Program-made: the position numbers and the translations under genes
In this document: one piece after another, positions 1 through 64,000 of the stretch
Layout of the letters: each line of letters opens with the position of its first letter
Numbering within the stretch: position 1 is the stretch's first letter
Notes under the pieces: model-generated
Databases searched by the model: none
Told to the model about the DNA's origin: nothing
Seen by the model: only the letters and a program-made list of their open reading frames with translations
Source: Magallana gigas
Lineage: Eukaryota
NCBI RefSeq assembly: GCF_963853765.1
Contig: NC_088858.1
Span: forward strand, 2,170,001 to 2,234,000
Reading direction: 5' to 3'
DNA: 64,000 nucleotides

Positions 1-52
1 TGTACCCCAGAAATCTCAATAAACTTGTTTAATTTCGTTTCGTTTTATTTAG

Positions 53-1431
53 AGGCATTGAACAAATCTTACGAACAGATTTGAGCCAAGAAAATGTTAC
101 GATACAATACAGCTCTGATGTGATCAATACAACAGTGGGTACAAAAGTAGCGCAGGTGCAGTTTTTAGCCTTAACACCTGGTCTTCGACAAATATGCCTG
201 AATGCGACAGATCGGTATTTAAAAATAATTAGTTGAATTTTGATCTACTGTGAGTATTAAGTTTTGTAAGCCGTCTATAGTTTGATTATTCAAGATAATC
301 GAAATGAAAGATTTGTTTATATTTCTAGTTTTGACTGGACAGTAAGATGCCTTTCTGTGACAGTTGAAAAACAAGGTACATTTAATGAAAATGCTCCAAA
401 TTAAAGGTTATGCATTAAAATGAATAAAATTTGATTGAAAAACACAAAGTTAATGTTCATCAATCAACAATATTATGCATATTTGCATAATTAACAAGCA
501 AGTGTTTTATTCATATATGCATGATTCTCTCAGTATGTATGTTTTAGCAGGATGTTGGTAGAATAGCATAACTGCGGGTTGGGTTATTGTTATTGAAATA
601 CCTTTACAACTTTGATAAAAAGTTTTGTTATGGTTAGTATTTTCTTACTCGAAAAACAGTAATAATATAAAGTTCTTACAACTCATATGGTGATCGTACT
701 GTAAATCTCAATCAATAACACTCTTATAGGCAAACTGAATAAAAAATCTTATGATAAAACGTATATTTATTGTTTTTTGAGACGAGAACTAAGTAACGTG
801 TAGAAATTCAAACACCGACACAAAAAGTCAACAATGAGGTGGATAGTTTGTTCAACCTTTTCCTTTCACTACTTCCTCTACCTTATTATGTTTGATGCGC
901 TGAATTTCGAAAATATCATACTAGAAAGTTCATTGAATGAAGGGAAAAACCAATCAAATATATTCAATGTATCTGTTAACTAATTCTTCTTTCTTTCTCG
1001 AATAATTATTTATGGTTAAGGTTATATATAGAATCAAATATAAAAGGGATTAACATTTATTTACGTAAAAGTAACTTGATTTTATACAAACAATGTATTT
1101 TTGATACGGGATATTCGAAATAATTCATTGATATTTCAAATTTACAATCTTGATTTATACTGACATTTGGAAATCTATGATATTACACTTTGAATGTACA
1201 ATGAAGCGCATTGAAGTGGTAAAAATGTTCGTTTGAATGGAATATTCTAAACTGTGTATCGAACGTCAATTGTTACATAAGACACACCCATCTCTTTTGA
1301 AACGAGGAAAACAGTATTCGTAACAATGCTTTCGGAACCGCCCCTCTTCTAAACAACACAAGCAGGAATTTCACACACGGACATTATACACAAAAACAAA
1401 AACACAAACTTTCTTTCATTCTTTCTTTCAT

Positions 1432-1475
<44 letters not shown>

Positions 1476-3536
1476 TCCAACTATGTTCAGAAACAGTGAT
1501 ATTGTTCAAAGTAAGAATATTTTTAGTAACAAATTTGTGTTCTGAACTTCCTGTTACATGTACTGTATTGCAAATAAAGAAAAGGTTTTTTTACAGCATA
1601 TATACACGTTTCAGTTTTTTCGTTTTAGAGCGGTAAGCTACGTTCTTCGATCTTCTGCATTTGTTGCTATGTTCGCAGCTTGTTGAGGGGTCTGGGATAT
1701 GCGCGGGGCATGGAAAACATATACGGAGAAAATATTGGGATTCAGTTTGTGTCCACATTTCGGTCCGCAGCCCTGCTAGTGTTGTTTAGAAGATGAGCGG
1801 TTCCGAAAGCATTGTTTCGAATACTGTTTTCATCGTTTTAAAAGAAATGGGCGTGTCTTATGTAACAATTGACGTTCGATACAAAGTTTAGAATATTCCA
1901 TTCAAACGAACATTTTTACCACTTCAATGCGCTTCATTGTATCATTCGTCTGAAATCAGTTTTATATCGTGTATTAGGATTGAAATAGACCATTCTCAAA
2001 AATGGATATCAGGTAATACATTTTACCCCAGTATGCTAATGAATTTATTGTCATAGATCCATGTGAATTCAAACCGTGTCAGAACAATGGTGTATGTACA
2101 TCTTATAAAGATCGATCTGGTTTTACATGCTCTTGCTCTCAAAGACACGAAGGTACATTATGTGAAAAAGGTAGGTTTGAGTCTTTCGTACGAAATCTTT
2201 GCAACCAAAAGTAATGAGGATTTTGGCACGTTTTTTTTATTTTGATCAATCAAAATATTCACATTAACTTAAGTTTTTCCCAATGAAAAGAAATTAATAA
2301 GATCATAATTTTCCTTTTGACCCTCATATATACTTGACAAATTTATTATTTATTTTAATGAATAAGAATAGCTTATATATTTTTATGATAAACATTTATT
2401 AAAGGGTCTAAAGTTACAGAATACGCCTATTTTTAGTTAAATAATTTGCTGTGTATGTTATTAAACTTACGCCAACTCAAGATTTACACCCCTTTACAGT
2501 TATAAAGTTTTGCCATCAAAAGCCTTGTGTTGGTACCAATAACTGCATAGACGTGTCACCGCCACCATATTTCTTTTGCATGCCATGTCCATCAGGAAAG
2601 ACAGGAATAAGATGTGATGTCGGTAAACAAAACTAATTTTCACCTCTGGAACATTTAATCACTTACAATACATTCACCTAGAGAGAAAATGTGTGAAATT
2701 ATGAAATAGAAATTTTATTGATACTTGTTACCCTTTTCTGTACATCTCATAAAACAAAAACAGATACTGATTGTTGTTACTTTTTCTATCTCAGTAGTTG
2801 CTAATCAAACCTGACAATTTCAAACGAAAGATTGTATAGGCTTATTATGTTGACACCTAATTTTGCTGATTCCAGACATTGATCTTTGTAATCCAACCCC
2901 TTGCAATGGGAATGATATATGTCAACAAGAAAACAGTACTTTCCAATGTCAGTCAGGTAATTTTGTTATATAAATACAAAAAGACACTATGTATAATATG
3001 TATGAAAAGTTAACAATTCGTCATTATATGAATTTCAACACATATTATGATGATAATCTTTTCCTTACAGGACACTTTCAGCGTAAGTTTTCCTTTAACT
3101 TATGATTTTACTTTTTAAATTGAAGTAATGTTTGATAATTTTTTTTACCCTTTTTCTTTTTTATCTTTTTGGAGTCTCCTAACGATGAATAATACATATA
3201 CATGTATGCTGAATATTGAAGTATAATCACTAAATATGTTTTTTCCCGCATATCCTATTTATTTACACGGGTTTATTTATGCAGACGTATAAATTAACAG
3301 ATTAAATGGGCATGGTCATATTTTTGATAAAAGTTTATTTTTGTATTTTTATTGTTTACAATGCATTAATATTATATGGATCAACAATAATATGGGGTTC
3401 AGATGTAGAATTAAAAGCAAGATACATTTAATAGATGTGAGTTTCATTTAAAGATACCTAAATTAGCAAATATACAAAATGTGATCCATTTTCGTCATGA
3501 TAACATGAGCAAGTCTACAAACACATACATGGACAT

Positions 3537-3604
<68 letters not shown>

Positions 3605-6600
3605 CCTACACTGTCGCATAAATTTTGTTTAATATACTTTTATCTCTAATTTGAATAGAGCAATGCCCTAACACATGTGTGAATAGCGAAAAAATAGTCT
3701 GTGTGGGAAACCAGTGCATTTGTGCTTTGAAGATGAACAAGAATGAAACATGCATGTCATGTAAGTTTCATAGCTTTTAAATTTCAATTTTCTCAATCTA
3801 TGTTAATCATTTATTGTCTTGCATGTGTCATCGTCGTAATATAAGCTTCTTCTGATGCATCAGGACTTATTATTTCAAACTTGACTCACAGCATTATCGG
3901 AACTTACGTGTTACTAATAGAAAGCCTGTAGATTCCGAGAGTAGAAACAAGTCATTCTTATGCAAAAACTAAAGAGCTAAAGGGGTCGTTTTAAAGAATT
4001 CATCCTTTTAAAAATAAAAATATATTTCTTAAATTATAATCAAAAATAGGATTAAAAAACTCTTTGGAACCATTGTACCAGATATACGAGCATCAAGAAA
4101 GGTGTTGTTTAGACAGTGAAAAGGGCATCAGGAAGTTAAACGTGGCAATATGTAGGGACTATTTCAAAATATCTTTTAGGATTGATTTAGCTACACGGTG
4201 AAATTCAATTTGGAGTTTGACATTTGAAGCACCCTGTCGTAGGGAAAATACACAAATCAGTCCAATTATAAAACTACAGGATCATAATGATACATGGCAG
4301 TCGAAAAGATATATAAATTAAAATTAAAAAAAAAATTTACTTGCGAGCATTATGACTGCTTGACGTATTTTTGTTTACATTTTCGTTTGGTTTTATTAAA
4401 TTATACATAATTTTTTAATTGAGTGTTTTATATTTTTAAAAGATCAAACAAACAGGTTGAATACTAGTAGCAGTAACGTAAGTATAATTTGTTTTTTTTT
4501 TATTACTCGGTATTTTTGAATGGTGTTGGAACTAATCAAATAATTATTGAAAGTTATGAATTATGAGCAATTTATTTCAACAAATAGGGAAACATGCAGA
4601 TTTTTTTTTGCGAATGATATATAAGAGGGTAGCCAAAATATAATTTAATTATAACTGAACGCACAATTTGTTAAGAAAAATATTGAATTTAAACAAAGAT
4701 ATGTAAAGCAAGAGATTTAGTAAGCTACGCTACATATACTAGCGTTCTTCTCGTTTACATGGATAAATGAAATATAATCTCAAAATGCCTTTATACTAAA
4801 ATGAATTTGAAATGATAAATGCAATAAATGTACTAGAAATGAGGTACATGTACACTTTATGAAAGTGTAATAAAACAGAAATATTCGCAACGACAAGGCT
4901 CTATTGAAATTTGCGAATATTTCGCGCACGCAAATAAAAGTTGAAATACTAATAAGGTTCTGGAAACTGTTTTTTTTAAGGTAAAAAACCCCTTACAAAT
5001 GTACTCAAGAGGATAAGCTTGTTATATTATGATAAAAGATAAAATACTTTTAAAGTCTAATCAATAAATGAACTTAAATTAAAAAATATGATTTCTTAAT
5101 TATTACTAGTAGTTTAAGAAAGCTTAAAATATTCCTTTTCGTATTTTATATTTCAGAATCAGTAATATTTTTTTTAATTTTTATCAATAGAATCCGCAAT
5201 TTGTTTCACCATCTTTTGGGTCAGTTATAACGTGCGATACGTACGAGAGTAAATGTCTGTTTCCAGTCTATATATACTCAGAGTAAGTTATTAAATTATT
5301 GGAGTACTTTTGTCTAATTAAATCTCTTAGTAAAATACATTTTGGAAGATTCAATTTAATGGTTTTAAAGATATAAATAATTATGGTATTGTGTTGGATA
5401 AATCCACTGTGGTATTTACCTGGTTTTAATATTTGGTAGACTTATTATACTTTTTTCATCTACAGATCTACCCCAAAATTGTCTCTTTTCAAAGAAACGA
5501 ATAATTCTATCTTATCTGGTGGAAAAATCAGTATTTTGCCTCCAGAAAACAGCATGGATGGTTTTTATAGAACGACAACTTTGCTTACCAAATATATGCC
5601 CGTTGATTCAACGTATCATGAATTTGATATTTGTCTTAACGTTGCAAAAGTCTCATCGTAAGTATTTGTTTTTGCTTTCCAAGGAATGTTTCTGCACTTC
5701 GAGTAATTCATGCAAAGTAATTATCAAACCGTGAATTTATATGATGATCCTTAAGCGGAAAACTTATGGATTACATTTTATCGAGGTGCGATTTGTAAAA
5801 ATAGGAATGTGTTTTTTAAATGCAAGGTGATGATCGAGTGGATATTGTTTCATACACACCAAATTCTAGAATTTTTAAAATGTTTATTTCCTTTCAACAG
5901 CAATACTTATTTACAAATGCCAGACACCCTGGGCATTAAGACAGCTAGCAACATCATATGATTATGCAATAACACAACAAATATATGTGACTACAGATTT
6001 GTCAAAAGTTTTACTGTATCTTTAGGCAGTCGGGTGTTTTTTTTTGTTTTCAAAAAGAAATAACATTCAAGTCCCTATATTACATGTAAGGGTTTTTTTT
6101 AGAAGAATTTTTAAAAATTTGTTCAAATAATGCCACAGACTTTTGACATTATCACTATTTAAATTAGATGTGTTATGTCTTTATTTTTGCAGATGTCACA
6201 ATTGTCACATTTTCAATTTCCCCACATAAAACTTTGTTGTGCAAGTTTTAGCAAAAGCTATATTTACCTTTTTAACGCTGTTTTTTGTGCCATGTTTTAA
6301 CTGATTACCACGGTTATTTTATTATGAATAAAATGAATATTTTCATACGCATATTTATAAACGATTCACATAAGTGTATATCTGCCTGTGACTGCAGGAA
6401 AACTTACCAAGAGAAATATAATGGAGGAAAAGGAATGACAGCAAGTTTGTTTACAAATTATATAATAAAAATATTTCTTCAAAATTTTCGTAAAGAAAGA
6501 ATAAATATTATCAATAAACATATATAGCCTGCAATTTTAATCATAAATGATCAGAGAATTAATACTCAGTACATCTTGTCGGTTTAAATATGGATTTATC

Positions 6601-9600
6601 ATCGTTGATAGTGAAGCCATGAGTGTCCATTAAATGCGCTGTTTGCTCTACATTTCTTTGGCATTCTAATTCTGTTTTGCTTATTAAAAGCGAATCGTCT
6701 ATCTAGGCCACATTAGCATGTCCGTGTTTTCTAAAAGAAGCGAACACGGGTTTTAACAGTTTCGTGAATATTTGTGGAGCTGATGCCAATCCCATGGCCA
6801 AACATGTGTATTGGAGCTACTTGCCTTTCCAATAAAATCTCAAATATTTTCTGTCATCCTGACACACATTGTACGAATAATAAGCGTTGTGGTGAATTCG
6901 GAACTTATGTGTCCGGTTTGGTTTGTTTTTTATTGAGTTCATCCGGTGTTTACATGTGCTCGAGGCACTTTTGCCCAACTCATTTTTGATGTACATTTAC
7001 GCACTACGGAGTAAGTATTTTGTTTAGCATTGTACAAAACATTTAATTACACCCAGATAACCAATTTGCTTTAATGTAATTCTGCTTTCATCCCTTTAGA
7101 TGTCAGTTCATCTTCGCTAGGTTTATCAAAACATGTGTAAGGCATAATGTAAAACATGGAAATTTAGGAACATTGTTAATTACATGCTATTTAGTCACAC
7201 TAGCAGAATGTTACAGTTAATATCCTATATGTTCTTACAGGTTTTAACTGTTATTATCAATCTGAGTTGTGTATAAGCCCTAAACCTTTCCACGATAACA
7301 TTTTCTTTATTTGGCACAGTGTGAAAAATATATTGGACTTGACATGGTACAATTTTCTGTAATTTGTATTTGTACTTTTGCAGTTTTTACCCTCACTGGA
7401 GGAGCAATAAACACTTAACTCAAGTAGAAGTTTTAGTTGTTTAACGGCACAGTAAAAATCCGTAAACCGGTAAGATTGGTCATCAAGATGAGTCTGCGGT
7501 CGGAACCAACCAGGAGAAGCACACGTATGAGGAACCTGACAACACCAGCACAGGAAACTTACGAAGCTCGAGTGGACACCTTTCAAAGAAGGCTAAACAG
7601 TATTAAGAGTGAGTGGAGGGAGTGTTTTGAAGAAATAGAGAGATCAAGCAGGGATATTAAAACTCTGAAATCTATTGACGATCTTCTTGTGAAAGGCTTC
7701 GAAACGTATCAAAAAACATCCAATGCATTTTGTGATTTCTTGAGAACTGTACGCACAGAACAGAGCGCTAATGAACTTGCATCTCATCTCCTAATTAAAG
7801 AGACTTTGTTAGGAAAAATCAACGTAGGAAGAAGCAAAATTGAATATTTGATTTCAGAGGGATCATTCAAATCGCTGACTCAGCGATCACTTTCATCTGG
7901 CTACAGTAAATCTTCAAGCCGATCCATAGGATCTATACTGTTAAGGAAAGAAGCAAAACTAAAAGCCCAGCGCACAATGTTGAAACATTTAGATGAGGAA
8001 CTAGTGCTCGAGGCTCAACTAAAACGTCTGAAGGCCCAGCGAGAAATGAAGATGGTAGAGAGCGAGCTTAGTGTTCTTAAAGAGGACCCACGTTTACAAG
8101 AGCTTGCGCCGAGTCTCTCGAGTGAGTCAAAAACTGAAGAATACTTGAAGCTTCTCCCAAGGTACGAGCAGGATCGCAAGCAGCATGAAAATGCCATAGA
8201 GACATCCCAGTCCAACAGCTTTAGTGATTGGAGACAAAAGGAGGATGCAGTTGTATCAACACCGAAACAGTCTTCCACTTCCCCTCCTATAGCAACTGCT
8301 TATGTCCAAGAAGAGACACCACAATTACACACACTGAGGCCGTTCGACGACACACCTAAGACTCAGCTGAACCCCGAAGTACAACCCTTCACTCCGAGAC
8401 AGACGGAAGTAACTCAGCAGAGTCAGATGATCATGATAGACACATTTACTAAGCATTTAGTAAAAAAGGACATCATCATGTCAAGGCTGTCAAAATTTGA
8501 CGACGATCCGATAATGTACGTCTCATGGAAAAAGGGATTTATTAACATTATGGAAGAACTCGGAGCTTCGGAAACAGAAAGACTAGAATTATTATGTGAA
8601 AAACTCGGACCTGAGTCTTCAAGACAAGCTAGAACTATAAGAGCCTGCAATGCAGACAGTCCAAACATCGCAATTAAGAAAATCTGGGAGGGACTGGAGA
8701 GACGCTTTGGAGCGGCGGAACAGATCGAGAACTACATCCTGAAGAAAAAATTAAAGAATTCCCAGAGATTTCGTCGGATCACTTTCATCTGCTCCACGAC
8801 CTGGCAGACCTAGCATCCGAGATTGCATCATTAAAGGCACAACCTCAGTTTGAAGTCTTATTCAGCTACTTTGACTCAAAGAAAGGTGTTAACGAACTTG
8901 TGCAAAAACTTCCATGGAATCTGAAGGACAAGTGGACTTCAGAAGCAACAAAACAGAAGCAAAGTATGGGAGTGGCATATCCACCCTTTTCAGTCTTCGT
9001 TAAGTTTCTGGAAAACATGGCAGAAATGAAGAATGACCCTGCATTCCAGTATGAGAAGAAAGGGGGCAAGAAACAACAAACTTTTTCGACTCAGCAACCG
9101 AAACAGTTTAGTAGGAATGCAGTGAACAGGACTTTACCATTAACCAGAGTAGCTGCTAGAAAGACCGAGACAATCACAACTTTGGAAGTGACGGACATGT
9201 GTCCACTACACAAGAACAGTTCACATTCCCTTAACGACTGTATGTCCTTCCGCCAAAAGGCAATAGGAGATCGTAAGAAAATGATCCTAACTAATGGAAT
9301 ATGTTTTAAGTGTTGCAGTGGCAAGAAACATAGGGCTAAGAACTGTAAAGCAGATGTGAAATGCAGTGTGTGTCAAACATCGTTACATCCGACGGCTCTT
9401 CATGAAGAACCATCTGAGGCACAAGATTCTGGACGATATGCGGTGAAGAACAGAGAGGGGAACCCTTATGAAGGAGAGAACAGACCCATTGTCTCTTCAG
9501 CCTGTACAAAGGTACATGGAGCAAGTAAATCTTGTGCAAAGATAGTACCTGTTCGAATAAGTATTATTTCCAATCCACGGAAGTCGATGCTGGTTTATGC

Positions 9601-12600
9601 GATTATCGACGACCAGAGCAATCGGTCACTGGCTACCTCATCGATCTTTGACTACTTCCAGGATGATGGCGATGATGTCTCTTACACATTAGTTTCCTGC
9701 TCTGGAACAGTTTCAGCAACTGGAAGATTCGGTACTGGTTACACAGTGGAGTCTGTAGATGGTACATGTCAGTTAGAGTTCCCAGAACTGATAGAGTGTA
9801 ATGACTTACCTAGTAATAGGGAGGAGATCCCTTCACGAGAGGTCGCCTTGCAGTACTCCCATTTGAATTGTATCGCATCTGAAGTTCCCCCGCTTTTTGA
9901 AGCAGCAAATATAGAACTTTTAATAGGGAGAGATCTTATCAGTGCACACATAGTTCACGAGCAGATAGTCGGAGAGAAAGATGAACCCTTCGCACAGAGA
10001 CTTGCTTTAGGATGGGTCATTGTCGGTCAAATTTGTCTTGGTGGAGCCCACCGACCCGAAGTCAGGACCTTCAAAACATTCGCATTGAAGAATGGCAGAC
10101 CCTCAACCTTTGAACCCTGCAACAGTGAGTTGTTGGTCAACGACAACCTGTTCCAGAAGACCGAACATGATGAGAAGATAGGATTCTCGATAGAAGACAG
10201 AATTCCTGAAATTGATGAACACATCATTCGAGAGAGATGACAGTGGCCATTGGGTGGCTCCCCTTCCATTTAAGCAGAACCGACTACGTCTACCAGACAA
10301 CAAGACCCAAGCACTACAGCGTGCAAGAGCATTTGACAAGAACCTCGTCAGAACTCTAGAAAGTACGAGCATGTCAAGGAGTTCATGATAAAATTGTTCA
10401 ATAGAGGACATGCAGAGAAGGCACCTATGCTCGAAGATGGAATAGAGAGATGGTATCTACCAATGTTTGGTGTGTATCACCCTAAAAAACCAGAATCCAT
10501 TAGAGTGGTATTTGACTCATCCGCTCGTTTTGAAGGAGTGTCCTTGAATGGTTCACTGATGAAAGGGCCAGATCTGTCTAACAGCTTGCAAGGAGTACTT
10601 ATGAGATTCCGGTTAGATCAATATGCAGTGATAGCGGAAGTGGAGCAGATGTTCCATAATTTCCGAGTGAGAGAAGACCACCGAGACTACCTTCGTTTTT
10701 TGTGGCATCCTAACCATGACTTAGACGCTCCACTGGAGGAATTTAGGATGACAGTACATGTATTTGGGAACAGCCCTAGTCCTTCAGTTGCTACGTTTGG
10801 ATTGAGACAATCTGTCTCGACTGCAGACCCGGAAGTTCAACATTTCGTATCCCGTAACTTTTATGTTGACGACGGGCTGATGAGCTTCAGTGATATACCT
10901 CAAGCGGTGGACCTTATCAAGCATACACAAGAGGCTCTCTATGAAGGAGGACGCTTACGTCTACACAAAATCGCATCAAACTCTGTCGAAGTTTTGCAAC
11001 ATTTTGAAGCAGAAGATCTCAGCAAAGACCTACATGGGCTTGATATTATGCAAGACAACTTACCAGAGCATAGAAGCCTGGGAATTGCATGGAACATTGA
11101 AGACGACACGTTTATCTTTAGGGTGAGCAAAGACCCCAAGCCCTTCACACGACGAGGTGTCTTATCAGTCATAAACAGTCTCTTTGATCCCATTGGATTT
11201 ACAGCCCCAGTGACAGTGGTAGTACACAAGAGGCTCTCTATGAAGGAGGACGCTTACGTCTACACAAAATCGCATCAAACTCTGTCGAAGTTTTGCAACA
11301 CTTGGAAGCAGAAGATCTCAGCAAAGACCTACATGGGCTTGATATTATGCAAGACAACTTACCAGAGCATAGAAGCCTGGGAATTGCATGGAACATTGAA
11401 GACGACACGTTTATCTTTAGGGTGAGCAAAGATCCCAAGCCCTTCACACGACGAGGTGTCTTATCAGTCATAAACAGTCTCTTTGATCCCATTGGATTTA
11501 CAGCCCCAGTGACAGTGGTAGGGAAGATGCTTTTAAGGGAGGCAATGACCACGAAGTGCGACTGGGACGACATACTCCCGGTCAGTTTTCAGACAGACTG
11601 GGAAAGTTGGGTAGACTCACTTCATGCTCTAGATAGGATTCATATACCCCGCATGTATTGCCCACTTTCTGTAGGAAAGGCGTTACACCTAGAAGTTCAC
11701 ATATTTTCCGATGCATCTAAAGAAGCAGTGGCTGCTGTAGCATACTTGAAAGCTTTCCACCAAAAACACTCCGAGGTAGGATTTCTTCTCGGCAAAGCAA
11801 AGGTTGCCCCTTCGCATGGGCACACCATCCCAAGACTTGAACTATGTGCTTCAGTCTTAGCTGTAGAGATGGCTGAGACTATCCGAGAAGAACTACAAAT
11901 TCCTAAGGACAACTTCACCTTTTACACAGACAGCCAAGTCGTCTTGGGATACATCTCTAACGATGCTAAAAGGTTCCATGTGTATGTGTCTAACAGGGTG
12001 AGCAGAATTCGTTCATTTTGTGAACCAGGACGCTGGAGATACATCATGTCTGAACAGAATCCTGCTGATGTTGCGAGCCGGGGTTGCAGCACACGGGAGT
12101 TGCCTCAAAGCACTTGGCTTTCGGGACCGGATTTCTTGAGGGATGACACGTAACTTGGAGATCAACCTCAAACCTATGACCTTGTTAATCCAGACATGGA
12201 CGAAGAAGTTCGCAAACAGGTGACTTGTAAGAAAACCTTCATTGCATCTCAGGGATCTGAATCGTCACAGCCGGGAAACTTGTCTACATGGTGTGAGCGG
12301 TTTAAGAAATTCTCAACATGGATGAGTTTAGTCCGTGCCATTGTGTGCCTCAAACGATTTGTGGCTAGAACCCGCTGTAAAAAATCAAATCCAGTAGCTC
12401 TGAAAGAAGATGCTGAACGATTTATCATTACACAGGCTCAAAACGACAGATATCCGTCAGAGATTCATGCAATCAAAAGCGGAAAACACCCACCACTTAA
12501 CAGTCACTTAATCTCCCTCAATCCAGTACTAGAAAAAAATGGGATCCTGCGAGTAGGAGGTCGAACTAAACACATGAAGGCTACTCACCTGACCACTCAA

Positions 12601-15600
12601 CCTATCATTATCCCTAAGGATCACCATATTGCCACATTGTTAGTACGTCACTACCATGCAGAAATTCATCACCAGGGTTGACACATGACAGAAGGAGCAG
12701 TCAGAGGCGCAGGTTTCTGGATTGTTGGATTCCGTCGGCTCGTGAACTCTCTGATTAGATCATGCATTATGTGCAAAAAACTGCGTGGGAATCTAGGATG
12801 GACAAAGATGACGGACCTACCGTTGGACAGAATTGAGCCTGGACCTCCTTTCAGCTTTGTTGGAGTCGACGCATTCGGACCTTGGCCAGTTGTTGTAAAG
12901 AAGACTACTAGAGGTGTCAGGACTACATCCAAGTATTGGGCCATTCTTTTCACCTGTCTTGTGTCGAGAGCCATACACATAGAGCTTGTGGGAGATATGA
13001 GTAGTGAAGCTTTTATCAATGCCCTGAGAAGATTCATGGCCATTCGTGGCCCCGTGCGCAAGTTTCGTTCAGATAGGGGCACAAACTTCATTGGGGCGAT
13101 GAAGGAGTTAGGGATAAGTGCGTCATTCGATGAAAGTGGAGTAGTACAAGATTACATGACAAAGGTTTGATCTACATGGATCTTTAATCCACCATATGCA
13201 CATCACTTTGGGGGCGCCTGGGAACGTCTTATAGGATCCTGCCGTCGTATTTTGGATGCCCTGCTGTTGGAGAACAGACCTAAAGACTTAACATTTGATG
13301 TTCTTAGCACCTTTATGAGTGAAGTTAGCGCCATTATGAATACTTGTCCACTGTTGCCTATCTCTAGCGATCCAGAAGCTCCATCGGTTCTCTCCCCATC
13401 CATGATCCTGACGCAGAAAGAATGCGACCTTACCTCATCAATGAACATAACAGGATTTGGACCTAAAGATGCTATGAAAAGTCAGTGGAAATTGGTTCAA
13501 AAATTGGCTGATGACTTCTGGCATAGATGGCAACTCGAATACATCCACTGCCTGCAAACTCGCAGAAAATGGCAACTGCCAGGAGCGACCTTTAAGGTTG
13601 GTGACGTAGTTTTAGTCAAGGACGACAATTCTCATCGTAACACTTGGCCCGTTGGTATTATTAAGGAAGTGTTCCCAAGCAAAGATGACATCATTCGGAA
13701 AGTCATGGTCACCGTTGTCCGTGATGATGTTCGAAACTCATATGTGAGACCTATTACAGAACTTATCCACTTACTTGACTGTGAATGATGTAGTTATGAA
13801 CTGATTGTGGATGCTGTTATGATTGCATACAACTCCTTTCATAAAGTAGTCAAACCTGCAATGATTGTTTTAGTCAATGCTTAAAACAAGACATGTTCAT
13901 GTTATGTATGGATTTTTTCATGTAACTACTTTTTTTTATTTGATTTGGCGATTTTTCATAAACTCGGAAGGGGAGTGTGGTGAATTCGGAACTTATGTGT
14001 CCGGTTTGGTTTGTTTTTTATTGAGTTCATCCGGTGTTTACATGTGCTCGAGGCACTTTTGCCCAACTCATTTTTGATGTACATTTACGCACTACGGAGT
14101 AAGTATTTTGTTTAGCATTCTACAAAACATTTAATTACACCCAGATAACCAATTTGCTTTAATGTAATTCTGCTGTCATCCCTTTAGATGTCAGTTCATC
14201 TTCGCTAGGTTTATCAAAACATGTGTAAGGCATAATGTAAAACATGGAAATTTTGGAACATTGTTAATTACATGCTATTTAGTCACACTAGCAGAATGTT
14301 ACAGTTAATATCCTATATGTTCTTACAGGTTTTAACTGTTATTATCAATCTGAGTTGTGTATAAGCCCTAAACCTTTCCACGATAACATTTTCTTTATTT
14401 GGCACAGTGTGAAAAATAGATTGGACTTGACATGGTACAATTTTCTGTAACTTGTACTTTTGCAGTTTTTACCCTCACTGGAGGAGCAATAAACACTTAA
14501 CTCAAGTAGAAGTTTTAGTTGTTTAACGGCACAAGCGTCTTGTAAATCAATTGACGCAAAATTACAATTCTTTGATACTAAGTTGATTGCGGACGACAAC
14601 GTTTCCAATGGTGATATTCCATAAAGTCATTCAAGTGTTTTAAGTTTAGTATTACTCTCAACTTCCATTTTTTCTTTGGTCTGACGAAGATATTTGAAAT
14701 AAATTCGTTTTTGTTATGATCTGACACTACTTCAATAGTTTTCGTGGATTGAAGTTCTTTGATTTCAATATCAATGATTTCTAAATCAATTTTGTTGAAA
14801 TTAATTGGTTTGGGATTACTGCATTGAAAAAGCGTATTTGAAATTCAATTGAATAACCTCTTCTTGTTTTTTTAACTAGTAAATTTTTTAATCACTTGAA
14901 ATCATTTTCCAATTTTCATAATGACCGGCAATTTTCCCCGCCGTTTTTTGACGCAGCTCAAATTTTTTGAGGTATTTAGAAACTCACCCACATTTCTGAA
15001 GATAACACTTCCTGATTTACTTCTTCGTCAGCTTGTTGTTTGTGTGCATTTTCTTTTTATAGCCATGGAAAGTGCGCTGGCTTATGTATGTTGGTCTGGT
15101 TGTCGGGTCTTTGACCTTGGTATTTCCGACTTGGCAAGCTCCGCTTGTCGGCTCTGATGCTGCTACCCGAGATTCAACCATATTTGCTCCCCGAATAGTT
15201 TGTCAGTGACGGGATAATCGTGTGAACAAAACATCTGGAATTAGCCGTTACTCTCGGGTTGGATGATGAACTCTCGTCTTCTTTGTAATAGATCACAGTA
15301 GACGTACGTCATTGATTTAAGACTGTCCATTGCCAGGGTGGTGAGGCCCTTCATTGACGGACCCTCTCCCTGTTGCTTTAATTGATCCGCTGCAGTTGAG
15401 GCACAATTGCATTGGCTACCAGAGTCTGAGTATGTTGAAGTTTAATGTCTTGATTTTGGATTCGTCGACTGAGGTGGGCGCGAACTACATTTAGATGGCG
15501 ACTTATTAAGCACATTTCGTGGTCGATTATACCTCTCGCTCACTTTCTTGATCTTTTCAGCATTGAGCAGTGCACGCCATTGCTAGTTACTTTGACCATT

Positions 15601-18600
15601 TTTTCATGAACCTGCTCGCCACATTTTTCCTCTGTGCTAAAACATTCGGCAAGTTCATCTAACTTTTGTTATCAAACTCTTCAGCTTCATCTACTTCATC
15701 AACTTAATCGACGAACTCGTCCTTCTGAGTTTTCTCGTCATCTTCTTCATCCGATGACACGCCACTCATATCTGTCGAGGAACACAGTTGATTTTCAACT
15801 TTCCGTTTCTGTCCTCGTCTTTTCAATTCACCGACAGATGATGCCAAGGAAGAAATATTGTTTCGCATTCCTTTTATCATTGTCAGTATTGATGGGTTCA
15901 CTGGAGCCTCTTTTTCTTCCGGAAGGCCGGCAGCCATTTCAGAATGCTCAGTGTATTCACTCATTTTATGGATATGCAAATGTCAATGCGATTAATTTGC
16001 AAAATAATGCATCAATACGCAGTTCAGCGTTGATAGGCATTTTAGCGTTAATTACGCTATATGTTTTTAGAACAAAGTTATATAAATTTCACAAATCACT
16101 ACAATACTATAATGAAAATCACATTGTAAATCCAGATACTTGATAATGATTAATTCACGTCTGCTGCAGAACAACGCTAACTTATGTATGAACCACGCGA
16201 TAATCTTATCATCTCATTTGAGACAGAGGCACCAATTGGGGGAGGAGAAATAAGTCACTCTCATTGTAATGCTCAATTTTCTAATCGATATCAGATCCCG
16301 GTACAATATCTTGCATTCGTTTAGTACACAACCTGGTTTGTTTCAATCATTTCATGCATCAATTTTTCCATTTCGTTTGAGGAGATTATTTAACACTGAA
16401 AATATTTGAAGATGATTTTATTTTTCTTACTTTTATATTTTCCATTTTTTTCCCGTTGCTCATCCTTTTTTTGTAAGACATTTGCCTTTATGTTGCATTT
16501 GCCTTTTCCTGGTCCGCCGAACTAGGAATGCGCGTCTTGTGTTTGGCCGTTCGTTAATGGTATCAATGCTATTATGAATCGAGGCGTCGATCTCTGAATA
16601 TGACACAAAAAGTTAAAATATGACGTCTCGGACATTTTCAATACTCGAACTGGAATAGGACATATAAGGCATGTTTTCCAAACCAAGACGTTTTTACGAA
16701 CGCCCGAATTTACTCAAATTTTGTATGAAAAGAAAAAATGCTTACTGCAGGGCAATAAAGTTCTTGTCAGTCACAGCGTGAGTTACCAACAGGTATCGTT
16801 TATATACCCTTAGATAAATATTAACAAATAGTGACAAAATAGTTTTACATATTTTTTACGTACTTTTTCTCAGAAAAATATTTTTTTTTACTGAAACTAA
16901 AGGCTATTGATTTCATGTAGCCTAAAATCTGTCGATTGTTTTCCTTCGGACTTAAATCTCTGGACATTTCATAATATTTAATAAAAATCCGCGTTTTTTA
17001 AGTTTTTTTTTTGAATACTTGTAGTAGTTGCCCTTTGAAATTACTTTCAACCTAGAGAAGTTGCTCTTTGAATTGACGCCACATTGTTATGTCTGAATCA
17101 AATATAATAACAAAATAAAATAACAACGTCAAGACTTTCTCAAACCTCTGTGGAAAAGGGGGAAACGTTTGACATTAATTAGCAACAAAACATTTTATTT
17201 ACACAAGAATGTAATAAAGATTTGCAAAATTTTTTTAAAAGGTGAGAATAAGATTTTTTTTTTAGAGTTTGACTGTGATAAATTGGAGGAGATGTAAAGC
17301 AATTTAAAGCAATTTTTACATCGATTTGAATAGTTTATCTTTTTAAGGGAAAAATGTCTCACTTAATAGTCTTTAGTTGTCCTCGGGGAAAACAAAACGC
17401 TTTTTGGGTATGTTCATGAGAACAAGAAAACATAGGGTTGATCAATTAAATAGATCGCGCAGCTTCATCTCGGCGTCAATGAATATGATCATCCCGATAT
17501 ATTTCGGAAGTCAATCAGTAACAAACCTAATAAGTAATAATGATATTTCCTAGAAGGGATCAGATGGAAACCAAGATTTGATGATTTGCAGTTATTTGTG
17601 TCAAACAACAGTATTAACAACCCCTGTGCGCACGTTGGGAGAAAAATTGATACATTTTTACTAAACCCGTTGGTCTTAAAATTGTTAAAATCTTTTCGAT
17701 TTCCAGTAGTAAAAATATTCACGTTGAAATCTAGTAATTTTCATTACATATAGTCGTTGGTGTGACACAATTTTATTCTACAATTAACAATATCTGAAAT
17801 TTGTATTGATAAAAATGAAAATCATTCGTTAATGTTTGTTCACATCTGTCATTTTCTTACAGACCCCAAGTTATAACAGATAAACGGTGTTTTCACGTTG
17901 TCGACAGAAAAGTTCCGTCTGGTAATGAAATATGTTGTGATATTTTAATGGAATGTCTAGATGACTTTTTATCGTATTATAAACATTCGGTGTTTTTTAA
18001 TAGGTAGACAATCTGTAAGTATTACATTTTATGCAAATTCCATAAATCACCTATAAATTTTCTATCGTAAACATTCGTTTAAATGAAGTGTCTTAAAGAT
18101 AAGACTAAAGAGAAGTTTATACGAATATTTAAATTTTTTAATATGGAGTGCATGTGTTTAACAACACGCACGCTAATTGTCAGTTTATTGTGTTTGCATC
18201 ACATGATCAAACGCTGTCATTCAGTCAACAGAAAAGGTGTACATGTAATTGCACATACACTATTAGGCTTTTGAAATTAAATATTTTTAGATGTCACAAC
18301 TTTACCCTCATTGTAAATTTGCAATACCAACACTTCCAAGGGATTCAATTGTTGGATGTGAAAGAAGGCAACCTTGTCATTTTTTTGTGTATGCTGAAAC
18401 TTATAATGGAACTTGGTAATAAATCTTGTGTTTGTCAGGTTAAATTTTGGAAGTTAAGTACCGATACGTAAAACAATTTTTGATTATAAAAGATTATCTA
18501 CATTACTAGTATCGCTCATATACTTTCTTGTCTTGAAATTTTTATGAAAAATCATGCTGAAATTAATCAATAATCTGTCTTTACCTTGCCTACAGCAAAG

Positions 18601-21600
18601 GTTTGTTACTACATTGTTATCCTTCTGAGATAATTTTTAAAAAATTATTTCTCCTTTTGTAGCCCAAATATAACTACAAATAATCAAGATACAGGGATAT
18701 TTAATCCAGAACTATCTTCGGGACTTTGTAGATATGAAGTTGCTTACACTAACACATCTCTAATTGGAAAAAATACTGTTTGCTTTATGGTTTGGTAAGT
18801 AATGACATTATAGAGATATAACGGAATATTTAATACTAGCACATTTTATATAAGAAATATTTTGTTTTTGTTGAAGTTCCAAAGGAGAGTCTAGATGTTT
18901 CCAAATGTATACCAACGACATACGTGATCGTAAGTGAATAGTTTCATATATATTTATAGGAGAAATCATCTTAATCGATTATGATAACATTCAAATTTTA
19001 TTTAATATGTATTTCAAAAACGTATATGAATTTAAATTATTCACTATCATTCGATATTCAAAGAATGCATCTCAAATCCTTGCTTAAATAACGGAGACTG
19101 TCAAACTGAGTCGTCAGGGAAGTCCCGGTGTGATTGTCCATACGGATTCTGGGGAATATATTGCGAGAAAGGTATTGTTTACTTTATTTGAGTATTTTTG
19201 TATTGAAAACTCCCCTTTGTGCACATTTAAAAGACGGACACAGAATATTTTGAAGAATTCATTTTTACGTAGATTTTAATAACAAAGTTTTCAGATATCA
19301 ACATTCTATTTTTAATTATTTAATTACAGGGTTTTGAAACAATCATTCATATTGAAAAACAAAGCAGTTTGTTTCACAAACAACAAAACGTTTGGTTGTT
19401 TATAAAAGCAGGGTTTACAGGAAAAAACATGTAGTTGTGGTAATGTGGCACGGGACAGTTTTTTGGTACAATTCACTGTAGAGCCAGGGGATGATTGTCT
19501 TTGGAACTCTGTAACTAGAATTTCCTCAGTCCCCGTTTTAGCACAAATACCTTTAATTCGCTCTTTATAAGGCCGATCAACAATATCCGAAGCCAATTAC
19601 TTTTCAAAACCTGAAACATTTTTTACATACTGGTTTTTTATGAGATTTTGACCCTTTTACATTTCGCTACTTTTTTCATTATGTTACAGCTTTTTATACT
19701 CCCTCCAGCTAATTCCCTGCAAAAGGTTGACATTATGTACCGTGTGCATGTTGCACCATTGTTGCAACCTCTATTGAAATAAAACAAATACTGAAATAAA
19801 TTATTTCAAAAGTGGTTGGGAATGTATTTCTTCTTCATAAGAATCACTTTTAAAGTACAACTACCATTAAAATTATTTCTTTCAATCATAGTTGGGAATG
19901 AATTTCTTTATAAAGATTACTTTATAATTACTGTTGCAACACGTTTGGAAAGAACGAAGATGTATATCATTTTTCCAAACTATTTTCAAATGCAAGGAAC
20001 ACTTTATCTAACGAACGATTTCAAATACACAAATAAGGATTACATGCATGCGTGTTGATTTGCTGTGTATGTACTTCATTACAACTACTATTGAAATATA
20101 TTATTTCAATAGTGTTTGGTGATTAATTTTATTACGACCACTGTTGATATAAATTACTTCTATAGTGGTTGGTTATGGAGTTTATTATAAGAAATAATTT
20201 GCAATCACTGTTGAAATACAAACACCATTAAAATATTTTATATTATATTTCATTATAATTCTGTTTATTGAAATATGTTATTTTAAAATTTTTTAAATAA
20301 TAGTTTGAAATAAATTTCTTTTTGCACATCACATGTATGATAAATCAGTTTTATTTAGGTCGTGGATGTATATTATTAAAAGTTTCAATTTGCAAATAAT
20401 TGTTCAATGTTACTTATAGAAAAATATTAATATAAATGTCACTATAGAGATAAATTATTTCAATAATGGTTGAGGATGTATTTCATTAAAAGTGTCACTT
20501 TGCATATACTTTTGAAATACAACCACTATTGAAATAAATTATTTCAATAGTGGTAGGGGATGCGTTTCGTTTCAACCACTATTGAAATAAATTATTTAAT
20601 AGTGGTTAAAGATGCGTTTTCTTACAATCACTATTGAAATCAAGTATTCAATAATGGTTTGGATGCATTTCAGCTTTTTGTCTATTAATCCGTCTGTGTG
20701 TAACACTTTCCATCCGGTATGGACATTTCAAAATATAAGAAGTATGACTTATGAAATGATGAATTCCTTTTTAATTATACTTTTTTTTTTACCTTTGTAT
20801 CATCATGTTTCCCATACCACCTCTTATTTGGAACCAAAAGTGTTATACGCAGACGGAATAATAGGCATAAAAATGACATGCATCTATAGTACTATATTTT
20901 ATTTCAAAAATGGTTATAATTTATGAAATGCATACATAATCACTATTGAAATAATTTATTTCAATAGTATTTCAATAGTGTATGCAAAGTGATCCTATTA
21001 ATGAAATACATCCTTAACAGTTATTTAAATAATGTATCTCAACAGTGTTATTTATGATAATATGTATTATAAAAATATTGAACAATTATTTACAAACTGA
21101 AATTAATAATGAAATACATCCATAATTTATCATAAATGTGATATGTATAATAAAATTTATTCCTACTACTATTGAAAAAATTACTGTTGAATTTAGGCAG
21201 TAGCTGGACTTTTATTCCTATAATGAAATACATCCATAACAACCATTAAAATAATATGTTTCAATAAACAAAAAATTGAATTGAAATACAATAAAGATAT
21301 TTAAAAGGTGTTTGTATTTCAATAGTGATTGCAAATTATTTCTTATTATAAACTTCATAACCAACCACTATTGAACTAATTTATTTTGAAAGTGATCGTA
21401 ATAAAATTCATCACCGACCACTAATGAAAAAATATATTTTAATAGTGATTGTAATGAAGTACATCCCCAACCACTATTGAAATATTTTATCTCAGTATTG
21501 ATACTTAAAAGAACAATTATCTAGCTATAAATAATTTTTAATATACAGGGGGTTAAAATAGAAGTTCTGGCAATTTACAAGGTGTTTACACTTGTACAAA

Positions 21601-24600
21601 TAATTTACAATTTTCATAGAACATAATATATCTATAGAAAGAGAAAGGTACTCGGTAAAGAAAAAATATGGAAACAATTCTATACTAGTATGGTGATCTG
21701 CGAGAATTGGTTATATCTGGATAGTGAAAATCCTAACATAAGTACATTAATTTCATAGTCTCGATTATTACCGTAGAATGTGCAAGTCTTTAATACTTAT
21801 ATTGTGTATTTGAAATTGTTTGTTAGATAAAAACAATTTTATATGCATGTTAATCTGCGGAAATTGGTTATTTATTTCTGCACAGCAGTGAACATCGTAA
21901 CATTATTGCATTAATTTTATAGTCTCGGATATTATTACCGTAAAATATGCAAGTCAATATTACCTAAATCATGTATTTGAAATTGTTAATATTTCTTCTT
22001 TCTTCCCAAATGCGTTACAATAGTGACTACAAAGTAATATTTATAAAAAAAATTATTCTCATCTTCGATTAAAAAAATTAAATAGAAGTCGGTTGTTCTT
22101 CAATGGTGTCTGAAGTAATTCTTATCATGCGATACATCCCCAACTTCTGTTGAAATATTTACTTAGATAATAGCTGTATTTCAATAGTGGTTGCAAAGTG
22201 ATTCTTCTAATGAAATACATCCCCGACCACTATTAAAATAATTTATTTCAATTGTTGTTTTATTTCAATAATGGTTGCAAAGTGATTTTTCTAATGAAAT
22301 ACATTCCCAACCACTATTGAAATAATTTATTTCAATAGTTGTTTTATTTCAATAATGGTTGCAACACACCATCTCACGTCAGAAACTTAACAGTGTATAT
22401 TTTACTATTTGCTATCCACCAACATTTTGCGTAATTTTACCTCCTGTCTGTAACTTGCAATTTCACAATGTGAAGTTGACACAACTGTCATAGCCGCAAG
22501 TTTCGCATTTTACTTCTAATTCACATGTACTTCACCGTATGGGCCTACATATTGCAAACCAACTTCAACAAGAGATATCTTTCTAACTAATGATAATTAT
22601 TAAAAATCATTTTTACGAGTTTTAGCAACATCTATATGCCTTCAAGTATAGCAACTCTCAATTTTACAAAATTATGGACGGTACTTTATTCAAAACTGCC
22701 CCTTGCAATCTTACCTGCATCGAGTTTCCCTTTCAAAATGTTTTCAATCTTGTGAGCTTTTTTCTCATTGAAATGTAAAAATTATTGGCTGACATGTGTT
22801 TACTCTAATTTTCAGATTTTTTTTATTTTAAATACATGGATGGTGAATGGTGTAATATTTGATAAGGTTGTTTAATTCATATAACGTCAGAACTTTGATT
22901 TGAAAGGAGATGTATTAATCATCCATTAAACTGCTGATATATATCGGCATGTTTCCTTCTTTCCTTAAACTTGTTCTATTGAGTAATTTCTAGAAAACTA
23001 CATGGCAATACCAATAGGACTTGGCACTTACCATCCATAAAAAATTAATCTTTATCAGAACAGAATTTTACAAATTTTGAATAACACTCCGATCGTCAGG
23101 GATATGAAAAAAGTATATAGAGTAGAAATGACGTCATTATACATCTTTCCCTTCATAATCACGTCATTGCCAATCTGTGAAATAAGATTATTTTATACAT
23201 TATTGGTTTAAATTTGAAACCATTACATAATGAAAATTTTTAAGTTCGTTTGAGGAGGTTGCAAACCTAGAAAACAGAGTTAAAAATGCATCAGTTTTTT
23301 AACTCAATTTTCAAACAAAGTATTGGTAATTAAACTGGTTTGTAAGTTTTATAGGGTGATATTTTTTGGAAAGTTCAACGTGATTAGTGTTACATGACAT
23401 ATGTTGTGCTGTAAACTCATTAATTCACATGGATGTCATCTTAGCTGATGCAAAGTAATTTTTTGGTAAATTATAACACCTAAAGGACAGTGCGTGGCTG
23501 AAATAGTAGTAAAAAGTTTAATCTATGAAGATTAAATAGGAATGCAAAGGCTGCCAAGACCGTTATGCACGCGAATGTCTCGATATTATATATATATTAA
23601 TATTTAATAATCAATGAATATTGTTAAAATTACTTAAGTATCAAAGCTTGATGTTTCCACTTTTGATTACAGAAATCAACCGAAATTTAACAGATTCAAC
23701 TGAAAATGGGGTAAGAAAACTGCTCTCTGAAAATTCTATATTTACATGTAGATCATGTTTTTTTCTCCCGTATACTTCACATTTTCAATATTATAAAAAA
23801 TTATTTTAGGGCCATTTTACTCAACAAAACGTCATAGAAACCACTCATTGTTACATAAGAGAGCCATGTTTGATACCAATCAGTGTTACAAGAAATGTTC
23901 ATATAGTGTAGGTATTTCTTCTAAAGACTCTAAGTTTTACCTTCAAGCTTGTTCTCTGTCTGTTAACTTACAAATCCACCTTACTTTAAGGCATGTGATA
24001 GAAGTCGGGTTAGTCGACATAACACTTGAGGTGCAGTCTATAGACTTTGATCCAACAGCGAATGCCGGTGGAATTGTCAGCGGAATTGTGAAAGTCGTTG
24101 GACACGAACTCGGACTTAAGATGATATGCATAGATTCATTTGCTCAACCTAAGTAAGTATAAACATGTACATTGATGTGTTTTTCATTAACATAATCGCT
24201 AAAAAATGCGGTAATCAATGTCAATAAGAAACGAAGAGCGAAAAACAGTGCATTTTATGGTTATTTTCTCTTAGAACATCTAAAATTGAAGACGAGACCT
24301 GTTTCAAAATAAACGTATCTCTAGGTAAGTTTTACTTACTTTAAAAAAAAAATAGAGATTTATTTAAACAAATTATGTATGTGTTGAAGTTTATCACAAA
24401 TATGTTTCAGGGCATGATTTGGAAACGATACAGGTAAGAAAAGATAATTTGAGATATTCAAATCCATCTAATAGTGTAAGAAATTGTGATAGGTAATTTG
24501 ATATATATATTATTGAATTTAATATCAAGAGCTAAAATAATCGTCAAAATGACAAACCTATCTCGCAAATAGCTTGTTGTAGAATGTTTAAAGTCTAGAT

Positions 24601-37179: not shown

Positions 37180-40100
37180 GAAAATGTTATTAACTGAAAT
37201 ATTAAATTATTAAATATCAGTGAATTCATTAAAAGTGTGTTTTTACTTTTTATTCAATTAAAACAAAAAGAATGCAACTAAAAATGTTACTTTTTGCATA
37301 ACGGATTTAATGTTATCATATTGGTATTTGATCTAATTAAGGACACATTTTGAAACTAATTTTAAATAAGTTATTTTGCTTATATTTTATTATTTGATTC
37401 ATTTTTTTGTTCAAAATTTTGATAACCTTATTTAAGAAAGAACAAATGGATGGCCTTTTTGACACTTGCCTTTACTTAAATATGACACAAAATCGTTCCC
37501 CAGAAAAGGGTTCCTGCGCTGGGGGTTTGTGTTACAATGGTGGACATTGTGATGGTCATACGTCAACAAAGAACTGTTTGTGTCCTCTTGGATTTTCCGG
37601 TGAAAATTGCACAACTGGTGAATATATCAATTTTCTGTTAACATTTATTAAAGATACATCATGCGCAATAATTATTCAAATTATTAAAAATGCGTAAAAT
37701 AATGTTTTCGTATGTACTTCTAGATCATGGCATTCCACAAACAGTCAATCAACATGCTATAAATAACGCAAGTTTTTTTTGTTTTTTCCTTCGCTCGTTT
37801 TTACAGCTATTTTTAGGTCACCTTAGTAAACTCAGGTGACCTATTGCTATCCGTTTTCGTCCGCAGTCGTGCGTCAACAATTTAACATTATTGATTCTTA
37901 AAAACTACAAGGCTAATTTTTGGTGTGAGGCATCTCTATGGTAAGAAGAATCTAAATTGTGAAATTCGTTGCTCTACCACCCCCGGTGCACCACAGGTGG
38001 GGCCAAATATGCAAAAAAAAGCCAAATTTTCAAAAATTTCTAGTCTCCTCCCACAAATGTGAGAAAAAAACTGGTTGCATGGTTATGATATCCATGAAGC
38101 CCTCTACCATAATTGTGATATCCATGGCCCCTGAGGCAGGGGTTCTGGCTCTAGAGTGTGGCCAATATGGCCATATAGTAAAAATGTATTAAATCTGAGA
38201 AAATCTTCTTCTCTACTCCCATATATATTTTTTTGAAAATAAATGTATGATTATGATGTCAGTTAAGCCCTCTACCAAGATTGTGAAATTCAAGACCACT
38301 GTGTCAGGGATTCAGGCTATAGGGTGGAGCCAATATGGCCATATAGTAAAAATCTTCTTCTTTACTCCCAAACATGTGGGCAAAAAACTGAATACATGGT
38401 TATGGTGTCCACTAACTCCTCTACCTAAATTGTGATATCCATGGGGTTGAGTATCAGGGGTTCAGGAAATGGGGGGGGGGGATACGGGAATATAGTGATA
38501 ATGAATATAATGTTTGGGTTTTCACTCTAGGTCAGGGCCAAAATGGATGTATAGGTGTTGATGCAGATAATGTTTAAAAATCATCTTCTTTACTTCCACA
38601 CAGCTGAAAGAAAAACTGAATTCATGATTGTGTAGACCAGATCTTTAGGTTTTTCGCCAAAATTGTAAGTTTCATAGTCCTTTTTGAAAGATTTCAGGCA
38701 GGGAGGTGGTCGTCATTACAAATTTATAATTTTTCTACTCCAGAATAAACCCAATTCAATGAATATATGACACTCCTCGACAAGTTTGTATATGGGTTAT
38801 ATGCTACTCAGGTGACCGTCAAGGCCTTTTGCCCTCTTGTATTGATATGTAAATGATAAACCTCTTCAGCGTGATTTTCTTTTTAATATTTAGTTGTCGT
38901 TTTCAATTATTTTCCCAAAAAATATAAAAAAAATATTATGTAAATTTCATTAAGATAAAGAATTTTACTTTTTTTTGGTCAAGCTTTGACAAGATATCAA
39001 CTGTTTTTAATATCAGAAAAATAGAAAAAAAAATGCCGAAAAAAATATTGCTTACATAACCATATTATCTTTCCAAAAATCACTCAGGACATTCTGAAAA
39101 TAAAATGATTATTTTTGTGCAATACAGCCATTGTTTGGAAACATGCTAGTGCCAAAACAAGTCATTTGTCCGCTGAAAGAAAAGTGCAATATTCAGTTTT
39201 TATTGTCATCAAGAAAAGTGTGAGTTTTTTAATTTTGTTATATTGTGTATGTTTATGTAACATAACGTATACCAATTCATTTCGATGTAATGTAGATCGA
39301 ACCTTTTGAGTATGATTTGTAATCTAAAGTTACAACACCGATGATATCTAATGATGGTATTTTTTCTATGACATTTTTCAAGAAAGCAGTTGTGTTTTAC
39401 AGGTTCAATATTGATATTAAAATTGACTCTTCAAGTATCGAAATAAAGGAAAAGGAGGAAGAAAGAGTATCAAAGGACTTCCTTGTCACGTTGACAATAG
39501 TTCATAAACACACTGGCTCCGATCAGCTGTGTTTGAATTTAACCTCCGGAAATCATAGGTAATTTTCAAAATGTATACATGAGAGTAATCTAAATGCTTT
39601 GCCCTCTCCAACACCATATTATCAATAAAACATTTTTTTTAAACACACTTTTAACTATTATGTAAAATCTTGATCTTCTGTAGAGAAAAGTCCTTAATGG
39701 TTTAGAGAATAATGATGCTTTGAAAATATCTTTACACTCTGCTTTTTATTGTTGAAATAAACAATGACAACAACAAAAACAACCAGCATTTTTAAAAAGA
39801 TTTAAAAATTAAGCAGAAGAGACATTTAATAAAGTAGACAATAAAATTGGTGAATCACAAAATCAAAGATGATATGGACATCTAATGTATGTTTTTGTTC
39901 ATTCTAGCTTGGTAGCAGACAGGTTTTGCTGTGATATTTTCACCGAAGAAACAGGTTAGATTTTCTTTACATGTTGCGACGCTATTATTGCAGAAACCTT
40001 AAGGAATCTATTGATATCAATTTCATATTATTAGTGACTTCCAATGGCGACGCATGCGTGAGTGACAGTGTTGATGATTGCAAAAACCCTTCTGCTCTGA

Positions 40101-43100
40101 AATTTATATGCTCAGATCCGACAACAGCGGAATATTGTCGTAAATCCTGCAAACTATGCGGTAATTGATTAAAACCAATAATATAAGATGTATTGTGGTT
40201 CTTATCTTATTCTTATTTATTCATTTTCATAAAAAATATATCTCAAATCTTTGTCTGTTATAGATAAACAAACAAAGGAAGAGACAGAACAGGTAGTCGA
40301 TCAATGTGTTCCTGTATATCATGGCATTTTTGTGCCGATAGAACTCAATTTTTTCTTCCATAGAATAAAAACATCAAAATGTTGTACATTGTTTAGAATA
40401 TCACCTTGTAATAAAAACAATAATTTATGTACCAATGGCATTAAACTTCTTTATTAAATATAAGTGTGAAAGATCTAAATGCAATTATCCCGTTGTTACG
40501 TTATATTATAAAAAATTATATATGTTTTTTTATACAACTAGACTTATTATGTTCCTTTTTCCTCTAGCTTTTTATTCCCCCGTCACCAACAAACACATCA
40601 GCATACTCATGTTCTCCGGGCTTGGAGTGTCACATGATGCTCTACCTAAAACGAGGCTACAATAATCTCTGGTAATAAAAGCTGATTACCTATTTTATAA
40701 TTAGTTCAATATATTTCCTAATTCAGATTATACGTGTATATTTTGTTTGTTAGCATAAAATGCTTTTTTTGAAAAATCGTGTTTTAATTTTTTTTTCATT
40801 ATCATTCAAACTGCTAGACGTTTTAAAAGACTTCTTCAAATAAAATAAAAATGTGTTTGAATACAATCTTAAGTAGGCTGCTTTTCAACATGCATTATTT
40901 GTCACTATACAAATTGTCCATAGTGTGTTAACGTTGCTCGGCACACCAATGAATTTTTTAATGGGTCGATAAAGAATCATTTTTCTGAAAATGATATTAC
41001 AAAATGACATCAATATCTGCTTTCTATTATTTTATATAGATTTTTTGGTATTTTTTTTTTTACAGAAACAGGTTGCAAACAGGATATTATAAAGCTAAAA
41101 ATTTGTTAAGGAATACATAACAAAGACGGATATATAAACTTTATAATACTTTGTTAAAAAAATAATTATAAAGGTGAAAATCAAGAACTGTAGATATTTT
41201 TAAATCTATGGACAAAACTGCAAATAAACTGTTACTCATATTAAACAAATGTTGTATAATAATATTCAAACAAGAAATTAAAACGAAAAAGTGAAAATAA
41301 AGAAAAATTGGAATATCTTAAAATCAAATAATCACGATTGAAATTAAACTAATCCCGAACGAAATTATATAAAAGTTAGAATGTATCACGTTTACATAAA
41401 TGTCAGGGTGTTTAGGTCTAAAATGGTTTAGTCATTTACCGACATTATAATTCATACAAATTACTCAGAATAAACTGCAGTATTTTTGTAAAATTTAAAT
41501 TTAAAATAATTCTGATTGAGACCAGTTTCTTTTTAATCGGGATCGTTTTAAATTTGATGAACAATATTCTTTCTTAAATTTCGCATTTTTTGTGTAAAGG
41601 ACTATGTGCGGTATGGTCAAATAGCTGTCCCTGATACGCCTGGATGCCTATAACTTTAATCTTGATTTTAGTCATCATTGCTCATTCGGTATTTAATTAT
41701 GACGTCACCTAAATGACCTAATTCCCACAAATTTGCAAACAAATGAAAATATTCTCATTTTTGTTCTATATTTTGCATTCGGGAGTACAGAGCGCAGATC
41801 TGCTCAAGTGCGATTTGAACATATGTTTTTCTTCAGATAGGTATACAAATTAAACTAAAACGTGGTACTTGAGCAAGCCTGCGCTCGATGTTTCCCAGTC
41901 GATAAACCATTGGAAAACACACATATTTTGCTTCAAAACATCAAATTATCAAAATAATGCAATTTTCATGATGTCATTTCTACATTATGACGTCACTGTG
42001 GTGATAACCTTTTACACATTTATTTCCAATATGATTTTAACTATCTTTCACCTTATTTTAATAGCTCTTTCTAAAACTTTGATTTTGAGGCAAAAAATTT
42101 ATAAAACCGCACATAGTCTTTTCTTAGTAGAATACAATATGTTATTCTTCAAATTTTATCCATATATTTAAAAGAAACAATGAATAAAAATTTTGATTTT
42201 CAGAAGATTTAATAATCAAATATTTGACCAAAAGATCTGTGGTTTGTATGAATTCATAATTATATAACACATTAATTGACACCAAGTTTTAGGCTCTAAA
42301 ATGTCCTGCTTGTCCATAAAAGGGCATGGTCACGATTTTGGTAAAAAATTATCTTTCCAATTTTAATGTTTACAATGCTTCAGTAGGGCATTTTCAACAG
42401 GCAACCAAAATTTGAGTGTCATTCGTTCAGTTATAAGCGAGTTACTAAACTTGCAATTCTTTGTTTTGTAAACAAAGCTTTTGTTTATATTTTGAATGTT
42501 GAAGTGAAAATTCCTTTTTTAGACCTAAAATGAATGAGTAGAACGTTATGAACTGTTTATCTATACTTTTAAATGAATAAGAAGAATAGAAAAATCAGCT
42601 TAAAAAAGCTTTTTACTGGTATATTTAACCTTTGTAAACAAAAACAGGACACGAGCCTTGTTTACATGACAAAGATTTGTGAGCCCTTTATCTTGCTTAT
42701 AACTCTACGACTGACATTCAAATTTCATTTGATCATTAGAAATACATTTCTAAATCATTGTAAATAATAAAAACAGAAAAATGGAATTTGACCAAAATCA
42801 TGACCATGCTTAGATTGATCTCTGTTTTATGGAATCATCTTTTAAAACAAGATTCTGCATCGATTCATCAAATAAAGTTTGGTGTGTCGAGAAACCTTAA
42901 AGGAAAACACGAATTCTAGGTCTAATTAAGAGGGCTAAATGGTTGTGGCCATTCACAGACTGTATTGATCTCTTTTAAAAGAAGCTCTCTATATAATAAA
43001 TAGGAAATTTACTAAATAATTTATAGCTAAAAAAAAACCCCATATCTTACAATTTTAGGTCGATCTGTTGGTTATTTGTCAATATTTGAGCCCCCTTCGA

Positions 43101-45038
43101 CCAAGCAGGGAAAAAGTACTTTTTTGCTCACATATCGTTCAGACAACAATATCGATAGAAATATTAGAAAGCTTTAAATAAAAAGGTACAAAGGTCAGAA
43201 AATCAAATCCAAGTTTTTCAGGACCTTGGAACAATTGTTGGCATTTCGGGTTACCTCTTTTTTTTTATCAAATACGAAGGCCCGTACATAGCAAAATAAG
43301 GAAAATTAATAGAATACTGTATACAGGGATATCATCGCCCCCGTTTAATTTTCGCCCCATTCGGCCTCGTTTTCAGTGGGCGAGTTTAAGACTTGGTGAA
43401 TTCCAATTTCCAAATCACAACTTTGGCTGGGTGAATTCAAGACAGGACGAAACCGTCTACAAGTGAAAAAGTAGGAAATAACATGAGGTAAAAATAAACC
43501 ATGTATACAATATTTCATACCCGAGGATATAATAAGAAGTGTCATAATTATATCACTGCTAAGTCAGTGTTACTTCATTGTTAGAGATAGTTAATCAAAC
43601 ATTTCAGGTGATGGCGAAACCTACGTTAACGTCGGTATTTACTTGATTGAGCATCAACATGCACGATGAAAACTAAACTTGGCCACCTTAAATGCGTTAT
43701 CATATTCAACACTCACTTGTCTGCTTCTTTTTTACTCCAGCCCCGAGGTTTCCGTTATTCCCTCCGTCGGCGCCTCTGTTCACGTCTTCAACAATTCCGA
43801 CTGCAATGTATGTTCCGTGGATGTACTGATTAAATTATCCCTGTCTCATCCTGGCCAGAGGCTGCAACAGTGTCTACAGGCGACTGACTACGACTTTGGG
43901 TAAACATTTAAGGAAAAAGGAATCATGTTTTGAGTATTACGAGGTACTCAAATACGGTCAAGAATGATCAAATCCCGGAAAGCTCTTTGATAGATTTGAT
44001 AATGTCCGGCCGTATTTGATCACCTCATTATATTCAAATAATAATTCCTTATTACTTTCATAAATTATAGCAATTGTACGAATAAATATTAAACTAGTCA
44101 GTGATGGAGTGGATTGGAATATACGTTAACGTTACGTTACAAAACTGTAGCCCTTTTCACAAAAAATCTTAAGGTTTTGCGTAAGATTTTAACTTAAGAA
44201 TATCTTACGAGAAATCTTAAGTGCTTTTCACGAACGCATTCGTAACAGATTTCACTTAAGAATTTACTTACGAGTTATTCTTTCCCTAGCAACGATTTGA
44301 ATTCACTTAATAATTCTTATAGAACAGGAGAAACATATAAATAAACCAACATTCTCTACAAAAGGATGCAAAACTGAAATTATATACCACTAACATCGAG
44401 TGAAATCAATGTGATGTAGTAGAAATCAAAATATGACGTCACAATCACAATGTGTGTTTAGTGTGACGTAGGAAAGTATTAGAACAAAAATTTGAGGTAA
44501 AATTTTTTGTTGAATTTATTTGTGTATTTTTTCAACTATTACTGCTATATAATGCGAAATAACGGCATAATGCGGCTCAGAACATCATATTTAGCTGTTT
44601 TTCTTGTTTATTTTACATAACAAGATTATTATTTACAGTTTTGAAATACTTACGAGAGGGTATGTGCTATCGTAAAGTTACGACAAATTTTACACGTAAG
44701 AATCTCATAAGATGTTTTGTGAAAATGAACAAAAACTTAAGTTTTCACTTACGATAAGAATCAATCGTAAGATTTTTTGTGAAAAGGGCTACTGATTCGT
44801 AGTGTTATTACAGACAAAGACACTAAAAATCGTAACAAATATAGACAGAACTTTAAGATCACACATTCATGTAAATAATGGACATTATCAATCATTTAAG
44901 CTAAAATCTTGTTTTTAAAAACCACAAGTGGATATTCATTACCGGACTACATGACTTTGTATGTATGTATTTTTAATCAACTTCAAATAAACAGGTCCAT
45001 GGAGAGACGATGTTACTTTTTGGAAAACGTTCAGCACA
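53..45038 (+). CDS. Large secreted/extracellular mosaic protein, 5'-partial: 11 copies of an unnamed Cys-containing ~100-aa domain (X; possibly Ig/cadherin-like fold) + 9 EGF-like exons + ShK domain; 3' end not resolved
   Basis: Hand-traced exons with AG acceptors and GT donors (one GC donor) and matching phases: 53-214, 329-375, 2057-2170, 2500-2622, 2876-2956, 3071-3082, 3659-3760, 4443-4477, 5191-5282, 5466-5657, 17863-17921, 18004-18014, 18291-18415, 18663-18794, 18877-18929, 19064-19171, 23673-23710, 23810-23907, 23991-24152, 24275-24324, 24411-24433, 24792-24907, 25000-25152, 26411-26463, 26599-26712, 28206-28237, 28364-28473, 28560-28712, <=32133-32170 (acceptor in N gap), 32273-32355, 32456-32556, 32829-32987, 33339-33385, 33490-33603, 33738-33869, 33976-34095, 34403-34440, 34719-34816, 34985-35146, 35340-35389, 35471-35493, 35611-35726, 36508-36651, 36919-36977, 37504-37617, 37724-37767, 39128-39219, 39403-39558, 39908-39954, 40035-40160, 40264-40292, 40568-40671, 43741-43899, 44995-45038. 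Sum 4949 nt, open throughout. No transcript evidence is available. Confidence 0.8.
1199..1939. mobile_element. MITE with 161-bp TIRs and probable TA TSD
   Basis: 1199-1359 is the imperfect reverse complement of 1779-1939; TA on both flanks (1197-1198, 1940-1941); internal (TTTC)n tract. Confidence 0.8.
1409..1477. repeat. (TTTC)n microsatellite
   Basis: Direct inspection. Confidence 0.95.
2057..2956 (+). CDS. EGF-like exon cluster 1 of the mosaic gene (two full EGF exons + one truncated 4-Cys EGF exon)
   Basis: Phase 1-1 exons: DPCEFKPCQNNGVCTSYKDRSGFTCSCSQRHEGTLCEK (2057-2170); VIKFCHQKPCVGTNNCIDVSPPPYFFCMPCPSGKTGIRCDV (2500-2622); DIDLCNPTPCNGNDICQQENSTFQCQS (2876-2956). Confidence 0.9.
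3539..3602. repeat. (CA)n microsatellite
   Basis: Direct inspection. Confidence 0.95.
3659..3760 (+). CDS. Cys-rich (6 Cys, EB/EGF-like) exon of the mosaic gene
   Basis: Phase 1-1, 102 bp: QCPNTCVNSEKIVCVGNQCICALKMNKNETCMS; donor GTAAGT at 3761. Confidence 0.75.
6535..6887 (-). mobile_element. DIRS/Ngaro-like remnant, continuation of RT on the far side of the BEL insertion
   Basis: Minus strand reads DAYYSYNVCQDDRKYLRFYWKGK*LQYTCLAMGLASAPQIFTKLLKPV...A*IDDSLLI...GFTINDDKS; it joins in frame with the 14534 segment across the TSD. Confidence 0.85.
6888..7451 (+). repeat. 5' LTR of the BEL/Pao element (564 bp)
   Basis: Starts TGTGGTGAATTC, ends ACGGCACA; AATAAA at 7406; differs from the 3' LTR by 5 substitutions and one 6-bp indel (manual comparison). 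Confidence 0.97.
7488..13788 (+). pseudogene. BEL/Pao gag-pol polyprotein broken by frameshifts, stops and an internal duplication
   Basis: DUF1759-like SKFDDDPIMYVSWKKGF; three Cys/His knuckles (CPLHKNSSHSLNDC, CFKCCSGKKHRAKNC, CSVCQTSLHPTALH); protease AIIDDQSNRSL; RT FYVDD; RNase H HIFSDAS; integrase GVDAFGP/SDRGTNF/GGAWERLIG; C-terminal WKLVQKLADDFW. Frameshifts near 8750 and 10200; stops at 12151, 12679 and 13168. Confidence 0.93.
10924..11521 (+). repeat. Tandem duplication of 299 bp within the BEL RT/RNase H region
   Basis: 10924-11222 repeated at 11223-11521 with 3 substitutions; 299 is not a multiple of 3, so it causes a frameshift. Confidence 0.92.
13976..14533 (+). repeat. 3' LTR of the BEL/Pao element (558 bp)
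   Basis: Direct repeat of 6888-7451, preceded by the polypurine tract and followed by TSD AGCGT. Confidence 0.97.
14534..16220 (-). mobile_element. DIRS/Ngaro-like tyrosine-recombinase retrotransposon remnant, 5' part (ORF1 + start of RT)
   Basis: Minus-strand decayed ORF1 from about 15965 (MSEYTEHSEMAAG...; downstream QRRREFII...PVTDKLFG) and RT N-terminus (FISNIFVRPKK...RVILNLKHLN...ETLSSAINLVSKNCNFASIDLQDA). Confidence 0.85.
19064..19171 (+). CDS. EGF-like exon of the mosaic gene
   Basis: QCISNPCLNNGDCQTESSGKSRCDCPYGFWGIYCEK, 108 bp, phase 1-1. Confidence 0.9.
19331..19439 (+). pseudogene. Decayed EGF pseudo-exon inside the mosaic gene
   Basis: Retains acceptor (ttaattacag) and donor (gtaatg); 109 bp. 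Remnant reading GF*NNHSY..NKAVCFTNNKTFGCL*..GFTG.TCSC has stops and indels and resembles the EGF exon at 33976. Confidence 0.6.
19760..22366. mobile_element. Non-autonomous foldback-like DNA transposon, 2607 bp, 6-bp TSD
   Basis: Termini TGTTGCAACC...GGTTGCAACA; TSD CACCAT at 19754-19759 and 22367-22372; imperfect modular TIRs of about 90 bp; interior rich in the palindrome CCACTATTGAAATAAATTATTTCAATAGTGG; no convincing ORF. Confidence 0.8.
25190..25776. mobile_element. MITE-like element with 11-bp subterminal repeats (CTTAAAGGTGG type)
   Basis: Left end TCCTTAAAGATCGCTTAAAGATGCTTAAAGG, right end CCACCTTTAAGCCACCTTTAAGGA; several units in both orientations at 25605-25770; no TSD found. Confidence 0.6.
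26599..26712 (+). CDS. EGF-like exon of the mosaic gene
   Basis: VKGSCTGRVCYNGGFCDGSLSVPRCRCRSGFSGEDCSL, 114 bp, phase 1-1; paralogous to 37504-37617. Confidence 0.9.
   Translation, partial: LKDHALEEFVTMADFVTEVCLFLDVGVDLDSLAKIAL
29378..29414 (-). ncRNA. Mirror copy of the candidate hammerhead ribozyme
   Basis: Exact reverse complement of 31854-31890 within the inverted arm. Confidence 0.55.
30461..31626 (+). CDS. Penelope-like RT C-terminal half + GIY-YIG endonuclease (5'-truncated)
   Basis: ORF track 30577..31626 extends upstream in frame to the inversion junction; YLDD catalytic motif and GIY-YIG-type YIG motif. Confidence 0.85.
31854..31890 (+). ncRNA. Candidate minimal type I hammerhead ribozyme in the Penelope 3' region
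   Basis: AAACTC-CTGATGA-tttaaaat-GAAA-CTAG-T-T-GAGTTT: perfect 6-bp helix I, conserved core, palindromic CTAG helix III; helix II weak; cleavage triplet GUU. Confidence 0.6.
31915..31957. repeat. (TA)n microsatellite at the Penelope 3' end
   Basis: Direct inspection. Confidence 0.9.
31978..32132. other. Assembly gap
   Basis: Run of N; it hides the acceptor of the exon ending at 32170. Confidence 1.
32565..32652. repeat. (TC)n microsatellite
   Basis: Direct inspection. Confidence 0.95.
33490..34095 (+). CDS. EGF-like exon cluster (three exons) of the mosaic gene
   Basis: NPCESSPCQHKGQCLALNAKTEFACSCRYGYTGKICET; IETRPCSFSDTCFGGSTCVPVRSEPFFRCICPSGKTGVRCDVDD; GYREHCDNSSICGNNAACHSVNQTMLCVCRLGYKGPTCSI; all phase 1-1. 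Confidence 0.9.
35742..36390. mobile_element. Helentron/HINE-type non-autonomous element with internal ~165-bp tandem repeats
   Basis: T-rich start, TGTC(C/T) microsatellite (ctgtccgtctgtctgtccg), 3-4 copies of an AAATTTTCGTCAA..GATTTCTCAGCAAC unit, 3' palindrome region ending in ttgtt. Confidence 0.75.
37128..37175. repeat. (GA)n microsatellite
   Basis: Direct inspection. Confidence 0.95.
37504..37617 (+). CDS. EGF-like exon of the mosaic gene
   Basis: KKGSCAGGLCYNGGHCDGHTSTKNCLCPLGFSGENCTT, 114 bp, phase 1-1. Confidence 0.9.
37810..38840. mobile_element. Helentron/HINE-type element carrying satellite-like repeats (resembles oyster Cg170-bearing elements)
   Basis: Start TTTTTAGGTCACCT...CTCAGGTGACCTATTGCTAT...CGTCCG; repeated AATCTTCTTC..TACTCCC units; end CTCAGGTGACCGTCAAGGCC..GCCCTCTTGT. 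The family name is from recall. Confidence 0.8.
40035..40160 (+). CDS. ShK (ShKT) domain exon of the mosaic gene
   Basis: VTSNGDACVSDSVDDCKNPSALKFICSDPTTAEYCRKSCKLC: six Cys with the ShK C-terminal CxxxCxxC signature; 126 bp, phase 1-1. Confidence 0.85.
42321..42810. mobile_element. MITE with TIR GGGCATGGTCACGATTTTGGT (Kolobok-like, common in oysters)
   Basis: Left AGGGCATGGTCACGATTTTGGTAAAA, right TTTGACCAAAATCATGACCATGCT; a related 5' fragment lies near 3305-3480. Confidence 0.75.
43315..43512. mobile_element. Short MITE with TACTGTATACAGGG-type TIRs
   Basis: Left TACTGTATACAGGG, right CCATGTATACAATA; two internal GGTGAATTC-type repeats. Confidence 0.65.
43917..44050. mobile_element. Short inverted-repeat (hairpin) element
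   Basis: About 43-bp imperfect inverted arms AAGGAATCATGTTTTGAGTATTACGAGGTACTCAAATACGG; related to the element at 51628. Confidence 0.55.
44145..44794. mobile_element. MITE, 650 bp, TIR C(T/A)GTAGCCCTTTTCACAAAAAATCTTA
   Basis: About 27-bp TIR with one mismatch; subterminal CTTACG/CGTAAG repeats. Confidence 0.8.
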
Positions 45039-46311
45039 GTGAGTTATGAACAAAATTGTTTTATATAAGTTACGTTATTGTCGTAGACGGATAGAGCTAT
45101 TTCGGATTTAAAATTAACAAATTTAGGTAGGTCCCTACTCAGGATTTTTGTGGTTAAAGTAAGGTTTTTTTTTCATTAATCAAGTAGAATAATACCTTAC
45201 GTTATAAAAAAGCCCCAAAAATACATGCCTTAACTATTTACTTTGATCACTAGAGACTCCAGTGGATGCATACCCCCTTCTTCGATCACATGATTTCAAC
45301 CAAAATCATTATTTGGCTCATATTAAAAAAATATCAAAGCAAAACAAAGATTCAAATGTTTTAATTAATCATAAATAATGAAACAAAGTCATAACAGGTG
45401 TGATTATCATTATTTGATTGATTAAATTTTTTACCATTTTTTAAACTTTCAAATATTAGATTTATGTCTACTGCAACTAAAAAGCAAAAAAAAATATAGG
45501 ACTTCACATGCTTCTTTTTTTCTACGACCTTTAGAACACATATACCCCCTTATCAAATGCAGCTAAAAAAGTGTCACGAACACAATTTAAAAATACATCA
45601 GAAAACAGCATTTTATTTCATTGCTTTGATAAACCCTAAAATTCTTCTTTCAAAACTACATGTATTGAGTACAAATAAATTTTTTGGATAAACAGTACCT
45701 TTCCTCTGCATAGATAAACACAAACGTACTAAAATCTCAGTACAAAAATTCACGATTTCCAACTATTGGACTCAATAAGATCAAAACATTTATATACTTG
45801 TAGACATTATTTACACTTGACTGCTTCTATCAAATTCAGAATTATCAATTAAACATTAAAAATAAGGGGAAAAAGGGTAAATCCGAACAAATATCGTTTT
45901 CGATTTTAAAGCTTATTATATCTGCTACATTGATGACGCGTCTGAGTAGGGATCCACCTTAAATTAATCAAAATAAAAAAAACAACTAAATTATAGTGTA
46001 ATCTAAAATTGTCACAAAATGTAATTTCTTTAAACAGCTTCCCCCTAAATGACCATAACAATGCGGCATTAGTTCACGGAAGACTAACCACAACGAACGC
46101 ATCTCTTGAAAGCTGTGTTTCTATGTAATCGGACAACTGTATATCTTCTTTTGAATGTGTAAAATGTAGTTGTACATAGATATACATATCTTTTGTCTTA
46201 ATTACAAATTACTACTGATAAATTATGAATATAATTAATTTTTAGAAGCACTAATTCTGATGAATACTGTATATATATTTTATTTTCAAAACAAGATACA
46301 TGTGAATTAAT

Positions 46312-46756
46312 ACATTGACTTCAATCTATCAATACGTTTTTATAATTGTTACTTTTTGATAACCTTTTGTTTGCTTATATATGTCAATATAGCCTAAAAT
46401 ATATTAAATTTTATGTGTACCTAATCTATATTAAAAGAAATGCATTTCATTCTGTGTTGGAATTTGTTGAAAAATGTATCATTTACACTTCCGGTAAATA
46501 ACTGTTTTAAATATTTAAAAATGATATTTATCTAACATTGACTTCAATCTATCAATACGTTTTTATAATTGTTACTTTTTGATAACCTTTTGTTTGCTTA
46601 TATATGTCAATAAAGCCTAAAATATATTAAATTTTATGTGTGCCTAATCTATATTAAAAGAAATGCATTTTCTATCTGTGTTGGAATTTGTTAAAAATGT
46701 ACCATTTAAACTTCCGGTAAATAACAGTTTTAAATGTTTAAAAATGATATTTATCT
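46312..46756. repeat. Tandem duplication, 2 x 223 bp
   Basis: ACATTGACTTCAATCTATCAATACG... at 46312 and 46535; few substitutions between copies. Confidence 0.9.
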
Positions 46757-47325
46757 TTTAGTGGGATGCCAGTGAATTTCTTACAAGGAACCCAATGTAA
46801 AATAATGTGCTCGAAATGAAGTTACTACTAATCGCAATAGAGTCAGAAACATTGATTTAATTGAGTTATACAATAATCAATAACACCTTACACAACTGAA
46901 AGCAATGAATATAAACAAATATGGAAACAAATCAACAGACATCAAATTTAGGGGGGATATGAAGGTGGCAACATTGCAGAAAAAATACAAAACCCGTGTT
47001 AGCGGATAATATATTTTTTCTGCAATGATCGCTTAAGGTTTCGACCAATTAATAAACGGGACGTTTAGATTTTAGTCCTGTCAGTTTCTGCAGAGCTATG
47101 AATTGTTATTTATTTCCTTCAGAAATAACGGTAATCATGCTTTGTGGACGTAAATATATAACAATGAATTCTTACCTTTGTATTAATTTTGTCTAATGAC
47201 TTTTAACCTTTAATCTTTTAGATTGGCAAAACTAATTTAATCATAAAAGTAAGAAATACATTTTAAGCTGAAATCAAGTTTAGATCTCTTTAAAGTGCTC
47301 ATGAATTCAGGAAAGACGACGTTAA

Positions 47326-47476
47326 NNNNNNNNNNNNNNNNNNNNNNNNNNNNNNNNNNNNNNNNNNNNNNNNNNNNNNNNNNNNNNNNNNNNNNNNNNN
47401 NNNNNNNNNNNNNNNNNNNNNNNNNNNNNNNNNNNNNNNNNNNNNNNNNNNNNNNNNNNNNNNNNNNNNNNNNNNN
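47326..47476. other. Assembly gap
   Basis: Run of N. Confidence 1.
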
Positions 47477-47692
47477 TTTTAAAAGAGATCAACGAAGCAG
47501 CAGGTGGTTTTGATTTAGAGAGGTACAAGTAACTAATCGGTCTTGATTTACCTACCTTGATGTCACCATTAATTCCAAGTAATGGATTGTCAATCATCAA
47601 GAGATCATGTAATTAGATTCTGTCAAGAAGTATCCTAAGAAATAGTGACAACAATGTAATGGCACTCCAGTATTGTGTTCTTAAAGTATGTG

Positions 47693-48763
47693 CGAGGGTT
47701 GTCCCAAAATAGCGTAGACAGAAGACATAACTTAAAATCTGTTCATTGCAATTTCATTAGATTTCTCTGTTTTCTTCAACGGTCCTTTTGCAAACAATAC
47801 TGAAAAATTTAAATCTTTATTAATTTCTTGAGAAAATGAATAATTAGTTACAAAAAGTTTTGTACGGCGGCGCAATGTGCGACGTCAAAAATTTCCAGTC
47901 TTAACGTTGTTACTTCACCCCCCCCCCCCCCACATCATTTAATATAACATTTAAGTTTTATTTCCAAAAATATCTTCTTTGAACATGTACCTTAAGTGCA
48001 CATTCAGCATACATGTACATTTCTTGTTTTGTTTTTTGTTTTTTGTTTTTTTAATATTTACTAATTGCAAACAATATTCGGACTCCAAACGTGCCCTGTA
48101 TTACTTAATTGTTGTCTAACGTTCGTCCTACCGAAATGTGTTGTTCAGCATTATCACATCCATTTCTATCGGTCTGAGTTTCTCTTTTCTCTAATTGTCA
48201 TCATACTCGTCCAAATATGTTCAATGTTGTTGGACTACTAATTCACAAAATGCATTTCTAAGTGATTTTGTAAATTTCATTTACTTTAAAAGCCGCTAAG
48301 GATTTGTTTCAAGGTCTTTACAAAAATTTTCCCTTACCGCTGCGCTGCTTTAAACGCTGACGTCGTCATTTTATTACAAGTCAGCAATTCAATTTGTCAC
48401 AGAATGCGCTATAAAATTTTTTAAACTTTGTAATAGCCCCAAAAAATTCTGGTTATATAATTGAATTATTAACAAATATAAATTTAATTTTTATTTGAAG
48501 TTTTTCATTCAAAAAGTAATTTTCCTCGTACTTTTAATTTCCTCATGTTGATTTTAACTTATCGTTTTTGACATTGCGCCGCATGTCGAATTTATGATTT
48601 AACATTTTTTTTATTTCACTTATTTAATCTCAAAAAATATTTGATTTTAAAACATAATTTAAATGCAAATTACTTAAACCCTTTGTGAAACAAGTTTTAT
48701 CTTTCTGTGTCTTAGATTAACTGAATAACGCCACTTGTCTTCGCTAATTTGGGACAACCCTGG
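47693..48763. mobile_element. Tc1/mariner-type non-autonomous element
   Basis: TIR C(G/C)AGGGTTGTCCCAAA(A/T)TAGCG(T/A)AGACA at both ends; TA on the right flank, TG on the left (degenerate TSD). Confidence 0.7.
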
Positions 48764-48789
48764 TATGCAATTAAAACCGTGAGGTCTGG

Positions 48790-49700
48790 AGGGTTTAGAA
48801 TGGTGATAATATGGTGTTTTTAATGTGTTCTTTTCATGTGTTGTGGTAATATGTTGCTTTCAATGATATTTTGTTAAAGAGATTGAGGTTCAATATCATA
48901 TAATTATTGTTATCTATGAGGCCAACACGATGATTTGTACAATATTGTACTTTGAGTGTAGCTAAACCATCGTATTGATCAAGAAATCAGCAATGATTAT
49001 TTTATTATATGATAAGCGACGAATTGATAAACATATATCAACTTGAGGGTTATCAAGCGAAGATTTAAGTTTGATATCATAATTAATTGAAAAACGCGAT
49101 ATTTTATTGGACGATCAACTTTTAGTGCAATGTCGAGAAAATCTAATCTTAAATCTAAAGCCCTGGTACAGAGAAGCTATTTTTTAAAAAATAATCCGAT
49201 ACCAATTTATGATAAAATTTATACATTGCCATCAAATACACCAGTTTTCGACTCTTTAAGAGTGGCATTCCATGTGTTTCTGAATAATGGAATTCTCTAA
49301 AGGATAGTTTGGTTAGCTAGGGAAGATCATTGCTGCATAACTTTTAATTTTTTTTTCAACATATTGAACGAACAACCGAACCCATACTACAGATCAGTGT
49401 TCAGGTGAAGGCCAAACACAAGTCATGTACATTTGTGATAAAGTACTCCGACCTATGCTAGATTTAAGATTCTTTAACAGACCTAATCTTTTGAATGCAT
49501 TTTACCAATATGATCGATATACTCAGACCAGCAAAGATTGTGACAAAAGAGTAATCCCAGGTGTTTGTGTGATGAAATGAATTCTAATCGACTACTAGTA
49601 TTTTGGAATTGGAGTTTGGGAAATTAGAAATTCAATTTAAGTACAAAAAAATAATGCTATTGTTTGAGATTAAGTATATCTTAAAAAATTTAGATAACCA
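48790..49700 (-). mobile_element. Possible highly decayed L1/Tx1-like non-LTR 3' fragment
   Basis: Minus-strand patches such as PLFRNTWNA, DFLDIA and NNYMILN resemble the region downstream of L1/Tx1 RT; many stops and frameshifts. Confidence 0.35.
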
Positions 49701-51627
49701 GTTATCAATAACTTTTAAGACATATTCAATATTGACAACACTGTAAGAAGACCATGGTAAAGCATTTAAGATTCATCAAGAAACAGTCTATACAGTGAAA
49801 GGATGTGTTTGGCATACATTATAACTATAAATCAATAATATAAAAGGCCAAAATCTGAGCAATGTTACACGCCAGCATTGACTCTTCTAATGGAGTCTTC
49901 ATTTGTATCTCACTTTTCGAGGTCTTCGTGGATAACCCTCCTCAACGAATTTACATCATCGACGAAATAATTTTAGAAAGAGTTATCTATCTATAAACTA
50001 AAAATCAACTCATCTACGATAGCTCGACGATAAAGCAAAAAATCAATAATCTACGAAATTGGCCCGCACGAATTTGAATGATTCAAGAGTATATTCTTAA
50101 ACATAACTTTTTGTATATTACCTGTGCAGCTTTCTAAATAACAAAATAATTAAACAATATTGCCACATTCGAAGACAGTATATAACATTTTTGCAGTTAG
50201 AATTCATGTTGTGCACTGGAGAACCCTTACGCTGAAACAGTCGTGTTCTTGTGAAAAGGTTCGAATTCTCTTAGAGAGAGTTGATATTTTTCTGTTATGT
50301 CATAGCAGTGGTATTGTTAAGTATTTATATATCCGTACATTTGTCTATATTATACTTATTATTATTATTGATCATAGATATGCATAACTACAATCAGGAG
50401 TCGTCTGAACAATTTAAAGATGTACTGGTTACTTGATATCGGTTTTTACATGTACAAGTTGGAGTTTGACGGACCTGGACACAATTTGAGATGAAAAAGC
50501 TTATTTTTGGTTTTATGAATAAATTAAATCAACTCGTGTATTTTGAATAATCGACCAAAATTTCAATGTACAGAATCAACTTTAAAGCGAGATATGTTTA
50601 CGAATAATGTCAAGTTAAGAAATCAAATAATTTGTGGCAAACAAGATGATTCGATTCAAGGTGTTAATAAATAATTGAATTAAATGGCTGAAACAGAATC
50701 AAATAATCAAATAATAATAAAAGTAAGAAATATTCAAAGTTAATAAAGTAATTTCTTTATGGGCAAACCAAAAAAAACCCCCAAACCAAACCAAACTGCA
50801 TCATGGGAATGTAAGAAAAGGGAACCGTTTGGTGTCGTCCCCGAATGATTAGGTTTTTTCAACCCGCTTATTATGCGTCTATTTCAAACAAAGCAAACTT
50901 CCGAAATATTAGTGAACAAAATGTACCCAAGTTTATTTTTGATTTGCTAGAACATTATGAACTTTATTTTTAGCAATGTCAAAGTCGTAGTACAATCATA
51001 GCCGCCTCAACGTCAGGGGCAAATTTCATTAAGATCGAGGCAAAATAACAAATAACATGGTACCTTTTATGCCGTTTGATTTTAAAACAAACCTTGTATA
51101 TCATTTTTTTCCCATTGAAATAAGGCTTAACTGATCGGAAAAACTACTGTTATGTACCATCGTTTAAAAACGTTCACAATATTTTATATATAATTGGTCA
51201 AGCAGATTTAACTTTTTTCTGCATTGGTAAAAGCAATCTTTAATTCACCAACATCGGATATATGCTGTGTCGGTGACATATCCTTCGATGGTTTGGCATT
51301 TCATAATTGTCAAGAATAAAAATTTACGCGGTAGAGAGAGGACGCGATTTAAGAGTATGAAGCATCTCGTGAGTTTAATGAATCTGAATATAGTCAATGT
51401 AATCTAATCATATATCTATATAATTCAGTTAAAAAAAGAATATGATTGTATATGTGTTGTAAAATTATTGCATCAAATACGTTTTTTTTTTTATTCCATT
51501 TCGCTTTTTTCTACACACACGAATAATCATTTTGTCTTATGGTTTTCTGCATTTAACAACTACTTTATTCCTCCGAGTATTTGTATTTAATCGTACAATG
51601 GCTAGAAATGCTATAAATATACGTAAT

Positions 51628-51783
51628 TAGGAATCATTCTTTGAATATTGTGAGGTGATAATTTAGGTCGGGTCGTGTTCAAATCCATAATGAAGTACTT
51701 TAATTTCGGCTTTATTGAAATAGATCACGCCCTGACCAAACTTATCACCTTATATAATACTCGAAATGATTCCTGATTCCTTA
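51628..51783. mobile_element. Short inverted-repeat (hairpin) element, same family as 43917
   Basis: AGGAATCATTCTTTGAATATTGTGAGGTGATAATTTAGGTCGGG ... CCCTGACCAAACTTATCACCTTATATAATACTCGAAATGATTCCT. Confidence 0.55.
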
Positions 51784-52699
51784 GGAATAACGATCAAAAA
51801 CATCTTAGTTTAGGATTTTCCTGAGATACCTTTGGTTTTTATCCGTAAGTGTGTATCGTCGTTTCGTGGACCATTAAGACAATAACTCATGTCTACAAGT
51901 TTAGGTCAAGTTCAATCGTTGAACTATTTCATGTTAAGGTCGGTGGTTGAGATATTGAAAAGTTTATCATAGCACAAAGTTAACACTGCACACGACCCTT
52001 CTACCATGATATCGACAAAATGAACTGGGCCAACACGGTGCTCGTACACCAGAGGTCTGCAACAAATATCTAGATTGCGACGATAAAAAAATTTTGCAAA
52101 CACGATTCAGGGCACGTTTATTTAATTCTTTGTGAAATTGCTTTATATTTCAATTTAGTCATAAGACTGTATTTAAAGTAACCGCATATGTTAAGTAAAG
52201 AAGCAAATGCTAAATATACGAATAGATTTTGTCCTCAAAGGCTGTGACTTCATTTCCTTCGAAAAATTATCATCCTAAAATCACTGCTTTTCTCTGATGC
52301 CAGGCCTAAACTTGATTTTCTTCAAACTACATGTTAAATAGAATTTAAAATTTAAAAAAGAATTCGAGCCTTATGTTTGTTTTGTCCAGATAAATTGTTT
52401 TACAAACAATTGAAATGGCGTAGCCACTATCTGGCACAACATTTACAAAATAATTATTTTATTTGAAAAATTTCAAAAAGAAACTTCAGTGTTTACCCCT
52501 ACACTTAAAATAGTAGAGCTATGTGTTGCTAATTCACAATGTATCACGATGTTTCAGCAATATATATCTTTATATTAACTTATTCTATTGTCTTTGACTG
52601 AGATAAAACCACAAATAAAAAAAGTACATGTATATTTAAATACAGTTTATCAATGACGCAGAAAATGATGACGAATTCAGGGTTTTTAATGAATGACAT

Positions 52700-54140
52700 T
52701 TAAGTGACATCGACTACAAACGTACAAGTAGAAATATCATTTAGTCATTTAGAAACTGTAACAAGGGCACACATGACGATGAAAACCAATTATGTCAAGA
52801 TGTTTGTACCGAAAAAAAGAGAGCATTAAACATCCAAGGAGAAAAGGTTTCATCACTTGTGGAAAACCCAATAAAATGCCTAAGAAAATGGTTCGTAGAA
52901 TCGCCGACTGACAGCAACCAATCATAGGATTGAATAAGTATTAACATCATGACCGAAGAAAGTAAACACGCGCTGACTACAAGTTTAGTACAAGTTTGGA
53001 TTTATGAGCATAGAATCCAAGCTACTGAAGCTGATGTAGATGGTGCTTAATTATGCGATAGTAATCAATGCCGTAGAGAGTTGAAAAGGGCATTACATGA
53101 CTACTTAAAAGCTGGTTAGGAGTTCCACCAAGCCCTATTTTAATCGCAAAACGGCCCAACTTCAGTTACTCCTGTCAGTTGTGATTGAATGCAGCCTGGT
53201 GAGGTTATTTAAGAAATTCGGATGCAAAGAAGTTCAGATAAGGTCAGACTGCAAAATCCGTCATAACAGCAGTAGTCCAAGCAGAGGAAATCCTGTAAAA
53301 AGAACCGTACTCGAAAAAAAATATACAGACAGAGAAGGGTTTAGAATGTCACACTTTCAGCAGCAGGAAGAGGCTGCAATGACGTAGAAAAGGGATTGTG
53401 TAGCGATAAGAGCGCCAAAACAACAGGTTTAAGATCAGAAGGCAATTAGAAAATAACGAGCTGCAGAACTTGTCAAACCGAAATCCTGGAGACGATGGGA
53501 GCCACCGCAACAATTTATTTTCTGAGCTATGGAAAAAGGATCAATACAGAATTGCATTTCTTTAACGATCAGTATACGATGCCTTTCCATCACCAGCGAA
53601 TCTACAACAATGGAGATAAGTCAAAATTCTTAAATTTAACTGTTTGGGAACAGACATCATAACTCATATCTTATCCGTATGTTCTGTTGCACTGAAATAT
53701 ATAGACTGCATATGTTGATACACGACAAAATCTTTAGAGAGCTTGTAGATGTGTTGGAGAAAAAATCGAGGAACAGAAGACAGGCGACATCGAGGAGGGA
53801 GTACTTATTATAAGAATTATGAATTAACACAAGAGGGTGACTGGGAAAAGAGAATAGACCTAAACAGAAACAAGCAACAGCAAAAATTGCCATGGGGCCG
53901 ACAATACCAGGAAGAAAATAGCGACGAAGCGCATCAGAAAAAGAGATCGTAATTCACGGACGTAATCGCAGACTGTAGGGGGAAGGGTTTTAAACCTTTA
54001 TTGTTCCCAGCCGAGGATGAATGTAAAAGCGTCCTAGCTCAGTCAGTGTTAAATCTGTTTTAGAAGCTAGGGCCTTTGTCGACAGCGTGTGAGGCTGCAG
54101 TTCGACAAGTCGTAGAGACAGAAATCTACAACTAGACTCT
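52700..54140 (+). mobile_element. Decayed HERO-like (restriction-like endonuclease) non-LTR retrotransposon, 5'-truncated
   Basis: Fragmentary + strand translation: ENPIKCL.KWF; WIYEH; LKSWLGVPPS; YDAFPSPANLQQW; THILSVCSVAL; HDKI.RELVDVLE; W...IDL; FTDVIADCRGKGFKPLLFP. Numerous frameshifts. Confidence 0.7.
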
Positions 54141-57100
54141 TATTCTAAACAAACAAAAACGGTTTAAAAAACCACATTGCACCCATATTGGCGTTTCTAC
54201 ATCTGTTGTAATCAGTGTATAAATCTATTCTTTCTTTGTGTTCCTCTGATTTCCCTAATTACAAAACTCTTTTACTTTCACCGGTATTTATCTTAAGTGA
54301 GATTAAAAAACCAAACTCTAATTCATTCTTCATCATTTTTACGATTAAACTATAGCTTTGTTTTAAATGGTTTTATAAAAATATTTTCTTTTAATCAAAC
54401 AATTCAATCAAAAGCAGATACTTTATCTAGAAACAACTGAACATTGAAGAGCTGGGGGGTCGTGGCGTTTTGTTTAAAGGTATAATACATCCCCTTAAGA
54501 AGAAGAGCACTGTATAAAGAAATTGCACAATATTCAAACTTTGAAATATTTCGACTTTTTTTTTATAGTTAATAGCTAAAAAATCATATTTAGCAATTTA
54601 AGGAAGATCTTATTGTTAATTTGTTGATCACACATCCTCTGTAACATCTCAGTAAAAACAAAAAATCTTATAAAAACTATAATAATTTTCACCTTTAGAG
54701 ATGGGATTTTAAAACATGTCGTGTATTTACACTACTTGCCAAAAATCATATGATAAGACTTTAATCTTAGGTTTATGGGCCACTAACATTACGACTTTAT
54801 TGGATAGATGTATACTCGTTTGTAACAAAATTACACTTAATTAATTTGTCTGCTTCAGAGAGAAGAAAAATATAAAATTATCATGCATACACATTTAAGA
54901 ACAATATATATTAGATATGCATAATTGCTTGTGATTAGCAAACTCTAAGCGTCGTGATAACATTTTGGAGAAGGCCAAACATCAGGTAAAAGGATTTACA
55001 AATCAAGATTTATTCTCTTATTTTGTTGAAGAAGGAAAAAAAAATTACGTGAACATTTTTGTGTCGTTCAATTTTAATTGTTTGTACTGGACATTTTGAA
55101 AAACGTTGAGTGAACACGAGCTGCCATTTATCTCCTTCGATCTTCCAAGCGTTTGATCTTAAGTTCTGACTACAAAAATATTTTTTCTAATATCTGTGTC
55201 ATAAATCTTTTTTAATAAAATTCACATGACTTAGAATTAAATCAAATCAGCTTTAAGAACAGTGAGCAGCAAATCAGTTTCTTAATTTTGTTGTCCAAAA
55301 GGTAAGATTTGCATACACCATATTAATTTATAAATCTTGTTGATATTTTTTCTGTGCAAGTTTATAAAACAATTATTAAAACGTTGTCAACTGTAGAATA
55401 TAACCCGTAGGAATCTTTTTTAATTATTGTGTAAATGAATATTTCATCAACCTTTTGTTATTTATTATTCCTTATATTGGTTAGGTAAAATCTACATTTC
55501 ATGATCAACAAAGTAAATTTTTTAAATGAGTTGGTTTGAAATTAATAATTCTTAATGTCTTGATAGATCTTTTGCATGTGTATAAAAAGGATGTTTTTGA
55601 TATTTTGAGATCCAAGCGATGCGTTTAAAAGCATAGTATTAATAATTACAACATGTTTAAGTGTTGGATATAACATGATTAAAATAAATGATTTACATTT
55701 TTATATACAAAGCTTAAGGTTATATGTATATGTCCCAAATTTTGGTAAATTCTTTACAACATTTAAAAATGAGTGTATTTTTTTAGGAACATGTAGATTT
55801 CTTGCAAGGGAAATTTAACTTCAATGTCACAAAAATCATAAAAATGTCTTAAACTTGAAATGTTCAGTGAACATAGTTCTTTGATGTCAGAAACAACTTG
55901 TTGAGGAATTTACTTACGTCAAAATGTTTACAAAAAGAAAAACATATTAGATAAAATTTCAAATAATGATTTATAAATAAGACGGTACAAGATTATCACA
56001 TGAAAAAAATAAAATGTGAGTTTCATCGTGGGCGACTATTGCGGACATATTTTCTATTTTAAGATCAAGATCTAGTAAATCAAAGGTGCTTACAGGTTTA
56101 AAGAATTCAAGATATAAATTCTTTTGATGATGCTTCATAACAATATCTTTGTTTCATAGGGTGTACCGGGGCTTAAATTTTTGGTAGACACAAAAAAAAA
56201 TTGTTGTAAAAAACCATTTTCTATGAAATATGAAGAATAAAAGTAACAAATTTCGGAGTTTTGTGTATTTTTTACTAATAAAATATATCTAGAATGCCTA
56301 GTCTCTCCAAAAACGGTATTTAACAATTTGTCTTGACCTCCTCTTTAAAATGATGTCAAATAGAATATAAGTATCGGGATTACTTTTTCCGTGATTAAAT
56401 ATAGAATATAATATATTGTTTCAATTTCTACATAATTCCTTTAAGGCCGTGAAATACATAAAAAAGCACCAAAAAGACAGTCTGTAATTATTTACTAGAT
56501 CTTGACCTTAAAAAACATCGAAGAATTGACGTGATCCGCACAGTTTTAAGAAAATTACGTGAAAATGCACTGTTTATGACATCACAATTACCCTTGTGGA
56601 ATTCTAATCAGGTAACTATTCATAGATGTTTTAATTTATGGGTATTCTTGTGTATATGAATGTAGAAATGTCAATTGTTTTATGTTTTTGATAAATTCCT
56701 TAAAACAGGGCAACATATGATTGAAACTGTACTTTCACTCAGGTGACAAAAGTTTATCATTTTTTTTCCATTGACTACATATTTCATTAAAAATCAAAAA
56801 TTTTCATATTTTTGTACACAATTTTTGTGTGTGTGTGTGTGCACATGTATATTAGACGCTAATATTGTGAGTCATAGTTATGCATATCTATAGATTATCG
56901 ACGTACATGTATCTCTAAATACATATTACATAAACAATTATATACCAAATTTAAAAACATTATTTCTATGTTTAAATATATATATATAAACATGTATTAA
57001 TATACATGTTTTAAGACAAATAGCTTGATACTTTTAAATGTCTTCTCAATGAAAACTTGAACATCATTTGAAGCATTAATATGAAAAATTAATGAATTAT

Positions 57101-57739
57101 ACAAGATGTCTGTACGCTAATAATTGAAATATTTGAAGTTTTTGTATATTTGTTTACTCTTGTGAATAATGTTGATAATAATAAAAAAAAAATCCAAATT
57201 TTTCAAAGAAATGTTTAAAGAAAACCCCTTGATCAATTTTCATAAGACTTTGATTGATAAATTCAGGATTATTTTTTGGCTCTTTTGGCACCATATTGAT
57301 ATATTTTTCCAACGTTATGTTTCAAAGATTTGGTATTTACAATCCAAAGTAAGATTTTTTGGCTCATATATTGCAAACGATCTTAGAATTACCTTGTATT
57401 GAGTTTGAAATAGCAAATTTTACATACGTGCTTTCATAAAAGTATTTCAATGTATGTCAAAAATTGCAAATTGAATCCACTGTAATCAATTTCTTCAAAC
57501 TCTGACAAAATATAACAGCGGAAAAAACAGTCTTGTTTACATAATATATAGATAAATAAAAAGAAGACATACTTTTGTAAATGCTTACCATTGATGTATA
57601 AAAAACCCATAAGGTTGATAAAATTTAACTATTAAATGGAACACCGTCAAGTTATTTCAATAAATCTGAACTCTTTTGCTAGAAATCAAAAAAATCAACG
57701 CCCAACATAAAACCAGATCGGTCGAAGGAGGTTTACAGA

Positions 57740-60700
57740 ATGAAACCTCTTTTGTTCTCACTCTTTCTTTGTCTGACATTAAACGAAGTTTATGGAATCT
57801 ATGGCGGTTGTATGAGCTACAGCAGCAGTCCTAGCAACGTACCAGGACATATCAAGGTAAATTAACTACAAGACTTTGACTCTGTAAGACTGGTTATTTA
57901 TTGCTTAAAAGAAATGCGTAAACACATTTGATAATAATTTTATTAATATTAAATCAAGTAGCTTGCCATTAGGGAAAATATGCTCTTGTAAACATATCTT
58001 AATATAACGTTTACTTATTTAGTTAGTTACAATGTAAATTAGTTCAGTTGTAATCTGGGTCACCACGTTTTCTTTTTCACAATCAAAGCGACTTACGTTA
58101 ATATATACTTAGAATTGCAATGAAAACACATATAATATATTTAAGGATTATGGAATTATTTTTTTTAGTATAATTAGGTGACAATTCTGTTCGTCGCGTG
58201 ATGGTGTAATCAAATCCAATAAAGTCCGAAGGGCTCTATGATCTTAAGGTTGATTGTTCATTAAAGAAAGGCCGATTGCTTTTAGACAACACTGATTTTT
58301 TTTTATTCCGGACAAATATATTGTCTTCTGCTATGTGAATTTAAAATGAAGTAAGATCCTTGTTTACCTTTATGTAAACTTTTGGATTAATTTTGATAAA
58401 AATTAGTTTGTTTTTATTGAGTTTATGAATTTGATTATTTATTTTCCTGGTTTTTTTTTTTTTCGGAAAGGTAAAACTTTTTTTTCTCAATGGATGGAAA
58501 CTTCAGCGAGGCCCATGTCAAAACTGCACAGAAAATGACGAAGGATCAGAAGTGACAGCTCGACGGAAGCAATACATTAATGATACAAATGACCCTGAGG
58601 CTTTTGGGAAATGGTCGTTTGAATACGAATTGCGAGGTCTTGAAAGATTGGGATATCAAAATCTTACATATAAAGTCAACAAAAGGATAAGGGATGTTGT
58701 TATAATGGTCAATAAACACGAAGGCTGGGAATTAGAAAGTTCTGAGATAAATTTACTTTTGTCTATAAACACCAGCGAACCTCGCAGATTTGATATAATG
58801 TAAGTAAGCAAACTAACAAAAAATTACATCAAAACTTGTTAATTGTCATACACACAGTGCTTCAGTTTGGAAAAACTATTTTGCTTGTTGGATTATTCTA
58901 ATAGTGTTAATTATTTTGATTTCACATTCAAATAAATGTTAGGAAATTGTCGAAACGCCATTTACTCTATACATACAACAGATTGACTTTGAAAGCATTA
59001 TACAGACTGTAAATACAAGAAATAAGGAATAATATTAGATAAATACGGGCTGGTACGTAATCAAATCTACCATAAAGCCCTTGTTTAATAGTAAAAGTAA
59101 TCTCTCTATCATCCAGACCACAGCCTCCCCCCCCCCCCCAAACTAAATTAAACATTGAATAAGTTTTTGCTAAAGTCCAAAATCAAATTTCTTTCTTTCT
59201 TCATCAGTTTTGTTATTTTCATCTGCAAAATTATTCAAATGATTATTAACTATTTTGCCCTAGAATGAATGATTTTTAAAATCCAACTTGACTTTAATGC
59301 AGAGACACACTCGGGGTATAAAAATCGGCTTTAAAAGGATTTTGTTTGAAAAATTGAAACCTGCGTGGAAGCATCCTGAAATGGAATAAATTAAAGTTTG
59401 TTCAAATTATAATTGTCCGGGATAGTTTGGAGCCACAATTAAGAGCTGAACATTTTAAAATCAATTAATAGAGATATTTCTAGCTACACGGTACACCCAA
59501 AAACTTGTTAAACGCTTACTGTCAGATATATAGATAATTAGGATAGGAATTTATTGTGCTTTTCAAAGGTTTGAAAACGTAATGGATGGGAATGTAACGA
59601 GTATGGGCCGATCTGTTCCAGCGTTTCTACAAGTAAAAGTTGATCCATATAACCGGACTGACACAGGAAAACCAAACAGTAGTCCTGTGGTCTTGGTAAA
59701 ACCCTATTACAGGTGAGTTAAGTTTGCTATCAACAGAAAGCCAATTAAAAACTTTACAATATAAATATCTTTCAATGACTTATTTAATTACATTATATTA
59801 AACAGTGGGTTTTTTCATATGTGATATAAACAAATGACAAAAGTGGTGTTTATAAGTTGACACTCACCAAAAAGTATGTTTTGAATATAAAAGCAAATCT
59901 CCTCTGAATTAGTACATAAAATTTGCAGGGTTAGATCATTCCAGATCTATGCGTTTGGTATTTAGGAAAAGAACCTTACAATTCTGTATTTTCACATTTG
60001 TGTAATCACTAGCAATACATTTATTGCAATTTTAACATCTCAGATACCTTATGACATTTTTTTCTACGGTGTTGTTTGAAAACCGCTGGCAAGGGGGATA
60101 ACTGTATTATTCTGGTGAATTTCCAGCAAAAATTCGACAAATAGTTTAATAAGCAAATTCTTAATACTTTAGAATACATTTTAATAAATCTTAGTGATTA
60201 ATGTATCGTATTCAAAAGATTAAAATATTCAAACGCTTTTTTCTTTATTTAACTGACAAGAAGCGATAATAAGGCGGTAGACTAAAGTAGAAATAAAAAA
60301 ATTAAGATTTGCTTGGACCCTGTGTTCCACGCAGAAAATATATTCGCGAAATAAAGCCGGTTGGGATGGGAAAAATTTAGTTTGCGCATGAGCTACTGTG
60401 TATCTGGTTCCTGTGCGGCATTATGGATAGACCACGGAACCAGTGTAGCACATGTTATCTGAATCGGATGACATGTAATGAGAACATGCATGTTAAACTT
60501 CAAACGCGCTGAGATTGTAAGGTTGTCAGTAAACAGTGCAGAACCAAAGTACATTTCTTAAAGAAATGATCGGATGGTGATATCTATTGCCAGCATCATG
60601 AAATAAGTTTATGTTATGTCGAAACTACAACATGCATTTAATAGCGTAAATTGCGATGATTTTTTTGTTTTCCTATATAGCATACATGTAAATTTAATTT

Positions 60701-63646
60701 TAGTAGACGAACCTGGTTAAATTCCAAATATATTTTTACGCATTAAGGGCAAAACATGATTGAATAAATATCTGATTGTTTACATAATTGAATAGTTATG
60801 TGTCTGTATGAAAGTTTAAATCTCATTTAAAATGCATCAAAATATGAAAATGAGAAATGATTGGTATGTGATATCAACTGCCAGCATAAAAAACAAAGTA
60901 ACTTTTTCACAATTTATGTTCATTAGAAATAGCATAACAAATTCATGGGCTGATGTCAACAGTCGTCGAAAGACACTTGTAGTATTGGTAGAAAAACAAT
61001 ATTTTTACCTATTACTCCATTCTGGACCGGTGTACACCGAGCATACACATTACTTTACACATACACATAAAGTATAATACAAGTAATGAAGTTTTATTAA
61101 GTAAATGATAAAAATCGAAGAATGAATAAATACAGTATAATTTATGTAACATGTAACATATTCATCATTTTACCACTTTTGCAATTAGAGGTCTCCCCAG
61201 CACATGTTATTTTATTAAACCAAAGGGAAGGAGTCGATGAAATCTCACATAACCTTCAGACTTTCATGTTTCCGTTGGAAACACATGCATATGGTTTGCG
61301 TATTGCAGTCCTTTTTTATCTAAAAAAAAAACCAGCAACTTGATTTTTTTTAAATGTAATTTTATGTCGGTGTAAAAACATAATATAGAAAAGTCTTCGC
61401 CGATGTTACTGGGAACATTAATAAATGATTGCGTTTATATTTATTTTTTCAGTTGCAACGGTAGATCCTGAAATGTATCAAAATAAATCGGACTAATTTA
61501 AATATTATGCATAGTTTACAAACTACATTATACGGTTTAAAATTATAAACTGTGTAGACAATATTCTCTGTAAAGGTCCTTGAAAGAAAGACTACATAAC
61601 GGTTTTATACAATAAAAATTCCCTGTTGATACGAGTGCTATGTAGAATTAGAATTACGTGGATATATTAACCTTATCATATGAAGCGTTCAATTCAAAAG
61701 ACAATTTACAGTAATCCTACATCTGCTTTTGAAGAATTAGTTTGTTTTTTAATTTTGTTTTAGTCTGGAAAACGGAAAGACGCATACAATTCACATACCA
61801 GCGGTTGATGATGATGATGATGCAATTGAATGTGATCTTTCTATGTTTGTTGAAGCTGGGGCTTTCCAGAAAATAGTTAAAAATCTGACAATTACAAATA
61901 TTTTAGTGGTGAATGAAAAGGTACTGTTTTTTGTATTTTTGTAAATAACGCACACTGAAGATAAATCTAGTGATATCTTCTTCAATTTTCACTACTCTTT
62001 AAATGATCGATTTAATGAACAGAGGACAGTTATAAAATACTGACACTATTGTATTTCTTTGCAAAGGATTGTGTGCTTACCATCAATCTCAATAATACAA
62101 GATTCAGCGTGGGCGACACATTTGCTCTTCCAATCACAGTAAAGGACTATGGTAGAAAATACATTGTGACACTATCACGTCATTCCGCATATGAAACTCC
62201 ATTAGGAAGAGTTACTGTATTGGTAAGTTTTGATATTTTTAGAATTCATTTGTGACGATAAGATATGATCTTGAATCAGAAAATCATTTTTATTATCATT
62301 AAAGCTAATCAAGAGTCGTAAGAATGTTGTTTGGCTTGTAAAGATTAGTAAATATAAACTATGTCGAAACTTCACAAGAATGTAACTTTGTCTTTTAAAG
62401 CTTGCAGGCACTTTGGTAAATGTGGAATAGGGGTTTGGGCTGCCTCTGCATTTATTAAGGCAACATATCATATTTGTATATTGCAGATATATCTTGAATC
62501 AAATTGCAAATGAAATTAAATGAAGTGAACAATAAAGTCAAAATGTACTATGATTCTCCTGAAGGAATAGTTATAAAAACAAAATAATTCTTGAAACAAT
62601 ATTAAAACCACAATTTCTTGAATGCAGAAAAATGTTATTTTTATTATTGTAATACACATGTTGCTCCCAGTAACACAAATAATCGATAACACAATACGTG
62701 CAATTATTATATTTTCAATAAATGACATCAGTTGTTGTGTAAAAATGGTGTGTTATACGTACCTACATTCTTGGATCAAGTACCATTTGACTTCGTTTAT
62801 GTGAAACAGTTTCATTTTAAAACGACGCTAGTTCATTGTAAATTTTATTTACATTCAGATGTATTTCAAAGTAACAGGAAGGACGGATCCACCTAAGTTC
62901 ATACCGCCAACACCACCAAACAACCAAGCGTATACTGTTTATGTGGGCGGATATTTCTATATTAATGTATATGCAAAACCCACCGACATATCAAGGCAAG
63001 ATATTTACAAAGCCCTTTTCTTCAATCTTGAAATTTGTAATTAGGTTTTAGAAATGTAAGTGTCGGGTATTTTTACACAGCAAATGTATATTTTAAATAG
63101 AAGAATTATAAAATTCAACTTTCTGAGAAGAGACAGGACACGCGTGCAAAAGACAGCGATACAGTCCGTTCCAGGAGACCCAGCCGCAGTGTACATATCA
63201 ATGGGATGGTCTCCTGTAGACAGTGATATTGGGAAACACATCGTGTGTGCACATGCAGAAGATAGCAATGGGTATCGTTATATCATGTTTATAGCATTTG
63301 CGTCTAAGTTGTTGAAATAAAGTTTCATATCAATATCATTAAATGATTTTTTAACTTGCAATTGATAAAAGAAACCAAAAAAGTCCAAAGTTCATATAAA
63401 TAATTTTGCTAATCATTGCTCGTCCAAAAATGTATGCCCTGTTATATTTTAAAATGTTACAATGTTTAAAAATAAGATTTCTTTTCTAATATCTCAACAA
63501 ACTTAACCTTATTCAATTATACTTGATATTTTGTAGAAAACCAAACAAGTCTTTGTATTTTTCATCATTTTTTAAAAAATGATTAAAATAAATACATCAA
63601 TTATTTTTAGACTACAAACTGCTCTGTTATAAAATCAAAGTGAAAG
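57740..63646 (+). CDS. Paralogous secreted protein (family usually auto-annotated 'integrin beta-like protein', Dictyostelium Sib-like): signal peptide, N-terminal region, first X domain; may continue past the window
   Basis: Exons 57740-57856 (MKPLLFSLFLCLTLNEVYG, signal-like), 58471-58799, 59569-59712 (RTDTGKPNSSPVVLVKPYYR), 61764-61920 (IHIPAVDDDDDAIEC), 62067-62222, 62859-62995 (PPKFIPPTPPNNQ; GC donor), 63101-63271 (WSPVDSDIGKHIVCAHAEDSNG). Phases are consistent up to here. The candidate next exon 63611-63646 is out of frame. The family label is from motif recall, not a database search. Confidence 0.75.
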
Positions 63647-64000
63647 GTCATTTGTATAAAATAAAGGTGGTTTAGTCAGACCTATTATAAAAACAAAATT
63701 TAAAATCAATCAGACAATTTTTAGACCATTTTTGCGAATTTTCTATATATGCGTCTTTCTTTTGGCCAAAATACTTTTAAGATGACTCCCTAATCAGCAA
63801 ATGTTTGGTTAAAAAATTGTGTTTTTCTCTAATAATGATAACATGGTAGGACATATTATAAACAATTTCAATTTTTTTTAGTTCGTAATACAGCATTCAA
63901 ACAAACAAGTTCTTATCATCTATTTATAAATAAAAATATGTCAGATGCAATTTTGAATTTTATAAACCGATAAAACATTTTTACATAAAGAATGCGAAAT

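What the first reader, a model, noticed from the sequence alone, without database searches (positions are those of the whole stretch)
53..45038. Giant exon-shuffled extracellular protein built on an unnamed three-exon domain that behaves as a class 1-1 module
Seen: 11 copies of domain X, each split the same way: a phase 0-2 exon (PxFxxP....C....CxF/I), a phase 2-2 exon (ending G....C...), and a phase 2-1 exon (mostly RC(F/Y)xV, e.g. DRRCYTV, GESRCFQM, DKRCFHV). Each complete copy is preceded by a short phase 1-0 linker exon, so linker+X is symmetrical 1-1 like the interspersed EGF and ShK exons. Established: class 1-1 modules are the main substrate of metazoan exon shuffling. Inference: X is a mobile metazoan module, perhaps an Ig/cadherin-like beta-sandwich, that automatic annotation would miss by calling the gene Notch-like or uncharacterised. 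An EGF+ShK+X mosaic of over 1650 aa suggests a mucus, shell-matrix, adhesive or immune protein.
Basis: partly seen in the sequence, partly recalled or inferred. Interest (0 to 1): 0.7.

Follow-up and report, generated by a model that had tools for sequence, protein, structure and literature searches.

The report
Oyster Ig-like/EGF mosaic protein gene

Summary
On the + strand, 53-46048 holds 54 coding exons of one gene that begins upstream of the window. They encode 11 copies of a ~100-aa domain X, 10 EGF-like exons and 1 ShK-like exon. Every X is split into exons of phase 0-2, 2-2 and 2-1. All 10 complete copies follow a short 1-0 linker exon, so linker+X is a 1-1 unit.

RNA joints confirm 17 of these exons. 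A transcript-derived protein (P0057, 2094 aa) is colinear with all 54 at 93-97% identity, including across the N gap. About four codons are unaccounted for there; I did not fill them.

No Pfam model matches X, in 15 full-length relatives or in 67 isolated units. An AlphaFold model (pLDDT 89.8) is an Ig-like beta-sandwich, nearest I-set Ig and cadherin domains at about 10% identity. Every named homologue is molluscan and is annotated uncharacterized, Notch-like or mucin-like. A sea slug homologue keeps the same exon phases.

"Mobile metazoan module" is not supported: X occurs in one mollusc family that shares an N-terminal head. Function (secreted adhesion or matrix glycoprotein) is inferred only. 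I rate it a new member of a known kind, of moderate interest.

The parts
53..375 (+). X1, partial: exon B 53-214 and exon C 329-375. Its exon A lies upstream of the window.
   Evidence: Phase and splice scan. Matches P0057 residues 441-509.
2057..2170 (+). EGF-like exon, phase 1-1, 114 nt
   Evidence: Pfam EGF E=2.7e-5. P0057 511-547.
2500..2622 (+). EGF-like exon, phase 1-1, 123 nt
2876..2956 (+). Short EGF-like exon, 81 nt. About 5 residues of P0057 (616-620) between this exon and the next could not be placed.
3659..3760 (+). Cys-rich EGF-like exon, phase 1-1, 102 nt
4443..4477 (+). Linker exon, phase 1-0, 35 nt
   Evidence: Located with P0057 residues 654-665. AG/GT borders.
5191..17921 (+). 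X2: A 5191-5282, B 5466-5657, C 17863-17921. The 12-kb B-C intron holds a BEL/Pao LTR retrotransposon.
   Evidence: Peptidase_A17 hit.
18004..18014 (+). 11-nt micro-exon serving as the 1-0 linker
   Evidence: Placed from P0057 780-783, with AG/GT borders.
18291..18929 (+). X3: A 18291-18415, B 18663-18794, C 18877-18929
19064..19171 (+). EGF-like exon, 108 nt
23673..23710 (+). Linker exon, phase 1-0, 38 nt
23810..24324 (+). X4: A 23810-23907, B 23991-24152, C 24275-24324
24411..24433 (+). Linker exon, phase 1-0, 23 nt
24792..26463 (+). X5: A 24792-24907, B 25000-25152, C 26411-26463
26599..26712 (+). EGF-like exon, 114 nt
28206..28237 (+). Linker exon, phase 1-0, 32 nt
28364..32170 (+). X6: A 28364-28473, B 28560-28712, C ending at 32170. 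The 5' end and acceptor of exon C lie inside the N gap. The B-C intron also holds an inverted Penelope-like element.
   Evidence: RNA joint 32170>32273.
31978..32132 (.). Assembly gap. It hides about the first 9-10 nt of exon C of X6. It was not filled.
   Evidence: P0057 is colinear on both sides with 4 residues unaccounted for.
32273..32355 (+). Linker exon, phase 1-0, 83 nt, Thr/Pro-rich
   Evidence: RNA joints..
32456..33385 (+). X7: A 32456-32556, B 32829-32987, C 33339-33385
   Evidence: RNA contigs and joints..
33490..34095 (+). Three EGF-like exons: 33490-33603, 33738-33869, 33976-34095
   Evidence: RNA joints..
34403..34440 (+). Linker exon, phase 1-0, 38 nt
   Evidence: RNA joints.
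34719..35389 (+). X8: A 34719-34816, B 34985-35146, C 35340-35389
   Evidence: RNA joints..
35471..35493 (+). Linker exon, phase 1-0, 23 nt
   Evidence: RNA joints.
35611..36977 (+). X9: A 35611-35726, B 36508-36651, C 36919-36977
   Evidence: RNA joints..
37504..37617 (+). EGF-like exon, 114 nt
   Evidence: RNA joints.
37724..37767 (+). Linker exon, phase 1-0, 44 nt, with a GC donor
   Evidence: The loose end of an RNA contig at 37767 matches 39128.
39128..39954 (+). X10: A 39128-39219, B 39403-39558, C 39908-39954
40035..40160 (+). ShK-like exon, phase 1-1, 126 nt, six Cys
   Evidence: Pfam ShK E=0.0018, 19.2 bits against a cut-off of 20.9. P0057 1939-1979 is 100% identical.
40264..40292 (+). 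Linker exon, phase 1-0, 29 nt
40568..45038 (+). X11: A 40568-40671, B 43741-43899, C 44995-45038
46038..46048 (+). Last coding exon: 2 nt, two codons and a TAA stop
   Evidence: The only AG-preceded site in 45040-57700 that reproduces the C-terminus of P0057.

Best explanation
Shown: window 53-46048 (+ strand) is the 3' four-fifths of one expressed oyster gene. Its protein has at least 2094 aa. The ~440-aa head is encoded upstream of the window; the remaining 1654 aa are encoded here.

The window part is a chain of 11 X domains, 10 EGF-like modules and 1 ShK-like module. It ends in a stop three residues after X11, with no membrane anchor or mucin stalk.

X is a ~100-aa all-beta domain with four invariant cysteines; some copies carry an extra pair. 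It is predicted with high confidence to be an Ig-like (I-set/cadherin-like) sandwich. It has no Pfam model and was found only in molluscs.

In the model, exon A covers the first three strands and exon B the next four. Exon C covers only the last strand, so both introns fall in loops. With its 1-0 linker exon, each X is a 1-1 unit, like the EGF and ShK exons. Any block of units can therefore be duplicated or inserted without breaking the frame.

The gene carries one old internal block duplication: X1/EGFs/X4/X5/EGF/X6 corresponds to X7/EGFs/X8/X9/EGF/X11, at 32-43% identity. A second paralogous gene starts at 57740.

Inferred, not shown: the product is a secreted, disulfide-locked, N-glycosylated rod of beta-sandwich and EGF modules. 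It would act in extracellular adhesion or matrix/surface coating, as Ig/cadherin/EGF mosaics do elsewhere. The likely disulfide pairing is strand B to F plus A' to G.
For: - Exon phases and borders.
- RNA joints with GT..AG ends across 32170-37767; stranded reads indicate a + strand RNA.
- P0057, from a 6719-nt intronless contig, matches all 54 exons in order, with one split-codon residue between neighbours. Identity is 162/175, 646/669 and 779/801.
- Stop exon.
- No Pfam hit on X. No sequence match to solved structures.
- AF2 model: pLDDT 89.8, pTM 0.82, eight strands.
- Foldseek against PDB: titin, neuroplastin and Siglec-like Ig domains at TM ~0.6. VIA-align: Z 9.0-9.7 to titin, Dscam and cadherin domains. 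AFDB and Atlas: TM 0.7-0.74, including mollusc EGF proteins.
- Four invariant Cys in 67 units.
- Mollusc-only naming.
- The Elysia gene shows the same 1-0 / 0-2 / 2-2 / 2-1 / 1-1 phases.
- Signal peptide in the C. virginica relative and in the window's second gene.
- 37 N-x-S/T sequons and 131 Cys in P0057.
Against: - No tissue, localisation or binding data, so the function rests on analogy.
- The structure model is of a homologous unit (P0008:4-116), not of a window copy. Disulfide pairing was not read from coordinates.
- P0057 is 5'-truncated and comes from another individual (93-97% identity), so a close paralogue cannot be fully excluded.
- Two small stretches of P0057 (616-620 and 1290-1293) have no placed exon; the second lies in the gap.
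- The C. virginica relative P0046 ends in a Ser/Thr-rich stalk, a transmembrane helix and a short tail. Isoforms of the window gene with other 3' exons are therefore possible.
- 'Mollusc-only' rests on a 34-position exon-A profile and a word-seeded search. Both would miss very divergent relatives.
Confidence: 0.85

Rival explanations
1. X is only a very divergent member of a family that is already named (I-set Ig, HYR, He_PIG/dystroglycan-type cadherin-like, FN3). In that case 'unnamed domain' reflects the sensitivity of the search, not a real absence.
For: The fold matches I-set Ig and cadherin domains. The protein-language-model search lists He_PIG and cadherin-like clusters at score 0.83-0.85, which is lead level only. 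The weak top PDB sequence hit is an Ig light chain at E=0.52.
Against: No Pfam family recurs among 67 units even at E<=1; the most frequent is hit by 2 members. hhalign of the X profile against a HYR domain gives probability 1%. Sequence identity to every structural match is 7-16%. The Z scores form a flat plateau, as expected for a common fold.
Confidence: 0.2
2. X is a pan-metazoan mobile module that moved between unrelated genes by exon shuffling.
For: The linker+X unit is symmetric 1-1, and this is conserved between a bivalve and a gastropod. AFDB clusters with TM ~0.7 include fish, echinoderm and rotifer proteins. A ShK exon appears to have been inserted in this gene.
Against: All named sequence hits are molluscan. 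The larger members share one N-terminal head, so they are one gene family. Non-mollusc hits to the mosaic cover only EGF repeats, at 7-18% coverage. The fish and echinoderm matches are fold-level only, at 13-16% identity.
Confidence: 0.1
3. The main product is a membrane-tethered mucin-like protein, as in C. virginica. On this view the stop after X11 marks a minor or truncated isoform.
For: P0046 ends in Ser/Thr-rich tandem repeats, a transmembrane helix and a short tail. The window has 11 kb, including a second N gap, between 46048 and the next gene.
Against: P0057 stands for 11 member sequences and ends exactly where a unique AG-preceded exon gives the same three residues and TAA. tblastn of the P0046 tail finds nothing in 45-57 kb.
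Confidence: 0.12
4. The exons belong to several short independent genes.
For: None was found. Some database gene models of relatives are fragmented.
Against: RNA contigs join exons across X6 to X10. One intronless transcript-derived ORF covers all 54 exons.
Confidence: 0.02

Closest known systems
I-set immunoglobulin domains (titin, Dscam, neuroplastin, NCAM)
   Same: About 100-aa, 7-8-strand beta-sandwich. These are the best structural matches: VIA-align Z 9-9.7, rmsd 2.4-2.9 over ~90 residues, Foldseek TM ~0.6. Both are used in tandem arrays in extracellular or filament proteins.
   Different: Only 7-13% identity and no Pfam I-set/Ig hit. X has four invariant Cys, two of them only 6 residues apart in the first hairpin, rather than the single B-F pair. 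X is encoded by three exons plus a linker, not by one 1-1 exon.
Cadherin EC and dystroglycan-type cadherin-like / He_PIG domains
   Same: Similar fold scores: Z 9.1-9.2 to desmoglein, cadherin-23 and protocadherin-15. Language-model neighbours include He_PIG clusters.
   Different: No Pfam Cadherin or He_PIG match in any unit. No inter-domain Ca-binding motifs were seen in X. The atlas scores are below the level that counts as evidence.
HYR (hyalin repeat, PF02494)
   Same: An extracellular Ig-like module that sits beside EGF and Sushi repeats. From my own recollection, its last strand carries a similar C-x-F/Y-x-V motif; this was not checked here.
   Different: hhalign of the X profile against a HYR domain gives probability 1% over 7 columns. 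There is no Pfam HYR hit on X.
Notch / Delta / fibropellin / crumbs-type EGF mosaics and membrane mucins
   Same: They share phase 1-1 EGF exons and a long modular secreted or type I architecture. These are the names automatic annotation gives to relatives. The C. virginica paralogue has a mucin-like stalk and a transmembrane helix.
   Different: EGF repeats are a minority of this protein. No LNR, DSL, laminin-G or SEA domains were found. The window gene has only a 27-aa Thr/Pro-rich linker and no transmembrane segment.

Membership tests
Ig-like beta-sandwich fold (structural class) | Two-sheet sandwich of 7-9 strands with Greek-key topology, superposable on solved Ig/cadherin domains | tested here: met
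   AF2 model with pLDDT 89.8 and eight strands. Z 9-9.7 and TM 0.6-0.74 to Ig and cadherin domains. This rests on a prediction, not an experiment.
Pfam I-set / Ig / V-set families | Sequence match to the family HMM above the gathering score | tested here: not met
   No Ig-family hit in 15 full-length proteins or in 67 single units, even at E<=1.
HYR (PF02494) | Profile similarity over the ~80-aa repeat | tested here: not met
   hhalign probability 1% against P0074:130-222. No Pfam hit.
He_PIG / cadherin-like (PF05345, PF00028) | Match to the family HMM | tested here: not met
   Absent from the Pfam lists. Only language-model neighbours at 0.83-0.85.
EGF-like domain (PF00008) | Six-Cys EGF pattern with an HMM match; phase 1-1 exon | tested here: met
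   Pfam E=2.7e-5, 24.8 bits against 21.5, for 2047-2170. Three stretches in P0057. All ten exons are phase 1-1. Two of them (2876-2956 and 3659-3760) are atypical.
ShK / ShKT domain (PF01549) | Six Cys ending C-x3-C-x2-C; HMM match above the gathering score | tested here: inconclusive
   The Cys pattern is present in 40035-40160. Pfam E=0.0018, but 19.2 bits is below the 20.9 cut-off.
Class 1-1 symmetric exon module (Patthy's exon-shuffling class) | The unit is flanked by phase-1 introns on both sides | tested here: met
   Linker (1-0) + A (0-2) + B (2-2) + C (2-1) in 10 of 10 complete copies and in Elysia. Movement between unrelated genes, which the class is invoked to explain, was not observed.
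Mucins | Long Ser/Thr/Pro-rich tandem-repeat region | tested here: not met
   The window gene has only the 27-aa Thr/Pro-rich linker at 32273-32355. A long Ser/Thr-rich repeat is present in the C. virginica relative P0046.

The most novel reading that the evidence does not exclude
X defines a mollusc-specific family of Ig-like recognition or adhesion modules. On this reading, the conserved frame-neutral four-exon cassette has let molluscs expand and vary tandem arrays and tandem gene clusters. Such arrays could form a lineage-specific surface, mucus or immune recognition repertoire, comparable in logic to other invertebrate diversified receptor families.
Probability: 0.2. Interest if true: 0.6.

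Novelty: new member of a known kind. Interest (0 to 1): 0.4.

Why it matters
It gives a clean, RNA-supported definition of a domain that current Pfam does not cover. The domain makes up most of a family of very large mollusc proteins, from protobranch bivalves to sea slugs, that are now mislabelled Notch-like, mucin-like or uncharacterized.

A curated model would correct those names. It would also allow searches of shell-matrix, mucus and haemolymph proteomes.

The phase pattern is conserved between a bivalve and a gastropod. That makes this a tidy example of a multi-exon domain behaving as a 1-1 cassette for intragenic expansion. The fold itself is ordinary and no function is shown, so the gain is in annotation and evolution rather than in mechanism.

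Tried and rejected
- An HMM grown from exon B found only 4 copies, because exon B is too divergent. In leave-one-out tests exon A generalised better, so it was used for the single library search.
- The RC-F/Y motif at 41886 looked like an exon C. It has no usable splice sites and no partner in P0057, so I rejected it.
- My first linker guess, 18225-18244, was wrong. The real linker is the 11-nt micro-exon 18004-18014.
- I looked for a twelfth X between 26712 and 28206, where C. virginica has one. None is present.
- An exon for P0057 residues 616-620 was not found between 2957 and 3658.
- HYR kinship, which I recalled from memory, was tested and rejected.
- A profile search of PDB sequences gave nothing below E=0.5.
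- Literature searches by topic and by gene or protein accession found nothing on this family.
- The exon-A profile hits P0019, P0020, P0022, P0027, P0032 and P0040 match only part of the profile and are unnamed. I treated them as unrelated repeats.

Full report
**What the window is**

The DNA is AT-rich animal sequence (about 30% G+C). Public runs that hold it are labelled oyster or 'organism A'. Two assembly gaps are present, at 31978-32132 and 47326-47476.

Two transposon insertions sit in introns of the gene studied here:
- A BEL/Pao LTR retrotransposon lies at about 6.8-14.5 kb. It has a Peptidase_A17 hit and duplicated LTR-like ends.
- An inverted pair of Penelope-like copies (GIY-YIG hit) lies at about 29.4-31.9 kb and abuts the first gap.

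**Checking the observation**

A self-comparison of all stop-free stretches showed EGF-like pieces and several pairs of related pieces. It also picked out a Cys-poor relative at 62.8 kb.

Every one of those copies starts directly after an AG in phase 0 and ends two bases past a codon before a GT. This recovered exons B and C and the linker exons of each copy.

The finding's limits are exact: 53 is the first base of exon B of X1, and 45038 is the last base of exon C of X11.

**RNA evidence**

Contigs from three RNA runs of different studies, plus raw poly-A reads, were laid on 32133-38132. They gave GT..AG joints for every predicted exon from the end of X6 to the linker before X10. Depth was near zero in most introns; the peaks at 35.7-36.5 and 37.7-38.1 kb are repeats.

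The stranded reads had first mates on the minus strand, which indicates a + strand RNA. One contig's loose end at 37767 matches 39128. This revealed an eleventh exon A that the HMM had missed, and a GC-AG intron.

**A transcript-derived protein covers everything**

A search with the C. virginica relative returned P0057. It is 2094 aa, comes from a 6719-nt contig of a public run, and stands for 11 member sequences. It cannot be genomic, because it is intronless.

Each of my exons matches it in order, with exactly one residue (the split codon) between neighbours. P0057 also corrected two of my linker calls:
- a 35-nt exon at 4443-4477;
- an 11-nt micro-exon at 18004-18014.

It located the stop as well. 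A unique AG-preceded exon at 46038-46048 reproduces the last three residues followed by TAA.

The final model has 54 exons and 4948 coding bases. It has no internal stops. All borders are AG/GT except the gap-hidden acceptor, the GC donor and the stop exon. It aligns to three blocks of P0057:

| P0057 residues | Identical / aligned |
|---|---|
| 441-615 | 162/175 |
| 621-1289 | 646/669 |
| 1294-2094 | 779/801 |

. So the exons do not belong to several short genes.

**The gap**

Exon C of X6 ends at 32170, and its reading frame is open from 32134. Neither of the two AGs after the gap gives the required phase. The exon's acceptor and first few codons must therefore lie in the unread stretch.

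P0057 is colinear and in frame on both sides, with four residues (1290-1293) unaccounted for. An RNA contig in run X10 also carries 1034 nt upstream of 32456. I did not read out or supply the missing letters.

**What X is**

The eleven copies are 98-114 aa long and only 19-43% identical to each other. They share the following pattern:
- P-x-F near the start;
- two Cys six residues apart in exon A;
- G-x4-C at the end of exon B;
- R-C-F/Y-x-V in exon C.

Some copies add a further Cys pair.

A profile of exon A alone was run against 1.84 billion representatives. It found 40 proteins, 17 of them at E<=1e-10 and with up to 15 matched stretches each. A full-length X HMM then matched end to end in those proteins, so the three exons do make one repeated domain there too.

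Pfam finds only EGF-type families in 15 full-length relatives and in P0057. It finds nothing recurrent in 67 isolated X units, even at E<=1. A profile search of PDB sequences gave no significant hit. A direct profile comparison with a HYR domain was negative.

**Predicted structure**

AlphaFold2, run with a 67-sequence alignment, gave a confident model of a homologous unit: pLDDT 89.8, pTM 0.82, eight strands.

| Search | Best matches | Score |
|---|---|---|
| Foldseek, PDB | Siglec-like adhesin, S-layer protein SbsC, neuroplastin, titin, MyBP-C and VEGFR2 Ig domains | TM about 0.6 |
| VIA-align | titin, Dscam and cadherin/protocadherin domains | Z 9.0-9.7 |
| AlphaFold DB and ESM Atlas | unnamed regions of mollusc EGF proteins, among others | TM 0.7-0.74 |

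Sequence identity is 7-16% throughout, and the score list is a plateau. This shows the common Ig-like sandwich, not membership of a particular family.

Mapping the exons on the model shows that both introns fall in loops. Exon A covers the first three strands and exon B the next four. Exon C covers only the last strand, which follows the least confident loop.

**Distribution and relatives**

All hits that carry a name are molluscs:
- oysters (Crassostrea, Magallana, Saccostrea);
- scallops (Pecten, Ylistrum);
- clams and freshwater mussels (Mercenaria, Mactra, Mya, Dreissena, Sinanodonta);
- the protobranch Solemya;
- the gastropods Haliotis and Elysia.

Their names are 'uncharacterized', 'neurogenic locus notch homolog-like', 'delta-like', 'lin-12-like', 'mucin-like' or 'SVEP1-like'. 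Non-mollusc hits to the mosaic region (eyes shut, crumbs) cover only its EGF repeats.

The larger family members also share a ~290-aa N-terminal head. So this is one gene family, not a module scattered among unrelated genes.

In the Elysia marginata locus the annotated exons show the same series: 1-0 linker, 0-2, 2-2, 2-1 and 1-1 EGF. Exon C is the same 47 nt as in the window's X1, X7 and X10. The cassette therefore predates the split between bivalves and gastropods.

**Architecture and likely role**

Within the gene, X1/EGFs/X4/X5/EGF/X6 corresponds to X7/EGFs/X8/X9/EGF/X11. This is an old internal block duplication. X10 is the counterpart of a copy that C. virginica keeps but the first block has lost.

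The ShK-like exon has no Pfam counterpart in the C. virginica or C. gigas relatives. It is the one sign of a foreign 1-1 module being inserted.

The C. virginica relative has a signal peptide, then the head, the X/EGF array, a Ser/Thr-rich repeat stalk, a transmembrane helix and a short tail. The window gene instead stops right after X11. P0057 has 131 Cys and 37 N-glycosylation sequons.

I therefore read the product as a large secreted, disulfide-rich glycoprotein rod. I infer an extracellular adhesion, matrix or surface-coat role by analogy with Ig/cadherin/EGF mosaics. Nothing here tests that.

**Verdict**

It is not supported in calling X a mobile metazoan module.

X is a new sequence family of a very common fold in a lineage-specific protein family. 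It is worth a curated domain model and follow-up expression work, but it would not surprise a specialist.

Noticed in passing
window 57740-63299 (+): A second, paralogous gene of the same family starts here. The ATG at 57740 opens a signal peptide. Head-domain exons lie near 58468-58800, 59570-59710, 61759-61920 and 62046-62237. A first, Cys-poor X-like domain lies at 62859-63299. The region aligns to residues 1-413 of C. virginica P0046 at 50-66% identity and to the head of P0057 at 50-83%, so the locus is a tandem gene cluster.
   Followed up: partly
P0057:1-290 (encoded upstream of the window; the paralogue's copy is at 57.7-62.3 kb): The conserved ~290-aa N-terminal head has no Pfam hit. 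Its model (pLDDT 79) is mainly beta-strand with three short helices. Its best whole-length match is the N-terminal region of Dictyostelium integrin-beta-like Sib proteins (TM 0.55, E 1e-8). It carries an invariant D-x-D-x-D motif that might bind calcium.
   Followed up: partly
window ~6768-14520: A BEL/Pao LTR retrotransposon with long ORFs, a Peptidase_A17 hit and near-identical ends at about 6.8-7.4 and 13.9-14.5 kb. It is inserted in the 12-kb intron between exons B and C of X2. It includes an internal ~300-bp duplication near 10.9-11.5 kb.
   Followed up: partly
window ~29400-31970: Two copies of a Penelope-like element (GIY-YIG domain) lie in inverted orientation. Their translated segments are identical wherever compared. 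They are flanked by (TA)n-type repeats and abut the N gap. This inverted repeat is a plausible cause of the assembly gap.
   Followed up: no
window 18004-18014: An 11-nt micro-exon with AG/GT borders serves as the 1-0 linker before X3. Ordinary gene finders would be likely to miss it.
   Followed up: yes
window 37768: A GC-AG intron follows the linker exon 37724-37767. It is supported by an RNA contig whose continuation matches 39128.
   Followed up: yes
window 33738 / 33741 / 33746: RNA contigs from different runs use three nearby acceptors for the second EGF exon of the triplet. This points to small in-frame or alternative acceptor variation, or to allelic differences.
   Followed up: no
window 2957-3658: Five residues of P0057 (616-620) have no placed exon here. 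The interval contains an (AC)n microsatellite at about 3539-3618 that reads as alternating His/Thr in one frame. A tiny polymorphic exon there is possible but was not shown.
   Followed up: partly
window ~19640-22390: A dense array of degenerate short repeats, on both strands, fills much of the 4.5-kb intron between the EGF exon at 19064 and the linker at 23673. It forms a family of 30 related stretches. G+C is lowest here, at 0.25.
   Followed up: no
window 35730-36530 and 37730-38130: Intronic repeats with very high depth in the RNA contig sets (thousands-fold) and many loose ends. They are probably abundant dispersed repeats that are transcribed elsewhere.
   Followed up: no

Follow-up and report, generated by a model that had tools for sequence, protein, structure and literature searches.

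Organization of the element

The window, i.e. the whole 64-kb stretch of oyster DNA analysed here, contains an LTR retroelement on the + strand, bounded by the target-site duplication AGCGT (6883-6887, second copy 14534-14538), as placed by alignment of both LTR edges. A contig from an RNA run crosses the empty insertion site, with a loose end behind 6887. LTR comparison locates the 5' LTR (564 nt, TGTGG...GGCACA) at 6888-7451; the 3' LTR lies at 13976-14533, and the two are ~99% identical, differing by one 6-nt indel. The gag ORF (7488-8813, 441 aa), which has about 100 relatives in the genome, has its start codon 36 nt past the LTR. The pol region (8900-13788) is split into several ORFs in this copy, includes Peptidase_A17, rve and DUF5641, and carries a 299-nt tandem duplication (10924-11521). 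A polypurine tract, GGAAGGGGAG (13966-13975), is indicated by the LTR-edge alignment and by poly(A) RNA reads that show loose ends before 6888.

The pol domains match PF05380 (7e-46), PF18701 (1e-26) and, below Pfam's cut-off, PF00665. By its Pao protease, integrase core and C-terminal DUF5641, the element belongs to BEL/Pao (Belpaoviridae), and it has the paired TG..CA LTRs, short target duplication and polypurine tract of that group. The 18-nt site complementary to a host tRNA 3' end, which forms part of the ICTV description, is absent here; such a site is characteristic of the Belpaoviridae described so far, whereas the family itself is defined by protein phylogeny. Membership of the Tf1/sushi clade (Ty3/gypsy chromoviruses) was considered and is ruled out by the Pao-type pol domains.

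The 5' LTR begins with a promoter-like region and a short first exon (6905-7010), containing a CCGG/ETS-like motif and the palindrome CATGTGCTCGAGGCAC. These motifs are common to the LTR starts of many families, and the region is the best-conserved part of the LTR, even in one that is only 72% identical (L012). Exon 1 covers at least 6981-7010, since the spliced RNA contig described below begins at 6981, and ends in TACGGA (7005-7010). It is followed by a 373-nt intron (7011-7383), whose donor, GTAAGT, is the sole GTRAGT site in a region of ~1.4 kb that includes the LTR and runs up to the acceptor. The latter, TACTTTTGCAG, with TTTTGCAG at the 3' end of the intron, lies upstream of TTTTTAC (7384-7390), the first 7 nt of exon 2. 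Directly after these comes a hairpin, CCTC-ACTG-GAGG (7391-7402), predicted in the minimum free energy (MFE) fold of the spliced leader, and then a poly(A) signal, AATAAA (7406-7411); RNA read depth drops beyond about 7408-7440. In the 3' LTR, where the intron is retained, donor and acceptor exon recur at 14093-14098|GT and 14466-14472.

Complementarity between the LTR splice junction and the primer site

The earlier note had proposed that splicing within the LTR creates the complement of a primer binding site that no tRNA would fit, and at the level of individual bases this observation is exact. The sequence after the LTR opens GTAAAAATCC, and TGG is absent from its first 25 nt. The putative primer binding site, GTAAAAATCCGTA (7452-7464), starts at the first base after the LTR, and its 13 bases are the reverse complement of TACGGA joined to TTTTTAC; the exon 1 end pairs with 7459-7464 and the exon 2 start with 7452-7458, so that C7390, the proposed primer 3' end, faces G7452. 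This complement arises only by joining 7010 to 7384. Both halves recur in the 3' LTR, as had also been noted. A further 7-nt match, suggested as an extension of the duplex (CCGGTTT at 6913 with AAACCGG at 7464-7470), is present, but sister copies read AAACAGT and AGACCGG. It is treated as chance because it is unconserved in these sisters and falls within the CCGG motif common to LTR starts.

The 7010/7384 junction was searched for in RNA and found in one assembled contig from one run (X2). This 550-nt contig consists of 6981-7010 joined to 7384-7903 (GT..AG, depth 5.5), continues through the primer site into gag, and stands beside an unspliced branch of depth 11.4. As the X2 library also yielded an unspliced flank contig, DNA carry-over is possible there. 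The joined form has no match in the reference genome, with up to one mismatch allowed. The intron is thus of the spliceosomal type, with GT..AG ends, a consensus donor, a pyrimidine tract and a joined form that occurs only in RNA, in one run. The raw poly(A) reads of X21 and X22, at only 9 and 31, with strand ambiguous, were too few to be informative and included no junction reads. The Logan gag contigs (L081-L083, L089, L090, L091 and L092) are unspliced or begin inside R, and the joined form was not found in the metagenome scan.

Conservation and covariation in related elements

The earlier note had looked to related families for complementarity between junction and primer site, with compensatory changes in both halves. 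Both were found, in 18 sequences from at least 7 species and 2 phyla. Within the family, TTTTTAC/GTAAAAA in the window and in L002 is replaced by TTTTCAC/GTGAAAA in L003 and L004, the covarying pair being T7388/A7454, which is C/G in the sister copies. The layout is common to 12 BEL families of this genome (11 besides this one), the sequences of which differ from family to family while still matching, with gag identity of only 25-40%. It is also present outside the oyster, in Pecten, Mya, Haliotis, Tegillarca, the mantis shrimp Oratosquilla and one Logan contig. Each element combines a strong donor and, 111-767 nt of intron later, a pyrimidine-YAG acceptor with 7-9 nt behind it; past the LTR end stands the complement of the junction.

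A complement of 11-14 nt, in spliced RNA only, is present in 17 of the 18 sequences; without splicing it reaches just 7-9 nt. Outside the oyster, the lengths are 14 nt in Oratosquilla (where the primer site opens AT and the primer ends AT), 13 in the Logan contig, 12 in Mya and in Pecten, and 11 in Haliotis, while Tegillarca has 9 nt, one mismatch and then 5. Counted from the primer 3' end, positions 1-11 are paired in all 18 sequences with a single mismatch overall. Position 12 pairs in 13/18 and position 13 in 8/18; pairing declines by positions 14-16, with 15-16 at background.

For 11 families, donors were taken as GTRAGT sites only (1-2 per LTR region). In 11/11, the exon end so chosen extends the complement by 3-6 nt, against 1% for other GT sites and 9.5% for exon ends swapped between families; in about half of the families the donor half contributes only 3 nt. 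For the non-oyster elements and family F4 the donor is the best match, which is also a perfect GTRAGT in all but F4.

Other features accompany this layout. AATAAA or ATTAAA lies 14-48 nt past the acceptor in 17/17 families, the CCTC..GAGG motif was seen again in 7 of the families examined, Tegillarca among them, and in 14/17 the spliced leader's MFE fold includes the 11 pairs in full. It had been argued that the intron could persist in new copies only if an unspliced 3' LTR were copied; as this demands, neither LTR of young copies (pairs 98.8-100% identical) has lost the intron. Splicing is not universal in the clade, since one Patella element, which has an open frame, carries the 9 nt behind an acceptor-like site but no partner donor. 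For the solo LTR L012, the LTR alone predicts a primer site GTGAAAGTCCATA.

Search for a host primer

A host RNA with longer complementarity, which the earlier note had named as a competing primer, was sought, and no tRNA or other small RNA better than the junction was found. All 18 related sequences lack TGG where the primer site lies, which leaves a tRNA 3' end unable to pair with any of them. None of 10 tested genomic sites matching the junction sequence carries a tRNA, the 64-kb window contains none, and an Rfam search of 6700-7700 gave no match. The genome contains 61 matches to TACGGATTTTYAC, compared with 86 for the reversed control. With context inspected for 30 of the 61, the only in-family matches of the 13-mer are the 4 primer sites (2 inspected), and the others are unrelated sequences. 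From family to family the primer sites vary, yet each follows its own LTR, a pattern for which a primer of host origin cannot account. An unrelated repeat with 3 copies shares 16 nt, GTRAAAATCCGTAGAC, with the L003 primer site; it has no LTR context and the match is probably due to chance.

Proposed mechanism and alternative explanations

We consider it likely that this BEL/Pao element primes its own minus strand in a Tf1-like manner, using a primer assembled by splicing. The data show an exact complementarity beginning at LTR+1, a splice joint in RNA, covariation of the two halves across families and phyla, and an intron that young copies carry in each LTR; leader cleavage and the priming event itself are inferred, as are the transcription start, action in cis or in trans and the escape of the 3' copy from splicing. 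Transcription would begin within the first ~100 nt of the LTR, and the spliceosome would excise the intron inside the LTR, fusing the end of the short exon 1 to the start of an R-like segment. The 13-nt junction would then fold back, or act from a second RNA, onto the first bases after the LTR. If the element behaves like fission-yeast Tf1, an RNase H cut after C7390 would leave a primer RNA ending ...TACGGAUUUUUAC, the freed 3' end of which could be extended across 7451-7391 to give a 61-nt strong-stop DNA. The segment from 7391 to about 7430 would be the repeat serving minus-strand transfer, in which the strong-stop DNA would move to the corresponding stretch upstream of the poly(A) site, at the RNA 3' end. 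The still-unspliced 3' LTR would then be copied, and because it is copied in this form the new LTRs would regain the intron. Counting against this scheme, exon 1 is at least 30 nt long, so the primer would not be the extreme 5' end of the RNA and a 5' tail would be left during plus-strand synthesis.

In a version of self-priming that dispenses with splicing, which we regard as unlikely, the pyrimidine-YAG would be the U3/R border, the RNA would start at ~7384 and its first 7-9 nt would pair as in plain Tf1-type priming, the upstream exon and intron being an unrelated leader feature. The 7-9 nt after the acceptor do invariably pair from LTR+1, the CAGT/TCAGT at the acceptor resembles an initiator motif, AATAAA 14-48 nt downstream would yield a normal short R, and Logan contig L089 starts at 7388; the Patella element, too, has the 9-nt part and lacks the donor partner. 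This leaves unexplained, however, why pairing reaches 11 wherever the junction falls. Nor does it account for the one strong donor, whose exon end prolongs the complement in 17/18 sequences, against 1% for other GT sites; moreover, the pyrimidine-YAG site has a full pyrimidine tract, a branch-point consensus in some families and acceptor use in RNA, and there is no TATA box 30 nt upstream of it.

The helix between junction and primer site might instead be a regulatory structure of the spliced leader, hiding the primer site or gag start or sorting translation from packaging, while a host RNA primes. It lies 24 nt upstream of the gag AUG (36 nt from the first base of the helix), and in the predicted fold further leader pairs extend to the gag start codon. 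Complementarity starts exactly at LTR+1 in every family, however, which a primer needs and a regulatory helix does not, and no single host RNA fits, since the primer sites vary between families; together with the negative searches for TGG, tRNA and Rfam matches described above, this makes such a role very improbable. As to the inverted match being accidental in an LTR rich in A and T, split complements of at least 13 nt, with any GT...AG pair of the LTR allowed, occur in 5.6e-4 of 124,808 control 20-mers from the window, and the probability is orders of magnitude lower when only the one strong GTRAGT donor and the RNA-observed junction are admitted. The match is repeated, diverged in sequence, in 17 further sequences, the junction is present in RNA and there is compensatory change within the family; on these comparative data, coincidence can be regarded as already refuted.

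Splice-assembled self-priming may well extend beyond the oyster: a large marine-invertebrate BEL/Pao clade (bivalves, gastropods and a stomatopod) appears to have exchanged tRNA priming for a splice-dependent primer, an arrangement in which reverse transcription would be licensed once the nucleus has spliced the 5' LTR copy, the 3' LTR copy having to stay unspliced so as to hand on the intron. If so, the replication of a whole lineage depends on the spliceosome, which raises the question of how one RNA handles two identical introns differently. It would also account for the failure of standard tools to find primer sites in many mollusc BEL/Pao elements. The rule that the first 11-14 bases of the internal region should be the reverse complement of the LTR splice junction is testable, and could be used in annotating LTR borders, splice sites and active families.

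Comparison with known systems

The element resembles canonical BEL/Pao elements in its gag, Pao protease, RT, RNase H and integrase with DUF5641, and in its TG..CA LTRs, 5-bp target duplication and polypurine tract. Replication of the Belpaoviridae is described in the ICTV profile as primed by host tRNA (PMC8742986), and the BEL/Pao element Achilles is primed by tRNA-Tyr (PMC4580426). The present element differs in having neither an 18-nt tRNA site nor TGG, and its site matches its own spliced LTR RNA; self-priming here would contradict the ICTV description. In a literature search that covered few subscription journals, no description of self-priming, spliced LTRs or LTR introns in BEL/Pao was found.

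To our knowledge, LTR retroelements are primed in three ways: by a host tRNA through its 3' end, by a fragment from inside a tRNA (copia), or by the element's own RNA through its contiguous 5' end (Tf1/sushi). A primer encoded in two pieces and assembled by splicing would be a further mode. Drosophila copia is primed by an internal fragment of initiator tRNA-Met, and shares with the oyster element a non-TGG primer site and a primer 3' end made by cleavage. The copia primer, however, is host-encoded and identical for all copies, whereas here the sites track their own LTR in each family. Retroviral leaders that have a donor in or near the LTR, e.g. HTLV-1 with its major donor in R, are similar in carrying splice signals inside an LTR-derived leader; their donor serves subgenomic mRNAs with an acceptor far downstream, whereas here a single LTR contains both sites, and the primer site is matched by the junction.

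Self-priming has reportedly been established by Levin and co-workers for Tf1/Tf2 and the Tf1/sushi group of Ty3/gypsy. In Tf1 the self-primer is an uninterrupted stretch, the 11 nt that open the transcript, with 11 bp as the minimum duplex. The oyster element resembles Tf1 in lacking a tRNA site, in having a 5' leader that can pair with the bases immediately following the 5' LTR (13 nt, in spliced RNA only, where at least 11 nt from LTR+1 characterize the Tf1 type), in the 11-bp minimum duplex, in a small hairpin beside the primer and in the proposed RNase H cut making the 3' end. Tf1-type self-priming is mentioned in PMC4600332 and PMC6317226. That type takes its primer from the very 5' end of the RNA, whereas here the junction is preceded by 30 nt or more of exon 1, and the complement is absent from DNA and unspliced RNA, being built from two LTR segments 111-767 nt apart. 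The family, too, is a different one (BEL/Pao, Belpaoviridae), and the element would thus be Tf1-like in mechanism while standing outside the Tf1 clade.

The element and its LTRs

The window holds a BEL/Pao LTR retrotransposon of 7.65 kb on the forward strand (6888-14533), recognized by its LTR pair, its domains and a 5-bp target duplication, AGCGT, on both sides. The 5' LTR (6888-7451) starts with TGTGG and ends with GGCACA; the 3' LTR (13976-14533), preceded by a polypurine tract, GGAAGGGGAG, has six substitutions and one 6-nt indel relative to it. The gag ORF begins at 7488. The pol region encodes Pao protease, integrase core and DUF5641 domains but is broken up into several ORFs, and where its Pao protease part begins (10924-11521) it carries a 299-nt tandem duplication whose copies are 99% identical. 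This duplication and several frame breaks make the copy defective.

In run X2, an oyster metatranscriptome, one RNA contig joins the left flank (6602-6887) straight to the sequence after the 3' LTR (14534 on; CTTGTAAATCAAT...). This is an empty target site with a flank about 8% divergent, so the insertion is absent from that animal or sister species. Some LTR copies are interrupted at about 7191-7193 by other sequence (AAAGGTCATATGAAACGAT...), where runs X22 and X6 show loose ends, and truncated copies consisting of LTR bases 1-243 or 1-304 also exist (L010, L013, L014).

Complementarity at the primer site

All bases quoted in the earlier note were located exactly as described by direct sequence check. 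TACGGA (7005-7010) is followed by GTAAGT, and TTTTTAC (7384-7390) comes directly after TACTTTTGCAG. With the LTR end confirmed at 7451, the next 13 bases (7452-7464; GTAAAAATCCGTA) are, as had been proposed, the reverse complement of TACGGA joined to TTTTTAC, and C7390 opposes G7452. There is no TGG in the 25 nt after the LTR. A complement that opens precisely at the base following the LTR is the signature of a minus-strand primer. Split complements of at least 13 nt were obtained for a fraction of 5.6e-4 of 124,808 control 20-mers from the same window, with any LTR GT and any AG allowed; as the donor is the sole GTRAGT site of the region, the real chance is far below this value.

Splicing of the LTR

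The RNA data comprised two contig sets and two raw poly(A) runs. The 7010/7384 splice claimed in the earlier note is present in one contig of one run, X2: this 550-nt contig (depth 5.5) joins 6981-7010 directly to 7384-7903, omitting 373 nt with GT..AG ends, beside an unspliced branch (6981-7350, depth 11.4). It passes the LTR end and primer site and continues into gag, which marks it as a 5' LTR transcript with its start upstream of 6981. The joined form has no match in the reference genome (564 Mb, 29 contigs) with up to one mismatch allowed. The 13-mer has 61 genomic matches; its only occurrences in the window's family are the four primer sites, which lie on the other strand. Direct inspection covered two of these four, and the sequence context was examined for 30 of all 61 matches. 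The LTR intron is thus real, on the basis of one contig from a library that may hold some DNA, since a contig of the uninterrupted target site is also found there.

The raw poly(A) runs gave no junction reads among only 9 and 31 reads. These reads span the LTR including the intron, show the polypurine tract in a loose end, and stop near 7408-7440, just past AATAAA (7406-7411). They would fit an unspliced, polyadenylated 3' LTR, a reading not relied on here, since every pair has the same orientation and the reads do not reveal their strand.

Covariation within and between families

Four genome copies of the window's family have a 5' LTR and internal region. TTTTTAC occurs with GTAAAAA in the window and L002, and TTTTCAC with GTGAAAA in L003 and L004, a compensatory 7388/7454 change. 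L003 is decayed, with TAAGGA as donor exon and the acceptor AG changed to AT.

A gag search of the genome found about 100 relatives at 25-40% identity. The prediction that related families would show the junction/primer-site match was borne out in 12 genome families, alike in layout and different in sequence. A pyrimidine tract and YAG precede 7-9 nt ending in AC, followed in many families by a CCTC-loop-GAGG hairpin; AATAAA lies 14-48 nt and the LTR end 51-103 nt past the acceptor, and the first base after the LTR opens GT plus the complement of the 7-9 acceptor-side nt. Donors were chosen by GTRAGT alone, a motif that occurs once or twice per 1.3 kb. All 11 families treated in this way have such a donor 162-527 nt upstream whose exon end extends the complement by 3-6 nt (examples are TACGGA, AAGGA, AATGGA and TAAACT; other families have AGA, AGT or AGC). 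An extension of 3 nt was reached by 1% of other GT sites and by 9.5% of exon ends exchanged across families. Covariation extends to the final exon base (A:T, T:A, C:G).

A CCGG/ETS-like motif (TCCGGTTT, ACCGGAAGT; window 6905-6975; L057-L077, L084-L088) is common to the LTR starts of many families, as is a palindrome of the form CATGTGCTC..GAGCAC, 45-75 nt upstream of the donor. Together these are probably the promoter of a short first exon.

Contigs from other species that encode relatives, retrieved by protein search, have this layout too. In the mantis shrimp Oratosquilla oratoria, with 100% identical LTRs, donor CAAACCAT|GTAAGT and acceptor TTACAG|TTTTTCAT match site ATGAAAAAATGGTT over 14 nt in total, and the first site base and last primer base have both changed. 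The complement is 11 nt in Haliotis cracherodii, 12 nt in Mya arenaria and Pecten maximus, 13 nt in a Logan contig, and 9 nt, one mismatch and 5 nt in Tegillarca granosa. The LTR pairs of these non-oyster elements are 98.8-100% identical over their full length, intron included, so new copies inherit the intron.

The pair count, starting from the primer 3' end, covers 18 sequences: both subfamilies of the window element, 11 other families of the genome and elements from five other species. Positions 1-11 are paired in all 18, with one mismatch (Tegillarca, position 10); pairing then falls to 13 at position 12, eight at position 13, seven at position 14 and one or two at positions 15-16. It reaches 11 whether the junction sits after 7, 8 or 9 nt; without splicing, the complement is 7-9 nt. 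Folding the spliced leader by minimum free energy yields all 11 pairs in 14 of 17 families. The window's fold has a z-score of -3.9 against shuffles, and a small hairpin directly after the primer.

Alternative primers

A host tRNA or small RNA had been named as a possible alternative. No tRNA was found at the ten genomic matches to the junction sequence that were tested or in the window, and no Rfam family matches at 6700-7700. The primer site varies by family and follows the family's own LTR, which a host RNA cannot account for. GTRAAAATCCGTAGAC, 16 nt identical to the L003 primer site, also occurs in an unrelated interspersed repeat that has no LTRs (L047:2503, L048:2573 and L049:2566; reference contigs C1:29.63 Mb, C2:49.16 Mb and C3:60.70 Mb); this identity could be chance or a common target of some small RNA. 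The 13-mer TACGGATTTTYAC also recurs every 20-30 kb in large tandem gene-sized units unrelated to the element (C4:52.4-53.4 Mb, C1:25.07-25.11 Mb, C6:55.44-55.55 Mb), and the copies tested contain no tRNA.

The main rival, a genomic RNA that begins at the acceptor-like site and uses just the 7-9 nt as its primer, keeps some weight. The Patella vulgata element (L086:2348-2690; open 2000-aa frame) is an exception to the split arrangement: its 324-nt LTRs have a 9-nt match after TTTACAG, and no exon end continues it on the donor side. The system may here be in a Tf1-like state that lacks the intron. In addition, the Logan contig L089, 3 kb from a 95%-identical, internally deleted copy, starts at 7388, 4 bases after the acceptor and 3 before the proposed cleavage site, which could be a transcript end, a template end or an assembly break. 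An acceptor start leaves the donor-half statistics unaccounted for. Without pairing of spliced RNA at the primer site, the donor-half matches are difficult to explain; they would also be expected if the primer is copied back into the site during plus-strand synthesis.

Proposed mechanism and comparison with known systems

The spliced LTR RNA could prime either in cis or in trans, as a short spliced transcript of the LTR. RNase H would cut after C7390, and a 61-nt strong-stop DNA would be made from this primer and move to the 40 nt that precede the poly(A) site, where an unspliced 3' LTR would be copied. The primer would bear a 5' tail of at least 30 nt, which plus-strand synthesis would somehow have to accommodate. 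As a guess, the 3' intron copy might escape splicing because its donor follows a 6.7-kb upstream exon, whereas the 5' donor is cap-proximal.

The ICTV profile of Belpaoviridae (PMC8742986) gives a host tRNA as the replication primer, and a tRNA-Tyr site has been described in an insect BEL/Pao element (PMC4580426). Primer sites are not treated in the BEL/Pao survey of de la Chaux and Wagner or in the Sinbad paper. Nothing relevant on self-priming in BEL/Pao, on introns within LTRs or on LTR splicing turned up in the literature searched, though subscription journals may contain such a description. Self-priming itself is known; what would be new is its presence in BEL/Pao and the requirement for splicing. 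The closest known mechanism is that of the fission-yeast retrotransposon Tf1, which has a self-primer of 11 nt. Unlike that of Tf1, the putative primer of the window element is non-contiguous in DNA and would be written by splicing.
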